NCBI GenBank assembly: GCA_002763265.1
Contig: PEZQ01000006.1
Span: forward strand, 94,141 to 158,140
From: an archaeon CG10_big_fil_rev_8_21_14_0_10_43_11
GTDB lineage: Archaea > Nanobdellota > Nanobdellia > PEZQ01
Reading direction: 5' to 3'
Length of the DNA stretch: 64,000 nt
The notes under the pieces are model-generated. The model was not told the DNA's origin. It did no database searches and saw only the letters and a list, made by a program, of their open reading frames with translations. This document shows positions 1 through 64,000 of the stretch, one piece after another (position 1 is the first letter of the stretch; each line of letters opens with the position of its first letter). Made by a program: the position numbers and the translations under genes.

Positions 1-53
1 AGACTTCAACGCACCCCCTTGTTTCCTGTGGAATATGTTAGGGCTAGTGCTAG

Positions 54-1565
54 CTATTCAAATTCAATAGTTCCGGGAGGTTTATCAGTCAGGTCATATA
101 ATACGCGGTTTACTCCTGAGACTTCATTTGCAATGCGTGCGCCAATCTGTTTTAGTAACGTAAGGGAAAGGCACGCGGCTTCTGCAGTCATAGCATCAAC
201 GCTGCGCACGCACCGAATAACAACCGGGTATTCATAGGAGCGTTCGTCTCCTTTCACGCCAACAGTCTTGACAGGAAGAAGCGCAGTAAATGCTTGCCAC
301 AAATCAGGTACGCCTTGTGTTATAAGTTCTGCGCGTAGTATAGCATCAGATTCGCGAACAATGCGCAGTCGGTCTTTTGTTATGCTGCCAACAATTCTAA
401 CTGCAAGTCCCGGACCCGGAAAAGGCTGGCGGTCAATGAGCTGGTTTGGGATGCCAAGCAATCTACCTATTGCTCTGACTTCATCCTTGTACAAGTCTGC
501 TAATGGTTCAAGAACAGAAAGTCGCATGTTTTTTGGCAGTCCACCCACGTTGTGGTGCGTTTTTATTTTTGACGCGTTTTTTGACGTTTGCGCGCTCTCA
601 ACACGGTCAGGATAAATCGTGCCTTGACCAAGATACGTGAAGTCACCGAGTTCTTGCGCTTTTTTGTCAAACACGTCAATGAACGTGTTGCCAATGATTT
701 TTCGCTTTTCTTCAGGGTCTGTTACGTTTTTGAGCTGCGAAAGGAAACGGTCGCTTGCATCAATTGCATGAAAGTTTTTGAAATTGTTAAAATAGGTTAT
801 CACTTCTTCAAATTCGCCTTCGCGCAGTAAACCATTATTTATGAACACGCAGTGCAAATTGTTTGGAATTACCTTGTTGAGCAGGGTTGCCGCAACCGTT
901 GAATCAACGCCTCCGCTCACACCCATAAGCACATTCTTAGTTCCCACGCGCGATTTGATGCTCTGCATGCTCTGTTCAATAAAGTCCTGCAAGCTCCAGT
1001 CTCGTTTTGCATTAATACTGCTAAGAAACGCGTCAAACACGTCACGACCATTTTTCGTGTGCGTGACTTCAGGATGGAATTGAACAGAGTAGAATTGCTT
1101 TTTTTGGTGTGCCATGCTCGAAATGTAGCCATTTCTTGAGAGTGAGGTAACAAGAAATCCTTTAGGCGGCGTTTGAACATAATCAGAGTGGCTCATCCAC
1201 ACTTCGTGTTCGTGAGAGAATGTTTTGAGAAGGTTTGATGAGTCGCGCACGTTGATGATTGTGCTACCGTATTCGCCTTTTCCTTTTTGTACGCTTCCGC
1301 CAAGGCTTTGTGCCATGAGCTGGTGGCCATAGCAAATGCCAAGAATTGGCAAGCCTAGAGCAAAGATGTTTTGGTCAATAGTTGGAGCGTCTTTTTCATA
1401 CACGCTTTTTGGTCCGCCTGAAAGAATGAGCGCTTGTGGTTCTAGGTCTTTTATTTTTTGTGCGGGCGTATCTGGTGCGATGAGTTCTGCGTATACGCCA
1501 AGCTCTCTGATTCTTCGCGTAATAAGATGCGCGACTTGACTTCCAAAATCAAAGACGAGTATCAT
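54..1565 (-). CDS. guaA: GMP synthase (glutamine-hydrolysing), single-chain GATase + ATP-pyrophosphatase
   Basis: N-terminal class-I glutamine amidotransferase segment (GICYGHQ-type Cys-His region), PP-loop SGGVDSTV, C-terminal GMP synthase dimerisation region; 503 aa. Confidence 0.9.
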   Translation of the reverse strand: MILVFDFGSQVAHLITRRIRELGVYAELIAPDTPAQKIKDLEPQALILSGGPKSVYEKDAPTIDQNIFALGLPILGICYGHQLMAQSLGGSVQKGKGEYGSTIINVRDSSNLLKTFSHEHEVWMSHSDYVQTPPKGFLVTSLSRNGYISSMAHQKKQFYSVQFHPEVTHTKNGRDVFDAFLSSINAKRDWSLQDFIEQSMQSIKSRVGTKNVLMGVSGGVDSTVAATLLNKVIPNNLHCVFINNGLLREGEFEEVITYFNNFKNFHAIDASDRFLSQLKNVTDPEEKRKIIGNTFIDVFDKKAQELGDFTYLGQGTIYPDRVESAQTSKNASKIKTHHNVGGLPKNMRLSVLEPLADLYKDEVRAIGRLLGIPNQLIDRQPFPGPGLAVRIVGSITKDRLRIVRESDAILRAELITQGVPDLWQAFTALLPVKTVGVKGDERSYEYPVVIRCVRSVDAMTAEAACLSLTLLKQIGARIANEVSGVNRVLYDLTDKPPGTIEFE

Positions 1566-1887
1566 AGGGTAAGTTCCTCATGTGTTCCGTGTTTTAGTTT
1601 GTATGCAATTTTCAAAGCAGTAAAGTTCGAGTTCTGGGATGAGAATAGTCTCAACACAAAGTGGCCCGATAATACTGCCAAACAGTTCACGTGATGAATC
1701 AACCACGCCATTTCCCATTTTAAAGACTTTTGGAAGTAGAAAATCTCATAACACAACAGGTGCATTGCCCGCCACCACATTAGCTACCCACGTTCTAGTG
1801 TTCACAGTAAGGGTCTTACTCTTGCGCGCAGCATTCTTGGTGACACACATCCAGACATAACCCTGTCAAATTCTAAAAAAAAAGGAT

Positions 1888-2418
1888 TTAGTGTTGGTAG
1901 TGGTCCAAGAGGTCTTGGCGCGACCAAGGTTTTGCGTGCTTCATAGAAAAGCCGAGTTTTTTCACGTAGTCTTTAAGTGTTTGAAGATTAGGCGCTTCAA
2001 TTTCAAGAAAGGAGGGAATCCCCGGTATGGTGTCAATGTCAACGTGGACTGTGTCAAGTTCGTAGGAGGTGCGTGTTTTTTTATCAGCATCCCACACGCT
2101 CAGCCCCAAGTCTGAAAGAATGCTCATGAGAATGTCCCGGTCTGACACGCGTATTTCATGTTCATGCATGATTTTTGCTTTTTTCTTGCTGACCCTTTTT
2201 TTGAGCGTGAGCAGTGCAGTTTGACCAAGCATTCTAATGCGCAGTATCTTATCTTCGTGCCCTAATCGTTTATCATCAAAATCGTAAAAATAGGAGTGGA
2301 CGGTTCCTTCAAACGTTTTTTTCGCGCCAAGCGCGTGAAGCGTGCGCACTACGTCTGCTTTGTTTATGTTGAGAATTTTAACTTCGATTTCCATTGTGTG
2401 AGTCACCCATGCATACAA
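1888..2418 (-). CDS. CYTH-domain protein (CyaB-like triphosphate tunnel enzyme)
   Basis: MEIEVKILNI... EIEVK-type N-terminus and alternating charged beta-strand pattern typical of the CYTH fold; true start may be the internal Met (MEIEVK). Confidence 0.55.
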   Translation of the reverse strand: MYAWVTHTMEIEVKILNINKADVVRTLHALGAKKTFEGTVHSYFYDFDDKRLGHEDKILRIRMLGQTALLTLKKRVSKKKAKIMHEHEIRVSDRDILMSILSDLGLSVWDADKKTRTSYELDTVHVDIDTIPGIPSFLEIEAPNLQTLKDYVKKLGFSMKHAKPWSRQDLLDHYQH

Positions 2419-2615
2419 CGTGCAGAGGCGTTGTTATTCCGTGAATCTGAAAGCAAATAGTTGGAGCGGAATCTCTTCTAAGTCGTTGTGCGTGAATTTA
2501 ATTTTCTTGGGGTTTGCATCGCGTTTGAGGTAGAGAAGTTCTTGAAGTTTTTTGCTTGGAAACAGGTGTTAATACTGCGCAACCAATCTTTTTTAGTGTA
2601 TCTGGCATGCACGCA

Positions 2616-3842
2616 TTATTGCCGGTAGAGTTGGTAGAGCTTTTTTATCACATCATAACCCTGAATGAGACCAAGAGAACCGCGCTCGCAATATTTTTCT
2701 GCAAAATTGCTCATCGTATCGGGTTTGATTTTTCCGCATATAAGAAGGGGTATTGGCTCTGCTGCATGGCGCATGAGTTTTGTTGGCGTTGCATGGTCTG
2801 AAGTAACGCAGAGCACATCGCTTTGCGCGCTAAGTTGGGTTTTGAGAAAAGCAAAAAGGGTTTTGTCAAGGTATTCGATGCAGTTTTTCTTTTTCATTGA
2901 GTTTCCTTCATGCCCATACGTGTCAGGTCCTTTGATAAAAATCACAAATTTTTCGTGCGCTCCCCACTGGTCTTTAAGGAGGGCAACGGTTTTTTCAATG
3001 TCTTTTTCATATTCTTCAGTTACGTTTTCAATGCCAAGAATGGTCATGCCCGCAGCTTTTGCAAGACCAAACTCAACAGGCGAGGTGCAGATTGCTGCAA
3101 CATTATCATATACCGGAAGCTCAGGCAGTTTGGTGCCTGCACCGCGTGTGATAAGGTGCGTGACAGGGTATCCTGCTTTGCTTCGCCGGTCATTGTTGGA
3201 TTTGCTTTGGCGCAGGACTTCGTGCGCGCGCTCTTCAAATGAGCGAAGCATATTTGCTGAACGCACATTCTCTTCAGCCCTATTAGTGGGAAGCACATGT
3301 CTCATATGCTCGCCCTCTTCAATGGGGTCTGAACCGCGAATTTCTTCACCAAGGGGTTGAGAGCTTTTGAGAATGAGCACTGCGCGGTGTCTGAGCGTGT
3401 GTTTGAGCTCAAAGTCGCCGCTGTATTTGATTTTTTCTTTGATTTCTTCAATAATAGTGTGTCCGTCTTCGTTTGAGATGCGTCCTGCCCGGCGGTTTTC
3501 AACCTCTCCTTTAAGATTAACAAACGCGAGGTTGCAGCGAATAGCAAGGTCTTTTCCTTCCCTAAAATTCACGCCAGCGCCAAGTGATTCAAGAGGTCCG
3601 CGTTTCCAATTTGTGTCGCGTGGGTTTTGGCCAAGCAAGCTGATGCCGCCAAAGTTTGAGCCATTTTCTGCAATGAATTCTTTATGGTCTATGCGAAAGT
3701 TTTGCACGAGCCCAAGGGCTCCTTTTTGCGCAAAATAGTCAAGGTTTGGGGTTTCTGCTGCTTCAAGGGGGGTCTTGTCTTTGAGCAAGCTCACTGGCTC
3801 ATCACCAAGTCCATCAATGATAACATACACAAGTTTACCCAT
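2616..3842 (-). CDS. apgM: 2,3-bisphosphoglycerate-independent phosphoglycerate mutase, archaeal type
   Basis: VIIDGLGDEP N-terminal motif, ~410 aa length, and ATPTK / metal-binding His-rich C-terminal half characteristic of archaeal ApgM; start set at MGKLVYV. Confidence 0.8.
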   Translation of the reverse strand: MGKLVYVIIDGLGDEPVSLLKDKTPLEAAETPNLDYFAQKGALGLVQNFRIDHKEFIAENGSNFGGISLLGQNPRDTNWKRGPLESLGAGVNFREGKDLAIRCNLAFVNLKGEVENRRAGRISNEDGHTIIEEIKEKIKYSGDFELKHTLRHRAVLILKSSQPLGEEIRGSDPIEEGEHMRHVLPTNRAEENVRSANMLRSFEERAHEVLRQSKSNNDRRSKAGYPVTHLITRGAGTKLPELPVYDNVAAICTSPVEFGLAKAAGMTILGIENVTEEYEKDIEKTVALLKDQWGAHEKFVIFIKGPDTYGHEGNSMKKKNCIEYLDKTLFAFLKTQLSAQSDVLCVTSDHATPTKLMRHAAEPIPLLICGKIKPDTMSNFAEKYCERGSLGLIQGYDVIKKLYQLYRQ

Positions 3843-4310
3843 GTGCAATATACAGGAATGCTGCAAATAAATAATTGATGCTTAAAACGTACTAAAAGCA
3901 TAGGTAATGGCAATAATTATTAAGAATGCACACATTAAGACTAAGCATAGCTGGTAACCCGTATGCAAGTGCTGAATACGGCAAAAACACTTGATGAAAT
4001 CATATTTCCTCTCGACGCAGTGTACGCAAAGAAAAATGTATTTAACGCGCTCAAACTAAGTGGGAATTCAAAAGACCATCACGAGAATGAAGAGCAGTGG
4101 AAACACCTATTTTTTTCCTGGATTACGAGGGTGCAAAAGCGTATCCAAACAAAGAACAGTCAAAAAGGAATTTTGTTGCATACTAGAAAAACAAAAAAGT
4201 TGCCACATACAAAGGCGGGAGCGGAAAACCAGTTATGATACGCTGTGTGCAAACAATAATCGGCATCTTGCGATAAACACTTATAAGGTCATCAATGTTT
4301 TTCCCAGCCT

Positions 4311-4907
4311 ATGAGTTCAACAACAGTGATTGGAATAAGCATTCTGCTAGGCGCGCTTTTCATAACCTTGAGCATCATGTCATATGTCTCACGGGAAGAA
4401 AGCAATTTTCTTAGCTATCATAACCTTCTTGACCGATTGCGTTTTGAAGAATATACGATTCAACGAAGCATTGTTACTAATGATACAAATCACTCGTTTG
4501 AAATTATTCGTGCAAGCCAATACACAAACAGTTCAGATGAAATTCCAGGCTTTCTTGAATGGAACGACACCAGTATCACGACTCAATACACTTTTTTCTC
4601 TGCTGGAAATGAATCAAAACTCGCGTTTGAGCACGCAGAGAATAGAACGGTTATCACAAATTACCCTGCAAAAAAATATATTGAAACAACAAAAGGGCTT
4701 AGCCCCGAATCAATTGCCCAATGCGTCTGTCCTTCAATTGACCAGGACAAATGTAATGCGCTCAACCAAACAAATTATACCTGGGGTGTTGACGTGTGTG
4801 CGGGTCTTCCTGCCCCTCTGCGCGTGTTTGTATATGAAGACACACAGACATCCCGCGCATTTCCGTATTATGTATTTGGCAGAGACTGTGCGGTTATCTG
4901 TTCTTAG
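4311..4907 (+). CDS. hypothetical N-terminally anchored extracellular protein, rich in N-x-S/T sequons
   Basis: N-terminal hydrophobic helix followed by a Cys-containing domain with at least 8 N-glycosylation sequons; no recognisable family. Confidence 0.4.
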   Translation: MSSTTVIGISILLGALFITLSIMSYVSREESNFLSYHNLLDRLRFEEYTIQRSIVTNDTNHSFEIIRASQYTNSSDEIPGFLEWNDTSITTQYTFFSAGNESKLAFEHAENRTVITNYPAKKYIETTKGLSPESIAQCVCPSIDQDKCNALNQTNYTWGVDVCAGLPAPLRVFVYEDTQTSRAFPYYVFGRDCAVICS

Positions 4908-5311
4908 AAATATTTTAGATACTCTTCTATTGTAATACCTGCACGTTTGAATGCGCGCTCAAGTTTTAGTTTTGAAACACCTTCACTTTGAAAACTTCTG
5001 ATAAGCTGTATGAGCATTGATTTTTCACTAAGGCGTTTTTGTGGTTGCACCCGGCGGACATACAAGCTCACCGCTGCTTTAACTGTAAGAGCAGGGAAAA
5101 AACCGCTGATAAAACCAACAATGATAATAATAAAAAGGGAGGGCTGTATTTGAAGCGTGTTTGAAATCAGGTTAACAAAAACAATAATGCCCACGAGTTC
5201 AAGAACAGTTGCAACTTTGTTTTGGTACGAGCCAAAAGAAGCAGTTGCAAGAAATTCAGCGCAAACAATACCAGAAATGATGGCAAGTGTGGTGAACAAG
5301 GATTCAATCAT
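4904..5311 (-). CDS. small membrane protein, unknown function
   Basis: three predicted TM helices then a charged C-terminal tail; 4-nt overlap with the preceding ORF. Confidence 0.3.
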   Translation of the reverse strand: MIESLFTTLAIISGIVCAEFLATASFGSYQNKVATVLELVGIIVFVNLISNTLQIQPSLFIIIIVGFISGFFPALTVKAAVSLYVRRVQPQKRLSEKSMLIQLIRSFQSEGVSKLKLERAFKRAGITIEEYLKYF

Positions 5312-5439
5312 AATTGACGTGTGAAATTGTCAAAGCGCTTAAAAGGATTCTGGTAAACCAAAACGTGCCTTACAAAGGCAGAAAAACCATGCCTGGAGGT
5401 GTGATATTACCGCAAGAATAATAAAGTAACTGCTGATTT

Positions 5440-7191
5440 TTGAAAACAACCAACATGAACAGTAACTACTCAATAGTGAACAAATCGGGGCTGCGGGTGT
5501 TGGAAGTAGATTGTTCTTCTAAAAGTATTGTTGCGCTTGACAAAGAATGTGAAAAAAAGGAGTTTAAAGATGCGCTTTTGAAACACGAGCCGGATATGAT
5601 TGCATTTATGGGGGTGCGTTTTAGCAGGGTGTACACGCGAGATGAGATTTCAGCGCCAAAAAATGCAAAAGGCCGTTTGATTCCGCGTTTTGTCTCCTAT
5701 GTGTTTGGTAATGCGCATGGCAGCGTGCTTGAAGAGTATCCTATTCCAGGAGCAACAGTTCGCATTATAAAAACACACGAGCTTGCGCCAACATACGTTA
5801 TTGAACCGGTAGAATGCACGCTCAGCATGAAGGATATTGAATCAGCACATACTGCATTTGATTCGCGTGTTGAAGAAGAGTTTGGAAGAGGGAAAAAACA
5901 AGTGCGTCTTGATAGCGCGCCCTTGCAAGATGTAGTTTCGCGGTATTCAGATGGGTTTGGGGTGTTGGAACTTTTCTTTCGTGATGAAAAACTACAGGAT
6001 GTGTTTGTTGACTCTCCAGCACAAAGCCCGATTCATGTATTACACGAACAGTATGGTGAGTGCAACACAAATGTGTATGTGGGTGATGAAGAGCTCGAAA
6101 AGATTGCAAGCAAGCTAAGAATTATGAGCGGGAGACCATTTGATGCAGCACATCCTGTGTTTAATGCTAGTCTTGATGAGTATGGAGTGCGCGTGTCAGG
6201 TATTTGTGAGCCGCTTACCTTTAGTGGAATTGCATTTGCCTTTCGAAAACGCACAACAAAACCATTCACGCTTGCAGGTCTTGTGCAAAATAAGACGCTA
6301 AGCGCACGCACAGCAGCGCTACTCTCCCTTCTTGTTGAAGGAGAAAGTGCAATTCTCATAACCGGAGCTCGCGGAGCGGGAAAGACATCGCTTCTTAATG
6401 CATTGCTCTTGGAAGTGCCAAAGCACTATCGCGCAATTGTGATTGAAGATACTGCAGAACTTCCTGTTTCTCAGTTGCGGGCACTGGGCTTTAAAATTCA
6501 GCACGTGCGCACAAAAGCAACAACAAAAGAGAATAATTATGAGTTAAGTGCACAAGATGCCGTCCATTCCGCCTTGCGTCTTGGTGAGAGCGCTCTTGTA
6601 GTAGGCGAAGTCAGGGGTGGCGAAGCACGAGCCCTTTTTGAAGCTATGCGTATAGGCGCAGCAGGTCGCGTAGTTCTTGGCACTATTCACGGTTCAGGCG
6701 CGCGAGACACGTTTGAGCGTGTTGTGCATGATCTTGGCGTTCCGCAAAGCAGCTTTAAGGCAACAGATGTTGTTGTCTCACTTGCAAGTCTGCAAAAGAC
6801 AGGAAGCTTAGAAAAAACGCGCAAAGTAGTGGGAATCACCGAAGTCGGAAAAGATTGGACACAAACTCCCATGGAAGAGTCGGGTTTCATCACACTTGGT
6901 GTGTATGCAGGGGAGGTGTTTTCTGTCAGGAATTTAACAAATTCAAGCATTCTAAAACGAATTGCATTTTCAAAACAAACAAATGTTAGCGAATTGCTCC
7001 GCCATATCACATGCGGTGCGGTGTTCTATGAAATGCTTGCTCAGAAAAATATCATAGACATGGTGCGTTTTTTAGAACTTAAAACACGGTTCAACCCAAT
7101 AAAACAAGAAATAGCACGTTCTAACACGAAAAATTATGCAAAACTCGCAAAAAATGAATTATCAAAAATATTGAAACAGTATGAGACATAA
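5440..7191 (+). CDS. type IV filament assembly ATPase (FlaI/ArlI/TadA/VirB11 family), locus 1
   Basis: Walker A GARGAGKTS, Walker B / Asp-box (AIVIEDTAEL), His-box GTIHG; N-terminal domain extension; 11-nt overlap with the downstream platform gene. Confidence 0.8.
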   Translation: MKTTNMNSNYSIVNKSGLRVLEVDCSSKSIVALDKECEKKEFKDALLKHEPDMIAFMGVRFSRVYTRDEISAPKNAKGRLIPRFVSYVFGNAHGSVLEEYPIPGATVRIIKTHELAPTYVIEPVECTLSMKDIESAHTAFDSRVEEEFGRGKKQVRLDSAPLQDVVSRYSDGFGVLELFFRDEKLQDVFVDSPAQSPIHVLHEQYGECNTNVYVGDEELEKIASKLRIMSGRPFDAAHPVFNASLDEYGVRVSGICEPLTFSGIAFAFRKRTTKPFTLAGLVQNKTLSARTAALLSLLVEGESAILITGARGAGKTSLLNALLLEVPKHYRAIVIEDTAELPVSQLRALGFKIQHVRTKATTKENNYELSAQDAVHSALRLGESALVVGEVRGGEARALFEAMRIGAAGRVVLGTIHGSGARDTFERVVHDLGVPQSSFKATDVVVSLASLQKTGSLEKTRKVVGITEVGKDWTQTPMEESGFITLGVYAGEVFSVRNLTNSSILKRIAFSKQTNVSELLRHITCGAVFYEMLAQKNIIDMVRFLELKTRFNPIKQEIARSNTKNYAKLAKNELSKILKQYET

Positions 7192-9010
7192 GATAAATTA
7201 CGAAACTATTTGCAGGACATTTAGACTCAATCTTATTGCAAACATTCCAGAGAATAATTTAGAGAATTATCTTTCAATAGTATCTTATACTCTTAGTCCA
7301 CATGATGTATTTTATGCAGCACAGGGTATTTTTCTTTTTTTGTTTCTTATATTCTCAGTGTTAGGTATTATCATGTCTTTTTTTGGCGTAAGCCCGCTTA
7401 TTTTTGCTGGGCTGGGGGTGTTGTTTGGCGCAATCGGCGCAGGGATTATATGGATATACCCTCAATTTCGTGCGCGTGTTCGTGTTGTTGACTCACTCTC
7501 ATCATCTCCATTAATTCTTGCTCAGCTAGTTTCGTATCTTAAACTCTCACCAAATGTGGAATGGGCAATCACGCATGCAACAGAATTTGAAGAGGGATTT
7601 CTTAGAAAAGTGTTGCGAAACATCGTGCAAGAGAGCGTGCGAAAAGGAAGAATAACTGACGCACTTACAAAAACAGGGCTTATGCTCAGCGCGTATTCAC
7701 GCGGATTTAAGCGCTGCTTATTTTTAGTGCGAGCAAGCCTCAGTGAATCGAATGAACAGAAACGCCAGACAATTCTTGACAAGAGCCTGTCCTCTTTTTT
7801 GGATGAAGTGCGAAGAGACCTTACTGAATTTTCTCAGCGATTAGTAACGCCTTCGCTTGTTGTATTTAGTGTGGGCACCATTGTTCCTCTTGCGCTTGTG
7901 TCGATTCTTCCAATCCTTAATGTGTTTGAATCGTCAAACATGCTGAGTCTTATTATTGGTATTTTAGGAGTGCTTGCAATTGGCATATTTGCATACACAA
8001 CTATAATACTCATGGAAAAACCGGTTGTGGTGAGTAAAACGCACAGCATTGAAGGTGGTTTTTCTTTTCGCGCACTTGCCATTGCCGTGTTTGCTGGCGC
8101 GGTTATTGCATTTCCAGGAGTCCTCTCCTTGCTTCAGTCTCAGGGTTTGCTTGTTGTCTCAGGCACGCTTGGAAACGTTGTAAGTTTTCTTGACACAATG
8201 CCGCTTATTCTTGCACTTGGTGTTAGCACAAGCGTGTACTGCTTTGTTACGAGCAGAAGAGGTTTTTTGCAGTGGAAAAAAGAATCGCAGCTTGATGATG
8301 AACTCGCAGATGTATCATACGCAATTGCAAGTGAGCTTGATAATGGTTTACCATTTGAGCGAGCGATTAAAAATGCAAGTAGCGGCGCAGGCGGTTTTGA
8401 GGAAATTCTTGTTGGTGCATGGAAACTAGTTAAAAACCATCACAAAAGCATTGAAGATGCATTTTTTGACAAGAATGTTGGCGTGCTCAGAACGGTTCAT
8501 TCAAAACGTGTTAATGCATTATTCCGATTTTTGAGTGTTGCACACATGAAAGGAAGTGGTATTGTTTCTAAGACCCTCTTTGCGTTTCATGAACACTTGA
8601 TGAGCTTAAAGAGTGTTGAGTATGATATGCAGAACAAACTGAGCCAAAGCATGGGTATGATCCAAAGTACTGCTATCTTTTTTGCGCCAGCAATCGGCGG
8701 GTTAATTGTTGTCTTAAATCAACTGATTGAGGGTGCACTCACAAAAACGCGGCTTGAATTGGATGCGAGCGGTCTTGGTGTTTCATTCTTTTCATTTTTT
8801 GGAAGCACCGGCATCAGTTCAAGTATATTGCACCTTATTGTTGGCGCTTACATGCTCATTTTTGCAGTTATTATGCTTCGTTTTTCCGTGTTTATTATGT
8901 ATGGGAAGGACAACAATCTTTTAAAACACAAATTAGCCCGCATGTTGCCAATAACCGTATTAATCTACGCATTAACGGTTGTAATTGCCAAATTATCATT
9001 TGGCGTGTGA
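7181..9010 (+). CDS. FlaJ/TadC-like polytopic membrane platform protein (T2SS-F domain pair), locus 1
   Basis: 609 aa; two cytoplasmic helical domains each followed by TM helix clusters; immediately downstream of the secretion ATPase. Confidence 0.7.
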   Translation: MRHKINYETICRTFRLNLIANIPENNLENYLSIVSYTLSPHDVFYAAQGIFLFLFLIFSVLGIIMSFFGVSPLIFAGLGVLFGAIGAGIIWIYPQFRARVRVVDSLSSSPLILAQLVSYLKLSPNVEWAITHATEFEEGFLRKVLRNIVQESVRKGRITDALTKTGLMLSAYSRGFKRCLFLVRASLSESNEQKRQTILDKSLSSFLDEVRRDLTEFSQRLVTPSLVVFSVGTIVPLALVSILPILNVFESSNMLSLIIGILGVLAIGIFAYTTIILMEKPVVVSKTHSIEGGFSFRALAIAVFAGAVIAFPGVLSLLQSQGLLVVSGTLGNVVSFLDTMPLILALGVSTSVYCFVTSRRGFLQWKKESQLDDELADVSYAIASELDNGLPFERAIKNASSGAGGFEEILVGAWKLVKNHHKSIEDAFFDKNVGVLRTVHSKRVNALFRFLSVAHMKGSGIVSKTLFAFHEHLMSLKSVEYDMQNKLSQSMGMIQSTAIFFAPAIGGLIVVLNQLIEGALTKTRLELDASGLGVSFFSFFGSTGISSSILHLIVGAYMLIFAVIMLRFSVFIMYGKDNNLLKHKLARMLPITVLIYALTVVIAKLSFGV

Positions 9011-9017
9011 TAATACA

Positions 9018-9512
9018 ATGATGAACAAAAAAGGTATTGAAGGTCTTCCCCTCAAATATGTCGTGGTCGCGCTTGTTGGCGCACTGGTGATTGGTATTGC
9101 CGTGCAAATGACAAATACTATCCAAACAAGTGTTGAAGATTCAACAAGTGTAATCAGCGAACAAACAACCGGCCTTGTTATTGATGCTGCGCGTGGCAAC
9201 ACGTATGTGACTGGTTTTGAAAATGTGGGCGTTCTCTCATGGAGCTTTAACGCAACCACGGGCGATTTGAAAGTGGCACTGGTAAACACCGGCGTAACTG
9301 CGCTTGACATTGATTACATTAATGCAAGCTTTAACGGCATAACAGACACCTCAAATACTGACCGAACACTGCAGCCCGGCGAGAGCACTAGACAGCTTAC
9401 ATTTGGGCTTAGTTCTCTTGCAAGCAACGGCGACCAAATTTCAGTTAGTCTTGTTGTTGTTAAAACTGATGCGAGTGTTGAGCGTGGAATACTAGTTGGC
9501 GTCGCGCAATGA
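9018..9512 (+). CDS. pilin-like protein with class III (prepilin-type) signal peptide
   Basis: MMNKKG|IEGLPLKYVVVALVGALVIGIAV: basic residues, Gly, then one long hydrophobic helix; Thr/Ser/Val-rich beta-rich body; starts 8 nt after the platform gene. Confidence 0.55.
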   Translation: MMNKKGIEGLPLKYVVVALVGALVIGIAVQMTNTIQTSVEDSTSVISEQTTGLVIDAARGNTYVTGFENVGVLSWSFNATTGDLKVALVNTGVTALDIDYINASFNGITDTSNTDRTLQPGESTRQLTFGLSSLASNGDQISVSLVVVKTDASVERGILVGVAQ

Positions 9513-9910
9513 ATCGCAAAGGCGTTGAAGGACTTGGATTTAGTTTTCTTATTTTCTTATTTCTTGGAGCAATTGGCGCAAGCCTGAGTTTTTACGCGTA
9601 CAACGCATACCAACAGGTTGACGGCGTGCGCGAATTTTATCAGAGTATACATGACCTTCGCGAAGAAATCCAATGGCTCAAATACAATAATGACAAAGGA
9701 GCGTTTACCAGTAGTACCATACAAGTGCCCGCAGACTATGCTGTTTCTTTTGCGTATTCTGCTATCACTATCAAAAACAGCACTGACTCGCTTTCAATCC
9801 CGATAGAAGTAAATTTTACGACACCACATTATTTAACGCAGGGCATGTATACGTTGCGTTTGTGTTATGGAGATTGTGATAAGAGAAATTATCTCATTGA
9901 ATTTGAGTAA
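9509..9910 (+). CDS. pilin-like protein with class III signal peptide
   Basis: MNRKG|VEGLGFSFLIFLFLGAIGA, same KG-x-EGL motif as the preceding gene; ATGA overlap with it. Confidence 0.55.
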   Translation: MNRKGVEGLGFSFLIFLFLGAIGASLSFYAYNAYQQVDGVREFYQSIHDLREEIQWLKYNNDKGAFTSSTIQVPADYAVSFAYSAITIKNSTDSLSIPIEVNFTTPHYLTQGMYTLRLCYGDCDKRNYLIEFE

Positions 9911-9974
9911 CTATGAAATCCCTTCTTGATACACAGGGCGTGTATACTCATTTGGAAACAATTGAAGAATTTCT

Positions 9975-10709
9975 CTAAAACAGTAACACCGCGCGCATGC
10001 CCGAATAGATGAATGTAAGGCTTGCAAGCGCAATTGCAAAAAGAACCCATTTCCTGAACGTTTTTTGGGGTATTTTGGTAACAACTTTTTTTCCAGTAAA
10101 TGACGCAAAAATAGCTATAACAAACAGGATTGGAATAAGATAGTACAAGTTTGGAGAAAGAAATCCACTACCAAAATAGATGGGAATGCGCATGAGGTCA
10201 CCAGAAAGTGAGATTGCGGCTGCAGTTGCGAGATACACGCTTTTTTTGAGTTTGAATGCGCTTAAAAACGCGCCGCGCAACGCGCCACCTGTTCCAATAA
10301 GTCCTGCAAAAAATCCAGACAGGCTTGCGCCAATCAGGCTATTTTGTTTTGTTGGTTTAAAAGAGCGCTGCCCATGCCATGCAAAAAACACGTAGGCAAG
10401 AAGAAAGATGCCCAGCACGAGTTTGAGCACGTCCTGAACAATCAAGTTCACCAGTAATGCACCAATAACAGTAGCAATCACACTTGGAACACCAAAGCGC
10501 AAAAGTAGGTTTCTGTCAAGGCCATGTCGAAAGAAGGTGAGACGTCCTAGGTTTCCTGATATGTGAAAGATTGCAACAAGCAGGAGTGCTGTTTTAAAGT
10601 CAAAAAAGAGCAAGGCAAGAGGCAGAAAAAGAGTTGACGAGCCAAAGCCGGCCATGGTCCCCGCCACTTCTGCAAAGAACGCAAAAACAAAAAACAGGAT
10701 ACTTACCAT
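9975..10709 (-). CDS. TSUP-family (TauE/SafE-like) membrane transporter
   Basis: 244 aa, ~8 TM helices with internally duplicated 4-TM halves and the Gly-rich GxGGG-like motifs of the TSUP family. Confidence 0.65.
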   Translation of the reverse strand: MVSILFFVFAFFAEVAGTMAGFGSSTLFLPLALLFFDFKTALLLVAIFHISGNLGRLTFFRHGLDRNLLLRFGVPSVIATVIGALLVNLIVQDVLKLVLGIFLLAYVFFAWHGQRSFKPTKQNSLIGASLSGFFAGLIGTGGALRGAFLSAFKLKKSVYLATAAAISLSGDLMRIPIYFGSGFLSPNLYYLIPILFVIAIFASFTGKKVVTKIPQKTFRKWVLFAIALASLTFIYSGMRAVLLF

Positions 10710-10812
10710 ATCCTAAGTAAAGAGCAAGCCTGTTTGTTAAACATTGTGCACAAGAAGAAGCGCGACTACGAGATGCCGGTGTTTTCCTAACATACAGCCA
10801 CACAAAAGGAGG

Positions 10813-13350
10813 TTATTTGAGCGCGCCTTTTGCTTCAAGGTCTGCTAAGAATCGTTCAACCGTGCGATGTGTTTTGATTTTTTGCGTTCGAAGCACGTCT
10901 GCCGCGTCTTCAAGTGCTTCTTCTACAGCAAGCATTTGTTCATACGTTTTTGGCTTTGCCTCAACATATTTTCCACGCGTGTATTTGCCAGATTTTCCTT
11001 TTCGAACTCGCTTCCACACAAGAAAGAGCTCATCAGAGAGAGCGCTCATCTCTTTGTATGAGCATCCTAACAGCTTTGACACGTGGTTTGCTTCGTCAGT
11101 GAGTTCTTGGGTGTATTTTTTAGCGGCTTCTCCTGCTTTAAGCTCCAATCTGACAAGTCCGTCCTGGATTTTTGTGCTTTTGGTGAGTTTGATGAGTTCT
11201 GATTCTTTAGTATTATCAAGGTGTGTGCCACCACACGCTTCTATGTCAAAATCAGCTATTTTAATGACGCGCAATTCGCTTCCCGGTATTGCACCCCCCT
11301 GATAAAGGATAAACCCATATTTCTTTTCTGCCTCGCTTTTTTGGAGCACAAACTTTTCAACACGAATTGCTTTTTTGATGATTTCATTTGCTTTTTTCTC
11401 GATTGCACGCATTTGCTCATTTGAGAGCGCTTCATAGTGCGAGATGTCGAGTCGTGCTTTTTGGGGTGTTTTTTCACTGCCGCCTTGCCACACATGGGCG
11501 CCTAACACGCTTCGTGCTGCCCCGTTGATGATGTGCACGCTTGTGTGGTGTTTTGCAAGTTTGATTCTTCGCTCCTTGTCAATTTTTCCTTTAACGGCGT
11601 CGCCAACTTTGAATTTGTTTGCGTGTTCCACTTTGTGCAGTATAACTCCGTCTTGGACAATGGTGTCAATAACGTGTTCATCATTCAAATAGCCAATATC
11701 ATGGAGTTGTCCGCCGCTTGTTGGGTAGAATATGGTTTTGTCAAGTATCACGTAATCATCAATGATTTTGACTACTTTTCCGGTGAATGAATCTTTTTTG
11801 TAGTCAGCATAATAGAGTCTCTCAGTTTTTTTGATATCTGAAACATTGAGCAAGTAGCGTTCTTCTTTTTCATCACTTTTTCGGTGGCGCTCTGCAATTA
11901 ATGAGTAAAAGTCATCAGGAACGTTTACATCAACGCCTGCGTCTTTGAGTGATTGTGGCGTGACGCCGTGGCTGTCGTAGAGTTCAATCATCTTTTCAGT
12001 CTTGATTTTTCCTTTGATACTTTTAATGATGCGCGCAATGTTTTCCAATGTCTTTTCATATTTTTCTGCTTCAACAGCCAAGACTTTCTGCACGTCATCT
12101 AAGTGGTCTTGAAGCTCAGGGTATTGTGACTTCAATGCATCAGCATGCCATTTAACAATTTGTCCAAAATCAAGATTCCATTTGTACTTGCGATTAAAGT
12201 CATATGCTCGTCGATAAATTGCGCGTAGGTTGTATCCGCCCCCACTGTTTGAAGGCAGCGCGCCATCGGATAATGCAAAGAGTAAGCTTCGCGTGTGGTC
12301 TGCAATTGAATAGAGTGCTTGGAGTGGAAGAATTGCATTTTTGAGCGCATCTACGTTCATACTCACTTCTTCTGCAATGCCAGCCCATTCTTTGTTAATA
12401 TCATCAGTCTCATCAAGATTGAGTCTGCCCGCAAGGGGGTAGAATTTTTTCATGATGTTTGCATCCATTTTGACGCCAGTTTCTCGTTTGAGTTTTTCAA
12501 GCACGCTCGCATACGTTGATTCGTAACTGATTGGTGCATTGTTTGAAAACCATGCGACGCGTTCTTGGCCAAGACCCATGTCTACAACTTTGAGTTTCAA
12601 GTCTTCAAATTCTGGGTTGCCGCCAAGATAGTGGTATTGCATATAAACCTGGTTGCAGAGTTCAATGCCACCTGCAAAGAGTTCAACGCTTGGTCCAAAG
12701 TTTTGGCTTCCTGCCCACACGTCCTCATGATAGGTTAATTCTTTTGGGTCAAGGCCAAGCACGTCAAAGAAGTATGAGGATAAGTGTTTCATGTACGCGT
12801 TTGTGTCATAGTCTTGTGGTTTTTCAAATCGGTGTTGGCCAATCATAACAAAACCAGTATAGTGACTGCCGGTAATGCCAACATTTCCAATATCATTAAA
12901 TCTCAAACAGAATTGCGGCACGGTTAACGGGTTTGCGGGTGGTTTTACTACACCATTAACCACGTAGGGTATGAAGTCGTCAATGCTTGCTTCCACAAAG
13001 TGCAAGTCGCTTCGCCATCGTGCGACCACGGGGTAGCGTTTGATTGGTGTGTAGTTGCCGACTTTTTTGAAGTGTTTTGAGAATGTTTTCCAAATGTCAA
13101 GATATGAGAAGTGGTTTTTTGCGAGTGGCTTTTCAAGAAAGCTAAATTTGCCTACGCAAGACACGTCACCGCAGACTTTTCGGTTTTTGTCTTGGTTCCA
13201 GAAGTACCTAGCGCACTTACTGCATTGTCCGCGCACAAAGCCCATTGATTTCAAGTATTTTGTAGGGTAGTACCGGTCTGGGTCTTGAGGGAATATTTTT
13301 GTGTACTTCTTTTTAATTTCCTTGTCAGTCAATACAGGCATAATTGACAT
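10813..13350 (-). CDS. alaS: alanine--tRNA ligase, archaeal type
   Basis: 845 aa; class II aaRS catalytic core; editing-domain zinc motifs HHTSVH...H and CGGTHL; C-terminal DHHA1-like region. Confidence 0.9.
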   Translation of the reverse strand: MSIMPVLTDKEIKKKYTKIFPQDPDRYYPTKYLKSMGFVRGQCSKCARYFWNQDKNRKVCGDVSCVGKFSFLEKPLAKNHFSYLDIWKTFSKHFKKVGNYTPIKRYPVVARWRSDLHFVEASIDDFIPYVVNGVVKPPANPLTVPQFCLRFNDIGNVGITGSHYTGFVMIGQHRFEKPQDYDTNAYMKHLSSYFFDVLGLDPKELTYHEDVWAGSQNFGPSVELFAGGIELCNQVYMQYHYLGGNPEFEDLKLKVVDMGLGQERVAWFSNNAPISYESTYASVLEKLKRETGVKMDANIMKKFYPLAGRLNLDETDDINKEWAGIAEEVSMNVDALKNAILPLQALYSIADHTRSLLFALSDGALPSNSGGGYNLRAIYRRAYDFNRKYKWNLDFGQIVKWHADALKSQYPELQDHLDDVQKVLAVEAEKYEKTLENIARIIKSIKGKIKTEKMIELYDSHGVTPQSLKDAGVDVNVPDDFYSLIAERHRKSDEKEERYLLNVSDIKKTERLYYADYKKDSFTGKVVKIIDDYVILDKTIFYPTSGGQLHDIGYLNDEHVIDTIVQDGVILHKVEHANKFKVGDAVKGKIDKERRIKLAKHHTSVHIINGAARSVLGAHVWQGGSEKTPQKARLDISHYEALSNEQMRAIEKKANEIIKKAIRVEKFVLQKSEAEKKYGFILYQGGAIPGSELRVIKIADFDIEACGGTHLDNTKESELIKLTKSTKIQDGLVRLELKAGEAAKKYTQELTDEANHVSKLLGCSYKEMSALSDELFLVWKRVRKGKSGKYTRGKYVEAKPKTYEQMLAVEEALEDAADVLRTQKIKTHRTVERFLADLEAKGALK

Positions 13351-13395
13351 TTAATGAGAATTAATTTATAAAGATTAAGGGGGAGTTAGCACAAG

Positions 13396-13731
13396 TTAAT
13401 ATTTGAATTTTCGTTCGTACTTATCATGATTTATCCACTTGAGCACAATACTCATAATTGTTATTTCATCCGTTTCGATGGTATATATCAATCTCCATGC
13501 ATTTGGAAGGTCGTATTTCCATAAGTTGGTAATAGCATATTTTGTTATGTATTCTTTTGGCCATTGGCTCTTTTTTATTCTCGTACCACAGGTCGGATCT
13601 TTCTTTAACTCGTCTGTAGCGTTGTCAATAGCGTCATATAATCTTGCGTCTTCAAATACGCCTTGTCTAAGAGACTCAAACTCTTTTCTGAGCTTTTGAG
13701 TAACAAAACCAACAGTAATATTCTTATTCAT
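13396..13731 (-). CDS. RelE/ParE-superfamily toxin-like protein
   Basis: 111 aa; ...NLWKYDLPNAWRLIYTI...IVLKWINHDKYERKF resembles the RelE/ParE 'plasmid stabilisation' toxin core; ATGA-coupled to an upstream 88-aa ORF. Confidence 0.5.
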   Translation of the reverse strand: MNKNITVGFVTQKLRKEFESLRQGVFEDARLYDAIDNATDELKKDPTCGTRIKKSQWPKEYITKYAITNLWKYDLPNAWRLIYTIETDEITIMSIVLKWINHDKYERKFKY

Positions 13732-13994
13732 TTAAAAATCAATTCTTCTCTTATGAGTTTCTGGATTCTTTGAGGGTTGTATGTCCAGATAACACATCCA
13801 TCTTTATCAACAATGATTTTTCCAGATTTCTCTAAATAGTCCAGTATTACTTGAAATGTTTGATACATCATTTTTTTGGGAAGTTTCTTCCATAATTGAT
13901 ATTTTCCACATTCTTGGCTATGTCTTTGCACAGTTCGCTCTACCATAAGTACTGAGTCTAATGTTGGACTATGCGCAACTGTTGATACAGACAT
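13728..13994 (-). CDS. small protein, candidate antitoxin/partner of the RelE-like gene
   Basis: 88 aa, 4-nt overlap with the toxin-like gene; no recognisable RHH/Phd motif, so assignment is positional only. Confidence 0.3.
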   Translation of the reverse strand: MSVSTVAHSPTLDSVLMVERTVQRHSQECGKYQLWKKLPKKMMYQTFQVILDYLEKSGKIIVDKDGCVIWTYNPQRIQKLIREELIFK

Positions 13995-14483
13995 ATTATA
14001 TATCTATATATAATAACAATATTTATATATTTCTGTATAATAATACCCTAATTACTGCACCGTCTACAGTACCCTCTTGAGTTTTAGTTGAATAAAAACC
14101 AAGACGCAACAACACCCGCTCCTAACAGCACTAACCACGGTGGTGAATCTTTAATTAAATGACCAACTGTATCTCTCACAGCAGAAACTTGATTTCTATG
14201 AATCGTACAATAATCCTTGAAAACGTGCAATATCACCATCCTCACTACTTGGCTCTTCCTCTTCAACAAATTCTATTGCTTCAAGATTCTTAAGTTTTGA
14301 AATAAACCAACCTGTTGAGATACCTCTGCGTTTGCGGACTTGAACCTGATAATGTGCGGAAAGTACGACTCGCTTTGTATTCATATAATCATTCACATAA
14401 GTAGTGAGCTTTTTGATTACTGTTTCATATCACACATAAGAACCGCGCAGAGGGTATTTATTCTCATTTCCTAAAATTGACCA

Positions 14484-15146
14484 TTATTCATTTTCATTCC
14501 AACTCCAATATTCTTCTTTTCCAATTATTACATGGTCGAGGAGTGGAATGTTCAATGTTTTACCCGCTTCTTGCAATTGTTTTGTAACAACCACGTCCTC
14601 ATGTGAAGGAGCAGGATCGCCAGAAGGATGATTGTGCGCAACAATAATACTGTTTGCACTTTCTTTTACTGCAAGCTTAAAAACTTCGCGCGGGTGCACA
14701 AGAACACTATTCAAAATACCCACACTCACTGCAGAGTCCTTTATTAAACGATTTTTAGAGTCAAGAAGTAAGACAAAAAAGTGCTCTTTATCTAAATCCC
14801 GCACTTTAGGCGCCAAATAATTAAACACGTCGTTACCTCCCAAAAAACGAACACCCCGCATCTTAGAACTAGTAAAGCGCTTTGTAAATTCAACAAGTGC
14901 CAAAATTTGACTTGCTTTTGCAGGCCCAACACCTTTAATCGTCTTCAATTCACTAAGTGAACAAGAAGCAAAACAATCAAAACCAAACTCGGACAACAAA
15001 CTGTTTGATAAATCAATTACATTCATATCCCTCGTACCTTGACCAAGAATAAGCGCTAACAGTTCAGCAGTACTCAATGAAGAAACGCCATAAGAAAATA
15101 ATCGTTCTCGCGGGCGCTCTGATTTTGGGATATCTGCAATGCGCAT
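14484..15146 (-). CDS. radC: RadC-like JAB/MPN-domain protein (UPF0758)
   Basis: N-terminal ERPRERL and helix-hairpin-helix region, C-terminal JAMM motif HNHPSGDPAPSHED. Confidence 0.8.
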   Translation of the reverse strand: MRIADIPKSERPRERLFSYGVSSLSTAELLALILGQGTRDMNVIDLSNSLLSEFGFDCFASCSLSELKTIKGVGPAKASQILALVEFTKRFTSSKMRGVRFLGGNDVFNYLAPKVRDLDKEHFFVLLLDSKNRLIKDSAVSVGILNSVLVHPREVFKLAVKESANSIIVAHNHPSGDPAPSHEDVVVTKQLQEAGKTLNIPLLDHVIIGKEEYWSWNENE

Positions 15147-15296
15147 AAAAGAAAAGATATACGAATTCAAAATTTAAGGATATATAACACGTGACCGGTA
15201 AAAAAAATATCAATGCAATCATCCACGGTTCTTGCGTTATCACCAGTCAGGGTCTTTTACAAAATCAAATGTGCTTGGCAATGCTTTAAAAGACCG

Positions 15297-15965
15297 TCAC
15301 CTGAGCGTAGTGAATTCCCAATACAGCATGTACAAGCCGGCAAGTATGAGTATCAAAGCGCCTGCTTTTTTGATGTAAGGCATTGATTTTTTTAGTTTAG
15401 ATAAAAGAAGTGTTTGGCTTGTCGCGGCAAGTACGCTCACGCCAACCATTAATATAGTCATGGCAAAAGTATACGCAAACAAGGGAAGAGTAGCGCCAAG
15501 CACGGTTTTTGATGCGAATGCTAAGACCATAACAGTGAGAAAAAGCGGGAAAACGCAGCCAAGACTCGCAACCCCATATGCGAACCCGAACAGCACACTC
15601 TGAATTGAGCCGTTCTTATCTGGTTTGATACGAATGTTTGGAAGAGAAAAAAAGAATTCTTTTCCAAAAAGTTGCAATGCACCAATTGTGATGAGCGCAA
15701 GCGCGGTTGCGACCACGACAAAAGGAAGAATTGACTTGATTGCCTGACCAAAAAGCAAAATGAGAAGACCTATGACAAAAAAAAGAGCGCTAAAACCAAG
15801 TGACGCAAGACCGCCAAACCAAAGACCTCGCACGACTCGTGAATGTTTTGACTCTGATGCGAGCTGGTGAGCAACGTAGCCGGGCAACAGTACAAACGCG
15901 CAAGGCGCAAAAAAAGCGGCAAGCCCGGCAGAAAAAGCAAAGGAAACAAGGGGAATGTCAATCAT
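15297..15965 (-). CDS. ccdA: cytochrome c-type biogenesis / thiol-disulfide transporter CcdA (DsbD beta-domain family)
   Basis: 222 aa, 6 TM helices, conserved Cys in TM1 (FFAPCAF) and a second Cys in TM4 region. Confidence 0.7.
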   Translation of the reverse strand: MIDIPLVSFAFSAGLAAFFAPCAFVLLPGYVAHQLASESKHSRVVRGLWFGGLASLGFSALFFVIGLLILLFGQAIKSILPFVVVATALALITIGALQLFGKEFFFSLPNIRIKPDKNGSIQSVLFGFAYGVASLGCVFPLFLTVMVLAFASKTVLGATLPLFAYTFAMTILMVGVSVLAATSQTLLLSKLKKSMPYIKKAGALILILAGLYMLYWEFTTLR

Positions 15966-16615
15966 GGGCTTTGTGCGGCAAAGGCAAAAATAGTGTCCCA
16001 GTTTTCTTCACTAAACACGCCGCTTCCAATGTATTCAATGATGCCTTGCGGGTTGATAATAATTTTTGTTGTCGTGCTCTGGATTTGATAGTCTAAGAGA
16101 ATGTCACGATTGCCTTGCGCAAACTCAAAAGCAGACGCGCCTTTTTCTTCTTGATAGGTTTTGATTTGCTGCGCTGATTCAGTGATGTCCACATCAATGC
16201 CAATAAGATTCACGCCAGCAGGCTCGTTTTTCTTGTACGAAGCTTGGATGAGCGGAATCTCTTTTGAACAGAAAGGACACCACGTGGCAAATCCATACAG
16301 CACTGACCATTCTCCGCGCGCTTTTGCATCTGAGAGTGAGAATGTCTCTCCATTAATGAGTTGCACGCTAAACTCAGGCGCAAGACCGCCAACATACACG
16401 CCACTCTGCGTGCTTGATGCAAGAGCATCATGCGAACCTTCAACAGGCGCGTTGTACTCTCCAATAACAACGGTCTTTCCGGTAAACCCGCCTGAAACAA
16501 AGGCAAGCGCAGGAAGGAACAAAACAAGCGCAAGAAAGAGAACAAGAAACCACATTTTCATAACAATTGTTATCATATGTGTATTAAAAAGGCGTCGAAA
16601 GTGGTTTATTTTCAA
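15962..16615 (-). CDS. secreted thioredoxin-fold thiol-disulfide oxidoreductase (TlpA/ResA-like)
   Basis: signal/anchor helix then redoxin domain with WCPFC active site; ATGA-coupled to ccdA. Confidence 0.7.
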   Translation of the reverse strand: MKINHFRRLFNTHMITIVMKMWFLVLFLALVLFLPALAFVSGGFTGKTVVIGEYNAPVEGSHDALASSTQSGVYVGGLAPEFSVQLINGETFSLSDAKARGEWSVLYGFATWCPFCSKEIPLIQASYKKNEPAGVNLIGIDVDITESAQQIKTYQEEKGASAFEFAQGNRDILLDYQIQSTTTKIIINPQGIIEYIGSGVFSEENWDTIFAFAAQSP

Positions 16616-17065
16616 CGGGGGTTTTGCACACCCAAAGAATGTTAAACAGAAATAAAAGTATAGATTTCAAATTTAGCATTTGTGGTTACACGCGCAAAAG
16701 AGAACGGTTTTGACCTGTTTTGCGTGCACAATACTGCAAAAGCAGGAGGGTTTTACCAGCGCGTGTTTGAAGCGCTCAAACAGGAAAAGCGGCTACGTGA
16801 TGTGCGTATTGAGCAGGAGATACCTACAAATTAGAAAAACATCATATTTTCACTAAAGATCAACGTGAAAAATGGATTATTTGAGACTAGAGAACAAAAA
16901 GCCACAGCAAATAGTTTACTAAATAGAGCATTCTTAACAAAACGAGCAAATTTAACTGCAACTAACAATAAATCAGAAAAATATCTCTTAATATAGAAAA
17001 AAATATGGTGATGCATTAGACTAGCAATTTATACCCTCAAAAAAAGAGATACTAGCCGTTGATGG

Positions 17066-17869
17066 TTATGAATTAAGCAGTTGCAAAAGATTGTGTTCTG
17101 CTTCTTTTGAGTGGTCAAGTTCAATAGCTCGTTTAAAACAAGATTTTGCTTTCTTACGATTACCACTTTGAATATAACATGTTCCTAGATTATTAAACGC
17201 CTGAGAGAAATTTGAGTGTAATTTAATTGCAGAAGTAAAATACTGTGCAGCTTCATCAATTGCATCCAATTTTTTGCTCACGCAACCAAGATTATAGTAT
17301 ACTTCCGGCACGCGTTGAGAGTAGATTAATGCTTTTTTCAAAATAGTATTAGCACTCTCAAAATCTTCTTGCATAATAGATAATTCAGATTTTCTGTTAA
17401 GATAAATTGCGATAACATCATTATCACGTAAATCTGAAAGATATATCTCATTTTCAATTGATTTGACGGGAATATTTCTTGTAGATATATAAAAATCAAG
17501 ATTTGCAAGTTTTCCATCTGTAGATTCAATATAATAATTATCCGCCTTATCAGTTGCATGCACAAGGGCATGGAACGGGGCTGCAATGATACTACTCTCT
17601 TTTTCAAGAGTATCAAAAATAAAATAGTAGAGAAGAGAAAAATCAACGCAATGACCTAAACGAGTATCAATAAATGAAAAGAAGTTATGACTCTTTTTTG
17701 AATATGCGAACTTGTAGTCTTGAAAAACAATTTTTTGCAGCTGCTTACTTATTTCAGGTAAACTATTATCCCCGATATCATTAGTTATACTTTGAAGAGT
17801 AGGCGTAACTGTATCAACTCTATTTTCTATTCGAAGAAGATGATTTAATAGGCTATTCATTTTTTGCAA
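17066..17869 (-). CDS. TPR-repeat protein
   Basis: C-terminal three TPR units (YYNLGCVSKKL.., AFNNLGTCYIQSG.., KSCFKRAIELD). Confidence 0.6.
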   Translation of the reverse strand: MQKMNSLLNHLLRIENRVDTVTPTLQSITNDIGDNSLPEISKQLQKIVFQDYKFAYSKKSHNFFSFIDTRLGHCVDFSLLYYFIFDTLEKESSIIAAPFHALVHATDKADNYYIESTDGKLANLDFYISTRNIPVKSIENEIYLSDLRDNDVIAIYLNRKSELSIMQEDFESANTILKKALIYSQRVPEVYYNLGCVSKKLDAIDEAAQYFTSAIKLHSNFSQAFNNLGTCYIQSGNRKKAKSCFKRAIELDHSKEAEHNLLQLLNS

Positions 17870-18282
17870 CGTGATTTATTGTACTCATAATTAATAATAC
17901 AATTACCAAAATAATGGAGTCTATCTTCACAAGATGAACATTTTGAATCTAAAGAAACGCCATCGGACAGTTCATCCATAACTGGGTTTTGTATATTCCA
18001 TAACTCTTGAAGGGAAACAGTCTTTATGTTACCTAAACCTCTATCATTCATAAATGCACAAGGTAAAACCTCTCCAGCATAGGTTATATGAGCAGACAAC
18101 TTTCCTGCCACGCAGGTCACATGATCTTCAAGAATGTAGGGGTTACTAAATGCGCTTGTCGCCTTCATATCAGGGAAGGTATTGATTTCTTGTACAATTG
18201 CATCTAATCGTTTAGCGTCATCAATAGTTAATGCAAACTCTTCATCCACTGTCAAAATTTTAGAGAATCGCGGACTACTCAC
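17857..18282 (-). CDS. SPASM-like C-terminal fragment of a radical-SAM-type enzyme
   Basis: 141 aa containing C..C.....C cluster (CSSCEDRLHYFGNC) typical of SPASM/twitch auxiliary cluster domains; ATGA overlap with the upstream fragment. Confidence 0.4.
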   Translation of the reverse strand: MSSPRFSKILTVDEEFALTIDDAKRLDAIVQEINTFPDMKATSAFSNPYILEDHVTCVAGKLSAHITYAGEVLPCAFMNDRGLGNIKTVSLQELWNIQNPVMDELSDGVSLDSKCSSCEDRLHYFGNCIINYEYNKSRCKK

Positions 18283-18800
18283 TCCAACATTAACAAGTTG
18301 TTGTAAGAATTTGGCATCAAATCAAGATTTGAATGCGAAACAACACTATTAGTGCTAAAATGCACCCCCTTTTCTCGGCACGCATTTATTGCATTAAACG
18401 CTCGTTTTGTGGCACCTTCTGAACGTTTGTAGGAATCATTAAAGTCTTCAAGGCCATCAATGGAAATTTGAATATGGTCTACCCCAGCACCAATAAATTT
18501 ATCAATGTGTTCATCCAAACGATAACCAGTAGTTATCAGTACTATTTTATTAATTCCCACGGAACGTGCGTGTTTCATAAGATTGAGTGTTCGATTAAGA
18601 TTGTGTTTTGATGCAGTAACTTCACCACCACTTAATGAAAGATTTTGACAGCCCATGTGAGCTGCTTCATCTAGAATTTGCAATAATCTGCTTTCTTCTA
18701 CTTCAGCATCTTTCACTTGATCTAGATATAAAGCGTAACATCCCTTACCTGAGGAGGGGCAAAATTTTACGCTTGCTAATGTTAAACTGCCTATGTTCAA
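18279..18800 (-). CDS. radical-SAM-like TIM-barrel fragment lacking canonical CX3CX2C
   Basis: GGE motif (SLSGGEVT), ribose motif region and GxIxGxxE-like strands. The N-terminal Cys motif is FCPSSGKGCY (only two Cys). The frame stays open upstream to ~19020 without an ATG (the track uses a TTG start). Confidence 0.4.
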   Translation of the reverse strand: MNIGSLTLASVKFCPSSGKGCYALYLDQVKDAEVEESRLLQILDEAAHMGCQNLSLSGGEVTASKHNLNRTLNLMKHARSVGINKIVLITTGYRLDEHIDKFIGAGVDHIQISIDGLEDFNDSYKRSEGATKRAFNAINACREKGVHFSTNSVVSHSNLDLMPNSYNNLLMLE

Positions 18801-19113
18801 TAAATCTCCGACAGAACCTTCATCATTGAATACTCGTTTAAGGACAGCTTCGTAATTAAAGGAATTATTTCGTTGGTATTGTGATTTTGTGAGAACTTGA
18901 GAGTCTAAAAGGAGCTGTAATCGTTTTTGGCTCTGTTTAATATCATACTTACTGCTACTTCTCCTACTGTTTGCGTCTTGTCTTCTTTTCCTAATAGCCC
19001 CAGCAATTCGATAAGCGTATTTTTATCAAGTATGTGAGCACCCCCTAATTGAGTTAGGACAGAATAGTTATGTTCATTTTTAATTATCGAGAATGGAGCA
19101 GCGTAGAAGTAGT

Positions 19114-19848
19114 TCATGCTTTCACCTTTTTAGCAACAATAATAATAAGAGGATCAAAATAGGTTGATACGCCTTCTTTAGTTCTATCCATAATTGCATC
19201 ACTTGATGAGCATTGAATCGTTTTGAATTCTTTAAACAATTTTCTTAGGTAAAACGGTGTTGAGAGATGAACATAAACAGGTAGGTCATCTTCATAAACG
19301 CGGTCAAAGAAGTCATGTTTTCTGTTTTTTAAGTAAGTAAAACCATGTTTAACATGCTCTTTCCAATACATAAACTTCTCTCCCGGTTGCAAGGCATTAT
19401 TAGAAACTGCAATAGCAATGCCATTCCGTTTCAATATGGAATATGCTTTTTTAACGGTTTTTGCTCTCTTAACATGAGAATGTATTTGGTCAAGCACACA
19501 ATTAAAGAAAAGAACTGCGTCAAATGTGTTCTCTTTAAAATTAAGTGAACTTGCATCCATTGTTAAAACAGAAGCGACAACTTTTTTTTCAGCGCAGAGT
19601 TTCTTTGTTTGTCGCACCATCTCAGGCGCAATATCAATAGCAGTAACATCAAAACCAGATTTGGCAAGTGACACCGTTTCACGCCCAGCACCGCAACCAA
19701 CAACTAGTAGCTTTTTAGTATTTGAAAGATAAGTATCAACAAGCTTTTTTTCAAAAGGTTTTAGGCCATTTTTTGATGCAGCATAATATTTTTTAGCAAA
19801 ATTCTTATCGGAGTAACGTTTCATTATCAAGGATTCAAAAGTTGACAT
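19114..19848 (-). CDS. class I SAM-dependent methyltransferase
   Basis: motif I LVVGCGAGRETVSLAKSG, motif II FDAVLFF, post-I acidic residue (AIDIAPEM). Confidence 0.7.
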   Translation of the reverse strand: MSTFESLIMKRYSDKNFAKKYYAASKNGLKPFEKKLVDTYLSNTKKLLVVGCGAGRETVSLAKSGFDVTAIDIAPEMVRQTKKLCAEKKVVASVLTMDASSLNFKENTFDAVLFFNCVLDQIHSHVKRAKTVKKAYSILKRNGIAIAVSNNALQPGEKFMYWKEHVKHGFTYLKNRKHDFFDRVYEDDLPVYVHLSTPFYLRKLFKEFKTIQCSSSDAIMDRTKEGVSTYFDPLIIIVAKKVKA

Positions 19849-20679
19849 AAAAATAAAAAAAGAGTATTATACTGTTTAGTGACCTACGTCACAAGACATG
19901 CTCCAGTTGTGATAGCGAGGATTTGTGTCAAGATATTGATTCAATTCCGTCTCTTCAGTTCCATTATAAAGCAGTTTCTTCTCTTTTTTCTCCGTTTTTA
20001 TGAGGATTTCCTCATCAGCGATATTTTCCAGATTAGTATTCATAACAGCACCGTAACAACGTTATCTTAAAATTAGATATATAAATGTTTCTACACATAA
20101 ACTATTGAATTAATACGTTTTAATATCTAAACTCAGCTAATTACAAGTAAGAATCAATCATAGGACACACAAATTCAATGATTGTTGGGTACTCATTGTG
20201 ATGCGACCAATTTTCTTGCAATTGAATGACTTCTTGTACTCTTCTTCAATCGGCTTGATTTCTTTTTTGTCAAGTCTTCTTGAATTCAGGAAACTCTTTT
20301 TTTGCGCGATTTATTATTTCTTTTTTCTTATCAAGACCATATTGCAAGGTTTCATCACTAAAAACTAGGTCAAAGTTTTTTGACACGTCCATAACACAGT
20401 CTAAAAATACGTCATAGCATACTTCTATTTTCGTGTTCACAGAAGATTTAACGTGCAGGATAATAATTATTTTTTTCGATTTTAGCGCGTGCTTACACTT
20501 TTTATTCACATGTTTCCCATGATTAACGTGGTTTTACGCGGTCAAATCAAGAAATTAGCTAAGCGCAACACGACCAAAACGCCTAAAAAGGCTTTAGTTA
20601 TGGTATTATACCAGTAATTGGAATTTTAAAAGAACCCTCACACGAAAAAAATAATTTCTGATTAACAAAAAAATAAAAA

Positions 20680-20883
20680 GTGAAACAAACCATGAAAGGA
20701 ACAGTAAAATTTTTTAACAAAACAAAAGGCTTCGGTTTCATAACCGGCGAAGATGGCGAAGACTATTTTGTACACCAAACTGGTCTTGCTGAAGACGTTT
20801 CAATAACTGACAACGACGCGGTCGAATTTGACGTAGAAGAAGGCGAACGCGGCAAAAAAGCAGTTAACGTACGCAACGCATAA
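20680..20883 (+). CDS. cspA: cold-shock protein (CspA family, S1-like OB fold)
   Basis: GTVKFFNKTKGFGFI RNP1 and VHQTG RNP2 motifs; 67 aa; T-rich stretch immediately downstream. Confidence 0.85.
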   Translation: MKQTMKGTVKFFNKTKGFGFITGEDGEDYFVHQTGLAEDVSITDNDAVEFDVEEGERGKKAVNVRNA

Positions 20884-20992
20884 ACAACGTTTTTTCGTAA
20901 AAAAAACAAATACTTATTTTATTTATTACCTATTTTTTTTCCCAACTCTAGCGTGAGAGGTCTTATTAAGCAAAACAGTTCTACACTATGAT

Positions 20993-21781
20993 ATGCGCCT
21001 CAAGCTGATGAGCTATAATATCTGGTATGGCTTTTACACTGACAACACGCTGCACACGCTTGACAAGAAACGATTGTGCGCAGCAAAAGCCATTATCAAG
21101 CGAGAAGACCCTGACGTGCTCGTGCTCAATGAAGCAATCTCAGGACCAGCGCATTACGGGTTTAAAGAGTACGTAGCAGAGTTTGGATTTAGCACAGGGT
21201 ACTTTGCAGCATACACGGACTGGTTTTTTGGCAACGCCATTCTCTCAAAGCAAGCAATGCACGCAAAAACAGTTGACACCGGACACCGTAACATGATACG
21301 CGCAAGCATTAAGGGTTTGGAAGTGAACGTGTTTCACCCACACCCCGTCATCACTGACGAGCAGCGCGCAATTATTATTGCACCTGTTTTGAAAAGCGCG
21401 AAAAAGCCGTTTGTGCTTGTTGGGGATTACAACGCAATTAGTGATGAAGACACGTATGACAAAGAAAAATTGCTTAAAGCATGGCAAAGCCTTGATGGCA
21501 AGAAAAAAGGCAGGAACGTAGTTGAAAACCTGACAAACGCGCGTTTTATCCCGTTCCTGCGCGAACAGGGTTTGCAAGACGCGTTTGAAGGGTTTAAAAA
21601 AGTACCCACACACCCTACTCCTGCAGTAAGAAAAAATTTTGTTGCAAACGTGCGCATTGACCACTGCTTTACCTCAGCAGATGTGAAAGTGAGGGATGCG
21701 CGTATTATTACCTCACAACGCGCTAAAATAGCATCAGACCATTACCCTATTGTGTGCAATTTGGAATTTAAGAAAAAATGA
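20993..21781 (+). CDS. endonuclease/exonuclease/phosphatase (EEP) family protein
   Basis: MSYNIWYG N-terminus, LVLNE, GDYN and SDHYP catalytic motifs. Confidence 0.6.
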   Translation: MRLKLMSYNIWYGFYTDNTLHTLDKKRLCAAKAIIKREDPDVLVLNEAISGPAHYGFKEYVAEFGFSTGYFAAYTDWFFGNAILSKQAMHAKTVDTGHRNMIRASIKGLEVNVFHPHPVITDEQRAIIIAPVLKSAKKPFVLVGDYNAISDEDTYDKEKLLKAWQSLDGKKKGRNVVENLTNARFIPFLREQGLQDAFEGFKKVPTHPTPAVRKNFVANVRIDHCFTSADVKVRDARIITSQRAKIASDHYPIVCNLEFKKK

Positions 21782-22116
21782 AGAAAGCCAAGTTTATTGG
21801 CTTTGTTCGGGTTTTTGCTCGTCCTCTTCTTCTGCGAATTTTTTGATTTCATCAAAATATTTCACAATAAGTTGTGCTTTTCCTTTGCCAAATTGAAAAG
21901 GAAATTTTGTGTCTTCTTCGCGTTTGAGAACAATAAGTTTGTGTCCTTTGTATTCTGCGTATTCTACTGGCATAGTAACTCACACTAACAAAGTCAGGGT
22001 TTAAAAGTGTCACGCCTTAGCAAAGCAAGAAATGTGCGTTGCTAATGTTGCGGTTGATAAGAGCAAAAAGATGGGGTAAAGTAAAGTAAAAGAGTTTTTA
22101 GAGGAGGTCTTTGGGT

Positions 22117-22428
22117 TTAGCCAAAGAGTGCTCCAAGGCCTTGTGCGGTTTCTTCTTCACTGACTTGCTCTTCTTCTTCCTCTTTTGCTTCTGCTTTTGG
22201 AGCTTCGCCAGCTGGTGCTGCGCCTGCTGCTGGAGCTGCTACAGCGACCGCGCTTGCTGCTTTGCTGATGGCTTCATCAATGTTGACGCCTTCAAGCGCA
22301 GCAAGAAGTGCTTTGATTCGGGCCTCGTCAGGCTTTGCGCCTGCCGCTTCCATTACTTTCTTTACGGTTGCTTCATCAACTTGCTTTCCAGCTTTGTGGA
22401 TGAGTAGTGCCGCATATACATATTCCAT
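22117..22428 (-). CDS. rpl12: 50S ribosomal stalk protein P1 (L12e)
   Basis: [12 protein letters not shown]-terminus, Ala/Glu-rich hinge, acidic tail ending GLGALFG. Confidence 0.85.
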
Positions 22429-22430
22429 TA

Positions 22431-23270
22431 TTATACACCTGTTTCGTTTTTGAGTGCGAGCGCTTGATTCTGTGCTTTTGCTATGTGCTCATCAATCATA
22501 TCTTTTGAGAGAATACTTGCTTCAAGAGCAAGACCTCTCGCGTTTTGTACTGCTTTGACAATAACAAATTCAATCGTTTCCTTAGTGAGGATGCCTGCTT
22601 CAACAGCGAGGTTTTGCGCGTGTTGTGCTGCAAGCATGACGTTCTGTAGGTATGATTCTTCATCAATGTCAAGTACGGTTTTGTCATACACGGTTGTCCC
22701 TTCCATTGCATGGGTCATGTTAAGACCAACTTTCATTGGTTTCACGCCCATTTTTTTGAGAAATGAAGCAAGTTCTGCAGTAACTGCATCTCCTGCTTTT
22801 GCAACAACGGTGTCTTTTATGACTGCAATTTTTCCGCCTTCAACTCTTGTTTTTACTTTGAACTTACCAAATTCGCCAATCATTGGACCTGGCGTAAAGT
22901 CTGTTGGACCCTCAGGTATTGTTACATCAACTGGCAACGTGTCGCCTGCTTTTGCAAACGCAGTTACCCTGCTTTTTTTGAGGGTTTTGTACAGTTTGAA
23001 GGGGTTTGTTTTGGTAAACATGAGTGCTGGCATGTCCCCCAGCTTTTCTCTGAGTGATTCATATCTGCTTCCCTGCAGCGCGCGGAGAATCGCGCTTTTC
23101 TTGGTCATCTTAAGGTTAACTATACTGCTGATTTCCTGTTTGATGCCTTGAAGCTGTTTTGCAGGAAGTCCTTTCATGTCAACAAGGGCAACAACGCTTG
23201 CGCTTTGAAGATGTTGCTTGATTTCTTCAACTTTATCCTTTTTCCACTGTTGTACCATTGTGCTGTTCAC
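22431..23270 (-). CDS. rpl10: 50S ribosomal stalk protein P0 (L10e)
   Basis: 279 aa, L10 rRNA-binding N-domain and P1-binding helices; position between rpl1 and rpl12. Confidence 0.8.
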
Positions 23271-23965
23271 TCCAAGATTATTGGTTTTGACATGGTGAGT
23301 TTGATAAAGACATGGCGGAGTTGTTGCTTTCCTTTTGGTAAGTCCGCTAAGACTTTATCATAAACAACGCGAATATTATTCCAAATATCTTCATCTGCCA
23401 TCTCTGTGTTTGCAATAAGCAGGTGAAGGTTTGGCTGTTTTTTTGCCTTGAGGATTGCGATTTTGTTAATTCGGGTAACCGTTGCTTTCAAATCAGCGTT
23501 TGGTGCGATGACTTGGCCGAGTTTTGGGTTTGGCATGCGCCCTACTGAGCCAAGATATTTACCAAACGTTTTCGCGATTTGAGGCATGATGTTTGCTTGC
23601 GCAATAAAATAGTGATGTGAGCGCACGAGTTTTCTGATTTTTCGAGGATTGCTTGCCCACTCTTCAAAATCATCAACAAGAATAGCAGTGTCACATATTT
23701 TTTTTGCATCAACAATGAGTTCTTTGCCGACAAGCGCGCAAAATTTTGATGTTCTTCCCGTGCCATGCGGCAAAAGGAGGTAGTCATCAATTTTATCGCC
23801 TTTTTTGATGTTAAACTCGCGCAGTGAGAAGATAAGGTCAAACTTTTGAGTAAATTTGCGAGATTTCGCTTGCTCTTTTAGCTGTGCTATCGCGTCAAGC
23901 GCGGCTTGTTTTTCTACCATTGTAGAGTCAAACCTCCTGCCAAAGCAGTGAAGTAAGCAAGACAA
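23267..23965 (-). CDS. rpl1: 50S ribosomal protein L1
   Basis: 232 aa, L1 fold motifs, conserved operon position. Confidence 0.85.
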   Translation of the reverse strand: MSCLLHCFGRRFDSTMVEKQAALDAIAQLKEQAKSRKFTQKFDLIFSLREFNIKKGDKIDDYLLLPHGTGRTSKFCALVGKELIVDAKKICDTAILVDDFEEWASNPRKIRKLVRSHHYFIAQANIMPQIAKTFGKYLGSVGRMPNPKLGQVIAPNADLKATVTRINKIAILKAKKQPNLHLLIANTEMADEDIWNNIRVVYDKVLADLPKGKQQLRHVFIKLTMSKPIILE

Positions 23966-23986
23966 ACCGCGTGCTATTTATAAGAT

Positions 23987-24592
23987 TTACTGTTTAGAAA
24001 GTTGTTTTCCAAGCGGGGTGATTCCTGTGTTGAGCAGGTATTCACCAAGCGTGAGTTCTCCATTAACGTCTCCGCTAAGATACTTAAAGCAGGGTTTGTT
24101 TCCAAACATGTAGAGCACGCCAAGCTCTTGGGTTTCAAAATTTTGCATGACTGCGCCAAGCATAAGGGTGTTGATGATGTCTTTATCAGACATTTTAAGC
24201 TCGTTGTCACCATACTCTTCAAACGCACGAAGACCGCCATACATCCGGAATGATGCGTGTTTTTGTGCGGGAAGGTTAAGCACACTTGATTCTGGGCACA
24301 CGTGCAAACTGTTGAACTCTGGATTGTACTGCGTATTTGGAAGCACGTACCACTCATCTTTAAGCAAGACAGCAAGTGCTGTTTCGTTGAGTTCCCTTTT
24401 AAGAAGGTCTTGGAGTCCAAGAAATGTGTTCAAAGTGAGTACACGTGGATCTTGTCTGCCCATTTCCTGCTCAAGAGAGTCAATGCTCTTTCCCGGAAAG
24501 AACGTGATAAACTCCGCGACGGGGTAATCTGGTGTCATAGTTGAATCATTCCCAATTCCCCTTCTGCATTGATTTTTAAATCTTACTACCAC
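23987..24592 (-). CDS. hypothetical protein inserted between rpl11 and rpl1
   Basis: 201-aa ORF, no recognisable motif; co-directional and tightly packed (6 nt from rpl11 stop, ~20 nt to rpl1). Confidence 0.4.
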   Translation of the reverse strand: MVVRFKNQCRRGIGNDSTMTPDYPVAEFITFFPGKSIDSLEQEMGRQDPRVLTLNTFLGLQDLLKRELNETALAVLLKDEWYVLPNTQYNPEFNSLHVCPESSVLNLPAQKHASFRMYGGLRAFEEYGDNELKMSDKDIINTLMLGAVMQNFETQELGVLYMFGNKPCFKYLSGDVNGELTLGEYLLNTGITPLGKQLSKQ

Positions 24593-24597
24593 AAGAA

Positions 24598-25077
24598 TTA
24601 GGCGAGTTGCGCGTCAAACGCGCCTGCTTTAACCGCTTTTGAGACTTCCAGCGGGTTTTTGCCGTCAATTGTCACGCCAATACTCACGCATGTTCCAACA
24701 ACTTGTCCAAGCATTGCTTTTGCATCTTTTGAAATAGTGCCAGACACTTTTGATTTTGCAATCTCAATAAGCTCAGTAACAGGAATGTCTCCAACAAACG
24801 CGGTTCCTGCGGTTGCGCTGCCTTTCTCAAGTTTTGCGCGCTTTTTGATAAGCTGAGGAACAGGGGGTGTGCCCACTTTGATGGTGTATTCTTTTGTTTT
24901 TTTGTCAACAGTGAGCGTGACAGGAACTTCAACGCCTTTAAAACCGCTGGTTGCATCGTTTATATCTTGTGCGATTTTTCCAAGGTTAATACCAAGCGGA
25001 CCAAGTTTCATGCCAAGGGTTGCGCCAGTTTTTGCTGCGCCGCCTTCAACCATCAAATTAATGATTTCTTCGCTCAT
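24598..25077 (-). CDS. rpl11: 50S ribosomal protein L11
   Basis: GGAAKTGATLGMKLGPLGIN N-terminal domain; 159 aa. Confidence 0.85.
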   Translation of the reverse strand: MSEEIINLMVEGGAAKTGATLGMKLGPLGINLGKIAQDINDATSGFKGVEVPVTLTVDKKTKEYTIKVGTPPVPQLIKKRAKLEKGSATAGTAFVGDIPVTELIEIAKSKVSGTISKDAKAMLGQVVGTCVSIGVTIDGKNPLEVSKAVKAGAFDAQLA

Positions 25078-25127
25078 GTGTGATGCACCTCAAAACGTAG
25101 GGTCTTTTTATGTGTTTGGGTAGAGAG

Positions 25128-25610
25128 TCATATTTCTCCTTTTGAGCTTACACGGTCAATCACGCGCACACTATCAAGGCTGATAGTAATTGGAATTGGC
25201 ACCGCAGCTTCAAGCAGTTCAACAATGACTTTTTCTTTTGCCTTGTCCACGCGTTTAACACGCGCTTTCTCGCCTTTGTAGGGTCCGCTGATAAGTTCAA
25301 CAATGTCGTTGATGCCAATGACCATTTTCTTGACTGCTGGTTCGAAAAAGTGTTCAATATCAACAAACGCGATTGGGTTTTCAATCACGCCTTTTGCGTG
25401 GCGAAGGCCATATACTGCTTCCTTAACTGCGTCAATATTTGCTCCTTCAATAAAAAAGTAGCCTCTGATTTGTTCTGGGCGCAAAACCGCGTACACACCG
25501 TGGTTTTCTTTAAGAAGTCGTGCATAAAGACGGCTAATAAGTTGTGATTCTCTGCCGGCAGTAACGCGGACAATGAATATTTCTCCATATTGTTTTTCTT
25601 CGTCACTCAT
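25128..25610 (-). CDS. spt5: transcription elongation factor Spt5 (NusG homolog)
   Basis: NGN domain (IFIVRVTAGRE) plus C-terminal KOW motif (GEKARVKRVD); between secE and rpl11. Confidence 0.8.
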   Translation of the reverse strand: MSDEEKQYGEIFIVRVTAGRESQLISRLYARLLKENHGVYAVLRPEQIRGYFFIEGANIDAVKEAVYGLRHAKGVIENPIAFVDIEHFFEPAVKKMVIGINDIVELISGPYKGEKARVKRVDKAKEKVIVELLEAAVPIPITISLDSVRVIDRVSSKGEI

Positions 25611-25616
25611 GATACA

Positions 25617-25850
25617 TCACAGTTTGATTACGTACACAAAAAGTGTTTGTAGTGCAAAACCTATCACGCCCATAATGACCATACCAATGCCCGTAATTTT
25701 AACAATATCGATAAACTCTCTTTTTGATGGTCGTTTGGTTCGTCGAAGTACGCGTCGGTAGTGGGCAAGCGAGTATTTGAGATTTGTAAACACTCTGCTT
25801 AGGTTGTCACCAACCGTGTTAAGTTTCATTATGTAACAAACAGAAACCAC
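25617..25850 (-). CDS. secE: protein translocase subunit SecE/Sec61-gamma
   Basis: 77 aa, single C-terminal TM helix, canonical position upstream of spt5. Confidence 0.6.
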   Translation of the reverse strand: MVSVCYIMKLNTVGDNLSRVFTNLKYSLAHYRRVLRRTKRPSKREFIDIVKITGIGMVIMGVIGFALQTLFVYVIKL

Positions 25851-25878
25851 ATTTTTAAAGGTTGTGGAAACACCCAGC

Positions 25879-26610
25879 CTATTTGTGCGGCGAAAAATCG
25901 CTTAGTACGCGCACGTTCTTTTGAGAAAACAGGCGTGTTTTGCGCATCACCTCAAAATAATCTTCATTGAAGCGGGCATGATACTCATTTTCTGGAGGGT
26001 ACCATGCATCAAGAACAAGCACGCCACCGGGTTTTATCATGCCCGCCAGTTTTTCAAGAATACAAAGCATGCCCTCTTTTTTAAAGTGGTAGACAAAATT
26101 TTGGCACATAATCGCGTCATACCCCTCTGTTTTGGGTACATCCATCACATCCATCACATGAAAAGTGCAGGGGCGCGTGATGCAGGAAGGAATCGTAAAT
26201 GTGTCATGTGCTTGCTGCTTGGAAAAAAAAGAAAGGAGTTCATCTCGCGTTGCATCCAGTTCTGGTTGTTTGATTGAAACATACGAAAGGCCGCGCAAGA
26301 GGTCATCAAACGTGCGCGTCATAGTATAGCAACCCTCACGTGCGGTTTTGATACCAGCAGGGTTAATGTCAAAACCATGAATCTCATACATGTGTTTTGG
26401 AAGCAGCAAATGAATCATGCTTAGCGAATACGCTTCTTTCCCGTCTGAAGACGCAATTGAACCAACGCGCACGCGTTCATGCTCCAAAAGATACCTGTCC
26501 ATGAGCAAATAATAGCTGGACATGAGATACGGTTCTCGAAAGAATGTGGTCTTAAAACTAATAAGCGCATCAGGGACACGCAAGAACTCTTCAAGCCGGC
26601 TCATAAACAA
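25879..26610 (-). CDS. CheR-type SAM-dependent methyltransferase
   Basis: TTFFREP motif, Gly-poor SAM loop VGSIASSDGKEAYSLSM (CheR: WSAGCSTGEEPYS), FDINPAGIKTAREGCY. Confidence 0.55.
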   Translation of the reverse strand: MFMSRLEEFLRVPDALISFKTTFFREPYLMSSYYLLMDRYLLEHERVRVGSIASSDGKEAYSLSMIHLLLPKHMYEIHGFDINPAGIKTAREGCYTMTRTFDDLLRGLSYVSIKQPELDATRDELLSFFSKQQAHDTFTIPSCITRPCTFHVMDVMDVPKTEGYDAIMCQNFVYHFKKEGMLCILEKLAGMIKPGGVLVLDAWYPPENEYHARFNEDYFEVMRKTRLFSQKNVRVLSDFSPHK

Positions 26611-26650
26611 GACAAAGAGGATACGTGTTTTTTAGGATTTGTGCAACTCA

Positions 26651-27793
26651 CTAAATAAATTCAATGCCCAAGTCATTTTCAATCTCTTTTTTACGACGGT
26701 CAGTCGTTCTTGTTCGTGGGCCAAAAATTTGCGGCGACTTCACGCCAGTCACGATAAGCAAGGTTCGAATAACCGTGTCCATGTCATCAGTGATGTGCGC
26801 GCCCCAAATAACTTGCGCATTCTCATCAAGACGCGACGAAACCGCTTCAACCACTTCTTTTGCTTCATCAAGGGTCATAGTTGGGCCGCCAGAAACATTA
26901 ATAAGCGCGCCTTTAGCGCCAGTAATGTCCACGTCAAGAAGGGGATTGTTCACCGCTTTTTCAACTGCTTCAACTGCACGGTTTTCCGAGTCGCTCTCGC
27001 CAACACCAATCATGGCAACACCGCCCTGACCCATAACTGCGCGAATGTCTGCAAAGTCAAGGTTGATAAGACCCGGTTTTGTGACAAGCTCAGCAATTCC
27101 TTTGACCGCGTTTGTAAGAATTTCATCAGCTACTTTGAACGCGGTTTGAAGCGGGAGGTCTGGTGCTATTTCAAGGAGTTTATCATTTGGAATCACAATA
27201 AGCGTGTCAACAATGCCTTCCATGCGCTCAAGACCATAAAGCGCGTTTTCAATGCGCTTGTTTCCTTCAATAGTGAAGGGAAGCGTCACCACAGCGACAG
27301 TGAGTGCACCATTCTTTTTTGCAATCTCAGCAATGACTGGTGCTGCGCCTGTGCCCGTTCCGCCGCCAAGACCGCACGTGATAAAGACCATGTCAGCACC
27401 AGCAAGTGATTTTTTGAGTTCTGATTCTGATTCACGCGCTGCTTCTTCGCCGACTTTTGGATTGCTTCCAGCACCCATGCCGCTGCTGGCTTCTTTTCCT
27501 ATCAAGATTTTCTTGTCAGCAAGTGCGACGAGTAAATCCTGCGCATCAGTGTTTACAACAATGAGTTCTGCGCCTTTAATGCCAATCTCGCTCATGCGCG
27601 TAAGCGAATTATTACCCGCACCGCCAACACCGATAACACGGATTGTTGCGCGCTTTGTTGCAAGAAGTTCTTCAAGTTCTGCGTCAACATCTTTTGTGCG
27701 CGAAAGCTCGCTTCTAAACTCTTTAACAGAATGCGATTGTGATTGTTGAGGGGGTTGAAACAAGCTGCCACTCCCCGAGGATAGTATATCCAT
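26651..27793 (-). CDS. ftsZ: cell division GTPase FtsZ
   Basis: GVGGAGNN, tubulin signature [18 protein letters not shown]7 loop NLDFADI. Confidence 0.9.
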
Positions 27794-27914
27794 GACATCC
27801 CAATTAGAGCAAGAGCTTCTTTATATGTTTTATTTACTTTAAGCATACGAAATTCTTTTTTTCGCTACAATATTGTAGTAAAATAAACGTGAACGTATTT
27901 AAGTAAATAGAAAT

Positions 27915-28646
27915 GTGCAAAGGATTGTGGCAAAAGTCGCTCTTGCGCAAATTGAACTGTTTGACGAGCTCAAAAAGAATGTTTCTAAAGTGCTAGAATA
28001 CATAGAAAAAGCTGCGTTCAAAGATACAGATATTGTGTGTTTTCCTGAATCATGCCTTGGTGAAGACTTTTTGGACATGCACTGCAAAGAAATTGAGCAA
28101 ATTAAAGCAAGTTGCAAAAAAAATAATATTTACGCAATTATTGGGGCACACATAAAAGAAGGGGAAAAAGTCTCTAACGTTGCAATCCTTATCAACCGCA
28201 CGGGCAACATTGCATATGTGTACCGCAAAGTACATTTATTTCCTGGTCTTGACTTAGGTGAGTCTGTTCCTGGAACAGACAATCATGTTGTAGAAACCGA
28301 TTTTGGCAAGATTGGGATTATTATTTGTTGAGATTTTGCATTTCCAGAATATGTAAAAAAACTTTCAAAACAAGGCGCTCAAATATTGTTTTGTCCGTCG
28401 TATCTGTTAGATAACGCACACATCTCAAAAGAAGTGTTTCAAAGCATTCCCCTCGCAAGAGCTTTTGAGAATCTTGCATATTTTGTAAGTTGCGACGCTT
28501 TCACAGACGAAGTTCTAGGGGAAAGCTATATTTGTAGTCCGATGAACGTTTTGAATAAAATCAAGAAACGTGAAGGAATTATATTTGCAGAGTTGGACTT
28601 GAAAAAGATACGCAAATTAAGAAAACAGTACAATTGCCTTAATTAA
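27915..28646 (+). pseudogene. carbon-nitrogen hydrolase (nitrilase superfamily) interrupted by in-frame TGA at 28329-28331
   Basis: E (CFPES), K (YRKVHLF) and C (IGIIIC) of the catalytic triad are present; TGA falls exactly where family members carry W/Y (IC[WY][DE]..FPE); the frame is otherwise intact for 242 codons. Confidence 0.65.
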
Positions 28647-28689
28647 ACTAAGAAAAGGAGGATATAGACAAACTCACTTCAATAACACT

Positions 28690-29307
28690 ATGAAACTGTT
28701 TCTTATTGGTGGCGGACATCCTGAACGTGGTGAAACACGTTATATTGATAAAGAGATTGCAAAACACGTTCCAAAACAAGCAACTGCAGTATTGATTCCT
28801 TTTGCTCTTGAAGAAAAGTTTCAGTCCTCAGCCTTTGATCGTTTTAACAAGATTTATCGAGATGAACTCCATTTCAAAACGCAGGCACTCAAAGCAACTG
28901 ATTCTCTACAGGATATGATTAAGAAATTATCAGAATCGGATATTATCTACCTATGGGGCGGTAAAACAAAGTGGCTGCTTGAATCATTAAAGAAATTCAG
29001 TCTTGAAACCCAACTAAAGATTTTGAGCAAAACAAAGGTCATTGTAGGCAATTCTGCAGGCGCAATCGCGTTGTGCTCGTATGGAATTACTGATGATAAA
29101 ACACTCATTCGTGGCACCGGTATTGTTCGAATGATTTGCGATGTTCACAGCAATAAGACAGATAACGAGCAAGTGCTTCGTGATGCGTGCAGAAAGTTCA
29201 ATCTTGAAGGTGTTGCATTAGATGAATGCACTGCGCTTGCAATTATTAACGGTAAAGAGCAGTTCGTAAAACGGGAAGGAACAAACATTGTGCTTGTAAA
29301 AAATTAA
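28690..29307 (+). CDS. peptidase S51 (dipeptidase E / cyanophycinase-like) family protein
   Basis: LIGGG N-terminus, GNSAGA nucleophile-elbow region, class-I glutamine-amidotransferase-like fold length (205 aa). Confidence 0.5.
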   Translation: MKLFLIGGGHPERGETRYIDKEIAKHVPKQATAVLIPFALEEKFQSSAFDRFNKIYRDELHFKTQALKATDSLQDMIKKLSESDIIYLWGGKTKWLLESLKKFSLETQLKILSKTKVIVGNSAGAIALCSYGITDDKTLIRGTGIVRMICDVHSNKTDNEQVLRDACRKFNLEGVALDECTALAIINGKEQFVKREGTNIVLVKN

Positions 29308-29334
29308 AAAGATAAAAGTGAATGTATCTTATGA

Positions 29335-30039
29335 TTATTCATTATCGGCTTTCTTTGCAGGGGTTTTAGCAGGTTTCTTTTCTGTTGTATCTTCTTTTTT
29401 CTCTTCTTTTTTTACAAATTCTGCCTTAAGACCGGTGTATTTTTCGATTTCTTCACAAATGTGTTTTGTGTAATGTTCTGGCAGTTTCTGAGCAAGAGTG
29501 ATTGTTGCTTTTTTGTCTGCAATGGTAATATCAGGGTTTTGCTCGTTTAAGCGCACATCAAGAATCACACCTATTTGTTCTTTTTTGTCAGTAATTTCGC
29601 GATTAATCGTCACATCATACACAACGGTTCGTCCTGCAAGCGGGTGGTTGAAGTCAACACGCACGCGGCCGCCTGACGCGCTCATAATAGTTCCCTGCAC
29701 GCCCTGAAAATCCAAAACCATGCCGGGCAGTGGTCGCATGTTTTTTTCGCGAAATTCTTTGAGCGGAATAAGACGCACGAGTTTTTGGTTTCGTGAACCA
29801 AATGCATCTTGTGCAGGAATAATAACTGAAAATGAATCGCCAACGGTGTGTTTTTTGAGTTCAGCATCAAGACCTTTGATAACGTGTTGCGCGCCAATAA
29901 TGATGCGTTGCGGTTTTGGCGAGCCTTCAAGCCCGTTTTGTTTTGCAATACGTTCTTTAGTCGTATCAAACATGCGATTATTGCTTGCAATGCGCGCTTC
30001 GTAATCAATTTCAATGAAGCTGCCTTCTTTGATGCTCAT
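29335..30039 (-). CDS. FKBP-type peptidyl-prolyl cis-trans isomerase (long archaeal SlyD-like form with IF domain and acidic/basic tail)
   Basis: FKBP core (VIKGLDAEL...GM), insert-in-flap domain, Lys/Glu-rich C-terminus. Confidence 0.75.
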   Translation of the reverse strand: MSIKEGSFIEIDYEARIASNNRMFDTTKERIAKQNGLEGSPKPQRIIIGAQHVIKGLDAELKKHTVGDSFSVIIPAQDAFGSRNQKLVRLIPLKEFREKNMRPLPGMVLDFQGVQGTIMSASGGRVRVDFNHPLAGRTVVYDVTINREITDKKEQIGVILDVRLNEQNPDITIADKKATITLAQKLPEHYTKHICEEIEKYTGLKAEFVKKEEKKEDTTEKKPAKTPAKKADNE

Positions 30040-30075
30040 AGCAACTAAAGAGAATAAGCGCGCCTTTTTTAAAGC

Positions 30076-30930
30076 TTACGCGAGACCAAATGCGCTTGCA
30101 ATCAGATTTTCGCTGTTTGTGCTCTTACCATACACGCCACGACAGAGTTTTACGCTAAAAACGCCCGCATGCTTTTCCGGGTCTTGGTTGAGTCCTGTGT
30201 TCTTTGGGTATGCAATAAACACCGGTGTCCTGCCCTGAAACGTGGTCTCAACAAAGCTTGACGAACAGCCCACATACTCCTCATACGAGCCGCCAGCCCA
30301 ATCACCGGTGTAACCAAGCACGTCAGGCTCAAACGGCGCCTTTGTAAGCCCCTCATACGACGTGAAATTATACTCTTCTCCAGTTTCCAAGTCCTTGAAC
30401 CGTGCCTCATAGGTTAAGAAGAGTCCTGAAATGCAAGGCTCGCGAGCGCACGAGACTACGCATCGGTTTGAAATGCATTGCTGGGGTCTGCCATCTCTTG
30501 ACTCCCCACAATTAATGCCCACCGCGGGTGTGAGGCCAAACAAGGAAGGTACGAGTTCTCCGCACAAGTTGAATGTTGAATCTGATGACGGAATTAATAA
30601 ATCCCACAACTCAGTGTAGCGCAAACAATTCTGGTTCCATGCATTAAAAAACTTGGTAACATCAACGAGTCCGGGATATGTTTGTGAAGTGAGACGGGAG
30701 CTCCCCTGTGCGTAATCAATGTGAAATTGTTCGTAAGCAAAGCAATTTGGACTATTAATAAAAATCTGAGAGAGCGTGTCAAGCTTTGTCTCATCAAGGG
30801 CATTTGACACTTCGAAATTCACGCCTGACGCCCTGCTAAGCACAAAAAACACGACAAGCAGCCAAATAAGCAGGTCAAGTATTTCACGAATCACATAAGG
30901 CATTACCGTGCTCATGAACTTCCTCCGCAC
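30076..30930 (-). CDS. membrane-anchored Cys-rich extracellular protein (locus 2, last gene)
   Basis: N-terminal TM anchor, 10+ Cys; 19-nt overlap with upstream gene. Confidence 0.45.
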   Translation of the reverse strand: MRRKFMSTVMPYVIREILDLLIWLLVVFFVLSRASGVNFEVSNALDETKLDTLSQIFINSPNCFAYEQFHIDYAQGSSRLTSQTYPGLVDVTKFFNAWNQNCLRYTELWDLLIPSSDSTFNLCGELVPSLFGLTPAVGINCGESRDGRPQQCISNRCVVSCAREPCISGLFLTYEARFKDLETGEEYNFTSYEGLTKAPFEPDVLGYTGDWAGGSYEEYVGCSSSFVETTFQGRTPVFIAYPKNTGLNQDPEKHAGVFSVKLCRGVYGKSTNSENLIASAFGLA

Positions 30931-33137
30931 GTTGGTGTGCGCAACGTTATCGCGTCATTTTGTATGCAACAAATCTGTCCGCCACGCGTGCAATCCGGTG
31001 TGCTCAATGCCACGTAGTCTGCGCCATCCCCCCTGCACTCTCCGCGGTCACTGCAACAACACTCCTCAATAGGTTTGCAGGCTGCAGCAACGTTTGAAAA
31101 CCCGTCAAAACTAATGGGTTCGTAACGCGCAACAGGGTCGTACTCACCAACGCACGATATGCCTTTTCCCATGTACGCGTTTGCGTTAAGCGTGCGCGCG
31201 TTATCCGTTTTGTAGTAGTCAACAAAAAACAAGTTTGAGGGCGCGCTCGTATCACCCGAGAGCGCGTCAGTAATGTCATTTACTGCAGCAAAAGCACCCA
31301 AACCATAAGGAACAAGCGCAAACGTGCCTGCAGCACGAAGCAGTCCGCGAAAGTCAACGCCAACGTCAATCACGTTTTCGATGTCCGTAATTTTAAAATC
31401 AATGTTGGTAAGGGTTTGAGACTCACCCGCAGCATTCACGCATGTTTGACCGAGCAATTCGTTCACGTCAAAACAGTACAGGTTTGTATAACCATTAATA
31501 AAATCCGCTCTGGTTTGCGCGGGAATCCCTGTCTGCGTTTGCAGCGTGCGTGCCGCAGTCATGCGGTCAGGATGTGTGCAATCATTAAAGTCAGGAACGG
31601 GATTAAGCTCATCAGTAAGCAGGATGCTAAATGTTTGACCACCAATAGTGATTTCTTCATGCGGTCCGTTTTCGTAGATAATAGCGTTTGAAATTTCTTG
31701 TTCTGATGTAAATGTTTGGGAAGCAACTTCTGTTTCAGTGCTGTCAAACACGCTTATTGTTGTGCTTTGCTCAGTGCCAAAAACCGTAACAGCGTACACG
31801 TCAGCGTTTTGATCAATGACGCAAAGACTACTAGTTATCCCTTCTTTTGAAAGCATGGATTCAGTAAAGTCTTCGCAAAACGTTGTTGCACGAAAATCAA
31901 CGCCGCAACATGCACGCGCATCACTAAAACTGCCAAGCACGTAGTCGTCAATGTTTGTTGAGTCTTTTCTTCGAATGTCAAGCCATGAATCACGACATTC
32001 TGAGAATGCAAAGTCTTCATACGCGTTGATGAGCCGCTGCACGCATAGTACTGAATCAGAGTTTTGTGGCTTGTTTATCACATAGCCGGGAAAGAGGTTG
32101 AGCGAAACCGTGACCGGGTCCGTGCTTGTGCACGCGCGCTCAAGGCCGCGCATGACTTCAAGAAGGGGGTAAGTATCGTAGAACAACTGGTCTTGGGCAA
32201 CAAGGTCTGTTGTTGTACCGTGCGAAAAGTAAGAAACGTAATCGCGATTGATGGGTATGCGATAGTCGCAAATCGCGCTGTCAGTGCATTCTGATTCTCC
32301 TGAGGGATACCAGCGACAGTTATCGTTTTGCGTGCACGCACCTTGTGATGCGTATTGCTCGCATGCTTCAAAACAGCGCGAGCCTTGGGGCTGCCAGGAA
32401 CACACCTCATCGCGAAGCTCGCACGAGCACAGGTCATCACGCACTTCGCACCCGCACCCGCTTGAAAGCCCGAGAGCAGAACAACCACACGCGTCACTCT
32501 CAACGCCTCCCGATGCGTATGTGATAAATTGAACACCTTCACATTGACCGCGCGTTTTCCCATTGTAGTCCTCACACGTTGCGTTTCGTGAAAGGCTAAT
32601 TGATGATTTAAGTGAACAGTAGCCTGCCTGTGAGTCTTGACGCCGTATTGACGGAGTTTTGATAAGCGGGTTTTCAGGCGAGAAGAGTAAGTTCTTGTTT
32701 GCGAGGTAGGTGTCAAAAATGTTGAGCGAATCCGCTGCGCCAAGAAAAACAATAGGTGATTCATAATCTTTTTGCGGGTTAAGATAGTTAACAGCCCATT
32801 TTGTGTAAAGTGGAAAATTAATGCCTGAACTTGAGAGAATCGCAGCAGACGTTGGCTGGCGCTGAAGCGTGTCAACCACGTGACCGCGATACGAGAGCGT
32901 TGTAGCATCCTCCCATTTCATGTCAGGCAGGAGGCCATGATAATAAATACTAATCTTGTCAGGAACCGTGTACGTAATCTCATACAGGCTTGCAACATCA
33001 TAAAGAAGGCTGACCATTTTTGTTTGAATGTTTGTTGCCGGGTCAAGCCCGCCAAACGAACCGTAAATGGATGCTCCCAGAACTAGTGCTGACGTGATAA
33101 TGCCACCAATGTAATAGATAAGCAATTCTTGTGCCAT
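30912..33137 (-). CDS. membrane-anchored 741-aa Cys-rich extracellular protein (locus 2)
   Basis: N-terminal hydrophobic anchor; CGC/CSC clusters; CCCSDRGECRGDG C-terminal Cys knot. Confidence 0.5.
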   Translation of the reverse strand: MAQELLIYYIGGIITSALVLGASIYGSFGGLDPATNIQTKMVSLLYDVASLYEITYTVPDKISIYYHGLLPDMKWEDATTLSYRGHVVDTLQRQPTSAAILSSSGINFPLYTKWAVNYLNPQKDYESPIVFLGAADSLNIFDTYLANKNLLFSPENPLIKTPSIRRQDSQAGYCSLKSSISLSRNATCEDYNGKTRGQCEGVQFITYASGGVESDACGCSALGLSSGCGCEVRDDLCSCELRDEVCSWQPQGSRCFEACEQYASQGACTQNDNCRWYPSGESECTDSAICDYRIPINRDYVSYFSHGTTTDLVAQDQLFYDTYPLLEVMRGLERACTSTDPVTVSLNLFPGYVINKPQNSDSVLCVQRLINAYEDFAFSECRDSWLDIRRKDSTNIDDYVLGSFSDARACCGVDFRATTFCEDFTESMLSKEGITSSLCVIDQNADVYAVTVFGTEQSTTISVFDSTETEVASQTFTSEQEISNAIIYENGPHEEITIGGQTFSILLTDELNPVPDFNDCTHPDRMTAARTLQTQTGIPAQTRADFINGYTNLYCFDVNELLGQTCVNAAGESQTLTNIDFKITDIENVIDVGVDFRGLLRAAGTFALVPYGLGAFAAVNDITDALSGDTSAPSNLFFVDYYKTDNARTLNANAYMGKGISCVGEYDPVARYEPISFDGFSNVAAACKPIEECCCSDRGECRGDGADYVALSTPDCTRGGQICCIQNDAITLRTPTCGGSS

Positions 33138-33194
33138 ACGTATTCGCTCCCCTCTACGAGGAGTGTTTTTTGTTGTTTTTTAATGCTTGTTTTC

Positions 33195-36100
33195 TTACAA
33201 CCATCCAAACAGGAAGTCAACAACTCCTGAAACAATATCTACGCCAATATCAACTGCATCTTCAATTGTTTGTGCAGCGCCAGTTGCAAGCGCATTTGCC
33301 GCTTCTGCGACGGTATCAACAAATTCGGCGATTTCTTCGGCAAGCACGTCCAGGTCAAACACGTAAATGACAAAGTCAACAGCGCGCTGCGCGCCGCCAA
33401 TCACGCCTTTGTCAACCAAACATACGGTCAGCTCTATTGGCTGATTTGGAAAGTGATTTTTTCCGCACGTAAGCATGTCGCCAAGCCATGCCTGCGTGAC
33501 CGGCAGCAGGTTTTGGAACCTGCCAAGGATGCAGGCAAAACTGCCTAAATAATCAGTAAACGCGCCTTCAAGCCCGCATCGCCCAAACACGGATGGAATG
33601 GAAAACGGATCAAGAAGCGAGCCGAGGAAGCACACTGCCGTGTCCCAGCGCACGCCGCACGCGTACGCAGGCGCTTCACCGCATTTGCCTTCATACTGGT
33701 TCGTGCCTGTGTTGAATTCCCATACCCAGCGCTGGCCGTGTGGACAGCAATAATATTGAGGCTCTATTTCAGGTCTTAGAGGGTCAGCATCGTACACGCT
33801 TGTTCGCCCTGCAGGACAGCACACCCCTTGTTGTGTGGTCGTGTTTGTTCGTGAGTGTTCATACCCGCTTGGACAGCAATACCTGCTTTGTCCTCCATTA
33901 ACTTGAGAGTATGATGAGCCTTCGCATGCGCAGGCATCAACGGTTTTTGCCGCAACTTCTTTGAGCAGGTTGTTGTTTTTCGCGTTTGGAATCGTGGTAA
34001 GCACGCATCCTGATTCATCTGACGCTGTGCAGCTTGGTTGACAAACCACATTACCATCATGCGTATCCGCGCCGCGCACGAGTTCTCCGCGATATTTTTG
34101 TTTGCATGAAAGGTCAGCCCAGTTCTTACAGGGGTAGACAAGTTGTTGTGCTGATTCAAAAAGCACACAGAGGGGAGTTTCCCCGGTTGCATCGCCGCGC
34201 GCCCAAAAACAATACCCCTGCTCGCCAGATGGAAGTGTGTCTCCAGTTAAGGTTTTGCAGTCCCAATCAGCAACAGTTTCTCCGCTGCGCGTTCTACACT
34301 CATTATCGGTATAGCAACGCAGGCTTGCTCCATCAAACGTGTTTTGAATTACCGGCCCAGACCATGCACAATACGTGGTGCCGTCAGCTGCCGTGTTACA
34401 GCTTGGTGTTCCTAAGAGGCCAAGGCGTGCAATGTCTTGAGGACAATCGCTTGCCGTAGTGCATGAAAGGTATTGCTCATTTTCAATTTCATCATTGTTT
34501 GGCGCAAATGACGCGTAGTCATTGTCTTTTTCAAGATAAATATCACCCGGGCAGGTGAGACATGATTCTCCCTTGTCAGAGTCTAAAAAATCGTTTCCGC
34601 ATTGCGGCCAAATATCATATGAGAGAGTTCCTGATGCTACATCCTCAAAGACTTGTACGGGAAGCACTGTGTCTTCATCCGTAGCAAACACGCCAAGGTC
34701 ATAGTAGTAGTCGTATTCGCCGCAATATGCCCATTGCAGGCTGATGTCTTCACGACACACTTGCCCGGGATTAATTGATTTTGCAACGCGCGGGCTTGGT
34801 GTTGCGTCTCGCACGCATTTTTGTTCTTCTGGAGGAAATTGACAGCAGACATTATCATTTGCTGCATCACGCTGTACTGACTGGATGTTTGGTATTTCAA
34901 TTGTGTACGCGTAGCATTCATTGTCTTCAAAAACGCACGTGCGCGTCTGGCAAGTGAAACTATTGCTTTTCTTTTCACAGCGGGTTGCTTGAACAAATGT
35001 GTCTTGTGACGCGCACTGTGCTGCGCTTGTGCCGGGTTTTTCGCATTTGAGGGTTTGAGAATTGAGAGTGTAGCCGGTTGGACACGAGTATTGCACGTCC
35101 TGCAGGTAGCAGGAATCACCATAGTATTGTTTTGAATCAGTTTCAAACGTGATGCGGAAGTTTGGCTGGTTTGATGCTGATGCAATATTTGTATTTGAGG
35201 AATCAGTAAAAAGAAATTCGTTTATTCCTTCAGGATAGAGCACAAACCGGTTATCAACAAGGTCTTCAAAGGGTTGCTGGCTCACACTCACGCTTTGAGT
35301 CGAAGCACCCGTAGTAGTATCTGCAAGGTCAAGAAGCACCTCTGGCTGTTCGTTAATATAGGTGTACACGGTTGTTGAGCGCAGGTAGTCAAGCCCTTCA
35401 ATACCATCAATTTGCAGGGTTTCAGCGCCTACGTTTCCAATAAGAATGTAGCGTACCGGCTGGTTGATAAGAATAAGATGGTCATGAGCAGAGTTGTCAA
35501 CATCATATGATGAGAATTGCCCCCAGTTCGCGTTATTTGCATTATCAATTTTTATAAACACGCCAAGACGCGTTGTTTTCCCGCTTTCGGGCGTTTTTAA
35601 GCCGGTTATGCGTATTGAAGCAATGGTTTTGAGGTTTCCGCTTGCATCAACATTGTTTGATGTGTCTATTTTTGTCCAGTGATAGAATGTTTCCTGCAAA
35701 TCAATTGTTGCACACGTGCCTCCTGCTGCGGTTCGGTATTGAGTGTATTTTTTCTGGTTTCCATTGTCATAGATGCCCGTGTTCACATCTTTGCATTCTT
35801 CAATACAGTCTGAAATGCCATTATTGTTTGCATCAATGCCTTCATCAACCGGACCGTTCTGGTTGTTGTCAAGCCCGTCGCAAATTTCTGGCGCAGTTGG
35901 ATAAATATTAGCATTAGAGTCGTCCGCGTCCCCGTCACATTCCGTGTCGTAGCCATCCCCGTCAGCATCAGTTATTACTTCACGGTACACTGAGCATGAG
36001 AGCGTCTGGCAGCCACAGGTTGAACTACACGAGTTTGAGAGGTCAGCATAGTTGCGATACGTTCCGCTGTAACACCCATCTAAGTGGTCGCACTCAGTTG

Positions 36101-36521
36101 CATCACAATCACTGTTTGAATCGCATTCTGCGCCGCAAATTCCTTCATGGCATTGGTAGGTAGCGTCGCAATTGTATTTTCCGCACAGCGCGGATTTTTG
36201 GCCGCTGCAAAGCGTGCCGTCTCCTGATTCCCACCCATCACAAACCGTTACTGACGAGTCACAGTCTTTTTCGCAGCGTATAAACGTATTTGAATAATCA
36301 TGGTTGTCACCGCAAAAAATATTTCCTCCCTTGCTGCTGCACCCGCCATCCGTACTCCCACCGGACCAGCAACATCCGTTTGATGCCCACGCATCGGTAC
36401 ATGAATTCGCATACGCGCTTTGGAGTGCGCCAAGGCTTGCAAGAACAACAATGAATATGAAAAGTGTTCGGGTTCTCATTCGCTTCCCGCACCTCCTCCT
36501 TTTTGTGTTGAAAAAACGCAT
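33195..36521 (-). CDS. 1108-aa secreted Cys/Asp-rich protein with MopE-like putative metal-binding repeat
   Basis: Sec-type signal peptide (..ALQSAYA); DADGDGYDTECDGDADDSNANIYPTAPEICDGLDNNQNG matches the DxDxDG...C.D....PGA.E.CDG.DN.C 'putative metal-binding motif' (MopE-like). Confidence 0.55.
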   Translation of the reverse strand: MRFFNTKRRRCGKRMRTRTLFIFIVVLASLGALQSAYANSCTDAWASNGCCWSGGSTDGGCSSKGGNIFCGDNHDYSNTFIRCEKDCDSSVTVCDGWESGDGTLCSGQKSALCGKYNCDATYQCHEGICGAECDSNSDCDATECDHLDGCYSGTYRNYADLSNSCSSTCGCQTLSCSVYREVITDADGDGYDTECDGDADDSNANIYPTAPEICDGLDNNQNGPVDEGIDANNNGISDCIEECKDVNTGIYDNGNQKKYTQYRTAAGGTCATIDLQETFYHWTKIDTSNNVDASGNLKTIASIRITGLKTPESGKTTRLGVFIKIDNANNANWGQFSSYDVDNSAHDHLILINQPVRYILIGNVGAETLQIDGIEGLDYLRSTTVYTYINEQPEVLLDLADTTTGASTQSVSVSQQPFEDLVDNRFVLYPEGINEFLFTDSSNTNIASASNQPNFRITFETDSKQYYGDSCYLQDVQYSCPTGYTLNSQTLKCEKPGTSAAQCASQDTFVQATRCEKKSNSFTCQTRTCVFEDNECYAYTIEIPNIQSVQRDAANDNVCCQFPPEEQKCVRDATPSPRVAKSINPGQVCREDISLQWAYCGEYDYYYDLGVFATDEDTVLPVQVFEDVASGTLSYDIWPQCGNDFLDSDKGESCLTCPGDIYLEKDNDYASFAPNNDEIENEQYLSCTTASDCPQDIARLGLLGTPSCNTAADGTTYCAWSGPVIQNTFDGASLRCYTDNECRTRSGETVADWDCKTLTGDTLPSGEQGYCFWARGDATGETPLCVLFESAQQLVYPCKNWADLSCKQKYRGELVRGADTHDGNVVCQPSCTASDESGCVLTTIPNAKNNNLLKEVAAKTVDACACEGSSYSQVNGGQSRYCCPSGYEHSRTNTTTQQGVCCPAGRTSVYDADPLRPEIEPQYYCCPHGQRWVWEFNTGTNQYEGKCGEAPAYACGVRWDTAVCFLGSLLDPFSIPSVFGRCGLEGAFTDYLGSFACILGRFQNLLPVTQAWLGDMLTCGKNHFPNQPIELTVCLVDKGVIGGAQRAVDFVIYVFDLDVLAEEIAEFVDTVAEAANALATGAAQTIEDAVDIGVDIVSGVVDFLFGWL

Positions 36522-38239
36522 TGTTGGTTTTCATTGCAGCGATACAATGTTTTTCCTTCCACACACACGTCATCGTAACAGTCACTATCAGAACAGTCCG
36601 TACCGCCCGTGCCATCATTGTCAACGCCATCATAACAAATTTGTTCTGTGCACACGCCTTGTACTGATGAACAAATAGCGCCAGTGCCGCATGAAGCCCC
36701 ACCACAATTCGGGTCAGCGCAATCAATAAGCCCATCTTTGTCATCATCCACACCATTAACGCAGTTTGATTCAGGAGGAAGCGCAGTAGCAATTTGTGAG
36801 ATAGGCTGTTTGCTTCCCGGAATAGTAAAACTGCGCTTGTCTGTTGCCATAATCGGCGCAATGTCGCTTGTTCTGATAACGCCCACGCTACCGAGGTGTG
36901 TTGATTCAAAGATTTTTGCATCAAAAGGCAATTCGGTGATGGTGATAGTTGCTGAGTCAAACCACCACGCGTAATCAGGCGTGTTTTCAAGATTGCCAAA
37001 AGAAGCATAAATCGAGGAGATGCTGCCAGCGTAATCAAGATAGGTAAAGTCTTTTTCTGTGGTTCGAGAAACAAGCGCATGGGTGGTTTCTAAATAATTG
37101 CACAGGTACGCGGGCAGAGGAGTTGCAGAATAAAAGTTACACGCGCAATTCACATTTCCTCCGCCACACGTGTTTTCAAGCGTGTTAAACTCGCAGGTGT
37201 TTTTATCACCAATAACTTCTGCGCCTTTAATGCCAAACGCCCATTTGACCGGCGTGCTCAGATATTTGACCGTGCTAATATCAGCACTGCCAAGACCCAC
37301 GCGCAAGTCAGTAAACACAACAGAATCGCCAGGCACAAGGTTTGAGTTTTGTTGTGGAATAAAATACACTACAGTATCAACCCCTGCGCGCACGGGTTGT
37401 GTGATGTCGAGTATAATCGTGTTTCCTTTATCCTGATTGAATGACTGGCACATAACGGTCTCACCAGCGCGTGTGACGTGCACATGTTTTCCAGTCATGC
37501 ATGAGTCACAGGATGCATCATTTGTTCCGTCGCACAAGCCAATACGATATTGTTGTGAGCTTTCAATATTAACTGAACCAATACTTACCACAAAACTAAA
37601 GCCGTTTCGAAACGAGGGTACGCGCACGCTAAGCCGTCCGTTAAGAACAGCCCAGTTAGAATATGGTGAGAGCGGGATAGTTGCAGGATATGATTCAAAC
37701 ACATACTCATCTTCATAGCGAAACCGCGCACCATCCCAATAAAATAGTAGTTCGGGTGTTGTTGCTTGTGCGTCATCAAGAAATGTTGTGTGCACATATG
37801 ATTCTTCAACAGAAAACACGTCCCTGCATTGCCCGGGGCATTCTGCAAACGCGCGGGGAAGTGAGCAGTAGTCGCCTTTGCATTTGCACACGTTTGCGTA
37901 TGTGACACTTGATGCTTGTGAATAACAGATATAAAAGTTTTCAAATGAGTCGCAGGTCGTATCAGAACTGCACGTCCCTGCAAAGCAGTCCGCACAGGTT
38001 TGGTCATTTTCAGTTATCGCACAAATCGTGTTGTAGTCGCATTGTGTGCAGTCTTGTGAGCATGTTTGCGGGTTTTCATTGTATTCACACACGCCGTTTC
38101 CGCACGAATTTGAAAGCGCGCATTGCGCTCCTGACTCGCCGCTTGTACACCACCCGTCTGTTGATGAAAAGAGCGCGTGCGTTCCTGAAATGCTTACGAG
38201 TAAGCCAAGAACAGTGAGGACAAGCAGGACGGGTTTCAT
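36476..38239 (-). CDS. 587-aa secreted Cys-rich protein with C-terminal C.DG.D.D.DG..DC repeats
   Basis: Sec signal peptide; CVNGVDDDKDGLIDCADPNCG and CYDGVDNDGTGGTDCSDSDC repeats. Confidence 0.5.
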   Translation of the reverse strand: MKPVLLVLTVLGLLVSISGTHALFSSTDGWCTSGESGAQCALSNSCGNGVCEYNENPQTCSQDCTQCDYNTICAITENDQTCADCFAGTCSSDTTCDSFENFYICYSQASSVTYANVCKCKGDYCSLPRAFAECPGQCRDVFSVEESYVHTTFLDDAQATTPELLFYWDGARFRYEDEYVFESYPATIPLSPYSNWAVLNGRLSVRVPSFRNGFSFVVSIGSVNIESSQQYRIGLCDGTNDASCDSCMTGKHVHVTRAGETVMCQSFNQDKGNTIILDITQPVRAGVDTVVYFIPQQNSNLVPGDSVVFTDLRVGLGSADISTVKYLSTPVKWAFGIKGAEVIGDKNTCEFNTLENTCGGGNVNCACNFYSATPLPAYLCNYLETTHALVSRTTEKDFTYLDYAGSISSIYASFGNLENTPDYAWWFDSATITITELPFDAKIFESTHLGSVGVIRTSDIAPIMATDKRSFTIPGSKQPISQIATALPPESNCVNGVDDDKDGLIDCADPNCGGASCGTGAICSSVQGVCTEQICYDGVDNDGTGGTDCSDSDCYDDVCVEGKTLYRCNENQQCVFSTQKGGGAGSE

Positions 38240-41001
38240 TATTGTTTCACCATCACTCCATTATTGCATCGGTAGGTTGCGTCATACAGGTTCGCACTCC
38301 ACGTGTCTCCTGCATCGCACATCTTGCACTGGCCGCTTCCTGATGAGAAATCACAATACCCCGCAAGCCCGTCTGAAAAACCATTCGGGTCACAGTAACG
38401 GTCGTCACTTATGCAGGACTGACCATCAACGCCTCGCAAGACCCATTGCGTTAAACCTTCTTTTTCAACGCAATAGAGCGTGGCGTTTTGGGTTGTTGTT
38501 ATGGTTCTGCCAATGCCAAACACGCTTGTGCACTCGTTGCAAGATTCAGTGTTCTTAACGCACGCACTTCGAAGCCCGTTTGTAGCAAGATTTGAATCGC
38601 ATACCTGATTGTCAACCATTCCAGTATCGGTGCACGCTGTTTCTGGTGGTGCGAGGATTTCAACCCATCCTTGAGATGGTGTGCATTCATGTTCAGTGTC
38701 AGTGCTGTCAAACAGGAATTGCCCTTGCAGTGAACCCGTACAGTGGGTGCACACGCTATTTTGAGTTTGTGGCTGGTACACGCAAATGCTGTCTTGGCCG
38801 CGTGTTGCAAGGTCAACATCGCAATCACTGTTTTTCGTGCAAGAAGCGCCATTTGGTGCAAGAAGCGCAGCCTCATTGAGCTGTGTTTGAAGCAGGTCAT
38901 AAACAGAGAGCCAGTTTGTTAGCAGATTTCTTCTTTCAAGCTCGTTTACGTCAGTTTTCCAGAACAAGCGCGTAATGCAGGTTTCAAGCATTATTTCAAC
39001 GCGGCCAGGGTCTCTGAGCTCTTGGGCAGGGTCAACTTGGCTTCCTGTGTAACACCCGCAAGGGTCGCTTGGTTTTACGCACACGCCGCGCACAACATCG
39101 CGAAATGTTTGGTCAGCAAAGCTTCTGCTATCACTTACTGCACCATTCTGGCACGACGTGCACGCGGTTCGCACGAGTTGGTAGTTGAGGGTTTCTCCTG
39201 CATCAACACTCAGTTGTGATTTGTCCTCATCTGCAAAATGCAGGGTAAAACCCTGATATATCATGTTTTGATTTTGTTGTGTATTAATTGAGTCAAGCAC
39301 AAGCGTGTTAATTGTATCTTCAAAGCACGCGAACGGAGGGTTTTGCGCGTTTTGCCTGTCTTGTATGTGATACGAGTTGCAGCGATTGTTTTGGATGGTG
39401 CACGTGGTTTGCACGCTTTGAGGAATAACGTCTGATGTCCATACCTCGCCTGATTCTTTTGCCTGAGTCCAGGACGCAAGGTTACACGTTTTTGTTGGGG
39501 GCTCGTAACGAATAGTACAGCAGGCGTCATCCTTGTACGCAAGCGGTTCGTTTGGGTTACAGGTATTGCTTGCCCGAAGCAAATACCACTTCCATCGCGT
39601 TGCTTCTGACTCGCCAAAGAGTATTTCTTGTGAGGGAATTTCAACCATGTTCCCGTCAAGTGCTCTTCCTAACGTTTGAGGGTACCAACCCACGTGCGCG
39701 CATTCCAAATCGCTAGAAGAAACAGTAAGCAATCCATTCTCATCAGTACAGGTTTTTCCTGCAGGACATTCCCAGTCATCGCACGCGCATACAAATCGTT
39801 TGTCAGTAGGGATATTTTCTTCTTTTGGACAGTCAATCTCGCACGTATCTTTTGGCGTGAAGCATCCGGGCGTGTTTGAAAGCTGCGGGTTCATGCACAC
39901 AAAAAAGCAGCCATTCATAACCCCGTCAATCTGGCACGTGTTTGGGTTACACCCGCTTGCTTCTGCCATAAATGTGCAATAAAGTGCACGAAGAGAATAT
40001 TCATCAGATGATTCAAGATAACTGAGCGCAAGTTGTGTTTCAGTGTCAAACGTGGTATCGCCTGCAATAGTTGATTCGCACTCATTTTGCTGGCAGTTTT
40101 GTGCAAGAAGAATATCTCCGCTAATCGTGCGGTACGGTTCAAGGGCTTGTTCGACATAGGTATGGTACGCATTTGTGTTGACAAAGCTTTGCACGCTTCG
40201 GTAGAGGCGGGAAAAAGGCGTGGTGACCTCGCTTGAAACAATAACATCAAATTCATATGTGAGCAGGGGTTTATTTACTTGTGAAACAGGAACATCTCCA
40301 TAATCAAAACTGATACCACCTTGCGCGCTTGCAACGCGCCAGTCTGCAACAAACGAGTCTGAGCCTGCAGTGAGCCCTTTTACAATAAGGTCATAGGCAA
40401 GGTCAAGTGCAATGTTTGCGGTTTGTTTAAGATACGCAATAACACCGGTTGGTTTTTGGTAGAAGTCTTGTGCAAGGTTAAGAAAATTTTCTTTAACAAA
40501 ATCAAAAGGAGGATAATCAATGCAAGTAATATCCCTGCATGTCCCGTTTGGACAGTCTTTGACAAAGTTTTGTCCATAGTACTGCGAATCAGTATCATAG
40601 CGAAGCGAATAGTACGGCACGTCTTTTTCAGGCACAAAACGTGTCTCAACGGTTTTTTTGCCGCACGCGTACGTTAGCTCTCCAGCAGGACTCGTTGCAG
40701 TATCACTGTATCCTGTCTCTCCAGGAGCAAGCCGTGTTGCTTTTTCAAAAGAAAGACCAAAGCCACCGCGTGATGCAATGTAAAAGATTGAGCGGTCCAT
40801 CACGTAGTTTCGTTCCTGTTGCAAAAGAAGTTTGACTGTTTCTGCTTGCGAGACCGCGTTGAGTACTGCTTCTTTATAGTTTGGAACCCCGCTTGTACTT
40901 GAAAGCCGAAAAGCAAACGTTCCCATGGCGTATCCAAGTATGATTGCAATAGCAAGGGTAGTGACTGCTGATGCAATGATTTGCCCGCGTCGCGACATCA
41001 A
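38239..41001 (-). CDS. 920-aa giant pilin-like / adhesin-like protein with class III signal peptide
   Basis: MMSRRG|QIIASAVTTLAIAIILG N-terminus; ~50 Cys in the body. Confidence 0.5.
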   Translation of the reverse strand: MMSRRGQIIASAVTTLAIAIILGYAMGTFAFRLSSTSGVPNYKEAVLNAVSQAETVKLLLQQERNYVMDRSIFYIASRGGFGLSFEKATRLAPGETGYSDTATSPAGELTYACGKKTVETRFVPEKDVPYYSLRYDTDSQYYGQNFVKDCPNGTCRDITCIDYPPFDFVKENFLNLAQDFYQKPTGVIAYLKQTANIALDLAYDLIVKGLTAGSDSFVADWRVASAQGGISFDYGDVPVSQVNKPLLTYEFDVIVSSEVTTPFSRLYRSVQSFVNTNAYHTYVEQALEPYRTISGDILLAQNCQQNECESTIAGDTTFDTETQLALSYLESSDEYSLRALYCTFMAEASGCNPNTCQIDGVMNGCFFVCMNPQLSNTPGCFTPKDTCEIDCPKEENIPTDKRFVCACDDWECPAGKTCTDENGLLTVSSSDLECAHVGWYPQTLGRALDGNMVEIPSQEILFGESEATRWKWYLLRASNTCNPNEPLAYKDDACCTIRYEPPTKTCNLASWTQAKESGEVWTSDVIPQSVQTTCTIQNNRCNSYHIQDRQNAQNPPFACFEDTINTLVLDSINTQQNQNMIYQGFTLHFADEDKSQLSVDAGETLNYQLVRTACTSCQNGAVSDSRSFADQTFRDVVRGVCVKPSDPCGCYTGSQVDPAQELRDPGRVEIMLETCITRLFWKTDVNELERRNLLTNWLSVYDLLQTQLNEAALLAPNGASCTKNSDCDVDLATRGQDSICVYQPQTQNSVCTHCTGSLQGQFLFDSTDTEHECTPSQGWVEILAPPETACTDTGMVDNQVCDSNLATNGLRSACVKNTESCNECTSVFGIGRTITTTQNATLYCVEKEGLTQWVLRGVDGQSCISDDRYCDPNGFSDGLAGYCDFSSGSGQCKMCDAGDTWSANLYDATYRCNNGVMVKQ

Positions 41002-41073
41002 GACGTTTAAACTCCCCTGTTTTTATGTGCTACTCATAGTGAAGGTGTTCTGTTAATATAAGATTTCTTAAAG

Positions 41074-41805
41074 TCAAGATGCGCAGCATTGAAAACCAGT
41101 TCCGCAGCTTGGTTCAAGCACGCTCACACCCTCATCACAGGACGGCCTGCACATCCCGCCCGCGCTGTTGCACGCGCGTGCATCTCCGCCCCCAAGAAAC
41201 AAACAGCATGAAAGAGATGCGTCATCGCAGTAGTTTGCATTCTTTCCTAGTTGATATTCAAAATTGCCGCACTGTGGTTTACATTCCCCGCTTTTTTGAT
41301 TTTCGCAAAACGTGATTTTGTCTTGTCCAATTTGCACAAATATTACATCATACACACCGCTTCCGCCTATGGTTTTTGGATGGTAAATAGTTGAATTACA
41401 CTGCATTATTACTTGTCGTATGCCCAAATCACGCAGGCAGGGCACAACTTCGCTTTCGGTTCCAGAACATATGCCAATATAGAGGTCTTCAGACTCAAAT
41501 GCGCGAAGCGCATCTTGAGAGAATCCAAATTCGCGTTCAAGCGTATCAATATTATAGAATTGTATGAGTTGATTTGCAGACCTACTATCAGGAAGGTCGC
41601 TTCGCACTGAATAATCGGTTCCTACAATATTAAACAATAGATTTGAACACATCGCAGCAGTGCGCGCTTGTTCAAGCGAGAGAACACCTTGAAGGGTGAA
41701 TTCACCAATAACAAATTCAGTTACAAGAATGCCGCCAAGAGCAAGAATGATATTAAACAATATTGCAAGGCTGCCAATGAGAAGCGCTCCTTTTTTGTCT
41801 ATCAT
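41074..41805 (-). CDS. 243-aa Cys-rich protein with class III signal peptide
   Basis: MIDKKG|ALLIGSLAILFNIILAL. Confidence 0.5.
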   Translation of the reverse strand: MIDKKGALLIGSLAILFNIILALGGILVTEFVIGEFTLQGVLSLEQARTAAMCSNLLFNIVGTDYSVRSDLPDSRSANQLIQFYNIDTLEREFGFSQDALRAFESEDLYIGICSGTESEVVPCLRDLGIRQVIMQCNSTIYHPKTIGGSGVYDVIFVQIGQDKITFCENQKSGECKPQCGNFEYQLGKNANYCDDASLSCCLFLGGGDARACNSAGGMCRPSCDEGVSVLEPSCGTGFQCCAS

Positions 41806-42926
41806 CCTCGTACGCGTTCCTCCACAACTATGTAGCCATTTGCTGATTTATGCAGTCTCATATAATCAATTGATAAACCACCAGAATATTCTGAAGCCGG
41901 CAGCACTGAGAACATGTAGTAATCGCCTTGGTGGATAAGCAGGGGTGCGTCAGTGAGTTGATATGAATCAGGCAGCGCGCTACAACCAAGCGCGTCTAGC
42001 GGGGTACAGTCAAGAACACTTACTTCATTTTCGCACGCTTGCCATGCAAAGAATTGTCGTGTTGCCCCGTCAAGAAGCTGAAGGATTGCGCGCTTGCACC
42101 CCGGACCAGTCAGGTCTGCAGTGCACCCCGCGATATCGCGCGCACGCGCCGTACCAAGATAGGTGTAGGCAAGCTGATCTTCAAATGTGAGCGTGTTTAT
42201 GCTAATGGGATTTGCGTATTCAGCATAGACGTGGTCTTTAATGTCTTGCAGGAATTGGTTGTAACCGCCGCGTCCTGAAACATCATGACACCCATTGTAC
42301 TTGATAAGACACATGCACGTGCGGTCAGCGCATGCTTCAATAAGTTTTGTGTCGCGAACCAAAGCTAACCCCTGCGCAATGCCTTGCGTGTTTCGAGAGT
42401 CAACAATAATAGTGCCGCTTTGCGCGCTTGCAGCAGGGTTGAGCACAGTTTTTCCGCGCGGTATGCAGCATGCTTGCAAACAGTCTTGACCTTCAGCACA
42501 GCAGGTGAGTGAAGGATACCATGTGTTTGGCGCGCATTCAGTTGAGCACAGACCGTCATCACAGCTCATGCATTGGCCGCCATTTTGCACGCATGAGAGC
42601 CCATAGTCAAAGGTTTCATACCCTTTATTTTTGCCATAGGCGGTTGTTGTGCTGTACACAGCATTGTCTGTGCTTGTTGCAAGATAGAATTGGGTAATGC
42701 TATGCTGTGGGGGGAGCGCAAAATCAAACAAATCGCCTGCAAGGTCTGCTGACTTGCACGCATCCAAAACCGTATCTTTAAAAGAATCAAAACCATCTTG
42801 TGCTGAACCACCGGTTCCCAGGCCAAACCCAAGAAGGGGACCAATCACAATAAGCAAAAGCACGAGCGAGATTGCACCAATAAACACGCCAAGAATGATT
42901 TCAAGCGAGACAAATCCGCGTTTCAT
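41802..42926 (-). CDS. 374-aa minor-pilin/tip-adhesin-like protein with bacterial-style prepilin N-terminus
   Basis: MKRG|FVSLEIILGVFIGAI with Glu at +5; ATGA overlap on both sides. Confidence 0.5.
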   Translation of the reverse strand: MKRGFVSLEIILGVFIGAISLVLLLIVIGPLLGFGLGTGGSAQDGFDSFKDTVLDACKSADLAGDLFDFALPPQHSITQFYLATSTDNAVYSTTTAYGKNKGYETFDYGLSCVQNGGQCMSCDDGLCSTECAPNTWYPSLTCCAEGQDCLQACCIPRGKTVLNPAASAQSGTIIVDSRNTQGIAQGLALVRDTKLIEACADRTCMCLIKYNGCHDVSGRGGYNQFLQDIKDHVYAEYANPISINTLTFEDQLAYTYLGTARARDIAGCTADLTGPGCKRAILQLLDGATRQFFAWQACENEVSVLDCTPLDALGCSALPDSYQLTDAPLLIHQGDYYMFSVLPASEYSGGLSIDYMRLHKSANGYIVVEERVRG

Positions 42927-43885
42927 GTTCGCACAAACACCTCAACGTTATCTATGCGCAGCACTTCAGCATCGCGTGAAATACTAATGCGGTCAAATTT
43001 TTGTGCAGTTAGGGGAAACGCGAGAATTGCGCGGTTGCTTTTTTCAGTAAGAAGGGTTTCATTTGTGCACGCGCCCCTATTTTTAAGAGATTCACAAGCA
43101 ACAATGCTGTATTGGTCTTTGCACTCATAATTTTCAAGAAATGTTTTTGTAAAGGATTTAATCTGGTCAAGCGGGTTTGCACTGCTTGCAAGTGCTATAG
43201 CAGAATAATCATGAAGGTTGTTGAGAATAGCATTTCGCCTGCTTTGTTCTGACGTATACACATACTGAGACAAGGCGGGTTTGTATGCTAATACGCCTTG
43301 GCTGAATATGGTTTGATAGAGTCTGGTTCCTCCTTGCGTGCAGCACACGCCTGAATCACAGGCCCCTTCACGCGCAATTGATTCAACAAGTTGTATTTCT
43401 GTGCTGCCTCTGCATGCAATTGAATTAACATCGCACTCATCTTGTCTGTAACTCTCCTCAGTTCTGCATTGGTTTTTGCAGCTTCCTTCAATTGTGTTGC
43501 AATCCCGCGTAATACAGCTTCCCACATACACAAGACACAGGCAGGTTGAATCAGTGCAATCCTCTTCAAGTGCGCTAATGTTTGCAAACGCTTCCTGCGT
43601 GTTCTTGTTTGAGCTTGTAAAATTAGTTTGGGATTTATCAAAATCTGCAAATTGAAAAATGTGCCAGTTTTCACTCATTTCAAGACCAGGAATGCTTGTT
43701 GATGCGTCAGAACTGCAGGCGTGGGGGAGTTTAAGCGTAAATGTGGCAAAGTTTGCTTGTTCAGAAACCGTTGCTGCAGTGCCAACAGTCACGCTGATGA
43801 TTGGCGCAAGAAAGGGAAGTGAAACAGCAACAATAATAATAGCAATCAAAATAGCAACAATCGTGTCTACTCCCCGTTTATTCAT
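42923..43885 (-). CDS. ~320-aa Cys-rich protein with class III signal peptide
   Basis: MNKRG|VDTIVAILIAIIIVAV (internal Met chosen as start). Confidence 0.45.
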   Translation of the reverse strand: MNKRGVDTIVAILIAIIIVAVSLPFLAPIISVTVGTAATVSEQANFATFTLKLPHACSSDASTSIPGLEMSENWHIFQFADFDKSQTNFTSSNKNTQEAFANISALEEDCTDSTCLCLVYVGSCITRDCNTIEGSCKNQCRTEESYRQDECDVNSIACRGSTEIQLVESIAREGACDSGVCCTQGGTRLYQTIFSQGVLAYKPALSQYVYTSEQSRRNAILNNLHDYSAIALASSANPLDQIKSFTKTFLENYECKDQYSIVACESLKNRGACTNETLLTEKSNRAILAFPLTAQKFDRISISRDAEVLRIDNVEVFVRT

Positions 43886-43920
43886 ATTGAGAATTAGGCA
43901 TACTGCGCTTATTAAATTTC

Positions 43921-44184
43921 TCAAATCAAAACAAGCCGCGGCGCAAAAACAAATGGCTGAGAATACGCGCTGCTTTGGGTTGGCACACCAATGCCCAAGC
44001 GGTCTTCAAGCTGTGATTCTGCTTCATTAAGTGAAGAATTGCCAATGCCAATCATGCGCTCAAGCATAGCACCAATCTGGTCGCGCTGCGTAATAAAAAG
44101 CAGGATAAGGGCTAAAAGCACAAAAATAACTAGCAGTATTGCTGCGATTTGTGAAAAGGTAAATCCTTTTTTAGTCATCATCAA
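43921..44184 (-). CDS. short pilin (KG|FTFSQ class III signal)
   Basis: MMMTKKG|FTFSQIAAILLVIFVLLALILLF. Confidence 0.55.
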   Translation of the reverse strand: MMMTKKGFTFSQIAAILLVIFVLLALILLFITQRDQIGAMLERMIGIGNSSLNEAESQLEDRLGIGVPTQSSAYSQPFVFAPRLVLI

Positions 44185-44187
44185 CCA

Positions 44188-44463
44188 CTATACACAACAA
44201 TGAGGCGAAGCAACAGCACAATTCCATTGCCCAATATCAGTTTCTCCAGCAGCACACGCTGCTTTGCACGCACCACCTTGACCCGTACATGAAGTGAGAA
44301 GTCCTGATACGTTGCCAACGCCTTGCTCAACGCCTTTTGAGATACTTGAGACCGAGCTTCCTGCTCCCTGAATTTGTGTGGCAAACAACACAATCACGGC
44401 AATAAGCCCAAGCACGACAAGAAGAATGACTGCAAGTTGTTGAAATGTAAAACCCTTTTGCAT
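44188..44463 (-). CDS. short pilin paralog (KG|FTFQQ), Cys-knot C-terminus
   Basis: MQKG|FTFQQLAVILLVVLGLIAV ... C..GQGGACKAACAAG...CAVASPHCC. Confidence 0.6.
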   Translation of the reverse strand: MQKGFTFQQLAVILLVVLGLIAVIVLFATQIQGAGSSVSSISKGVEQGVGNVSGLLTSCTGQGGACKAACAAGETDIGQWNCAVASPHCCV

Positions 44464-44496
44464 ACCTCAATTAGAAGCACTTTGCTATTTTAAAGT

Positions 44497-44781
44497 TTAT
44501 TTAGGAACGCAACATTTTGCAGCAGTGCTTGGACAATCACTCGTTCCCGTGTCTGTTTGAGAAGCACTGCATGACGCTTTGCACTCGCCTCCTGCAAGGT
44601 CGCATACAAGTCCTGCCACACTTTCACCTGCTGCTTGCGACCCTCCGGTTGCTTGTTCGCCAACATCAGTAATGCTTCCCCCTGCTTGTCTAAACTGAGT
44701 GGCAGCAAGCACAACTGACACAACAAGACCTAAAATAACCAGAAGCAATACTGCCATTTGCGTAAAGGTAAAGCCCTTTTG
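44497..44781 (-). CDS. short pilin paralog (KG|FTFTQ)
   Basis: MQKG|FTFTQMAVLLLVILGLVVSV ... CDLAGGECKASCSAS...CPSTAAKCC. Confidence 0.6.
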   Translation of the reverse strand, partial: QKGFTFTQMAVLLLVILGLVVSVVLAATQFRQAGGSITDVGEQATGGSQAAGESVAGLVCDLAGGECKASCSASQTDTGTSDCPSTAAKCCVPK

Positions 44782-44837
44782 CATGACTAGTGTTAGAACA
44801 ATCAAATATTATAAAGGTAATTAAAAAAAAGAAGAGG

Positions 44838-45275
44838 TTATGCGCACGTATTGTCTAGTTGGCACGTTCCTGATTCGCATTCTGCATCGTCAGCACAGGT
44901 TGCACCGGTTGGGAGAAGTGACGCACCAGTAGCTGCTTCTTTGCAACAGTATATTGCGCCACTATCCTGACAGCCAATGTCTAAACCCGAGTCAGCATTT
45001 GCTAAATCAGTGGTCGTGCTTCCGCCTACATTGAGGTATACATCGCACGCATCAGCGCATTGCACGCCGCCAATAGTTCTGCACGCGAGTCCTGCGCTTG
45101 CAGTAACTGCTGCTTGTGTTCCTGATGTTGCTTGACTGCCAAGTTCTGAAATGCTTCCCGCACTTGCGCCAAGCTGAGTGCTTGCAAGAATAACGCCAAC
45201 AGTAAGACCAAGAATGACCAGAATAAGTGTTGCCATCTGGGCAAAAGTGAAACCCTTTCTTGACATGGTATTCAT
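44838..45275 (-). CDS. pilin paralog (RKG|FTFAQ), longer Cys-rich head
   Basis: MNTMSRKG|FTFAQMATLILVILGLTVGV; start ambiguous (ATG at 45266, 45275 or 45293). Confidence 0.55.
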   Translation of the reverse strand: MNTMSRKGFTFAQMATLILVILGLTVGVILASTQLGASAGSISELGSQATSGTQAAVTASAGLACRTIGGVQCADACDVYLNVGGSTTTDLANADSGLDIGCQDSGAIYCCKEAATGASLLPTGATCADDAECESGTCQLDNTCA

Positions 45276-45318
45276 ACTAGTGGCTCTTTGCATATTTATA
45301 GTTTATCTGTAAACATGG

Positions 45319-45600
45319 TTATTTTCTGCAGCAAACAAAGTTTTCCCCACTGCACGGCAGGTCAAGGGTGTTTTCAGGCGTGCACGATTCTCTGCATTCA
45401 CCGCCAAAATTCCCGCATTGAATGCTTTGTTCTGCGGATTGGGCTCCTGTTTCAGCACCTTGTGTTGCTGCGCTTTGCAAGTCTGAAATGCTTCCCGCAC
45501 TTGCAGCAAATTGAGTGCTTGCAAGAATAATAGCAACAGTAAGACCAAGAATAACAAGAATGAGCACGGCCATTTGTTCAAAGGTAAATCCTTTTTTCAT
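45319..45600 (-). CDS. short pilin paralog (KKG|FTFEQ)
   Basis: MKKG|FTFEQMAVLILVILGLTVAI ... CGNFGGECRESC...CSGENFVCC. Confidence 0.6.
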   Translation of the reverse strand: MKKGFTFEQMAVLILVILGLTVAIILASTQFAASAGSISDLQSAATQGAETGAQSAEQSIQCGNFGGECRESCTPENTLDLPCSGENFVCCRK

Positions 45601-45609
45601 TTTTTCTCT

Positions 45610-46050
45610 TTAACCACCAACCGTTCCGCCGCCAACCTGACCAAAACTACCCCCACTTAAACATTCTTCTTGTCCAATGCTTGTGCGCCTTCCTCCTGAG
45701 AGCGTGACTTGACACGCGGTTCCTCCAGTAACAATAGTGTCATAACAGTGGTCTTCATCATTAGGATTTCCGTCTTCTTTCAGACTAAACACCGTCGTGC
45801 AGTACGGCAACTCTCCGGCGTTTTGCGGGGTTGCAAGCAGGTTATCCATTGACAAACAATATTGTGTGCATTGGCTTCTTATTGCCGTGATTTCCACATT
45901 GCTTGTTGCACCAGCACTGCTTTGAGCAAGTGATGATGAAAGCCGCGAGATGCCTCCAGTAAAAAGAATAATAATTGTTGAGAGAACAAGCACTGCCAAA
46001 ATGATTTTGACAATGAAATTAAGACTCAAACCCTGCCCCCTCGTGTTCAT
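45610..46050 (-). CDS. 146-aa pilin-like protein (RG|QGLS class III-like signal)
   Basis: MNTRG|QGLSLNFIVKIILAVLVLSTIIILF; Gly-rich C-terminus. Confidence 0.45.
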   Translation of the reverse strand: MNTRGQGLSLNFIVKIILAVLVLSTIIILFTGGISRLSSSLAQSSAGATSNVEITAIRSQCTQYCLSMDNLLATPQNAGELPYCTTVFSLKEDGNPNDEDHCYDTIVTGGTACQVTLSGGRRTSIGQEECLSGGSFGQVGGGTVGG

Positions 46051-46103
46051 GTGTATACTTAAGCCTAAAGGAAGTTATAAATTGTTCGCTAACACACTCC
46101 CGC

Positions 46104-46292
46104 TTAAATCAGGCTGCCCGCGCCCTGCTGTATTGTTTCATTGACAATGTCAACAATGCGTCCTGCCTGACTTGCCTGGCTTTGTTGTGCAACAAACGCA
46201 AGAACAAGCAAAGTAAGCAAAACAAACAGTCCAAGCAGGATGAGCGCGATAGTGTTAATATCAACTGCTTTTTTGGTTAGTTTTGGCAACAA
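46104..46292 (-). CDS. 62-aa single-TM protein
   Basis: basic N-term then TM helix; 16-nt overlap with downstream gene. Confidence 0.35.
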   Translation of the reverse strand: MLPKLTKKAVDINTIALILLGLFVLLTLLVLAFVAQQSQASQAGRIVDIVNETIQQGAGSLI

Positions 46293-46942
46293 AACATATC
46301 CCTCCCATCTCGTGTTTGCGGACAGTACGTATCAAGATTTATTCCATCCTGGTCTTGTGGAACGCGAAATGGGTAGCTTACCGGGCACGTGATGGTGCTG
46401 CGCTGGTCGCCAGAGAGACCAAGACACCCCAAACATCCTTGCACGCACGCGTGCGTGCTTTCAACACCGACCCCAGTAACGTAATCAAAGGTATCCTCTG
46501 AACCAAGACCAACGCGTCTGTCACACGCGCGTCCAAGCGTGCCGCAATCTGCGGGACACGCATCAGGCGCGCACACACTTACCCCATCAAACTCGCATTG
46601 GTTGTCATAGCGCGTTTTTGCACAGCAATAGGCATTATCATCGCTTCGACAGCCCTTAACCGGGATGCGCATGGGGTACGTGCTTGGACACCCATCCCAC
46701 AAGGCTGAGCGGGGGTTTGCATCAGTGTTTGGTCCTATGCAGGTCATGTACGAGTTGTCAGTTGTTCCGCATTCTGATTGCTGGCCAACAATTTCTCTGC
46801 CAAGGTCAGCAACCCTGCCAAGTTGTTTGTTAGCATCAGTAAAAAAAAGAAAGTAGAGCATAATCAACGCGGCAATAATCACAAAAGGCAGGAGAAAAGT
46901 AAATATCGGTCCTTCAATAAAAAAGCTTGCTTTTCTTTTCAT
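46277..46942 (-). CDS. 221-aa N-anchored Cys-rich (18 Cys) protein
   Basis: MKRKASFFIEGPIFTFLLPFVIIAALIM anchor; CC pairs. Confidence 0.45.
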   Translation of the reverse strand: MKRKASFFIEGPIFTFLLPFVIIAALIMLYFLFFTDANKQLGRVADLGREIVGQQSECGTTDNSYMTCIGPNTDANPRSALWDGCPSTYPMRIPVKGCRSDDNAYCCAKTRYDNQCEFDGVSVCAPDACPADCGTLGRACDRRVGLGSEDTFDYVTGVGVESTHACVQGCLGCLGLSGDQRSTITCPVSYPFRVPQDQDGINLDTYCPQTRDGRDMFCCQN

Positions 46943-47085
46943 AGTATGTTTGCTCCTGCATCAACAAGGTCTTGTATGAGGTCAGGAAGGTTTCTTCCAA
47001 GCGTAATAACAAGCAGTACAAACACGACAAATAAGAAAATAAGAAACACCCATACCAGTATTTGGTTTGTCACTCCCCGCTTCAT
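46939..47085 (-). CDS. 48-aa pilin-like micro-protein (KRG|VTNQ..), absent from ORF track
   Basis: MKRGVTNQILVWVFLIFLFVVFVLLVITLGRNLPDLIQDLVDAGANIL translated by hand; its TGA stop overlaps the ATG of the downstream gene (ATGA). Confidence 0.45.
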   Translation of the reverse strand: MKRGVTNQILVWVFLIFLFVVFVLLVITLGRNLPDLIQDLVDAGANIL

Positions 47086-47119
47086 GCACTAGTAGGGGGT
47101 AGTGTGCACATTTATAGTT

Positions 47120-48937
47120 TTATGTGCATGGTGAAAAATCCTGCGCCCCGCATTCTGCGTTATGGTATTGACAGTACCCAAATGCTGGTGAAATGTCTCC
47201 CGCTCGATTTTTTCCGCCTTCATAGGTGAGCCCAAGCGTCAGGTCCGAACACGCGCGCCCGCCTTCCCACAGTACGCGCGCATCTTCTGCGCTGCTGATT
47301 GGTCCAAATGAATCTTCAACAATACATGCAAGCAAACGGTCATTACGCGGCTTTCCGCCGGTAATCAGGTTGAATATTGACGGGTCTGCGACAACTGCTG
47401 CAGCAATGTTTGAACCAAACATAAGCCCATTACAATCGTCCCATGCTGCAGATGAGGCGCGCGCCTGAAAAATGTTGCCCATAAGGATTTCAGCTCCAAC
47501 ATCTTCATCCTGGTATTCGGTTGTCCAGTCCCAGTAACCCAGTTTAAATGAGCCGCTTGTAAGCGTAAGCGGATTGCATTGGTTATCACATGCGTTTGTT
47601 GAATCTTCCCAGGGCCAGCACATGGGGTTTGCATTATCATCATCGCCAAATGCTTCGGCAAAATCACCGGAAAGAAGGCTGCACGGGCTTGTGCGAAACT
47701 GGTCAGGGGTAAGCGTATCATTATACAAGTAAAACGGGAAAATATCTGCGCGCTCCTGCGCGTCTTGCATACGCGCTCCTGCGTACGCGTCAACAATAGC
47801 CCCTGAAGGAGATGAGCCAATGTTTGAAAGAAGTTGTCCAAATTCAGCTCCAGAAAGTTCAATAACCATATCAATTGCAATGCTTGAATCTGAAGGGATG
47901 CTTCCTAACGTGCGCGTGGTTCCTGCTGCAGTAACTTTGGTATTGCCACCTTTGTAGTCTGTGGTAAAAAGAACCGTAGGATAATCAGCAGCCTCACCAA
48001 TTCCCAGGTTTGCGAGTTGCGCTAAAAGCGCGTCTAGACCGGCTACAGGATAGAGGCGTGCAATAAGGTTATTTGTTACTTCCTGACATCCACCTTCACC
48101 AACACTGCCACCAACCTGACAATTCACATAATTAGCAGGGCAGGGTGAGCCGTCATTGAAGCTTTTACTGCAGTACATGATTTGGGTGCGCATGTTTTGA
48201 GGCAGGCATAGCGCGGGGGTTACTTCTTTTGTTTGTGAACCAACTGAAAGCGTACAGTCAAGGTCTTGAATGTCTTGTCCGTTAAGCCATACAAGTTTTC
48301 CTTCTGACGCGCTTTGCGAGTCTTTAATACGCGTGGTGTAAAACGCGCTTGCGTACAAATAATCTGAAAGGGTCATTTGAGAAATGCTTTTAGTTAAAAA
48401 TAACGCAGGACTGCGCGAGCTTCCCGCAGACCAGACAAGCGCAGAAGGCACGGATTCTAAAAATGTATCACCAGTGATGCGCGCACTCTGAGAAAAATCG
48501 TATTCTGTTGCAGCACACAGTGCAGGGTTTCCTGCAGCATACAGTGGTTTGAGCGCGCTTCCCGCATCATACATGCCCCAGCAAAGCGAGCCATACCGTC
48601 CGGCCCACTGCCCAAATTCAAGGGAGTTTGTGAATGTGCCATGAGAAAAGATAGGACAAATTGTTTCTATCGGGATAAGTGAAGCCACGCGTTGCGCGCC
48701 TCCAAGCGCGCGACCAAAAAGGTTAAACCAGCCTTGCGGGCTTAACAGGTCACCGCCCGTGACTTGGCTGCCAATGGTTCCGCGAATAGTTGCAAAATCA
48801 TTGCAAATGTCTGCACGAAACTCATCAAGACCTGATACGCGATTGACAAGCAGTACAAATGCTGAAACGGTGAGAATTGCGAGAATAATAATTGATATAA
48901 TGAATGTTCCGATTCGCTCTCTGTTCTCTTCTGCCAT
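47120..48937 (-). CDS. 605-aa N-anchored extracellular protein
   Basis: basic N-term plus TM helix (RERIGTFIISIIILAILTV), 20+ Cys, no known domain recognised. Confidence 0.45.
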   Translation of the reverse strand: MAEENRERIGTFIISIIILAILTVSAFVLLVNRVSGLDEFRADICNDFATIRGTIGSQVTGGDLLSPQGWFNLFGRALGGAQRVASLIPIETICPIFSHGTFTNSLEFGQWAGRYGSLCWGMYDAGSALKPLYAAGNPALCAATEYDFSQSARITGDTFLESVPSALVWSAGSSRSPALFLTKSISQMTLSDYLYASAFYTTRIKDSQSASEGKLVWLNGQDIQDLDCTLSVGSQTKEVTPALCLPQNMRTQIMYCSKSFNDGSPCPANYVNCQVGGSVGEGGCQEVTNNLIARLYPVAGLDALLAQLANLGIGEAADYPTVLFTTDYKGGNTKVTAAGTTRTLGSIPSDSSIAIDMVIELSGAEFGQLLSNIGSSPSGAIVDAYAGARMQDAQERADIFPFYLYNDTLTPDQFRTSPCSLLSGDFAEAFGDDDNANPMCWPWEDSTNACDNQCNPLTLTSGSFKLGYWDWTTEYQDEDVGAEILMGNIFQARASSAAWDDCNGLMFGSNIAAAVVADPSIFNLITGGKPRNDRLLACIVEDSFGPISSAEDARVLWEGGRACSDLTLGLTYEGGKNRAGDISPAFGYCQYHNAECGAQDFSPCT

Positions 48938-48960
48938 ACGTGTTCTAGTCCTCTTTATTA

Positions 48961-50427
48961 TTAGTCAAACCAAGCGTCAATTGCCTCTTGCAGGCGCGAG
49001 TTTGATGCCTTTTTGTTTTGTTCATCACGCACGCATAAGAGTGCGCCGTCAGTTGTGGCATCATCATAAATGTCTTGTGAAGGAATCACATACGTGCTAA
49101 ATTCCTCAATCTGTATCACATCTGCAACGTTTAGACCTTCCCAGGTGGTGCCGCACAATTCCCATGCTTTTGATTCGGGATTGTCCTGAAATCCGCCATA
49201 CCCATCGTGGTAGCCAACAAGAAAACTGCCGCGCGAAAGCGTTGTGTCTAAAATTTCATCAAGTGCAACACCATAATTACACGTGTAGTCTGCATTGTCA
49301 AAGAAGTTTGCAACATCAAAACCAGCACGAACTGCCGAACTAAAGAGGGGTCCAACAATAGGAATTGCATCGCTCCATGCAGTAATAGAATCGCCAGGAC
49401 TCACCTGAAAGGGGTCATACCTAAATATGATTGTTTCTGCTTCTGCTGCTACTTGAGGAATCACAGGCAGGCACAGACGAGATGCAACAGGAAGCACTGA
49501 GCTCTCATCAAGTGAAAAACCCGGTGTTTGTGCGTCTTTAAGCAATAACTCTGCTGCCTTGTCGCGCCACGAATTCGCGCTGGTAAGCGCGTCTAGTTTG
49601 GCGCTATCCCCTGATGCAACACAGCCAAGAAGCGTGGTGCCACACACCCATAGTGATGTTCCACCCATTTGCTCAACATAAGTTGTTTCGCGCCCGGTCA
49701 TGCGCGCGTGGCGCATATAATCAGTAATGTGGCGCAGTGAGAGCTCGGTTTCTTGGCCGCCATCTTGTGTAAAATCATAGCCGCGCGACGAGCACGTGAA
49801 TGGTTTTGAGACACGCGCGCTTGTAAGAGGGTTTCCTGTTCCATACCCTAGTTTTGCAAAGCAGTTAAACGCATCAAGAGCAAGGCCGTCAAGCTCGTTG
49901 AGCGCGCCTTTGAGCGCATGGGCTTCACTCTGTGTGCCGCCCATAACATAATCATAATAGGTCACAAACAAATCCGCAGGAGAGTGAACCCCTGAAGGGT
50001 CTTGTTTTGCAACAGCAAGATTTCTGCCTTGTGCAGTATACACAATAAATGATGTGTCTGCGTTGTAGGAGAATTGTACGTTGCTTGCGTCGCTAAACGT
50101 GCGTGTTTGCGTAGTTCCTGCAAGCTCACCGTTCACTTCATTTTTTGAAAACGTCACAATTTCCCAGTCTTCACTTGTTGTGTCAGGAAGTATTTGAGTC
50201 TCGCACAGGAAGGGAAGCGCGTTCATTACGGTGCCCGTAAAAAAACTTGTTTCAAAACGTGAGCCAAGCAGCTGGGATGCATAGTTTCGAACATTAATGC
50301 TTGTTTTGCAAAAAATGTTTTGTGCAGGAGTAAACACGCTGAGAAGTCCGGGTATGACAACAATAAGAAGCAGTGTGAACACAATAAACAACACGATAAG
50401 AGATTGAACATTTTGTTTTGATGCCAT
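48961..50427 (-). CDS. 488-aa N-anchored extracellular protein
   Basis: N-terminal TM helix; few Cys; no known domain recognised. Confidence 0.45.
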   Translation of the reverse strand: MASKQNVQSLIVLFIVFTLLLIVVIPGLLSVFTPAQNIFCKTSINVRNYASQLLGSRFETSFFTGTVMNALPFLCETQILPDTTSEDWEIVTFSKNEVNGELAGTTQTRTFSDASNVQFSYNADTSFIVYTAQGRNLAVAKQDPSGVHSPADLFVTYYDYVMGGTQSEAHALKGALNELDGLALDAFNCFAKLGYGTGNPLTSARVSKPFTCSSRGYDFTQDGGQETELSLRHITDYMRHARMTGRETTYVEQMGGTSLWVCGTTLLGCVASGDSAKLDALTSANSWRDKAAELLLKDAQTPGFSLDESSVLPVASRLCLPVIPQVAAEAETIIFRYDPFQVSPGDSITAWSDAIPIVGPLFSSAVRAGFDVANFFDNADYTCNYGVALDEILDTTLSRGSFLVGYHDGYGGFQDNPESKAWELCGTTWEGLNVADVIQIEEFSTYVIPSQDIYDDATTDGALLCVRDEQNKKASNSRLQEAIDAWFD

Positions 50428-50433
50428 AGTAGT

Positions 50434-50586
50434 TTATGAAAATATGTTAACAAGCCGGAGTGCATCATCTGCAAACGAGCCGAGCACACCAGTTTGCCAC
50501 ATAATAACAAAGCCAATAATAACCCCAATCACAATAAGCGTGATAAGAATGCCGGTTACAAGGTCAAATTCCGCGTGCGTGTTCAT
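50434..50586 (-). CDS. 50-aa single-TM micro-protein, absent from ORF track
   Basis: MNTHAEFDLVTGILITLIVIGVIIGFVIMWQTGVLGSFADDALRLVNIFS; its ATG overlaps the TGA stop of the upstream 819-aa gene (ATGA). Confidence 0.4.
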   Translation of the reverse strand: MNTHAEFDLVTGILITLIVIGVIIGFVIMWQTGVLGSFADDALRLVNIFS

Positions 50587-53042
50587 TTACAGCACCATCC
50601 TGCATTGTCAATCGCATTAGAGAGATAGATTTGCGTGTCTTGTCCGGTGATTGCAAGCGACACAGTTGATGTTGTGCATGCAACATTTTGATTTGCGCAC
50701 GCGTCTTCATAGGTGCTTCCCGTAAGTGTGGTCCCGCAGCATGTCTCACAGGATTCGAACGTGTTTTGTTCCTTGCTTAAAACGCCGCAACCGCTACCAA
50801 TGCCTGCAACGCAGGTCACGCCATAGTTTAGCTGGTTTTCGCATACAAACTCAGTGTCAACAGGCGTGCACGTGCTCAGGAAGTTGTGCGTTTTCTCGTA
50901 ATACCCATGAACAGGGATGCGCACGTCTTCAACAATCGTAAAGCCAGCAAGTCCTGAACAAAAGTTGTTCACGTCAAGGGTGAGGGTGCCATCAAAGGGT
51001 ATTGAACCCATGTTTTTGAATCGTACGCGCACGTGTCCTTGTTTGAGTTCGCTCTCATCAAGGGTTGCTTTATACGCGCACGCGCCGTTATTGCATGCGT
51101 AGTCGCGATACACACTTTGCCCGTTTTCATCGTAGAATCCATCAAGGTCATTGCAATTCTTTTGCGTGCTCTTAAGCACGTTTGACGCACAGTAATAATC
51201 AGTAAGCGTTTCTTCGTCTTGGCACTCGTCTTCAAAGGTTTGTTCAAGACACGCCCCATCAAAACAGCCGGGCGCGTACTCTGTTGTATCAAACGTGGTG
51301 AAGCTTGGCTGGGTTTCTCCTGTGCAGTAGCGCGCGCATTCAACTAGAGTTGAGTCATAGCTTGTTCCTATTGCACTATATTCGCGCACTTGGGTTTGGT
51401 AGTTGTTTACAAAAATTCCTTCGCACGCGTCTTCAAAGTCAGTGTAAGGGCAGAGTACAACGCTTCCAAAACTGCAATCAGCACCTTCACATGATGCTTG
51501 CCAGTAGTAATCGCGGACTTTGTCTTTGCTAAACACGTCAGCGGCATCAGCAAGAACCGTGTCTGTCAGACTTAAATCGTCAGATGCCGCGTTGTTGCAG
51601 CATATTGCTGTTTCTTCAGCAATGCCATCACAGTTATTGTCAGGAATGCCATCACAAATTTCTGGCGCGCCAGGGTATACTGTGCCATACGCGTCACTGC
51701 ACATGTTTTCATTGTCTCCGTCGCATTCAACATCAAAACCATCCCCGTCCAGGTCAGTTCCTGCAAGTTCGCATGATACTGAGATGTCAGCATTGCACTC
51801 ATTTGCACTGCACGAGCACGTGTCAAGATTGCACGCATTTGGTTGTGCTCTGCAATCATAATAGTCATAAGAATTGTCACCATACAACACCAAGCCGAGC
51901 GCGCCAAGGGTTCCTTTCACAAAATCGTTTGTATAACAACCACTGTTTTGCGAGCAGTCAGAAGGCGCGCATCCTGTTGTGTCGGTATCGCACACCGCTC
52001 CGCACGCGCCTGCGTTACACGTGTAGAGTGAAAGGCAGGTGTCTTTTGGCACGCATGCTGAAACCGGGTTTCCGTTTTCATCAGTAACTGATGATGCTTT
52101 GTTGCCGTTGCATGCAGCGCAAAATTCGCATGCACCATCTGATGTGCAGTCTGCTTGCGAGCGTTGCGCGCAATTTGAAGGAATAATACCAATTATGTCT
52201 GTTTGAGAATCAGCAAGAGGGGTTCCTGCATCACTATCAACAGAACATGCACCGCCTTGCTTATTTGAAATATAACACTCTGCAGTTACTTCGCCTGCAG
52301 TGCTTGATATGCAGCTAAATTGCGCATGAGCGCCATCCCAGCTTTGCCACGCACAATCAGAGCCTCCTTGTATGCGCGCACCAATGCAATTTGCATTGAC
52401 AAGCGAGCTTTCACACTGTACCGTAAACGCGGTGTTTTGAACTGCCGTATTGGGGGCGGTTATACCTTCCAGTGTGAGGCAGGTCACATCTTGCGTGTCA
52501 GTTCTGCCGTCGCAATCGTTGTCAAGACCATCATCGCACACCTCAGTTGTGCCAGATACTGCGCCGGTGCACCCGCCAAATGCGCCTGCAGAACAGTATT
52601 TGGTTCCGCTCTGGCACACGCCGGTGTCCGTGCCGCATGATGCGGAGAACAGGTCAATAGTGCCATCACAGTTGTCATCAACATTGTTGCAGCGCTCTTG
52701 TGCGCCAGGATAGATACGCGCATCAGTTGGGTTGCAGTCAACAGCATCATTATAGCCGTCTCCATCAGCGTCAGAGAACGTGCAAAACCCATTGGAGCAC
52801 AGCTTTTCTTGCGCACAGGCTCCCGTAATACAGTCCGCTCGTTGAATACCGCCCGTAATGTATTCTTCACAGTGCTGATCTGAAGAGCATTGTACTTGTT
52901 TAGCGCCAAAAAATCGTTCCAGCTGGTACGAGCAAGACGTGGCGCAATAGGATTCAATATCGCTGATTAGACGTGCGTGCGCGCTTTGCGCGCTCATAGC
53001 AATCAAGAACGCAATGACTATGAGGAGTATATACTTACTCAC
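50583..53042 (-). CDS. 819-aa secreted Cys-rich protein with MopE-like metal-binding repeats
   Basis: Sec signal peptide (..AQSAHA); DADGDGYNDAVDCNPTDARIYPGAQERCNNVDDNCDG and DLDGDGFDVECDGDNENMCSDAYGTVYPGAPEICDGIPDNNCDG. Confidence 0.55.
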   Translation of the reverse strand: MSKYILLIVIAFLIAMSAQSAHARLISDIESYCATSCSYQLERFFGAKQVQCSSDQHCEEYITGGIQRADCITGACAQEKLCSNGFCTFSDADGDGYNDAVDCNPTDARIYPGAQERCNNVDDNCDGTIDLFSASCGTDTGVCQSGTKYCSAGAFGGCTGAVSGTTEVCDDGLDNDCDGRTDTQDVTCLTLEGITAPNTAVQNTAFTVQCESSLVNANCIGARIQGGSDCAWQSWDGAHAQFSCISSTAGEVTAECYISNKQGGACSVDSDAGTPLADSQTDIIGIIPSNCAQRSQADCTSDGACEFCAACNGNKASSVTDENGNPVSACVPKDTCLSLYTCNAGACGAVCDTDTTGCAPSDCSQNSGCYTNDFVKGTLGALGLVLYGDNSYDYYDCRAQPNACNLDTCSCSANECNADISVSCELAGTDLDGDGFDVECDGDNENMCSDAYGTVYPGAPEICDGIPDNNCDGIAEETAICCNNAASDDLSLTDTVLADAADVFSKDKVRDYYWQASCEGADCSFGSVVLCPYTDFEDACEGIFVNNYQTQVREYSAIGTSYDSTLVECARYCTGETQPSFTTFDTTEYAPGCFDGACLEQTFEDECQDEETLTDYYCASNVLKSTQKNCNDLDGFYDENGQSVYRDYACNNGACAYKATLDESELKQGHVRVRFKNMGSIPFDGTLTLDVNNFCSGLAGFTIVEDVRIPVHGYYEKTHNFLSTCTPVDTEFVCENQLNYGVTCVAGIGSGCGVLSKEQNTFESCETCCGTTLTGSTYEDACANQNVACTTSTVSLAITGQDTQIYLSNAIDNAGWCCK

Positions 53043-54096
53043 GCCAGCACGTCACCCCATTTTCAGCAGTTTGCCCGCACGTGAAACCTGCAAGCGAACA
53101 TTCAAGACTGCCAGTTCGCCATCCTGCATCAACGCAGACTGGTTCTTCTGTTGGCGGGGCTTCATTTGCTTCTTTTGCCCGATAGGTAAGGTATTGTTTT
53201 ATGAGTTTAGCAAGGTTTTGTTGCGTGAGTTCAAGAAGCATGCTTACGCTTCTTACACCGTGCAGGGAATCGCCCGTGAGCGTAATAGTGTTATATGTTG
53301 CAAATGAGTGTTCAGCTGTTTCAACAAGCATGCACAACGACCCGTCACAAGTGGTGCGCGCTACCTTAAGATTTGAAAAATAAGGTGAACCAAACGCAGC
53401 AAATACTGCACCAAGAGCTGCTTCATGGTTTGTTTTATCAAGCAGGATGTTGTAGCCAATCACTTCAAAATCATCATAATACACAGTTAAAAGAAACGCG
53501 TCTGCTTGGAATGAAAAACCAAAATAAGGCGTTGTCACGAGGCTTGGCTTTGCCTGTTCAAGACCAAAATGCGAAGCAATGCTTTGTGCTTGCGCTTCAA
53601 ATGCATTAAAATCGTATGTGTATTGTTTTTCATAAAACGAGAGTTCCACTGCAGGAATGTATTGTACTTCCTGTTCAAGGCGTAATTCGCGTTCTTGTCC
53701 CTGCTCGTCAAAATAGGTGATGGTCTTATTTTCTTCGTTAACAAACACGCTCCCGTTTGTTGCATAGATGTTTTGTTCTTGTTCAAAAGAGGTGATAAGC
53801 TCATTTGTGGTGTAATTAAAGGATACGAGCATAGTTGATTCAAAAAGCGCTTTGTGGTCTCTATACAAATCCACAACCGCCATGTTAAGCGCGTCACGCT
53901 GCGGAGGTGTTGCTATAAGTGTGATACTCTTATTTGCAGACAGGTCTTTTCCTGGAACAAGAAAAGAAAGTTCTTGTTCAAAAAATATAGCGTCATTGCT
54001 CACTGGAGGAAGTGCTTGTCTGCCAAAAAAGAAGATGCCAAAAATGCCTATAACAATTAGGACGCCAGCAGTAAAAAAAAAGGTGTGGGGTCTCAT
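53035..54096 (-). CDS. 353-aa N-anchored extracellular protein
   Basis: N-terminal TM helix, C-terminal Cys cluster; 8-nt overlap upstream, 4-nt downstream. Confidence 0.45.
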   Translation of the reverse strand: MRPHTFFFTAGVLIVIGIFGIFFFGRQALPPVSNDAIFFEQELSFLVPGKDLSANKSITLIATPPQRDALNMAVVDLYRDHKALFESTMLVSFNYTTNELITSFEQEQNIYATNGSVFVNEENKTITYFDEQGQERELRLEQEVQYIPAVELSFYEKQYTYDFNAFEAQAQSIASHFGLEQAKPSLVTTPYFGFSFQADAFLLTVYYDDFEVIGYNILLDKTNHEAALGAVFAAFGSPYFSNLKVARTTCDGSLCMLVETAEHSFATYNTITLTGDSLHGVRSVSMLLELTQQNLAKLIKQYLTYRAKEANEAPPTEEPVCVDAGWRTGSLECSLAGFTCGQTAENGVTCWRE

Positions 54097-55682
54097 GCGT
54101 CACCTCGCCTTGGCGTGTCAACGCTTAATCTGCCAAGCTCAGAGTATACCGGGATAACAAAGAGGTTTTGCGTGCTCTCAAGTCTTTCAAAAGATTTGTA
54201 CACATTTGCTTCTTGACCCGTGACACTGATGCTCGCGCGCGCAGTTACCCTATCTGATGAGTAGGTGCATCCGTCTTCAGGGTCGCATGAAATAGCCGTG
54301 TAGCCAATACCGTCCACATCTTGAAGCGAACACAAAACCGTGCGCGTTTGTCCTGCAGGAACGCTCACACTTCCATCACACAAGAGAATTTCTTGCGGTG
54401 TTGGGTCAGTGACGTGTTCAATGACTTGCGCGTAAAGCGTATAATCTACAGGTTTTTCAAGGTCACCATTGTTTTGAATATCAAAAGAGTATGTTGCGTA
54501 GTACTGTGTCGGGTGGTTTGTAACCATAAGTGAGCCTCTTCTCATGCTCACATTGATGAATTCAAATGCATAGAAGGTTTCTTTGCTGAGCATGTTGTCA
54601 AGCGCGTTTTCATCAGCACTGTCTGTTTCAAGGTCGTTGCCATTAAGCGTGCCATCACCATCAATATCCTCATCAAGGATGTTTGCAATCCCATCAGCAT
54701 CATCATCTTGTTGGGCTTGCGCAAGTGTGATAAACTGGTCAGGCCGCGAGTCACCATCAAGGTCAGGGTCATGAATGTCAAGAATGCCGTCCCCGTCCGT
54801 GTCTTTGGTTGAAAGGTCAGTGCGGATAAATTGGATTGATGCGCTTATGTTTCCGTTTTGTGTTAGAATTGAATACGGGTAGTCAATGCCATTTGATTGC
54901 CTGACAAGACGGCATGACACGTCTTGGTTGCTGTTTTCTTCAACGTACGCGAGTGTTTCTCTGCAAAACACGCATGCACCGGTTTGCGCGTCAGGGTTTT
55001 GGCACGCATTATTTATTGCAGAAACAGCGTAGGCAATGTCATTGACAAGAAAGCGATTTTGAATACTTGCGGTGATTGTGGGATTGTTCACATCCTCATT
55101 AAAATTGATTCCTGTTACGCGAACATTATACGGTTTTTTTGCACAAAACAGGTCTTGGTCTTGAGAGAGAAGGGGATAGACCTGCACAATTTCATCAACG
55201 TCGCTTGAAACATCTGCTTTATAGGTGGTAATGTGCAAGTGAAAATCGCCTACACATTCAGAATAGAGAGGTAATTCACATGCGTAGTTTGCAAAGCTTC
55301 CTGCAGGGACTGTTTTTTGTTCAGTGCAACCAGGATAGGCAAAGCTTTTGTCTTGCTTGAAATTGCTTACAAACGCGCTGAGAATGGGCGCAAGATTTTC
55401 CCGTTCATTATAATTACATATTTCAACGCGCAGGACGCCGCGTCCTTCATCACTCAATGAGGTTGGTTCACGCGTGACTTCAATAAAGGGTGTAGAGCAA
55501 TTCACAATTCTTGAAAACCCCGCGGCTTCCTGAAAGTTTATGCCAACAGCAATTGCTTCGCCAGTAGGGCTTCTTGAAGATTGTGAAAAAATGAATCCTG
55601 AAAGAAGAAGCACTACTGGTGCAAGAAGGAGAAGAAAACCAATAAGTGCAAGAATCAGTTTAAGCTGTCCTTTTGAATTCAT
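54093..55682 (-). CDS. ~530-aa protein with class III signal peptide and thrombospondin-type-3-like Ca-binding Asp repeats
   Basis: MNSKG|QLKLILALIGFLLLLAPVVLLL; DTDGDGILDIHDPDLDGDSRPD...DDDADGIANILDEDIDGDGTLNGNDLETD. Confidence 0.5.
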   Translation of the reverse strand: MNSKGQLKLILALIGFLLLLAPVVLLLSGFIFSQSSRSPTGEAIAVGINFQEAAGFSRIVNCSTPFIEVTREPTSLSDEGRGVLRVEICNYNERENLAPILSAFVSNFKQDKSFAYPGCTEQKTVPAGSFANYACELPLYSECVGDFHLHITTYKADVSSDVDEIVQVYPLLSQDQDLFCAKKPYNVRVTGINFNEDVNNPTITASIQNRFLVNDIAYAVSAINNACQNPDAQTGACVFCRETLAYVEENSNQDVSCRLVRQSNGIDYPYSILTQNGNISASIQFIRTDLSTKDTDGDGILDIHDPDLDGDSRPDQFITLAQAQQDDDADGIANILDEDIDGDGTLNGNDLETDSADENALDNMLSKETFYAFEFINVSMRRGSLMVTNHPTQYYATYSFDIQNNGDLEKPVDYTLYAQVIEHVTDPTPQEILLCDGSVSVPAGQTRTVLCSLQDVDGIGYTAISCDPEDGCTYSSDRVTARASISVTGQEANVYKSFERLESTQNLFVIPVYSELGRLSVDTPRRGDA

Positions 55683-55683
55683 G

Positions 55684-57747
55684 TTATGTCCCCCCAATAG
55701 TAAGCGCAAAGCGCGTAAGACCGCCAAACAAGATGGTCACGCCAAGTGTTACAAATGTGTATACAATGGTGCCCATCATAAGTGTTTTGCCAACTTTTTG
55801 TTTTTGCTTAATAGGGTCTCCGGCAAATTCAACTTGCGAGGCAAGATACATCATAAGAATAACCACCTCAATAAAGTAGATGCCCACAATAAGCTGGAAT
55901 GTGGTGAGAGGTATGGCATCTTTTACGTTAAACAAGCCAATAGACCAGACCGAAGACAATCCAAAACCGCCTTCTGAAGCTGCGGCCTGGCTTTCAAGTT
56001 GTTCCATTTGCAGGTTCATGCTGGTAAGAATCATCATAATCATGCTGGTAAGACCAACAACAATTCCTGAAATCATAGGCGCAACAATGCTTGACTCAAA
56101 TGAAAGGCTTGAGAGGGTTTCTGAGAGCACATCTTTGATTTTTTCAGTAATAGTATGCACGTTTGAAAGGTATCGCGAAACATTTGAAAGCGACGACGCA
56201 GCGATTTCAAGACTTTTTTCAGCACCCTGAATCATAATTTTCATAGCCGCAGAAACAAGGTGCGACGGGTAGTAAACGAGCGCGCCAAGTTTTGAATCAA
56301 AAATTGCCTGTTCAGCACCCATGCCCAGTCTTTGCATGTTATCAACCATTTTATAGAAGAAACTGGCAGACTCCGAGCCTTTCATGCTTTCTGCAACTTT
56401 AAGTGCGGCAAGTTCAACGGGGAATCCTTCACTAATACGGTTTGCAAGCTGAAATGCCGTGTTTGCAAACTGGGATTCAAGGTTTTCAATTTCTTCACGC
56501 AATTTAAGACGCTGAAATGAAGTAAGATAGGTGTAAAAAAATATCGAAAGCGCGGTTCCCACAATAGGTAAAAGCGTGATGTACACATCCCACTCTGAAG
56601 GTATTCCACCAAAGGGATTGATAAAAAGATAGACAAGATAGGGTATAACCGCTGTTGCAAAAACAATAAGAGAGATAGGAAGAGCCGGCAGGCTGACGCG
56701 TTTTTTTCCAAGGGTGATAAAAAACCAGCCGGGTTTTGGTACAAGAGGATGGTGAGAAATGTCAGGATATGAAAACGCAATGGGCCTGTTTGCAAGGGTT
56801 CGCTGTATCATAAAAAACACGCCAAGCGGGAGCAGGAAATTGTAGAGAATAATAAGCGCGCGTGAGCTAATGAGTTCTGAGAGAAACGCACCAATAATAG
56901 GCAGCGTGATAAGTCCAAAAATAGGCAAGCTGATACCAAGCATATAAATTCCTTCAATCGGGTTTTTGAGCGCGTTAGAATAGTGCACCATGGTCTCAAG
57001 CGTGCCCTGCAGGATTCGGTCAAGCGCTTTTTCTAAAAGTCCAAGGCGTTTCTCATCTGATACTTGATACATGCTAGAGGTTACGAGAAACACAGAATCA
57101 ACAAATTCAGGATTGGTTTCTTTCCATTGATTAACATACACGTCAAGGGCTTCTTTGACGGTCATATATTTTTTTGACTCAACATCCCACAAGATTTTTT
57201 TAAAATCGTTTGCAAGCGGTCCTTCCAAGTTTTCAGCAACAAAACGAAGCGCTCCTTCAAGGTTTGCAGTGTGGCGCATAAAAATAACCATGTAGAGAAT
57301 TGCCATGACCAGTTCTGTTGAACTTTTGAGCTTGCGCGCTTTGACCTTGTTTGTTGGGTAATTACGAAAATATGAGTACAAACCAAAGGTGAGAGCAAGG
57401 CCCAACAGGAATACCATAATTGAAAAGGTGAGCACAAAAACAACTGCTGAAATAGCGAGTCCAAGAACAATTGCAACAACAGAAGTAGTCATGACTTGTT
57501 GTGGCGTGATGCGAAGTCCAAGCGTGTCAATGCTTTCTTGCAGGCTTTGCTCGTCTTTTTTTGACACGCTCATAGAAAAGAGCTTTCCAACCCTGCGGTA
57601 AATGATTTCAACACGCGTAAGACCCTCAGTTTCCGCTCGTTGAAATTCTTTATAGTAGTAAGATGAGGCGCGTTGTGCTTTTGTTTCATCTTGGGTTGCG
57701 CGCTTTAGATTAAGTTCTTTTTTGAGTTCCTGTTCATCAAGTTCCAT
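55684..57747 (-). CDS. FlaJ/TadC-like polytopic membrane platform protein, locus 2
   Basis: ~690 aa, two helical cytoplasmic domains plus 9 or more TM helices; start set at MELDEQ giving an 11-nt overlap with the ATPase gene (same as locus 1). Confidence 0.65.
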   Translation of the reverse strand: MELDEQELKKELNLKRATQDETKAQRASSYYYKEFQRAETEGLTRVEIIYRRVGKLFSMSVSKKDEQSLQESIDTLGLRITPQQVMTTSVVAIVLGLAISAVVFVLTFSIMVFLLGLALTFGLYSYFRNYPTNKVKARKLKSSTELVMAILYMVIFMRHTANLEGALRFVAENLEGPLANDFKKILWDVESKKYMTVKEALDVYVNQWKETNPEFVDSVFLVTSSMYQVSDEKRLGLLEKALDRILQGTLETMVHYSNALKNPIEGIYMLGISLPIFGLITLPIIGAFLSELISSRALIILYNFLLPLGVFFMIQRTLANRPIAFSYPDISHHPLVPKPGWFFITLGKKRVSLPALPISLIVFATAVIPYLVYLFINPFGGIPSEWDVYITLLPIVGTALSIFFYTYLTSFQRLKLREEIENLESQFANTAFQLANRISEGFPVELAALKVAESMKGSESASFFYKMVDNMQRLGMGAEQAIFDSKLGALVYYPSHLVSAAMKIMIQGAEKSLEIAASSLSNVSRYLSNVHTITEKIKDVLSETLSSLSFESSIVAPMISGIVVGLTSMIMMILTSMNLQMEQLESQAAASEGGFGLSSVWSIGLFNVKDAIPLTTFQLIVGIYFIEVVILMMYLASQVEFAGDPIKQKQKVGKTLMMGTIVYTFVTLGVTILFGGLTRFALTIGGT

Positions 57748-60022
57748 GTTTTTTGAGTTTTGCCTTAAGCCAGATTTCGTATTCCAAGAGCACGCGTTTT
57801 GGCGTGGCATATCCCTGCTTTTGAGCGATGCGTTCGCTTACGCGATGAAATGCTTCATTTGAGGGAATGACAAAATCAGCTTCAAGAAGGTCAGGTCTCT
57901 TGAGTTTTTTTGCGTAATCAGTAATGAGTTTCATAATGTTTGCGCGCAATTCAATGTTCTCATACACGCGGTCCCAGTTCCCTGCCCATTCCTTGACGCG
58001 TCCTGCAATTGATTTGAGCACGTCACTTTCTCCTTCCACAAGCGCAGATGTGGGGATGAGCTGGTCTTTTCGCGCGTCATATTCCATGAGCGTGACAAAT
58101 CCTCGTTCAGCAACAGGGTCTTGCTCCCACTCCTTTCGCACTTCAGTAATGCTTGTGATGCGACGATATTCGTGCAAACCGTCAGGGCTTCGCAGCTTGT
58201 TTGCAAGAACAATAATATCAGTTGCTTTGAAACTGGTTCGCGGCACGCCAAGATCGTTTACCACGCGGTCAAAAATACCGTACGGCGAGTCGCCGTGAAT
58301 AGTTCCTGCAACCACATTTGCAAGCGCGCCAACACGCATTGCTTCATAGAGCGCGAGCGCTTCAGTAGAGCGCACTTCACCTACAATCAGTGCTGAATCC
58401 CCAAGGCGAAGCGTGGTGCGAATACCATCTGCTGCTGAAAGCTCATTTTGCTCGCCAAGAATCGCGCTTCGCACTTTGATTGGAACAATATCATAACCAA
58501 ATTCCTGAAGAGCAGTCACCGGTAGTTCAAGGGTGTCTTCTACGGTGATGATACGATATTTTCGCATGATTTGCACAAGCAGTGAGCCAAGAAAAGAAGA
58601 TTTTCCTGAACCGCGGGTTCCTGCAACAAGCATGGTGCGCGCGCCGTCAACAAGAAACCATAAGAGCCCTGATGCAAGGGGTGTGAGCATTTTGTAGCTT
58701 GTAAAAAGCGGAAGTGTCCATGGCTTTGGCCGGTGCTGTCTAAATGCGTAGGCGTAGCCCTTTGGTGAGAGAGGCGACTGGATGACGGCAACACGCGCGC
58801 GGGCGTGGGGAAGCGAGAGTTCTGTGTCAAGAACAGGGTGAGATTCATCAAGGGGTCTTCCGCTAAGCATTCTAAAACGTGATGTCCAGGAACGCACGTC
58901 ATTGATGTTTGGCAGAATGTTTGTATTCATTTCACCATACTTGTTATGCGTGACAATAATGGGTACGCGCCCAACAGGAGGGTTGACATAAATGTTTTCA
59001 ATATCGCGGTCAAGAAGCAGGACTTCAACAAGTCCAAAACCAACGGTGAGACGCACAAGGATTTCTGCAAGTTTTTCAATGCGTTCATATTTAATTTTTG
59101 CGCCGCGCGATTCAGCTATTTGTTCGAGCAGGTCTTTTGCAACGTTGAAAAAGACTTCGCGCATTCGTTTTGGGTCAACAAATTCTTCTTTTCGCGGTTT
59201 GTGTTTTGAGAGGATTTCACGCGCCTTGGTGAGAAGCGAGTACTCCTCATCATTGAGTTTGAACTCAAGAGGACGCACGTGATACATCGGCTTGACTTGG
59301 TTTGGTGTTTCGTAAATAGTAACATCAACATCTTCGTGCGGTTTGTAAATGTCTAGTTCCCGCGCGCCAGCAGGAGGCTGGCTCATAAGGCGCGTGTACA
59401 TAAAGTTTGGTTTGATGTGCGGTTCAAACAAAACGCGATACACACTTCGGTCTCCAACCTTGTATCCTGCAAGATATTTGTCACTTTTTTTGATGAGTTG
59501 CGTTTTTTCAAGCTTGTCAATAATAGTTTTGAGACGTGCCATGTATTCATGGACTGCTTTTTTCTTGTACGGGTCTTTTACATCGTCTACTTCAACTTTT
59601 TTGAGACGGTGCGTTCGAAGCGCAGTAAGATATGCACCAACCGGATCGCGTTTTAAAAGTTCTAAAATGATGTGGCGAAGAGTAATAAGCGCGCTAGAAA
59701 GCACATCCTCTTGGGCTGCGTTTTCAGCAAGAGGGAGTTTGAGGATTTCATCTTCTTTGATGAGTTTTATGTACACATTTCTAAGCTCGTTTAAAAGCAG
59801 GGCTTGATCGTAGGGATACACATAGTTTCGTTCTTCTGAAAGAATAATGTTTGTTACTTCACCAACTTCAATAAGCGTGTCCATAACCGTGCCCAGGCAC
59901 AGTTCATTATCTTCAAGAGAGGGGTAGGAATGAGTTTGTGTGTAATCAAGCACGAGATTTTTATCAGCACCTTCTCGTTCGATTTTGAACGGTACACCAT
60001 TTTGTTTCTGATTCTCGACCAT
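57737..60022 (-). CDS. type IV filament assembly ATPase (FlaI/TadA/VirB11 family) with ~330-aa N-terminal and C-terminal extensions, locus 2
   Basis: Walker A GTRGSGKSS, Asp box IITVEDTLEL, His box GTIHG; paralogous to the 5440-7191 product. Confidence 0.8.
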   Translation of the reverse strand: MVENQKQNGVPFKIEREGADKNLVLDYTQTHSYPSLEDNELCLGTVMDTLIEVGEVTNIILSEERNYVYPYDQALLLNELRNVYIKLIKEDEILKLPLAENAAQEDVLSSALITLRHIILELLKRDPVGAYLTALRTHRLKKVEVDDVKDPYKKKAVHEYMARLKTIIDKLEKTQLIKKSDKYLAGYKVGDRSVYRVLFEPHIKPNFMYTRLMSQPPAGARELDIYKPHEDVDVTIYETPNQVKPMYHVRPLEFKLNDEEYSLLTKAREILSKHKPRKEEFVDPKRMREVFFNVAKDLLEQIAESRGAKIKYERIEKLAEILVRLTVGFGLVEVLLLDRDIENIYVNPPVGRVPIIVTHNKYGEMNTNILPNINDVRSWTSRFRMLSGRPLDESHPVLDTELSLPHARARVAVIQSPLSPKGYAYAFRQHRPKPWTLPLFTSYKMLTPLASGLLWFLVDGARTMLVAGTRGSGKSSFLGSLLVQIMRKYRIITVEDTLELPVTALQEFGYDIVPIKVRSAILGEQNELSAADGIRTTLRLGDSALIVGEVRSTEALALYEAMRVGALANVVAGTIHGDSPYGIFDRVVNDLGVPRTSFKATDIIVLANKLRSPDGLHEYRRITSITEVRKEWEQDPVAERGFVTLMEYDARKDQLIPTSALVEGESDVLKSIAGRVKEWAGNWDRVYENIELRANIMKLITDYAKKLKRPDLLEADFVIPSNEAFHRVSERIAQKQGYATPKRVLLEYEIWLKAKLKKHGT

Positions 60023-60069
60023 TACCGTAGTTCACCCTCCCACCACGTAGTGATGTTTTGCGAGTTTTT

Positions 60070-60147
60070 TCGCGCATTAACACTATTTTTTTAAGTATAT
60101 AACTATAATAAGAGTATAGTTAATTTAAGGTTTCGTGTGATACTACT
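60070..60147. promoter_or_regulatory. AT-rich divergent intergenic region with TATA-like boxes (putative bidirectional promoter)
   Basis: ttaagtatataactataataagagtatagttaatttaagg lies between the divergent ATPase gene (ATG 60022) and the coiled-coil gene (ATG 60148). Confidence 0.35.
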
Positions 60148-60612
60148 ATGGACATGCCTCAAATGCCAAAACAGGAAATGCAAAAAGAGTCTAAATCTCA
60201 AGCAGCAAAGCAGGGAGTGCCGGGAATTGATTTTGAATTAATTTCAAAAACAGTAAGTGAACTTAACCGTCGTGTACGCGCGGTTGAAGAACAGCTTACG
60301 GCAAGCAGACAGCGGCTTGATATTATGGATGATTCAGTTCATGACACAATTAAGACTGTTTCTCGCGATGTTGAAGAAACAAAGGCGCAGGTAAGCGAAA
60401 TTAATAGCGCGCTTAGCGAGTTTCGCACAACACTCCAGCAATTAATCAAACAGCTTGGCGTGTTTGCACGAAAAAGCGATGTGAGCGCACTCGAGAAGTA
60501 CGTTGACCTGCTTGACCCTTCACAATATCTTTCTAAAAAAGAGATTGTGAACCTGATTCGTGAACATCTTAACATGCCTCCTGTTGAAGAAGAAGAAGAG
60601 CAGGAAGAGTAA
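60148..60612 (+). CDS. coiled-coil protein with acidic C-terminus
   Basis: 154 aa, heptad-rich; MPQMPKQEMQ N-terminus; EEEEEQEE tail. Confidence 0.5.
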   Translation: MDMPQMPKQEMQKESKSQAAKQGVPGIDFELISKTVSELNRRVRAVEEQLTASRQRLDIMDDSVHDTIKTVSRDVEETKAQVSEINSALSEFRTTLQQLIKQLGVFARKSDVSALEKYVDLLDPSQYLSKKEIVNLIREHLNMPPVEEEEEQEE

Positions 60613-60656
60613 CGTGTTGGAAACCTTAATAAGACGCAAACGAGGGAAATGATAGT

Positions 60657-61505
60657 ATGGCTAGTTTCATTCAAAAGCTGTTTGGAAAAAAAGATGCGCC
60701 TGCACAAAAAGGCGGGGTGTCACTTTCTCAGATTGAACAGATGATTTCTCAGGGAATGTCAAAAACGCAAATTGTTGATTATTACCGCAAACAGGGAGCA
60801 CCTCTTGCAACTATTGAGCGCGCAATTTCTCAGGCAGTTGCAAAACAAAATGTTATTTCAGGCTCACCAGTTTCAGCGCCACCACAGCAAATGGGCGGGG
60901 GCGGGGCGCAATCACCAACCACATTTGAAGGAGTAGAACAATCAGCACCAGACATGTCCCTTCCTCAAATGCCCTCAATGGACAACGAGATGAACATACC
61001 TAACATGGGAGAAGCTCAAGAGCAGGGTTTGCCACAACCTCCTGAAGGATTAGACATGCCCCCAATGCCTGGACCTCAAAACGTTCCGCAAGCGCCTCAA
61101 ATGCCCGAACCAGAAGAAAGCGCGCAGGAGAACGAGCTTGCGCGTGATGTTGATACTATTGGCGATGTTGAGGAATTAATTGAAGCAATAGTTGAAGAAC
61201 GATTGACTGATGTTACTGAAAAGCTTGATGAGATTGAGCGCATAAAAGAACAGGTTGATACAAACGTGTCCGGCATTGATGAACGCTTCAGTTCGTATGA
61301 TGAACGCTTAGCGCATCTTGAAGAAGAGCAAAAGAGTGCAAATGATAATTACCGCAAAACCATTGAAGAAGTTCGTCTTGAAATGGGTGCAATGGAAAAA
61401 GCAATGAAAAAGTTAGTGCCCACCCTTGCTTCAAACATTCGTGAACTCCAGGAATTGCAGGAAACAAAAAAGAAAGCAGCATCAAAATCATCTAAAAAGA
61501 AATAA
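60657..61505 (+). CDS. coiled-coil protein with Pro/Met/Gln-rich linker (MPxMP repeats), paralogous C-terminal half
   Basis: 282 aa; PQMPSMDNEMNIPNMGEAQEQGLPQPPEGLDMPPMPGPQNVPQAPQMPEP low-complexity stretch; C-terminal heptads resemble the previous ORF. Confidence 0.5.
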   Translation: MASFIQKLFGKKDAPAQKGGVSLSQIEQMISQGMSKTQIVDYYRKQGAPLATIERAISQAVAKQNVISGSPVSAPPQQMGGGGAQSPTTFEGVEQSAPDMSLPQMPSMDNEMNIPNMGEAQEQGLPQPPEGLDMPPMPGPQNVPQAPQMPEPEESAQENELARDVDTIGDVEELIEAIVEERLTDVTEKLDEIERIKEQVDTNVSGIDERFSSYDERLAHLEEEQKSANDNYRKTIEEVRLEMGAMEKAMKKLVPTLASNIRELQELQETKKKAASKSSKKK

Positions 61506-61544
61506 CCGTTCTTATGATTTTTTTATCCAATCAAACACCCAAGG

Positions 61545-62120
61545 TTATGTTGAGTTTGCTATTACAAACGCGGCTATTGCAAAGATAAAGAAAAGCACAA
61601 CAAGGCCAAGCACTTGGGGTAATGAAAGAAAGAAAACAGCGCGCTCACTTGCACTGAGTTCTTCAACTTTTTCTGAAAGCGTTTTGTTTTCCTCTTCTGC
61701 AAGTTTTTCAATGTTTGCAGAAGAAACATTAGGAAACGCGCTTGCCATGACCACAAAGAGCAGGAGAATTGCTATTGCAAGAATAAGTGTGTACCTTCCT
61801 TCCTCAAAGTTTCCAACAATTTTGAGTATTTCCTCATATTTCATGCCGCCCATCAAGAGTACAAAAGCAAACATGAAAAGCACAATGCCAAAACCGGTGA
61901 AGTAAGGTACGAGCGTAGCAATAAAGGTGCGCGCAGTTGGTGAGATAACAACGCCAACAGCAATGGCAAGTGCAACAATAGCTTGCAGTTCTTTGCCCTG
62001 AATCACGCCTGAACGCAGTAGTACCCCATACACTACGGCATACACGAGTATGAAAGGTATAACTATTTCATAGAATCCGGATTGTTGAATAAGTGACAGT
62101 GCGTCAGTGAATGCAACCAT
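61545..62120 (-). CDS. paralogous integral membrane protein 1 of 3
   Basis: 191 aa, 5-6 TM helices; N-terminal ...FYEIVIPFILVYAVVYGVL shared with the 62748 gene. Confidence 0.45.
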   Translation of the reverse strand: MVAFTDALSLIQQSGFYEIVIPFILVYAVVYGVLLRSGVIQGKELQAIVALAIAVGVVISPTARTFIATLVPYFTGFGIVLFMFAFVLLMGGMKYEEILKIVGNFEEGRYTLILAIAILLLFVVMASAFPNVSSANIEKLAEEENKTLSEKVEELSASERAVFFLSLPQVLGLVVLFFIFAIAAFVIANST

Positions 62121-62123
62121 TGT

Positions 62124-62747
62124 TTAGACCCCCCTTTTGAGCAGCCATTTAAGGATTTTTTCCGCGTCAAGGCTTGGTACCATGCTTTGGCCTTCGCCTT
62201 TGAATGCCCATGCTATAAGTAGTATGAAGCCTCCAATTAATAAGAGTAATGCTATATCATAGTCTGAAATGAGAAAACCGCCAAGACTCAGACCGCGTTC
62301 GTTTGGTTCAATAAGGGTAAGCGCACCGCCAGTCGTTGCTGCCCAGAAAATAAGCAAGATCGCGCCTGCAACAGCAAGCCGCATGAGGTTTGAGCTCAAA
62401 AAACCAGAAGCTACATTTTCTGGAAAGATAAAGTAAAGCGTGAACATAAGCGCTACCATGCCTATAAGGAAGATGGAAAGCGGGGGAAATGCGCGCTCAA
62501 TTGTGAGCACAACCGTTGGCGAGAGCGTTGCTGTGTACGCAATAACAAATGAAATAATAAGGCGCATAGCACCATGTTTTTGCTGTCCAAAAAGCCGTCC
62601 AGTCATGAGAAGTGCGTTATAAATGATAACAAAGACAAGAAGAAATGCAAGCACGAAAACAACGCCGTTCACTCCTTCTGGTGCGAAAATGTCTGCAATG
62701 CCTGAGAGTTGTGAGAACACATTTATTAAAAGCGAGTCTGTTGCCAT
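62124..62747 (-). CDS. paralogous integral membrane protein 2 of 3
   Basis: 207 aa, multi-TM, 3 nt after the next paralog. Confidence 0.45.
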   Translation of the reverse strand: MATDSLLINVFSQLSGIADIFAPEGVNGVVFVLAFLLVFVIIYNALLMTGRLFGQQKHGAMRLIISFVIAYTATLSPTVVLTIERAFPPLSIFLIGMVALMFTLYFIFPENVASGFLSSNLMRLAVAGAILLIFWAATTGGALTLIEPNERGLSLGGFLISDYDIALLLLIGGFILLIAWAFKGEGQSMVPSLDAEKILKWLLKRGV

Positions 62748-63317
62748 TTAGCTGCTACCCCCACTCTCACCTTGCGATGTGCTTTTCCATATCCATGCAA
62801 TTGCACCAACAATGAGCACAAGAAATATCATAACTGACAGGTTTTCTGCGCTAAAAAGACCTGCACCAGTTCCGACGCCTGCAACAATTGAAGAGAAGCT
62901 CCACCATCCTGCTGCAAGACCAAAAGAGAAAACAAACGCAAAAGCAGTGACGCCAAGCATGATTTGTTTGTACCATTCTTTTTCAAGCAGTTTTTCAAAG
63001 TCGCCAAACGCAAGCGCGGCAAGCATGACAAAACTGACAAAGATAACGCTCAATAAGCCTATATACGGAATAAACGCAGTCATAACATCAAGCAGGTTTG
63101 CAGCGCCAACAAAAAGCAGTGCAATAACAAAGGCAACAACGCTGTTGAGTTCTTTTTTTGGCACGTTTTTTCCTTTTTCTTGTTTCATGCCAAAGACGTT
63201 TGTGCGGTCAAGCACGCCATACACAATGGCGTAAACAAGAAAGGTGGGTAAAACTATTTGGAAGAAGCCCATGCGGCGCAAGAGTTCAAGCGCGGATACG
63301 AAACTCACTTCTACCAT
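62748..63317 (-). CDS. paralogous integral membrane protein 3 of 3
   Basis: 189 aa; N-terminus ...FFQIVLPTFLVYAIVYGVL almost identical in pattern to the 61545 gene. Confidence 0.45.
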   Translation of the reverse strand: MVEVSFVSALELLRRMGFFQIVLPTFLVYAIVYGVLDRTNVFGMKQEKGKNVPKKELNSVVAFVIALLFVGAANLLDVMTAFIPYIGLLSVIFVSFVMLAALAFGDFEKLLEKEWYKQIMLGVTAFAFVFSFGLAAGWWSFSSIVAGVGTGAGLFSAENLSVMIFLVLIVGAIAWIWKSTSQGESGGSS

Positions 63318-63374
63318 TACTACCTATCTTATGCGGGTGTGTATTAAAAAAGGTTTAGGAATTAATGTTTTTAG

Positions 63375-63875
63375 TCATTGTTTTGGGTAATGGATGGTTT
63401 GTCCGCCTGCTTTTTGTGATTCGCAGAATTGGTCAAGAAAATTGTCTTTAATAAATCCCGCAAAGTAGAGCGCGCTATGAAGCACAAACACGTGATACTC
63501 GCTATCATTCAGGTTGCGATAAATGTTTTGTTTAACATGAATAATATGGCCCGCGCCTCCAAGTAGGTCTTTGAGTTTTTGCGCGTCTTCTTTGGACCAG
63601 TGGGGTAGTGTTTCAAGGTCAAAGTGGTCGGTGAGTCTGCCAATGATTTGGCGCGTAAATTGAGCGGGGTCTTGCGCATTTGACACACCGAGGGGTCGGA
63701 GTTGTTGTTGGTAGAGTTTAAATGATTGGTTGAGCACAAGCAAAAATTGACGTTTAAAACGCGCGTCATCACTGCGCGGGTAGTATGCCCTAATTTTTTG
63801 AATAAGCGCGCGAAACGCAGGTTTTGTGTTTTTGAGCTCGGCTCTTGTGAGAAATTCAAAAGATTGTTCAGGCAC
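63375..63875 (-). CDS. hypothetical soluble protein
   Basis: 166-aa ORF with good coding look, no recognisable motif. Confidence 0.35.
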   Translation of the reverse strand: MPEQSFEFLTRAELKNTKPAFRALIQKIRAYYPRSDDARFKRQFLLVLNQSFKLYQQQLRPLGVSNAQDPAQFTRQIIGRLTDHFDLETLPHWSKEDAQKLKDLLGGAGHIIHVKQNIYRNLNDSEYHVFVLHSALYFAGFIKDNFLDQFCESQKAGGQTIHYPKQ

Positions 63876-64000
63876 GCGTGGTGTTATTTTTTTTTTGATT
63901 CAACCAAGACATTGGGATTTTCTCCAATCGCGCTTAATCCTTGCGAAAAGCGCGTCATTTCAGCGTCCCATTCGTTGAGAAGGTCAATAACTGATTTAGT

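Follow-up and report, generated by a model that had tools for sequence, protein, structure and literature searches.

Among the described archaeal TFF loci, those referred to as "system 2," clade 2 or subclade 4F combine an extended ATPase with one platform gene, and they encode several pilins as well as large proteins resembling adhesins; some archaeal TFF clades also have Cys-rich components outside the cell and partners of the coiled-coil type in the cytoplasm. System 2-type loci have been described mostly from Euryarchaeota and Halobacteria (10.64898/2026.04.22.720090; PMC4858521). In a census of 2016, it was not possible to find the cognate pilins for nanoarchaea (PMC4858521). The Epd system of Methanococcus maripaludis (system 1) consists of 11 genes in one transcription unit, all of them needed for piliation, according to the summary given in 10.64898/2026.04.22.720090. 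Modular pilins, whose class III signal and pilin module are followed by a bulky, grafted functional module, are widespread in bacteria, including CPR (Raynaud et al., 2021, PMC8179133).

According to our analysis, about 30 kb of the genome of a tiny, uncultivated DPANN archaeon from groundwater (NCBI record "archaeon CG10_big_fil_rev_8_21_14_0_10_43_11") is given to one type-IV-pilus-like locus. Archaeal machines of this kind are already known; the present one is an unusually large form. A previous sequence-only reading had not recognized it as a described system; its general architecture has, however, already been described for system 2 and related clades (10.64898/2026.04.22.720090; PMC4858521). 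Likened to system 2, clade 2 and 4F by described architecture and not by an ATPase tree, the locus shares with them an ATPase extended at both termini, one platform gene, pilins with and without clear SPIII motifs, extra membrane proteins and adhesin-like giants. It differs from them in its size (about 25 genes, of which about 15 encode class III proteins), in pilins of no known family and in the presence of three mini-pilins of about 50 aa together with short pilins bearing a six-cysteine knot. With Epd it has in common a co-directional multi-gene cluster in which several minor pilins accompany SPIII proteins that are large or adhesin-like, whereas a platform split into two genes, the peptidase EppA within the cluster and DUF361-type pilins are Epd's own; here the platform is encoded by one gene, a peptidase was not found in the window, the Class_IIIsignal Pfam model has no match and there are probably several promoters.

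Organization of the locus

ORF reading of the window (the whole 64-kb stretch of DNA that was analyzed) revealed an unbroken minus-strand series from 60022 to 30076, in which the ATPase g01 and the platform g02 are followed by 23 co-directional genes (Table 1). The ORF layout thus agrees with the uninterrupted gene train proposed earlier, as does the co-directionality of its downstream genes; their number had been put at about 22, three ORFs of about 50 aa having been missed. Each product from g03 to g22 has a single N-terminal hydrophobic segment, as expected from the claim that all are secreted or membrane-anchored. The downstream products, which evolve far faster than the motor, are all extracytoplasmic and rich in disulfides. 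Pilin-type signals, which the sequence-only reading had ascribed to about 22 products, are carried by only about 15 of the 23; the other eight have Sec-type signals with MopE-like motifs (three) or plain N-terminal anchors (five). The supposed DPANN host is confirmed by the NCBI record and by the nearest relatives of the ATPase, which are without exception Woesearchaeota/Nanoarchaeia MAGs.

Table 1. Genes of the locus and of the adjoining upstream module, with positions in the window. In N-termini, a slash marks the site after [KR][GA].
Gene	Position	Strand	Product	Remarks
g01	57737..60022	-	Secretion/assembly ATPase, 761 aa	Pfam T2SSE, PDB relatives, Walker A
g02	55684..57747	-	Polytopic platform, 687 aa, very divergent GspF/PilC/TadC/FlaJ member	Homologues and fold
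g03	54093..55682	-	Class III-signal protein, 529 aa, 14 Cys	MNSKG/QLKL...
g04	53035..54096	-	N-terminally anchored protein, 353 aa, 6 Cys	ATGA overlap with g03
g05	50583..53042	-	Sec-signal protein, 819 aa, 74 Cys	Three MopE-type (PF11617) motifs
g05b	50434..50586	-	Single-helix ORF, 50 aa	Conserved
g06	48961..50427	-	N-terminally anchored protein, 488 aa, 10 Cys	
g07	47120..48937	-	N-terminally anchored protein, 605 aa, 20 Cys	
g07b	46939..47085	-	Putative mini-pilin, 48 aa	MKRG/VTNQILVWVFLIFLF...; strict motif; conserved in loci L089 and L088
g08	46277..46942	-	Class III-type protein, 221 aa, 18 Cys	MKRKA/SFFIE
g08b	46104..46292	-	Putative mini-pilin, 62 aa	..LTKKA/VDINTIALILLGLF..; peptide conserved in loci L089 and L088
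g09	45610..46050	-	Putative pilin, 146 aa, 6 Cys	MNTRG/QGLSLNFIV...
g10-g14	43921..45600 (45319-45600, 44838-45266, 44497-44784, 44188-44463, 43921-44181)	-	Five paralogous short putative pilins, 86-142 aa	Alignment, paralogy, orthologues
g15-g17	41074..43885	-	Class III proteins, 320, 374 and 243 aa	KRG/VDT, KRG/FVSLE, KKG/ALL
g18	38239..40998	-	Class III protein, 919 aa, 50 Cys	MSRRG/QIIAS...
g19	36476-38239	-	Sec-signal Cys-rich giant, 587 aa	MopE-like motifs by eye
g20	33195-36521	-	Sec-signal Cys-rich giant, 1108 aa	PF11617
g21	30912-33137	-	N-terminally anchored, Cys-rich protein, 741 aa	Conserved in loci L089 and L091
g22	30076-30915	-	N-terminally anchored, Cys-rich protein, 279 aa, last of train	Conserved in loci L089 and L091
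Upstream module	60148..63317	both	Conserved module beyond the train	
	60148-60612, 60657-61505	+	Two coiled-coil cytoplasmic proteins	Divergent from train
	61545-62120, 62124-62747, 62748-63317	-	Three paralogous polytopic membrane proteins, about 190 aa	

The ATPase and the platform protein

The product of g01 matches Pfam T2SSE (PF00437; E = 1.4e-18), and its best solved relatives in the PDB sequence comparison are A. fulgidus GspE (2oap), CpaF and FlaI. Matches to CpaF (E = 4.9e-22) and to the TadA model (2e-31) are both far under the family cut-offs, and g01 is as near to CpaF/TadA and GspE as to FlaI. The nucleotide-binding motifs are intact (Walker A at 468, GTRGSGKS, with the downstream boxes also present). 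Extensions of about 220 aa at the N-terminus and about 60 aa at the C-terminus lie beyond the match to the FlaI model (residues 225–702), in support of the extended FlaI/VirB11-family ATPase recognized earlier; the full length is kept, at 50–55% identity, across 80 Woesearchaeota loci.

The start of g02 lies inside the 3′ end of g01 (11-nt overlap), and its product has about 8 hydrophobic segments. Since g02 itself has no match in Pfam, NCBIfam or the PDB sequences, its identity was established through homologues and fold: 4 of 46 homologues match PF00482 (best 6.8e-7), one homologue bears the name TadB, and the predicted fold (pLDDT 85) resembles the cytoplasmic domains of EpsF, OutF and PilC. 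The earlier assignment as a FlaJ/TadC-like platform agrees with these two lines of evidence, though not with any direct family match. From the sequence matches, and for g02 from the modeled fold, g01 and g02 are assigned as a TFF ATPase–platform pair.

An archaellum was rejected as a candidate, with the FlaI equivalog NF058587 at 131.9 bits (cut-off 550) and no match to Arch_flagellin/archaellins (PF01917) or to FlaH/FlaF/FlaG/FlaCDE in any train product; the previous description as type-IV-filament-like and not archaellar therefore holds. Pfam and the GxGD motif revealed no prepilin or class III signal peptidase (PibD/FlaK/EppA, A24) in any polytopic ORF of the 64-kb window; neither these ORFs nor the train proteins include a prepilin peptidase or archaellum accessory proteins, as had been stated. 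The sole other motor in the window comes with two pilins of its own.

Like Tad/Flp pili, the locus has an ATPase that matches CpaF/TadA, and its pilin-like ORFs of 48–62 aa fall in the Flp size range; unlike them, it is archaeal and has no secretin or other Tad components, and its scores are far under the cut-offs. The nearness of the ATPase to CpaF/TadA and GspE and the co-encoded Sec-signal giants would also suit a secretion or uptake machine, that is, a T2SS-like piston releasing the Sec-exported giants or a competence-like DNA-uptake pilus. We consider this highly improbable, given that a secretin or outer membrane is neither expected nor found and that the train products include no DNA-binding genes and no ComEC, Ced or Ted-like DNA-translocation genes; moreover, a cell with a single membrane releases Sec substrates without a piston, which would make such a device needless.

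Pilin-type proteins

A strict class III test ([KR][GA] followed by a hydrophobic stretch), applied to the minus-strand ORFs, was positive for 10 of them, all within 38239–47085, with no positives elsewhere on the minus strand of the window. Comparison with orthologues adds g03, g08, g09, g17 and g05b. For instance, the g03 orthologue in locus L086 retains VNKKG/QLEL and all 14 of the 14 Cys, relatives of g08 start with MRKKG/S.. and MNKG/A.., and g05b, which begins with MNTHA in this genome, begins with MNTKG/ or MNKKG/ in relatives. These N-terminal motifs and the genomic context suggest pilin status. No Pfam pilin family matched even at E ≤ 10, nor did any NCBIfam pilin model, and the Pfam models Class_IIIsignal, Flp_Fap and TadE had no match among the train products. 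Present-day pilin models miss the pilins of the train, and the number of DPANN systems in TFF censuses is therefore probably too low.

Nine small pilins were counted in the train. The candidate major pilin is g09, the most conserved of the secreted products (67–78% identity to orthologues), with a TATA-like box present in three genomes and g09-type tandem paralogues in loci L094 and L095. The five paralogues g10–g14, which together with the further small pilins match the earlier statement of at least five short pilins, share the N-terminus KG/FTFxQ and a helix with TQ at its end; four of the five have a C-terminal six-cysteine knot (C-x6-C-x3-C-x9/11-C-x6-CC).

Larger class III proteins follow. 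The genes g15–g17 overlap, are joined by ATGA and encode candidate minor pilins; with g18 they form a block of overlapping or abutting genes that resembles a minor-pilin priming set (cf. the minor-pilin tip complex with PilY1). In the g18 family, the N-terminal part of about 300 aa is conserved and the Cys-rich C-terminus is variable. Only about 11 relatives exist among 1.84 billion protein-cluster representatives; the alignments to them mostly begin at residues 2–14, and the six relatives that were read (786–1274 aa) all have a [KR]G/Q-type N-terminus. Very large proteins with class III N-termini, as previously claimed, are thus present (e.g., g18 and g03). The structure prediction that had been suggested for the giants covers one of them, g18, for which the AF2 model is poor (pLDDT 46), shows an N-terminal helix and a beta-sheet with modest confidence only, and establishes neither a pilin nor an adhesin fold. 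We regard g18 as a candidate modular minor pilin: it would resemble bacterial modular pilins such as Streptococcus sanguinis PilB in having a bulky module behind a class III N-terminus and a putative pilin module, with a putative site at the tip, and differs from them in being archaeal and in a module that has no recognizable domain and is Cys-rich rather than of the vWA or lectin type.

Cysteine-rich giants and anchored proteins

Cysteine makes up 5.28% of g03–g22 versus 0.79% of 33 other ORFs of the window, its number is even in 19 of these 20 proteins, and 360 of 413 Cys align with Cys of orthologues, although the orthologues are just 30–68% identical overall. The earlier description of the secreted products as Cys-rich is supported by this enrichment, parity and conservation.

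The MopE-like repeats reported for three giants are significant in two of them, g05 (PF11617, 1.8e-16, 3 stretches, 60.5 bits) and g20 (7.5e-8, 32.9 bits; cut-off 27 in both cases); in g19, which does not match PF11617 at E ≤ 0.01, two such motifs were recognized by eye in the C-terminus. All 74 Cys of g05 are conserved in its orthologue, and MopE itself (2vov) matches g05 at E = 0.067 only. The label "metal-binding" was overstated, its basis being the name of a Pfam motif, which is no evidence for copper binding.

For the sugar-binding proteins of Sulfolobus, and for binding proteins with SPIII in many archaea, a bindosome-like arrangement has been proposed. An assembly of this or a pseudopilus-like kind, in which the class III proteins, instead of being assembled into a long fiber, would be processed and kept in a short cell-proximal structure anchoring large binding or scavenging proteins, would accommodate the many large, diverse class III proteins, and a role in metal or ligand binding is hinted at by the MopE-type motifs; in addition, a recent proposal has TFF machineries "functionalised" by binding proteins that bear SPIII (10.64898/2026.04.22.720090). 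We find it quite improbable here, because no substrate-binding-protein (SBP) domain was detected in any train product, the score for the BasE model is 66.4 bits (cut-off 1000), and nine small pilins, several with promoter-like boxes, suit a real filament better. The Sulfolobus bindosome (Bas) itself was rejected on the same BasE score and lack of SBP domains.

Gene junctions, synteny and neighborhood

The genes g01–g07 are tightly packed, overlapping by 4–11 nt or lying no more than 23 nt apart. The seeming gaps of 155, 177 and 226 nt are filled by the three conserved ORFs of 48–62 aa (g05b, g07b and g08b); g07b overlaps g08 by ATGA, and g08b starts with TTG within the 3′ end of g08. The remaining spacers measure 33–75 nt, and TATA-like hexamers occur at -42..-20 of g07b, g09, g11, g12 and g13 (5 of 25 start codons versus 2% of background windows). 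The sequence-only reading was therefore wrong in leaving no room for internal promoters, and the single polycistronic transcript that it envisaged is unlikely; judging from these boxes before five genes of the pilin cluster, the train probably has several promoters.

One genome, with an ATPase 79% identical, keeps the whole gene order, and a third genome keeps it split into two pieces; the full train is syntenic in GCA_053534155.1 and SRR22388187. The train also follows the ATPase–platform pair in relatives with a platform 38–41% identical, and this order was found in every tested relative with a platform at least 38% identical. Looser versions occur in remoter DPANN relatives, so that the comparison proposed earlier shows synteny in the closest genomes that loosens further off; in line with the previous reading, "hypothetical" is the sole annotation found for homologous loci. 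Of 35 Woesearchaeota loci, 32 have the homologous pair without adjoining pilins, which indicates that the pilin linkage is lineage-specific. The upstream module, whose genes have no Pfam family match, is probably part of the system; its arrangement adjoins the ATPase in many Woesearchaeota loci too. The position of the train beside FKBP-FtsZ-ribosomal genes is kept even in a distant relative.

These data bear on another explanation, according to which the locus would consist of two neighbors, a stand-alone ATPase–platform core with the upstream genes and a separate lineage-specific "surface proteome island" of S-layer-like or cell-wall proteins and assorted pilins, lying downstream by chance, so that the giants would be envelope proteins. 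The 32 pilin-free loci, the conservation of the upstream module together with the core, the TATA-like boxes inside the train, the eight products with Sec-type signals or plain anchors and the constant place of the island by the FKBP-FtsZ-ribosomal genes all speak for such a division. It is nevertheless unlikely, as both a class III protein and a Sec giant are encoded within the tightly joined g01–g07, the ATPase–platform–train order recurs in all tested relatives above the platform threshold, and pilins require such a motor, while the only other one in the window has its own two.

Proposed assembly and function

We consider it probable that the main locus for a type IV filament (pilus) in this DPANN archaeon is the one described here. 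A class III signal peptidase encoded elsewhere would cleave the prepilins after [KR]-[GA]. The hexameric-type ATPase and the platform would then pull small pilins out of the membrane and polymerize them via their N-terminal helices into a fiber, for which g09 and/or the FTFxQ paralogues g10–g14, several with TATA-like promoters of their own, are the candidate subunits. The larger class III proteins g15–g18, with g03 and g08, may be minor pilins of low abundance, priming or capping the fiber, and the g18 family may present a binding module through its hypervariable Cys-rich C-terminus, as bacterial modular pilins do. The Sec giants g05, g19 and g20 and the anchored g04, g06, g07, g21 and g22 would be co-expressed surface or accessory proteins, perhaps adhesins other than pilins, or parts of the envelope through which the fiber can pass. 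Judging from the genes, we infer that giants are displayed on the fiber and that attachment to surfaces or host cells is its likely role.

Implications for DPANN archaea

To our knowledge, the ways in which DPANN archaea find and hold their hosts are largely unknown, and culture is impossible for most of them. The locus offers a concrete, conserved candidate apparatus for their attachment. Its motor is widespread in Woesearchaeota, while the about 15 pilin-type and about 8 other disulfide-rich surface proteins are lineage-specific and diverge much faster than the motor, as recognition molecules should. The range of pilin designs is also extended by mini-pilins of about 50 aa, Cys-knot pilins and a family of about 900–1300 aa with a pilin signal.

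A more far-reaching reading, which we put forward as a tentative possibility, is a DPANN-specific TFF subtype with a shaft of minimal pilins and, at the tip, hypervariable giant modular pilins and Cys-rich giants that set the choice of host or surface. Its shaft pilins may consist of a helix with a six-cysteine knot of about 30 residues (beta-defensin-like spacing) or of a helix of about 48 aa alone. If this is true, about 30 kb of a small genome would serve a dedicated, fast-diversifying host-recognition organelle with no family-level match among known pilins. In practical terms, the locus tells which targets to look for when groundwater DPANN are studied by metaproteomics, metatranscriptomics and cryo-ET.

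Motor and platform

The minus-strand ORFs run without a break from 60022 to 30076, and the uninterrupted train of about 30 kb described in an earlier sequence-only reading therefore stands. Its first gene, g01, encodes an ATPase of the T2SSE family, whose best solved relatives were A. fulgidus GspE 2oap (1.3e-25), CpaF (4.9e-22) and FlaI (1.2e-17). Direct reading of the sequence revealed the Walker A motif (468-GTRGSGKS), followed by the ITVEDTLE, ALIVGEVR and GTIHG boxes. Since the FlaI model covered residues 225–702 only, scoring 132 bits where the cut-off is 550, the N- and C-terminal extensions claimed for this FlaI/VirB11-family ATPase are real, and g01 is not an archaellum FlaI.

The N-terminal domain of the ATPase (..REGE(E/D)..L......PS(L/I)ED..) is conserved across its relatives. 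It has four Cys, including a CxxC, in 9 of 80 relatives and one Cys in g01; this recalls the variable Cys-rich N-domain reported for the clade 4F ATPases (PMC4858521).

The product of the second gene, g02, had no direct sequence match in Pfam, NCBIfam or PDB, and a profile of 46 of its homologues had no match among PDB sequences. In per-member Pfam scans, PF00482 (T2SSF) was matched by four of the 46 homologues (best 6.8e-7); one homologue was called TadB by JGI. With its identity based solely on these per-member scans and fold comparison, g02 is accepted as a very divergent platform protein, in agreement with the FlaJ/TadC-like assignment made earlier.

Features of the window discussed in the text (arrows in motifs mark the class III cleavage site)
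Feature	Position	Strand	Description
g01	57737-60022	-	761 aa, T2SSE-family ATPase; Pfam 1.4e-18
g01 N-terminal domain	59870-60022	-	conserved in ATPase relatives
g02	55684-57747	-	687 aa, ~8 hydrophobic segments; 11-nt overlap with g01
g05	50583-53042	-	819 aa, Sec-type signal
g05b	50434-50586	-	50 aa; relatives TKG↓D and KKG↓V
g07b	46939-47085	-	48 aa, MKRG↓VTNQILVW...
g08b	46104-46292	-	62 aa, ..KKA↓VDINTIAL...
g09	45610-46050	-	146-aa pilin
Six-Cys unit bearers	44188-45600 (g10-g13) and 41074-41805 (g17)	-	Cys spacing
g18	38239-40998	-	919 aa, giant class III protein
g19	36476-38239	-	587 aa, Sec-type signal
g20	33195-36521	-	1108 aa, Sec-type signal
Upstream module	60148-63317		coiled-coil and polytopic membrane genes
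Second locus	5440-9910	+	minimal type-IV-pilus-like locus: ATPase, platform, two pilins
Housekeeping neighbourhood	22117-30039		FKBP26 to L12
Low-GC block	14000-22000		GC 0.36-0.40
6-TM protein	15297-16615	-	two Cys (FFAPCAF...); with adjoining redoxin-like protein

Secreted products downstream of the platform

Downstream of the platform gene we counted 23 genes, three of which are short ORFs in apparent gaps (g05b, g07b and g08b, all kept in related genomes); without those the number is 20. Each of the 20 larger products (g03–g22) has exactly one N-terminal hydrophobic segment.

A strict test for the class III motif recovered ten minus-strand ORFs, every one of them located between 38239 and 47085; its plus-strand matches were the two pilins of the second locus and one spurious ORF. 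Comparison with orthologues added g03 (SKG↓QLKL; KKG↓QLEL in a relative), g08 (KRKA↓S; KKG↓S and NKG↓A in relatives), g09 (TRG↓QGLSLNF), g17 (KKG↓ALL) and, from its relatives, g05b, and the train therefore encodes about 15 pilin-type proteins. Pilin signals had been ascribed to some 22 products; about 15 do carry class III-type N-termini, but Sec-type signals were seen in three products (819, 587 and 1108 aa) and plain N-terminal anchors in five (g04, g06, g07, g21, g22). MopE-like repeats had been claimed for all three Sec-type giants: the MopE motif (PF11617) reached significance in two of them (819 and 1108 aa), whereas in the 587-aa protein it was seen by eye only, as CVNGVDDDKDGLIDCADPNC and CYDGVDNDGTGGTDCSDSDC. 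Searches against PDB sequences returned only a weak MopE match for g05 and no match for g18, g20 or the anchored protein g21.

Cysteine accounts for 5.28% of g03–g22, in comparison to 0.79% of 33 other ORFs. The Cys count is even in 19 of the 20 proteins, and 360 of 413 Cys are conserved in orthologues that are overall 30–68% identical. The products g03–g22 are real, folded, disulfide-bonded extracellular proteins.

The short ORFs g05b, g07b and g08b ("mini-pilins," 48–62 aa) comprise a leader of class III type, a single helix and little else; ORFs of 45–62 aa resembling them are present in other DPANN trains. Two relatives conserve the g08b peptide, and in both no Met or Val codon lies in frame just before it (…ILLSKLNKKG…); judged from Met/Val codons, these relatives have no obvious canonical start.

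Short pilins and the giant class III family

In the paralogous short pilins g10–g14, a shared KG↓FTFxQ motif is accompanied by a hydrophobic helix that ends in TQ and by a linker rich in Gly, Ser and Ala. Four of them (g10–g13) carry a C-terminal six-Cys unit, C-x6-C-x3-C-x9/11-C-x6-CC, with which g17 also ends; similar ...CC endings were found in g08 and g21. Such spacing is typical of beta-defensins. Pfam defensin models gave only sub-threshold matches to the pilin-type ORFs (E 0.006–0.6), reflecting Cys spacing alone, and defensin homology is not accepted. No pilin model in Pfam (E<=10, ten pilin-type ORFs) or NCBIfam matched the pilins of the train. The best conserved secreted product is g09 (67–78% identity), and its type (…QG LP/S I/L N F I V…) occurs as tandem duplicates in relatives further removed, which fits g09 as a candidate major pilin.

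A word-indexed homologue search yielded two relatives of g09 and one of g18, and so provided a poor basis for structure prediction. Exhaustive HMMER searching of 1.84 billion cluster representatives found 11 relatives of g18 at E<=1e-3, most alignments beginning at or before residue 14. The six relatives inspected (786–1274 aa) share with g18 a [KR]G↓Q... N-terminus and conserved first ~300 residues, with Y41, E53, K56, E62-R63 and G78-G79 among the invariant positions of the family; very large proteins with class III N-termini, as previously claimed, are present. The Cys-rich C-termini of the six relatives show no relationship or can barely be aligned. Structure prediction of the giants, which the sequence-only reading had proposed, was carried out for g18 with AF2 (11 sequences), and the resulting model was poor (pLDDT 46), with the N-terminal helix pair and one beta-sheet alone reaching 60–77. 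The family layout has the apparent architecture of a modular pilin, and g18, with a putative pilin fold and module, is a candidate for one.

Probable transcription units

The junctions from g01 through g07 measure -11, 1, -4, -8, -4, 6 and 23 nt (negative values are overlaps). Further on, g07b-g08-g08b overlap mutually, ATGA overlaps link g15-g16-g17, and overlaps also occur in g18-g19-g20 and g21-g22. In each of the spacers before g07b, g09, g11, g12 and g13, a TATA-like hexamer lies between -42 and -20 relative to the start codon, against a background of 2% of 20-nt windows within the train; this contradicts the claim that there is no room for internal promoters. The box before g09 is kept in three of three genomes; the g12 and g13 boxes are kept in the single relative examined. 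Because of these boxes, the train probably comprises several transcription units: a motor-proximal operon, g01–g07, and separately promoted pilin genes. Abundant pilins usually have separate promoters.

Host and conservation of the locus

The window contains archaeal housekeeping genes (GMP synthase, archaeal-type phosphoglycerate mutase, AlaRS, FtsZ, FKBP26 and the L11-L1-L10-L12 block), and NCBI names for its proteins are "hypothetical protein" (COT72_03375, _03335, _03290). Scanning of GTDB, with one genome for each species, gave 244 relatives of the g01 ATPase; all 80 kept were Woesearchaeota/Nanoarchaeia-type MAGs (49–55% identity over residues ~12–758), some records bearing a plainly loose "Methanosarcinales" label. 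The host of the train is therefore a DPANN archaeon, as the sequence-only reading had guessed.

The low-GC block (0.42–0.50 elsewhere) contains RadC (8.3e-45) and several small unannotated minus-strand ORFs. The 6-TM protein, CcdA/DsbD-like by eye and with no Pfam match, adjoins a membrane-anchored AhpC/TSA-redoxin/thioredoxin-like protein (1.6e-18). This pair is possibly an extracytoplasmic thiol-disulfide system, in keeping with the Cys-rich secretome.

Synteny with other DPANN genomes, another check proposed earlier, was traced at several distances. In GCA_053534155.1 (contig JAIYLT010000015.1; ATPase 79% and platform 74% identical) every gene keeps its place as far as the following FKBP gene, with one extra short pilin; in a third genome (Logan SRR22388187) g01–g09 lie on one contig and g15–g22 on another. 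Relatives with 41% and 38% platform identity, the latter labelled Parvarchaeota, also have a long co-directional train after the ATPase-platform pair; these trains include 49–62-aa mini-pilins and tandem g09-type pilins. A contig with a 28%-identical g18 homologue carries such a train, then Alba, FKBP, FtsZ, NusG, L11, L1, L10 and L12; FKBP26, FtsZ, NusG/Spt5, L11, L1, L10 and L12 are common to the window and this contig (14997–21580). Since this neighbourhood is the same in so distant a relative, the locus is old and vertically inherited and not a recent island. The somewhat higher GC of the train (0.45–0.50) had raised the idea of recent horizontal acquisition, which was rejected on account of the conserved position and order in relatives.

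By contrast, in 35 Woesearchaeota loci where 5 kb or more of sequence follows the platform, a motif count found at least two class III ORFs within 8 kb in three; in the remaining loci, housekeeping genes directly follow the platform. A chance juxtaposition, in which a core machine lies beside a surface-protein island, is favoured by these 32 loci without adjacent pilins, but opposed by the order kept in relatives with at least 38% platform identity, and is considered unlikely. In tblastn of 22 train proteins against 80 Woesearchaeota loci, the ATPase and platform alone were found, plus g09 in two loci, and wide synteny is therefore untraceable by sequence. Identities of 20–68% for the secreted genes vs 71–79% for the motor show that the former evolve much faster.

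Upstream module and second locus

On the other side of the ATPase lie two divergently oriented genes for coiled-coil cytoplasmic proteins and three paralogous ~190-aa polytopic membrane genes, none with a Pfam family. This arrangement recurs beside the homologous ATPase in many Woesearchaeota loci, and these genes, beyond the limits first drawn, are probably unrecognised components of the machine.

The ATPase of the second locus (583 aa; T2SSE 8.9e-21) is 43% identical to g01, and its platform (609 aa, ~8 TM, no Pfam match) is 23% identical to g02; the pilins begin MNKKG↓IEGL... and MNRKG↓VEGL.... Because this locus has its own ATPase, platform and pilins, the genome has at least two type IV filament (TFF) machines.

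Proposed mechanism and comparison with known systems

In the train, a TFF-type motor and platform are tightly packed with secreted proteins whose ectodomains are rich in disulfides; about 15 of the N-termini are of class III type. In the mechanism we propose, by analogy with characterised type IV pili and archaeal pili, the class III signals would be cut by a peptidase encoded elsewhere; g09 and/or g10–g14 would form the shaft, g15–g18, g03 and g08 may be minor pilins starting or capping the fibre, and the g18 family would present a variable binding module. The Sec-type giants and anchored proteins may have an accessory role at the surface or act as adhesins other than pilins. Interpretation as an archaellum, a Ced/Ted-type DNA transporter or a bindosome was rejected, the defining components being absent or far below family cut-offs; a bindosome-like, cell-proximal assembly seems quite improbable, and a secretion or uptake device still less probable.

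The train closely fits the description of the archaeal "system 2" (10.64898/2026.04.22.720090), in which the ATPase is lengthened at its N-terminus and sometimes also at its C-terminus, one gene encodes the platform, and several pilins, some of them lacking SPIII motifs, are accompanied by further membrane proteins and by large adhesin-like proteins. For several clades, Makarova et al. (PMC4858521) described Cys-rich components, coiled-coil partners and large signal-peptide proteins, the last taken to be adhesins or minor pilins; they reported that cognate pilins of one ATPase clade could not be found in nanoarchaea. In bacteria, CPR included, modular pilins occur widely (PMC8179133). The kind of system is therefore already known, and the earlier remark that it was not recognised as a described one is overstated. 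Overall, the observation of the sequence-only reading is largely upheld, with corrections, and its interpretation partly supported.

New features are the occurrence in a DPANN lineage, the size (~25 genes in 30 kb) and the pilin families that no model recognises, together with the mini-pilins, the pilins with a Cys knot and the very narrow family of giants. For the DPANN cell, a putative role in attachment to a host or surface is reasonable.

Follow-up and report, generated by a model that had tools for sequence, protein, structure and literature searches.

Do the large Cys-rich proteins encoded in one 64-kb stretch of archaeal DNA (64,000 nucleotides, the window below) belong to a type IV filament, or do they only resemble prepilins at their N termini? 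The stretch comes from an uncultured, Woesearchaeota-like DPANN archaeon of groundwater, the Crystal Geyser MAG "archaeon CG10_big_fil_rev_8_21_14_0_10_43_11", and five of its proteins had been proposed to be pilin-fused adhesins. All five open reading frames (ORFs) were confirmed, each on the minus strand. The reading that we favor, with moderate confidence, is that the five are class III-signal minor pilin-like subunits of an archaeal type IV filament (TFF) operon, enlarged by accretion of Cys-rich modules.

An archaeal type IV filament operon

The operon runs for 30 kb on the minus strand, from 60022 down to 30076 (Table 1). Besides a FlaI/CpaF-type ATPase with its polytopic platform partner, it encodes at least eight small pilins, three Cys-rich giants secreted through Sec, and other proteins anchored in the membrane. 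The class III signal candidates lie inside a genuine type IV filament operon, as proposed. The likeness to GspK and PilY of bacterial T2SS/T4P systems did not survive, as the system is archaeal and its proteins showed no homology to GspK or PilY1. The closest PDB relatives of the ATPase are A. fulgidus GspE (2oap), CpaF and FlaI, and the NCBIfam models FlaI, TadA and BasE match it, each below threshold. Among the best 80 of 244 ATPase relatives, which are 50–55% identical, the titles are mostly Woesearchaeota/Nanoarchaeia, with many "uncultured Methanosarcinales" MAG titles as well. The gene for the platform protein adjoins the ATPase gene in 69 of the 81 ATPase-bearing sources (80 related loci and the window itself); the protein found no match in Pfam or the PDB, and a platform role is suggested by its genomic context. 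The window holds a second ATPase-platform-pilin locus at 5440–9512, and full-length homology links the operon's platform protein to the partner of that second ATPase (7181–9010, E 3e-26). Neither the window nor the flanking regions of the related loci yielded a prepilin peptidase (Peptidase A24) gene.

Related Woesearchaeota loci share the layout of an ATPase, a platform protein and then 6–10 genes that start with M[ND]K[KR]G and a hydrophobic helix. The locus L089 (GCA_053534155.1) keeps the full operon order, with proteins 29–67% identical to those of the window, and in L086, L088 and L093 the B, C and D genes come in this order, with a Sec-type Cys-rich giant after them. The C and D genes are always adjacent in relatives, in this order and near the operon end. 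The 741-aa "A" protein is homologous to a 362-aa protein of L086 (MKKG/AVDIA.., E 1.5e-4) and to members in L089, L091 and L093. Two Sec-type giants, with the MopE motif, and the ATPase, with T2SSE, were the only operon proteins to exceed a Pfam or NCBIfam cutoff; apart from these giants, its pilin-like and Cys-rich families matched no model above cutoff. The 587-aa secreted protein comes slightly under cutoff with an NCBIfam acidic double-disulfide repeat (E 8e-10).

Table 1. Genes of the filament operon in window coordinates; a slash marks the predicted processing site
Product	Position	Strand	Start or supporting match
Type IV filament assembly ATPase, 761 aa, long N-terminal extension	57737–60022	-	Pfam T2SSE, E 1.4e-18
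Polytopic membrane "platform" partner, 708 aa, ~9 TM segments	55684–57810	-	TM clusters
529-aa protein (COT72_03370), Asp-rich Ca-binding-type repeats, 14 Cys	54093–55682	-	MNSKG/QLKLILAL...
819-aa protein, Sec signal, 74 Cys, MopE motifs	within 47120–54096	-
353-, 488- and 605-aa proteins, N-terminal anchor, no canonical motif	within 47120–54096	-
Mini-pilin, 48 aa, no globular domain, Flp/Epd-like	46939–47085	-	MKRG/VTNQILVWVF...; L089 orthologue VRKG/ITNQILVWVF...
Class III-like protein, 221 aa, 18 Cys	46277–46942	-	MKRKA/S...; L089 orthologue MRKKG/S
Candidate mini-pilin, 62 aa	46104–46292	-	..TKKA/VDINTIALILLG..
Pilin, 146 aa	45610–46050	-	MNTRG/QGLSL...; 67% identical to L089 orthologue
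Five paralogous short pilins, 85–142 aa (45319–45600, 44838–45266, 44497–44784, 44188–44463, 43921–44178)	43921–45600	-	Alignment; invariant KG/FTFxQ
Class III-like protein, 320 aa, 16 Cys	42923–43885	-	MNKRG/VDTIVAIL...
374-aa protein, 20 Cys	41802–42926	-	MKRG/FVSLE..., Glu at +5
Minor pilin-like protein, 243 aa, "C" family, 16 Cys	41074–41805	-	MIDKKG/ALLIGSL...
Modular minor pilin-like protein, 920 aa, "D" family, 50 Cys	38239–41001	-	MSRRG/QIIAS...
Cys-rich secreted protein, 587 aa, 39 Cys, ordinary Sec-type signal peptide	36476–38239	-
Cys-rich secreted protein, 1108 aa, 72 Cys, Sec-type signal peptide	33195–36521	-	Pfam Cu-binding_MopE, E 7.5e-8
N-terminally anchored protein, 741 aa, "A" family, no class III motif	30912–33137	-
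284-aa protein, "B" family, last gene of operon	30076–30930	-	MRRKF/M; relatives' starts KKA/, KKG/, KKS/

N-terminal signals of the large proteins and their relatives

At least 14 genes with class III-like N termini, with products of 48–920 aa, lie in a single minus-strand block. A six-frame scan of the whole window for [KR][GA] within 16 residues of the start, followed by a strongly hydrophobic 18-mer, gave 15 matches, 13 of them in one minus-strand block (38239–55682). In the related Woesearchaeota loci, [KR]G before an N-terminal hydrophobic segment occurs in 27/81 ORFs downstream of the platform gene and in 5/292 of the other ORFs used for comparison (Fisher p = 2e-15), so the pattern is not due to chance. 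The class III set has members that the original prediction did not include, namely the 221-aa and 146-aa proteins, the five pilins of 85–142 aa and the 48- and 62-aa products.

The published class III rule places G, A or S at −1 and a charged residue at −2, with the site before the H-domain, and EppA-type substrates read KG/Q (PMC4371748). The predicted sites of the five large proteins match this rule: RG/Q (920 aa), KG/A (243 aa), RG/F (374 aa), RG/V (320 aa) and KG/Q (529 aa). A basic pair before the Gly had been proposed for the four clustered proteins; the 529-aa protein (MNSKG) has a single basic residue. A hydrophobic run of 20–34 residues follows the Gly, and this N-terminal segment is the only hydrophobic one in each protein. 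Four of the genes form a tightly packed cluster, with 4-nt ATGA overlaps at 42923–42926 and 41802–41805 and a 1-nt overlap at 38239, and the gene for the 529-aa protein ends 1 nt from the platform gene, which bears out its predicted position.

The motif is retained in all relatives found for the 920-, 243- and 320-aa proteins, even at 25–45% identity. An exhaustive HMMER search gave 10 relatives of the 920-aa protein (308–1274 aa), and all 11 members of this D family start with [KR][GAS] followed by Q or A; Q+1 is invariant in a 10-sequence alignment at 23–51% identity, and the eleventh, most distant member has Ala at +1. The C family carries the motif in 6/6 relatives (L089, L091, L093, L086 and L088) and the 320-aa family in 3/3, with orthologue starts VNKRG/I (L089, 32% identity) and MNNRG/G (L091, corrected start). 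The first 35 residues are better conserved than the rest in both the 920-aa protein (63% versus 44%) and the 243-aa protein (57% versus 33%). In L093, pilin paralogues that lack a leader have precisely the predicted +1 residue as their first (MEFQTI...), adjoining one with MNNKG/MEFQTI. In the 374-aa family the motif is present in 2/6 members and missing in 4/6, so cleavage of the 374-aa protein is doubtful or dispensable; its predicted Glu+5 is present and is not conserved in the family.

The proteins had been described as giant, a word that by predicted length really suits only the 920-aa protein; the families otherwise span 157–243, 320–332 and 316–374 aa, the last range covering three close orthologues of the 374-aa protein. 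Relatives of the 243-aa protein have 157–205 aa, and it is the largest member of its family. The 920-aa protein is read from a TTG, or as 919 aa from the next ATG (M(M)SRRG/QIIASAV...). Its family has an N-terminal module of ~295 aa in common, and what follows is a variable tail rich in Cys, ~625 aa long in the 920-aa protein, an architecture consistent with the proposed pilin fusion. The AF2 model of the conserved N-terminal module, of low confidence (pLDDT 64.6), has helices at residues 3–33 and 41–76, separated by a break at 34–40, and then an alpha/beta region; it gave no PDB fold match, pilin included. A 100-kDa subunit would be hard to accommodate in a fibre save at an end. In the 529-aa protein there are Asp repeats of the DxDxDG type, and its residues 289–352 weakly match an NCBIfam thrombospondin-type-3 repeat protein (E 4.6e-4), in line with the repeats originally noted; its homologue search recovered only itself. 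The C-terminal parts of the large proteins had no Pfam, NCBIfam or PDB match, and no adhesion domain was recognised in them.

Having an N-terminal helix is not enough to imply processing in this operon, since the 374-aa family mostly lacks the motif and the window's A and B members have no canonical one. It is conceivable, though unlikely, that the large proteins are unprocessed type II signal-anchored membrane proteins outside the fibre, either as stator, alignment or envelope anchors (in the manner of FlaF/FlaG in the archaellum or PilN/PilO in bacteria) or as helix-tethered surface proteins. The 374-aa and A families often lack [KR][GAS] yet retain the helix, the window's B member has RRKF, the AF2 model sets the TM helix apart from the next helix, and the lack of a peptidase gene nearby also fits such anchors. 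However, a signal anchor requires neither [KR][GAS] nor Q+1, whereas the 920-, 243- and 320-aa families strictly keep the former at −2/−1 despite low identity, the aligned D members keep the latter, and the operon's bona fide small pilins carry the identical motif.

Assembly and comparison with known systems

As class III-signal subunits, the large proteins would enter the membrane through their N-terminal signal and be cut after the Gly/Ala that follows Lys/Arg by a prepilin peptidase of the archaeal PibD/FlaK/EppA type, whose gene would lie elsewhere in the genome. The residual hydrophobic helix would then be loaded by the FlaI-type ATPase and its platform partner into a filament made chiefly of the small pilins of 48–146 aa. 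The 243- and 920-aa proteins would represent C and D, the minor pilin-like subunits conserved in the lineage; if bacterial modular pilins and minor-pilin tip complexes are a guide, they are most likely low-copy components at the filament tip or base, with disulfide-stabilised modules facing outside. The 320-aa protein probably behaves in the same way, and the 374-aa protein may stay unprocessed as a membrane-anchored pilin-like component. The large class III-signal proteins may have an adhesin or cargo role, with the Cys-rich modules plausibly serving attachment in a host-dependent DPANN cell.

At least eight small pilins, one of them conserved across Woesearchaeota, argue for a real filament and against a bindosome-like display, in which peptidase-cleaved proteins would form a short cell-proximal pseudopilus or surface layer with Cys-rich modules at the envelope and no long fibre. 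Such a display has precedent in the Sulfolobus binding proteins, which have 500–700 aa and class III signals and are served by an ATPase/platform pair of their own, and thousands of class III-signal binding proteins are predicted in archaea; BasE is among the weak ATPase matches, and the second filament locus could build the "real" pilus. With no substrate-binding-protein domain or ABC transporter in the operon or adjoining it, we consider this arrangement improbable. Ordinary Sec signals, from which signal peptidase I would release soluble Cys-rich exoproteins by cutting behind the hydrophobic segment, are very hard to credit: K/R before a hydrophobic stretch is an n/h-region pattern too, a 1987-aa protein of L051 that starts MKKKG resembles a Sec signal (VKA/Q), and the 920-aa protein has a possible AXA-like site (GYA/MG) after 15 hydrophobic residues, but GYA is not conserved in distant D members where [KR][GAS]Q is, the other four large proteins lack a small-X-small site at a suitable distance, and the runs of all five exceed the h-regions of 15–17 residues with Ala-X-Ala-type ends in the operon's three clear Sec signal peptides.

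Because they are enlarged by added Cys-rich modules, the 243- and 920-aa proteins can be viewed as putative modular pilins, a known design principle in a lineage (DPANN) and with modules not described before. Bacterial modular type IV pilins include S. sanguinis PilB/PilC and ETEC CofB, have sizes of up to 860 aa, especially in the ultra-small CPR bacteria, and are predicted to be low-copy and tip-exposed (Raynaud et al. 2021, PMC8179133). They likewise combine a class III signal, an N-terminal carrier module shared within a family and bulky add-ons that differ. In contrast, the host and machinery here are archaeal, there is neither an N-methylation-type signature (IPR012902) nor a Pfam match, the add-ons are Cys-rich rather than vWA or lectin domains, and no PDB fold match links the ~295-aa carrier of the 920-aa family to pilins. 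Large archaeal class III-signal proteins have also been described, among them bindosome binding proteins, the "relatively large pilins" of Haloferax (PilB4/C4) and predicted TFF adhesins/minor pilins, and some Thermoproteales systems have multiple conserved Cys (PMC4371748; PMC4858521; bioRxiv 10.64898/2026.04.22.720090). With these precedents in bacteria and archaea, calling the arrangement unusual was an overstatement. The window proteins share with the archaeal ones a charged −2 and G/A/S at −1 before a TM-length H-domain, large (here predicted) mature proteins, and a FlaI-family ATPase and platform protein co-encoded or co-functioning; they differ in having no substrate-binding domain or ABC transporter and in their DPANN/Woesearchaeota host. 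The layout fits the description of archaeal TFF "system 2", in which the ATPase has a long N-terminal extension, there is only one platform gene, pilin-like proteins occur with and without SPIII, and large proteins resemble adhesins.

The EppA sites of the M. maripaludis Epd pili (KG/QV, KG/QI and KG/QL) recur as [KR]G/Q in the 920-aa family, the 146-aa pilin and the 529-aa protein, and both systems have a very small pilin without a globular domain. Unlike the Epd pili, the short pilins have KG/F and the 243-, 374- and 320-aa proteins KG/A, RG/F and RG/V; the operon has one platform gene instead of two, and no EppA gene was seen in the window. Like the bacterial tip sets GspH-I-J-K and FimU-PilV-W-X with PilY1, the operon ends in a conserved run of pilin-like genes whose last member (D) is the largest, adjoined, as by PilY1, by Cys-rich non-pilin secreted giants, an analogy of gene order and size with no sequence similarity to GspK or PilY1.

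Small pilins and a beta-defensin-like knot

The 146-aa pilin is the only operon pilin conserved across Woesearchaeota loci, with phmmer matches to pilins of ~114–144 aa in L012, L026, L052, L061, L072 and L083 (E 1e-8 to 1e-11), and is a candidate for the major subunit. Four of the five short paralogous pilins terminate in a 6-Cys knot that resembles those of beta-defensins and big defensins (C-x6-C-x3-C-x9..14-C-x5..7-CC, with Gly-Gly before Cys2). Besides these small pilins, the knot is carried by the 243-aa protein, which has two at its C terminus (residues 165–202 and 211–243), and by the 374-aa protein, with a single knot-like module (residues 110–144). In the C family the number of knots is zero in L086, one in L089 and two in the window, and the 243-aa protein would have acquired one and later two in the window's sub-lineage.

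A sequence profile of the knot matched only beta-defensin-fold chains in the PDB, and its AF2 model is nearest to human beta-defensin 4 (TM 0.69, rmsd 1.6 Å); against beta-defensin family models, every score fell under the family threshold. Big defensins likewise combine a hydrophobic N-terminal part with the knot (PMC7203481). In contrast to the cationic beta-defensins, the window knots are anionic (net −1 to −5), and unlike in defensins they are fused to a pilin helix. As the knot domain was found only in three close relatives, convergence with animal trans-defensins is the simpler reading.

The filament operon and its large prepilin-like products

The five ORFs with prepilin-like N-termini that the original prediction had reported are all present and all lie on the minus strand, and each encodes a protein with a single hydrophobic segment, which is N-terminal in all five. 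The four consecutive genes show 4-nt and 1-nt overlaps, with GGAGG-like motifs 5′ of several of them, and the fifth encodes a protein identical to COT72_03370 of archaeon CG10_big_fil_rev_8_21_14_0_10_43_11. All belong to a ~30-kb minus-strand operon running from position 60022 down to 30076 (table). When the whole window was scanned in six frames for [KR][GA] close to a start with a strongly hydrophobic 18-mer after it, 15 matches were obtained, 13 of which form a single minus-strand block (38239–55682). This clustering of starts resembling class III signals, the prepilin-type signals cut before the hydrophobic helix, is a real pattern, and chance is excluded as its source.

The flagged proteins are encoded together with the ATPase of a type IV filament (TFF) and a putative platform protein. 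The nearest solved relatives of the ATPase are A. fulgidus GspE, CpaF, and FlaI, and its matches to the NCBIfam models FlaI, TadA, and BasE are all sub-threshold. GTDB genomes hold 244 relatives of it at 50–55% identity; the best 80 of the 244 were kept, and the record titles of these 80 are mostly Woesearchaeota/Nanoarchaeia, many reading "uncultured Methanosarcinales." The window is archaeal, with readable genes for L10, L1, L11, Spt5, FtsZ, and alanyl-tRNA synthetase. A bacterial origin, or a T2SS, was rejected on the grounds that the ATPase relatives are archaeal and that the operon has ribosomal, FtsZ, and Spt5 genes as neighbors. The FKBP-FtsZ-Spt5-L11-L1-L10 neighborhood also flanks the homologous operon in L093, a distantly related archaeal locus (15355–21580, by Pfam labels), placing the pilus operon at a conserved chromosomal position.

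The 708-aa protein has no match in Pfam or in the PDB sequence search. It directly follows the ATPase in 69 of the 81 sources holding an ATPase match, and its topology, position, and conservation point to a platform protein. Full-length homology (E 3e-26) links it to the partner of the window's second ATPase. That ATPase belongs to a second, compact TFF locus, in which a 583-aa T2SSE ATPase and this 609-aa polytopic partner, a paralogue of the main operon's platform, are encoded with a pilin-like protein of 175 aa (NKKG↓IEGLP..., with ↓ marking the predicted cleavage site) that weakly matches UpsA (E 3.7e-4).

Downstream of the platform gene the operon continues with the 529-aa protein and several N-terminally anchored proteins. 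The Pfam and NCBIfam scans, which covered ~30 operon proteins, matched only the ATPase, MopE and acidic-disulfide motifs in the Cys-rich giants, and weakly TSP3, GspH, and UpsA. The Pfam MopE motif is found in the 1108- and 819-aa giants, and the NCBIfam acidic double-disulfide repeat, below cutoff, in the 587- and 819-aa giants; by analogy with bacterial PilY1, these Sec-signal proteins may accompany the filament as non-pilin partners. In relatives, NosD or beta-helix domains occur in the corresponding proteins (L086, a more distant locus). The 48-aa mini-gene has an orthologue in the closely related locus L089, and its product, which lacks a globular domain as Flp/Epd-type pilins do, could be the main fiber subunit.

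Features of the window, with coordinates and strand (TM, transmembrane; ↓, predicted cleavage site)
Feature	Coordinates	Strand	Characteristics
Secretion ATPase, 761 aa		-	First operon gene; Pfam T2SSE
Putative platform protein, 708 aa		-	Second operon gene; ~9 TM segments
Flagged protein, 529 aa	54093-55682	-	MNSKG↓QLKLIL; 14 Cys
Three Cys-rich giants, 819, 587, and 1108 aa	33195-38239 and 50583-53042	-	Ordinary Sec signal peptides; 39-74 Cys
146-aa pilin		-	In operon; sole pilin conserved across related Woesearchaeota loci
Five short paralogous pilins		-	In operon; invariant KG↓FTFxQ
Mini-gene, 48 aa	46939-47085	-	Class III-like start; below usual ORF length cut-offs
Mini-gene, 62 aa	46104-46292	-	Class III-like start; below usual ORF length cut-offs
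Knots of short pilins	44188-45600
Flagged protein, 320 aa	42923-43885	-	MNKRG↓VDTIVAIL; 16 Cys
Flagged protein, 374 aa	41802-42926	-	MKRG↓FVSLE; 20 Cys
Knot of 374-aa protein	42489-42614		Variant
Flagged protein, 243 aa (family C)	41074-41805	-	MIDKKG↓ALLIGSL; 16 Cys
Knots of 243-aa protein	41077-41328		Two knots
Flagged protein, 920 aa (family D)	38239-41001	-	919 aa from ATG; M(M)SRRG↓QIIASAV; 50 Cys
Family A member, 741 aa	30912-33137	-
Family B member, 284 aa	30076-30930	-
FKBP, FtsZ, Spt5, L11, L1, L10 genes	22431-30039
WCPFC protein adjoining 5-TM protein	15297-16615	-
Second TFF locus	5440-9512	+

Conservation of the predicted class III signals

In archaeal prepilins the -1 position is G, A, or S, the -2 position is charged, and the site precedes the H-domain (PMC4371748); here it was required to lie ahead of a hydrophobic H-domain and no more than about 15 residues from the start. 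All five proteins carry such a site at positions 4–6 (RG↓Q, KG↓A, RG↓F, RG↓V, and KG↓Q); KG↓Q is the form of EppA-type substrates (PMC4371748). In the 920-aa family 11/11 members start with [KR][GAS]↓Q/A, and the Gln at +1 is invariant across a 10-sequence alignment with 23–51% identity. The motif is likewise present in all six members of the 243-aa family (KKG↓A in three, then KKG↓D, KKG↓Q, and RKS↓Q) and in 3/3 members of the 320-aa family, counting that of L091, the second close locus, with its mis-called start corrected. Conservation in the 920- and 243-aa proteins is highest over the first 35 residues. In the 374-aa family [KR]G is found in only 2/6 members, being absent from P0002, L091_316, L093_318, and L093_341; P0002, which is 58% identical to the 374-aa protein, begins MTDETESTSFLL, and the L091 member begins MSGGDEKEMLS with stop codons upstream. 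Because the orthologues differ in motif conservation, the 920-, 243-, and 320-aa proteins are set apart from the 374-aa protein. The Glu at +5 of the latter, which had been pointed out earlier, was rejected as a meaningful feature, since it is absent from the protein's orthologue and variable among the short pilins. Support for the proposal that the five are pilin fusions is partial and differs by protein: the 920- and 243-aa proteins have a strong case, the 320-aa protein a fair one, and the 374-aa protein a weak one, and the 529-aa protein is a candidate.

Most short pilin paralogues of L093 (1953–4582) are leaderless, with Met at the predicted +1 (MEFQTI.., MQFQTI..) and no upstream start codon, and one paralogue retains its leader (MNNKG↓MEFQTI). 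Starts at the predicted +1 favor the class III reading, as do the long hydrophobic runs of the flagged proteins and the high conservation of the first 35 residues; the leaderless starts also suggest that the L093 pilins can dispense with peptidase processing. The window's members of families A and B count against the class III reading, as they start MAQELL.. and MRRKF↓M, respectively, neither with a canonical site; their relatives carry MKKG↓ and KK[AGS]↓ signals. The class III reading also has against it that no Peptidase A24 gene was found in the 64-kb window or near the ATPase in the flanks of the related loci, as judged by a search for multi-TM ORFs with GxGD-type motifs together with Pfam. 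Three GxGD-type candidates were seen in related loci; the Pfam scan covered the two upstream of the ATPase, neither of which is Peptidase_A24, and the third lies in L012. In L051, a further related locus, a 1987-aa protein with 140 Cys (14910–20873), encoded downstream of a homologous ATPase, starts MKKKG.. and has a Sec-like N-terminus (VKA↓Q); KKG followed by a hydrophobic stretch is therefore insufficient to define a class III signal.

The alternative that the large proteins are unprocessed, anchored parts of the machine or of the surface is unlikely, if the most serious of the three considered. A short, bindosome-like display is improbable; the operon proteins lack a solute-binding domain, and the scanned ORFs of the operon and its flanks gave no ABC transporter match, the rest of the window having been read by eye. 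Secretion as Sec-cleaved exoproteins is very improbable, as the candidate signal peptidase I site "GYA" of the 920-aa protein is lost in distant members of its family and the hydrophobic runs of the flagged proteins span 20–34 residues, whereas those of the operon's own three Sec-type signals span 15–17.

Modular families and the six-Cys knot

Many related loci with a long enough flank show the ATPase, the platform, and then 6–10 genes for proteins of 114–551 aa with M[ND]K[KR]G and a hydrophobic helix, and of the 81 ORFs downstream, 27 have [KR]G ahead of an N-terminal hydrophobic segment, compared with 5 of 292 other ORFs (p = 2e-15). The orthologous operon of L089 (GCA_053534155.1) is fully syntenic with that of the window at 29–67% identity. 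In the more distant L086, L088, and L093, families A, B, C, and D follow in this order near the operon end, succeeded by a Sec-type Cys-rich giant; in the window, A and B have shifted from before the 243/920 pair to the operon end, after the Sec-type giants.

An exhaustive HMMER search yielded ten relatives of the 920-aa protein, whose contigs led to the loci L089, L091, L086, L088, and L093, and family D spans 308–1274 aa. A conserved N-terminal module of ~295 aa, comprising the signal, the helix, and then invariant residues including Ser-36, Tyr-41, Glu-53, Lys-56, Glu-62, Arg-63, Gly-78, and Gly-79, is followed in this family by variable tails of zero to ~980 residues, and the 920-aa protein is therefore modular. 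The knot, a six-Cys module with beta-defensin-type spacing, is absent from the family C member of L086 (188 aa), single in that of L089 (205 aa), and double in that of the window (243 aa), a series that shows stepwise accretion of modules. An AF2 model of the 920-aa N-terminal module (pLDDT 64.6) has helices at residues 3–33 and 41–76 and then a mixed alpha/beta region; a Foldseek comparison of this low-confidence model with the PDB gave no meaningful fold match (best E 0.48). The C-terminal parts of the large proteins have no Pfam, NCBIfam, or PDB-sequence match, including to binding domains such as vWA or lectin, and neither the C-terminal part of the 920-aa protein nor the 529-aa protein nor the platform had a match in the PDB sequence search. 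Word-indexed homologue searches retrieved, for the 374-aa protein, itself and one sequence at 58% identity, for the N-terminal module profile four matches, and for the 529-aa protein only itself. The short-pilin alignment found nothing in the GTDB collection and two short contigs in the metagenome collection.

Four short pilins end in a knot of 30–47 residues with GG before the second Cys, and the spacing C-x6-C-x3-C-x9..14-C-x5..7-CC holds in 10/11 domains. A Pfam scan took in nine short pilins together with the 243-aa protein and two of its relatives, 12 pilin-type sequences of which ten have the knot; Defensin_beta_2 was matched by 6/12, Defensin_big by 4/12, and Defensin_beta by 4/12, all sub-threshold, the best defensin score reaching 17.4 bits where the cutoff is 22.2. 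When ten knots were combined in a profile and compared with all 177,635 distinct PDB sequences, seven matches resulted, all with the beta-defensin fold at weak E-values (0.02–9) and with hBD-3 the best (E 0.023). Every defensin match was gone after a single shuffle of the non-Cys residues, and an explanation of the match by Cys spacing alone was rejected on this basis. AF2 modeling of one knot with seven window paralogues gave a pLDDT of 75.3, in a model that may echo the sequence pattern; in Foldseek it placed human beta-defensin 4 (5ki9) first (probability 0.99, TM 0.69, rmsd 1.6 Å, E 0.14), and 17 of its 20 matches are defensin-type. The knot domains are anionic and do not have the cationic surface of beta-defensins. 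Outside this organism the knot is confined to two or three close relatives (L089, L090, and L091), which makes convergence the simpler reading of its resemblance to beta-defensins.

Proposed assembly and comparison with known systems

We consider the following course of assembly reasonably probable as a whole. The pilin-like proteins would be inserted into the membrane in a Sec-dependent manner, and a PibD/EppA-type peptidase encoded elsewhere would cut after G/A. The ATPase and platform would then load the subunits into a filament made of small pilins, in which the family C and D proteins, and probably the 320-aa protein, would be low-copy subunits located at the end and exposing disulfide-stabilized modules; the 374-aa protein possibly remains membrane-anchored. 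The motif, genomic context, conservation, and modularity of the large pilin-like proteins are directly observed; we infer their cleavage, incorporation into the filament, position, and binding. An adhesin role would fit their architecture, their Cys-rich extracellular modules, and the host-dependent lifestyle of all cultivated DPANN archaea (PMC11291902).

Modular pilins are known from bacteria, where they number >1,200 proteins with 264 architectures and sizes extend to 860 aa, in a CPR bacterium (Raynaud et al. 2021, PMC8179133). The 920- and 243-aa families resemble them in combining a carrier module with variable extras within one family. In contrast to the bacterial proteins, the IPR012902/Pfam N_methyl signature is absent here in Pfam and NCBIfam scans, and the C-terminal parts of the window proteins lack a recognizable binding module (vWA, lectin); one short pilin weakly matches the GspH N-terminus (E 0.014). 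The comparison with GspK/PilY1 that had been drawn found no support in sequence, as Pfam and NCBIfam gave no match to T2SSK, the PilY1 beta-propeller, or DUF2341. Membership in GspK/PilY1, the bindosome proteins, and the bacterial N-methyl pilin family was tested in each case and rejected. Large archaeal proteins with class III signals are known, namely the binding proteins of the bindosome and large Haloferax pilins (PMC4371748), and for archaeal TFF loci, census papers record Cys-rich components as well as predicted adhesins and minor pilins (PMC4858521). "System 2" as described in a 2026 survey fits the layout seen here, with its extended ATPase, single platform gene, pilin-like proteins with and without class III signals (SPIII and non-SPIII), and large adhesin-like proteins. 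The principle of modular pilins in bacteria and class III signals on large archaeal proteins are thus already known; the present operon differs in its lineage, in families for which no models exist, in its Cys-rich modules, and in the module accretion that can be seen on conserved minor subunits.

All DPANN archaea cultivated to date are ectosymbionts that need direct host contact (PMC11291902), and the molecules making this contact are largely unknown; the operon provides a concrete candidate for a Woesearchaeota lineage. Here the presumed low-copy subunits of a conserved filament machine are the fast-evolving, module-gaining parts, a pattern expected of host-recognition proteins, and the modular-pilin principle is extended from bacteria to archaea. 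Families that have no Pfam or NCBIfam model can be searched for further members by combining [KR][GAS]↓Q with the conserved module of ~295 aa. Trans-defensins are viewed as having arisen only in animals (PMC7203481), a view on which the knot would bear if it truly has the beta-defensin fold. It is a doubtful idea that the filament, with disulfide-knotted modules including the first trans-defensin-type fold outside animals and with conserved tip-type subunits that have become modular proteins as large as ~100 kDa (1274 aa in the largest relative), is a polyvalent host-attachment or host-membrane-engaging organelle specific to a small Woesearchaeota clade.

Elsewhere in the window, a WCPFC motif of the thioredoxin type was read by eye in a membrane-anchored protein that adjoins a 5-TM protein without a Pfam match. 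The two proteins may form an extracytoplasmic thiol-disulfide system, which would be relevant to an operon encoding >400 extracellular Cys.

Follow-up and report, generated by a model that had tools for sequence, protein, structure and literature searches.

Archaeal class III pilins, such as PilA1-6 of Haloferax volcanii, begin with a basic leader that carries K or R at position -2 and G or A at position -1, directly followed by the H-domain (PMC4371748); K or R at -2 is the archaeal-specific criterion for class III signals (PMC4371748, PMC3387779), and the archaeal peptidase PibD is tolerant at +1 and +3 (PMC4371748). Genes for a platform protein and a FlaI/TadA-type ATPase accompany those of such pilins, and the PilA paralogs have near-identical H-domains and differ in their C-terminal parts (PMC4371748). 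Bacterial type IV pilins are defined by Glu or Asp at +5 (PMC4371748), and those of the type IVa/T2SS kind combine Gly-1, Phe+1 (or Met/Leu) and Thr+2 with a hydrophobic helix, tandem small paralogs serving as minor pilins. The Tad/Flp and archaeal Epd short pilins are tiny, helix-dominated subunits, served by an ATPase of the TadA/FlaI clade. In β-defensins, six cysteines follow the spacing C-x(4-8)-C-x(3-5)-C-x(9-13)-C-x(4-7)-CC, with a Gly before the second. The trans-defensins, in which the disulfides pair as C1-C5, C2-C4 and C3-C6, are stated to have arisen in animals only, and in bacteria only cis-defensins are on record (PMC7203481).

The locus described here shares features with each of these. 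It lies in a window of 64 kb (the whole stretch of DNA analysed) from an archaeal genome (its AlaRS passes the archaeal equivalog TIGR03683 and its L10/P0 is of the archaeal type), whose nearest named relatives are Nanoarchaeota/Woesearchaeota. Within an operon of ~30 kb for an archaeal type IV filament, in this deep-branching DPANN lineage, six small ORFs follow each other in tandem, as the initial annotation had described and as the ORF list and an alignment agree; no strand had been given, and all six are on the minus strand. Five of them (43921-45600) open with M-x-[KR]-G/FTF-x-Q (the slash marking the cleavage site here and below) and a hydrophobic helix; the start previously proposed is seen in all five, as a short basic leader and G/FTF-x-Q-(M/L/I)-A with a hydrophobic stretch of about 25 residues behind it, and the MNTRG/QGLS start of the sixth gene is likewise present. 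The five are paralogs that encode pilin-like proteins with N-termini of the prepilin (class III) type, and they stand in tandem in an archaeal type IV filament locus, listed here with the sixth gene:

45610..46050, minus strand: sixth gene, 146 aa, class III-like start MNTRG/QGLSLNF, 6 Cys, of a family distinct from W1-W5
45319..45600, minus strand: W1, 93 aa, MKKG/FTFEQ helix, S/A/G/Q-rich linker, 6-Cys head C-x6-C-x3-C-x9-C-x6-CC
44838..45275 (or 45266), minus strand: W2, 142-145 aa, MSRKG/FTFAQ, head with expanded third loop C-x7-C-x3-C-x24-C-x7-CC and a 4-Cys C-terminal tail (10 Cys in total)
44497..44784, minus strand: W3, 95 aa, MQKG/FTFTQ, head C-x6-C-x3-C-x11-C-x6-CC
44188..44463, minus strand: W4, 91 aa, MQKG/FTFQQ, head C-x6-C-x3-C-x11-C-x6-CC
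43921..44178 (or 44184), minus strand: W5, 85 aa, MTKKG/FTFSQ, Cys-free, of a headless subfamily with TQRDQI after the helix

For W3 the gene stands, and its upper coordinate moves from 44781, which missed the ATG, to 44784. The heptamer TTTATAA occurs 31 nt upstream of the W3 ATG (44809-44815) and again 31 nt upstream of the sixth-gene ATG (46075-46081). W5 is identical to P0014, deposited as 'hypothetical protein COT72_03310 [archaeon CG10_big_fil_rev_8_21_14_0_10_43_11]', and its relatives are P0016, P0017 and P0051.

The array recurs with identical gene order in at least three related assemblies: L001 (NCBI GCA_053534155.1), L004 (Logan SRR22388187) and the fragment L005. Orthologs are L004:9676-9954 and P0002 for W1 (the latter with 66% identity in the alignment and 67% by BLASTP), and, in L001, 10497-10862 for W2 (68%), 11181-11474 for W3 (63%) and 12026-12328 for W4 (51%); in L001 (9366-9824), L004 (9263-9679) and L005 (253-690) the sixth gene, too, lies immediately upstream of the array. 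For the array genes, pN (0.06-0.57) is far below pS (0.5-0.9), being lower in the stem (0.06-0.23) than in the head (0.32-0.57), which shows purifying selection. With an order common to three assemblies and pN well under pS, the array is far beyond chance.

The duplications that gave rise to it had been called recent. Positional orthologs, however, are 42-68% identical and paralogs only 23-48%, so that each paralog is nearer to its counterpart elsewhere than to its own neighbours, and synonymous sites are saturated; judged by these divergences, the duplications are old and the orthologs predate the splits between the genomes. Since each paralog is kept as a positional ortholog across genomes, the five would have distinct, non-redundant roles, for example as a minor-pilin set, rather than being interchangeable copies. 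The family as a whole comprises 46 representatives among 1.84 billion proteins, all with the same small architecture; where context or naming is known (four related assemblies and one short JGI contig) it is always the locus of this lineage, and the single source-named member is labelled archaeon, so that the family appears to be confined to this lineage.

The N-terminal motif was read in the initial annotation as a bacterial hallmark. Gly-1 and Phe+1, each present in five of five window paralogs, are indeed as in bacterial pilins, and the resemblance to the bacterial pattern G/FTLIE...G14 extends to Thr+2, to the polar nature of +5 and to a Gly close to +15. Across the 46 family members, however, -2 is K or R in 45, -1 is G or A in all (Gly in 38, Ala in 8), +1 is F in 40, +3 is F in 44 and +5 is Q in 42, with the Glu that bacterial pilins carry at +5 found in one; the leaders mostly have 3-5 residues and at least 16 of 18 residues in the hydrophobic stretch are apolar, as in archaeal class III signals. 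Only one of the five paralogs had been said to retain Glu at +5. This numbering was shifted by one position: the residue that varies (E/Q/T/A/S) is at +4, and with cleavage after Gly, +5 is Gln in all five and Glu in none. The relaxed selection on the salt bridge deduced from the mis-numbered position therefore falls away, the true +5 Gln being almost constant.

Profile searches also separate the N-termini from bacterial pilins: neither Pfam N_methyl (PF07963; E<=1) nor TIGR02532 in NCBIfam (E<=10) matches them, the N-terminal profile retrieves no bacterial pilin among its PDB matches, and GspH/GspG of NCBIfam appear at E 0.014-0.15 with 12-15 bits, against cutoffs of 80-89. The proteins likewise lack the profile membership of described archaeal pilin families, no archaeal pilin or archaellin family of Pfam or NCBIfam matching at E<=1-10, and the sole Flp-type match is a weak one of Flp1_like to W5 (43921-44184; E 0.021). 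Nor is Phe at +1 atypical for the locus, as had been supposed: neighbouring class III proteins have Q, V, A, I or F there, and the G/Q, G/V, G/A and G/I starts make Phe one of several accepted residues. The starts reported for a second locus in the window (locus 1) are as described, KG/IEG at 9018-9512 and KG/VEG at 9509-9910. A G/F-T start at an archaeal prepilin site is thus not evidence of bacterial origin, tempting as that mis-reading is; the full Phe-Thr-Phe-x-Gln start is specific to the array family and differs from that of PilA1-6.

The surrounding operon resembles those of archaeal class III pilins in its machinery:

57737..60022, minus strand: filament assembly ATPase at the operon head, 761 aa, Pfam T2SSE (E 1.4e-18)
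55684..57810, minus strand: presumed platform protein, polytopic membrane protein directly after the ATPase, ORF coordinates overlapping
38239..55682, minus strand: remainder of the operon body, with more class III-like proteins and large Cys-rich ones, syntenic with L001/L004
54093-55682, minus strand: class III-like protein, G/QLKL, from a regex scan
46939..47085, minus strand: 48-aa mini-protein MKRG/VTNQIL, helix only, class III-like, kept in L001 (8344-8490) and L004 (8295-8438)
42923-43888, minus strand: class III-like protein, G/VDTI, from a regex scan
41802-42926, minus strand: class III-like protein, G/FVSLE, from a regex scan
41074..41805, minus strand: 243-aa class III-like protein MIDKKG/ALLIG, its C-terminal end formed by two tandem copies of the 6-Cys module
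38239-40998, minus strand: class III-like protein, G/QIIA, from a regex scan

The ATPase scores best in NCBIfam with archaellum FlaI (2.9e-38), followed by the TadA family (2e-31), and reaches GspE/PilB/PilT families at 2.5e-7 to 5.7e-7; as the FlaI/TadA scores are far stronger, a partner ATPase of the PilB/GspE type was ruled out. The presumed platform protein has a counterpart in locus 1, encoded next after the ATPase there (7181-9010, plus strand), to which it is homologous along its entire length (E 3e-26). No family of Pfam (T2SSF included), NCBIfam or PDB matches it, and its position and topology suggest the platform role. The pairing of a FlaI/TadA-clade ATPase with a polytopic platform-like partner is that of archaeal type IV pilin systems. 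No Peptidase_A24 gene is found in the 64-kb window, in ~4 kb past its low-coordinate end or in the ~5 kb to the other contig end. The regex scan gives at least nine further class III-like proteins in the operon, and MopE-type Cys motifs occur in 50583-53042. The 48-aa mini-protein is a candidate Flp/Epd-like subunit; it and W5 recall the Tad/Flp and Epd pilins in being helix-only, whereas four of the five array paralogs carry a disulfide-knotted domain and none has a Flp G/xxxxEY-type motif.

A knot of four to six cysteines had been assigned to all five paralogs, in a head of 60-110 residues. It is present in four, W5 (43921-44178) being without cysteine, and it spans 30-35 residues after a linker of about 30. 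The spacings are 6-3-9-6-0 in W1 and 6-3-11-6-0 in W3 and W4, these three with GGxC, and 7-3-24-7-0 in W2 with its expanded loop; as tabulated for 44 family members, the heads have the six-Cys framework of β-defensins. The same framework, C-x6-C-x3/4-C-x9-11-C-x5/6-CC, occurs in hBD-1/2/3, CpoBD13, AvBD3, the platypus DLPs and helianthamide, which share with the heads Gly-Gly-x before Cys2, often I-G before Cys4 and, as predicted for the heads, a short helix with an antiparallel sheet. The initial annotation saw the cysteine pattern and did not recognise this framework.

In the AF2 model of W1 (pLDDT 75.6 overall, 82-85 in the head; 85.2 for the head modelled alone), residues 7-46 are predicted to form a single long N-terminal helix, the linker to be partly disordered, and the head to have a short helix preceding three strands in the full-length model and two in the head-only one. 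The top 19 Foldseek matches of the full model in the PDB, and nearly all of the top 27 of the head alone, are β-defensin-fold proteins (TM 0.5-0.76, rmsd 1.6-2.7 Å), with E-values that are not significant (0.23-3.8). A profile of the heads run against all PDB sequences finds the β-defensin fold in 11 of 11 matches (best hBD-3, E 0.0022), with all six Cys aligning in register in each of the five alignments given, and hhalign places the heads with β-defensins at Prob 68.9% and P 4.5e-5 (0.3% for an alpha-defensin control). All these statistics are marginal, and the PDB profile E of ~2e-3 has to be read against a control in which the N-terminal profile matched unrelated PsbX helices at E 1e-3, as good a value, so that short, compositionally biased profiles overstate significance; AlphaFold may, moreover, echo a memorised fold from the Cys pattern.

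In a Pfam scan of 48 members, Defensin_beta_2, Defensin_beta and Defensin_big rank first; the β-defensin models (PF00711, PF13841) reach E<=0.1 in six and five members, and P0033 (25.7 vs 21 bits) and P0039 (23.8 vs 22.2) exceed the gathering cutoffs. The window paralogs stay below, W4 with 17.4 bits for Defensin_beta_2 (E 0.006, cutoff 22.2) and W1 and W3 with 12.5-14.5. The heads are predicted to have a β-defensin-like fold, which may reflect either homology to β-defensins or convergence.

Taken together, the array probably encodes lineage-specific archaeal type IV pilin-like subunits of a DPANN filament operon, four of the five with a predicted β-defensin-like disulfide mini-domain. Each precursor would consist of a basic leader of 3-5 residues (M-x-[KR]-[GA]), a hydrophobic helix of ~27 residues whose F-T-F-x-Q-[LM]-A start hardly varies, a Ser/Ala/Gly/Gln-rich linker of ~30 residues, partly disordered in the model, and, in four of the five paralogs, a 30-35-residue three-disulfide mini-domain with the β-defensin Cys framework. 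We infer the cleavage site, filament assembly, disulfide pairing, surface display and binding function as follows: an archaeal aspartyl peptidase of the PibD/FlaK type would cleave after the Gly; the FlaI/TadA-type ATPase and the platform protein would draw the helices out of the membrane to form the bundled core of the filament, one machine serving all paralogs through their common helix; and flexible tethers would display the acidic, disulfide-locked knobs on the surface or at the tip of the filament, where they would serve in adhesion or recognition. The array resembles PilA1-6 in its paralogs with a common helix and differing C-terminal parts; the PilA genes are dispersed, whereas those of the array are clustered within the biosynthesis operon, and where archaeal pilins have a β-sandwich head, the array proteins have a tethered 35-residue disulfide knot. 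Since a long flexible linker with a knob of this size is unlike the solved archaeal pilins, we can only infer incorporation into the filament.

The same features leave some room, though not much, for proteins that are processed as class III precursors and are not polymerised into a long pilus, instead staying anchored in the membrane, forming a short pseudopilus or a bindosome-like surface layer on which the knobs are presented, or serving solely as a priming or tip complex. Archaeal class III signals do occur on non-pilus surface proteins, those of the Sulfolobus bindosome among them (PMC4371748; bioRxiv 10.64898/2026.04.22.720090). The five paralogs, conserved, not interchangeable and fixed in their order, recall minor-pilin sets; the helix-only mini-proteins of the operon (48 and 62 aa) could be the bulk subunit; and major pilins do not typically have a long disordered linker. 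This differs from the pilin-like subunits favoured above in stoichiometry and location only, and the conserved helix would suit packing either way.

Less likely again, the heads could truly belong to the beta-/trans-defensin superfamily, or be its prokaryotic source, and be displayed on the type IV filament of a DPANN episymbiont to engage host envelopes; this would place a defensin-like module on a pilus and be the first case of a trans-defensin-type fold in Archaea. They are archaeal, acidic and carried on a pilin helix, whereas β-defensins are animal, cationic and made with a Sec signal and propeptide.

We consider it improbable that the proteins are secreted or released defensin-like effectors, exported through the type IV machinery to act on host or competitor membranes in the manner of animal big defensins. 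The framework and predicted fold of the heads would suit such a role, and big defensins (horseshoe crab, molluscs, amphioxus) join a hydrophobic N-domain to a β-defensin domain (PMC7203481), with Defensin_big (PF14862) giving weak matches across linker and head that stay below threshold (best 15.7 bits, cutoff 25). The heads are not cationic like membrane-active defensins, however, having net charges of -2, -1, -1 and -5 in the window and a family mean of -2.25 (range -7 to +3); where big defensins have a globular β-α-α-β domain, these proteins have a class III signal and a single transmembrane or filament-core helix at the N-terminus; their genes lie in the midst of structural filament genes; and each array includes one headless paralog.

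Most improbable of all, and largely refuted, is the horizontal acquisition considered in the initial annotation, with bacterial type IVa pilin or T2SS pseudopilin genes decaying at Glu5 after recent tandem duplication: set against the bacterial-looking start and the sub-threshold GspH/GspG matches are a near-constant Gln with no decaying Glu, an obligatory basic -2 residue, the lack of bacterial pilin profile matches and of evidence for a PilD methyltransferase, a FlaI/TadA-type ATPase, a platform protein with a paralog in the other archaeal locus, a family confined to this lineage and orthologs older than the genome splits.

For pilus biology, the pilin-like reading would add a new subunit architecture, in which a helix, a flexible tether and a 35-residue disulfide knot are combined. 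The type IV filaments of DPANN archaea, organisms whose surface appendages presumably attach them to host cells, are poorly characterised and would gain a set of five conserved paralogs. A β-defensin framework in archaea, with some members past Pfam thresholds, would point either to easy convergence or to an older and wider superfamily. The module also extends beyond the array: in an hmmsearch with the head profile, the class III-like protein at 41074..41805 is matched in two stretches (whole-protein E 6e-4), and its ortholog in L001 has one copy.

The tandem array is real, although it was partly mis-described in the initial annotation. All six of its open reading frames lie on the minus strand, with 3-55 nt between genes, and five of them (W1-W5) are pilin-like paralogs (the bar marks cleavage of the class III, prepilin-type signal, and +1 is the first mature residue):

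45610-46050, minus: sixth gene, 146 aa, starting MNTRG|QGLSLNF
45319-45600, minus: W1, starting MKKG|FTFEQMAVLILVILGL
44838-45275 or 45266, minus: W2, starting MSRKG|FTFAQMATL
44497-44784, minus: W3, starting MQKG|FTFTQMAVL
44188-44463, minus: W4, starting MQKG|FTFQQLAVI
43921-44178, minus: W5, starting MTKKG|FTFSQIAAI

W3 had been rightly counted as an array gene, but with an end at 44781 that omits the ATG. Its C-terminal head, like those of W1 and W4, carries six cysteines spaced C-x6-C-x3-C-x9/11-C-x6-CC, with Gly-Gly-x ahead of the second; W2 retains this frame with an expanded third loop and an added four-Cys tail, and W5 has no cysteines, so that the Cys knot ascribed to all five paralogs holds for W1-W4 only. 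The residue originally placed at +5 and read as variable (E/A/T/Q/S) falls at +4 when cleavage follows the Gly, and +5 is Gln in all five. TTTATAA boxes at 44809-44815 (minus) and 46075-46081 (minus), two of just 19 matches across the whole window, precede the ATGs of W3 and the sixth gene, respectively, by exactly 31 nt and suggest internal archaeal promoters whose transcripts would have a short leader or none; a scan for sigma-70 promoters and terminators stayed at background level, and neither Rfam nor a tRNA scan gave a match in the window.

The same array occurs in the same neighbourhood on contigs of related assemblies: L001 (NCBI GCA_053534155.1), L004 (Logan SRR22388187), L005 and one short JGI contig. 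On these contigs a G|Q protein of 138-152 aa is followed by four to six [KR][GA]|FTFxQ genes; in L001 and the JGI contig the array closes with a headless gene, followed by a protein of ~330 aa, and L004 and L005 stop before that point. Each window paralog finds its best match in its positional counterpart in L001 (66, 68, 63, 51 and 42% identity), against 23-48% between paralogs within the window. Synonymous sites are saturated for orthologs and paralogs alike (pS 0.5-0.9, with many infinite dS values), which makes the head-versus-stem dN/dS ratios proposed as a check unreliable and leaves as reportable only the contrast in pN, 0.06-0.23 in the helix versus 0.32-0.57 in the head. Conservation of the array across contigs, the positional matches and the pN/pS pattern together indicate genuine genes subject to purifying selection; the closeness of the paralogs to their positional orthologs and the synonymous saturation place the duplications before the divergence of these genomes, contrary to the initial view of a recent tandem duplication. 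Over the first 40 codons (120 nt after the cleavage codon; W1-W3, 44497-45600, minus), third-position identity is 55-60% among W1, W2 and W3 and 32-45% between these and their L001 orthologs; with 40 sites per pair, this faintly suggests that gene conversion may keep the helix-coding 5' segments of the three genes alike within the genome.

The family is rare. W1 as a query against 5.8 billion proteins found only four relatives and an alignment of 16 sequences 17; when 1.84 billion cluster representatives were searched exhaustively with HMMER, 46 members were obtained at E<=1e-3, one of them spurious. P0047, a protein of 966 aa with seven stretches matched by the pilin profile, was rejected as a false positive of the search, being highly repetitive and probably a spurious translation (FHWEQFAVQVFVHL repeats). 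Scans of species-representative genomes, one using the pilin alignment and the other the adjacent 605-aa protein, gave pattern matches and zero confirmed relatives. That the genome is archaeal, as first annotated, is borne out by an AlaRS that passes the archaeal equivalog TIGR03683 (804.6 bits versus a cutoff of 744.7) and by an archaeal-type L10/P0. W5 is identical to 'hypothetical protein COT72_03310 [archaeon CG10_big_fil_rev_8_21_14_0_10_43_11]', and this one source name and the AlaRS neighbours (two relatives at 71% and 62%, then Nanoarchaeota, Woesearchaeota and Aenigmarchaeota at 47-53%) provide the taxonomic placement. With no confirmed relative in a species-representative genome, the AlaRS and L10 evidence thus points to a sparsely sampled DPANN lineage.

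The N-termini had been read as a bacterial-type motif in an archaeon, under relaxed selection at the salt-bridge position. Among the 46 family members, Lys or Arg occupies -2 in 45 and Gly (38) or Ala (8) occupies -1; these are followed by Phe at +1 in 40, Thr at +2 in 38, Phe at +3 in 44, Glu, Ser or Ala at +4 (17, 13 and 7, respectively), Gln at +5 in 42 (Glu in 1) and Ala at +7 in 44. Charged residues at -2 are confined to archaeal substrates, and Glu or Asp at +5 is a near-universal bacterial feature, acidic residues occurring there in only some archaeal pilins (PMC4371748, PMC3387779); the family thus has the archaeal hallmark and lacks the bacterial one, and a Gln that is near-invariant at +5 contradicts relaxed selection. 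Pfam N_methyl and TIGR02532 did not match the array N-termini even at permissive E-values, and the NCBIfam GspH/GspG N-termini reached 12-15 bits versus cutoffs of 80-89. Against the PDB, the N-terminal profile retrieved no pilin of either domain and only PsbX helices, a control which shows that E-values of ~1e-3 from short, compositionally biased profiles are unreliable. The remaining likeness to the bacterial motif (F1, T2, a polar +5 and Gly near +15) is most readily explained by convergence under common constraints on helix packing. The array genes encode pilin-like subunits of archaeal type and belong to a rare DPANN lineage.

The array lies inside a minus-strand operon that runs from ~60022 to ~30000, and the window holds a second, compact type IV filament locus at 5440-9910 (plus), here called locus 1, which encodes an ATPase, a platform paralog and two class III proteins. 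Genes of both loci discussed here are:

55684-57810, minus: 708-aa polytopic membrane protein, second operon gene
46939-47085, minus: 48-aa helix-only protein, MKRG|VTNQIL
46104-46292, minus: 62-aa helix-only protein, KKA|VDINT
41802-42926, minus: 374-aa protein, MKRG|FVSLE
41074-41805, minus: 243-aa class III-like protein, MIDKKG|ALLIG
5440-7191, plus: TadA/FlaI-type ATPase of locus 1
7181-9010, plus: platform paralog of locus 1

The first operon gene encodes a 761-aa ATPase (Pfam T2SSE) whose best NCBIfam matches are archaellum FlaI and the TadA family, GspE, PilB and PilT being far weaker; this motor and the archaeal N-termini argue against horizontal acquisition of a bacterial system, a possibility raised at the outset. 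Full-length homology (E 3e-26) links the 55684-57810 product with the 7181-9010 protein, whose gene comes after that of the window's second T2SSE ATPase. Both are presumed platform proteins; they match no family in Pfam, NCBIfam or the PDB and may form an undescribed, divergent TadC/FlaJ-like family. At least nine further operon proteins have class III-like starts with a varied +1 residue, among them, on the minus strand, G|QLKL (54093), G|VTNQ (46939, 48 aa), G|QGLS (45610), G|VDTI (42923), G|FVSLE (41802), G|ALLI (41074) and G|QIIA (38239). The class III proteins of locus 1 start KG|IEG and KG|VEG, the former weakly matching Arch_flagellin (E 0.058). The processing enzyme must therefore accept many +1 residues; archaeal PibD is reported to show 'little stringency at +1 and +3' (PMC4371748). 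No prepilin peptidase (Peptidase_A24) was found in the window, in ~4 kb past its low-coordinate end, or in the ~5 kb to the opposite contig end. The 41802-42926 protein, which has Phe in position +1 and Glu in +5, resembles the bacterial G|FxxxE pattern more closely than do the array genes; in L001 the counterpart begins KKG|QGEF, and the pattern is thus not conserved.

The head of these subunits has a beta-defensin-like cysteine framework and predicted fold. W4 matches Pfam Defensin_beta_2 over profile positions 1-30 of 30 (17.4 bits, E 0.006), all window paralogs being sub-threshold; when 48 members were scanned singly, the families with most member matches were Defensin_beta_2 (6), Defensin_beta (5) and Defensin_big (3), and two members exceeded Pfam curated cutoffs (P0033, 25.7 versus 21 for PF00711; P0039, 23.8 versus 22.2 for PF13841). 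An AlphaFold2 model of W1 from a 17-sequence alignment has a long helix (7-46), a low-confidence segment (45-54), a short helix (53-64) and strands at 67-70, 78-82 and 89-92, with a head pLDDT of 82-85 (85.2 for the head modelled alone). In Foldseek searches of the PDB, the 19 top-ranked matches of the full model were all beta-defensins, including crocodile CpoBD13 (prob 0.96, target-normalised TM 0.76, rmsd 1.6 A), AvBD3, hBD-1/2/3, mBD-7/8 and platypus DLP-1, and nearly all of the top 27 for the head alone were beta-defensin-fold proteins. A profile of 24 heads against 177,635 distinct PDB sequences gave 11 matches, all of this fold, among them hBD-3 (E 0.0022), 6mjv (0.0026), DEFB106, hBD-1, helianthamide, a tick carboxypeptidase inhibitor and mBD-7; of five alignments inspected, four have all six cysteines in register and the fifth every cysteine that it covers. 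With hhalign, the heads aligned to six beta-defensins over 33 columns (probability 68.9%, P 4.5e-5; three of the beta-defensin sequences agreed, at least in part, with fragments of the PDB matches), versus 0.3% for alpha-defensins.

All these statistics are marginal (Foldseek E 0.23-3.8, profile E ~2e-3, hhalign below 70%), the profile value is to be weighed against the PsbX control, in which ~1e-3 arises by composition alone with such short profiles, and AlphaFold may recall the fold from cysteine spacing. Defensins, moreover, are cationic, and the head is acidic (net charge -1 to -5 in window paralogs, family mean -2.25). On these grounds we file the head as beta-defensin-like and not as a superfamily member. 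A literature search found no paper that connects pilins with a domain of this kind; what is new is the architecture of the subunit and the beta-defensin-like knob. Were the relationship true, which is improbable, the trans-defensin fold would extend to Archaea, a finding of high value. Two tandem copies of the 6-Cys head module also stand at the C-terminus of the 41074-41805 protein, and one in its L001 ortholog (L001:14578-15195), which marks the module as a mobile building block within the operon.

The array proteins most likely carry class III signal peptides and serve as substrates of the archaeal type IV filament machine whose genes lie upstream. Once inserted through Sec, each would lose its leader of 3-5 residues at G|F to a PibD/FlaK-type peptidase, and the FlaI/TadA-type ATPase and platform protein would draw the helices out of the membrane and bundle them as the core of the filament, where the invariant F1, T2, F3, Q5 and A7 would make subunit contacts; a linker rich in Ser, Ala, Gly and Gln would tether the disulfide-locked, acidic knob at the surface. 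Every paralog has kept its positional ortholog, and the array is closed by a single headless gene; we therefore see W1-W5 as a non-redundant set of minor-pilin-like subunits more readily than as major pilins that could replace one another. The nearest functional parallel is with PilA1-6 of Haloferax, in which the H-domain is common and the C-termini diverge (PMC4371748). The helix-only genes just upstream of the array are alternative candidates for the bulk subunit, possibly Flp/Epd-like; the 48-aa protein is conserved in L001 and L004, the latter also having a similar ORF of ~63 aa (KKG|VDMGT).

Elsewhere in the window, at 15297-16615 (minus), a polytopic membrane protein with several predicted TM helices and an N-terminal 'APCA' motif adjoins a thioredoxin-fold protein that is membrane-anchored and contains WCPFC (AhpC/TSA, Redoxin). 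The pair may be CcdA/ResA-like and serve the many extracytoplasmic Cys-rich proteins; the polytopic protein has no family match, and no profile supports a CcdA-like role for 15297-15965. MopE-type Cys motifs (PF11617) were noted in the set of very large operon proteins at 50583-53042, 33195-36521 and 54093-55682 (all minus), and one class III protein of this set has Asp-rich DxDxDG repeats that resemble thrombospondin type 3 calcium-binding repeats, at an E of only 0.82.
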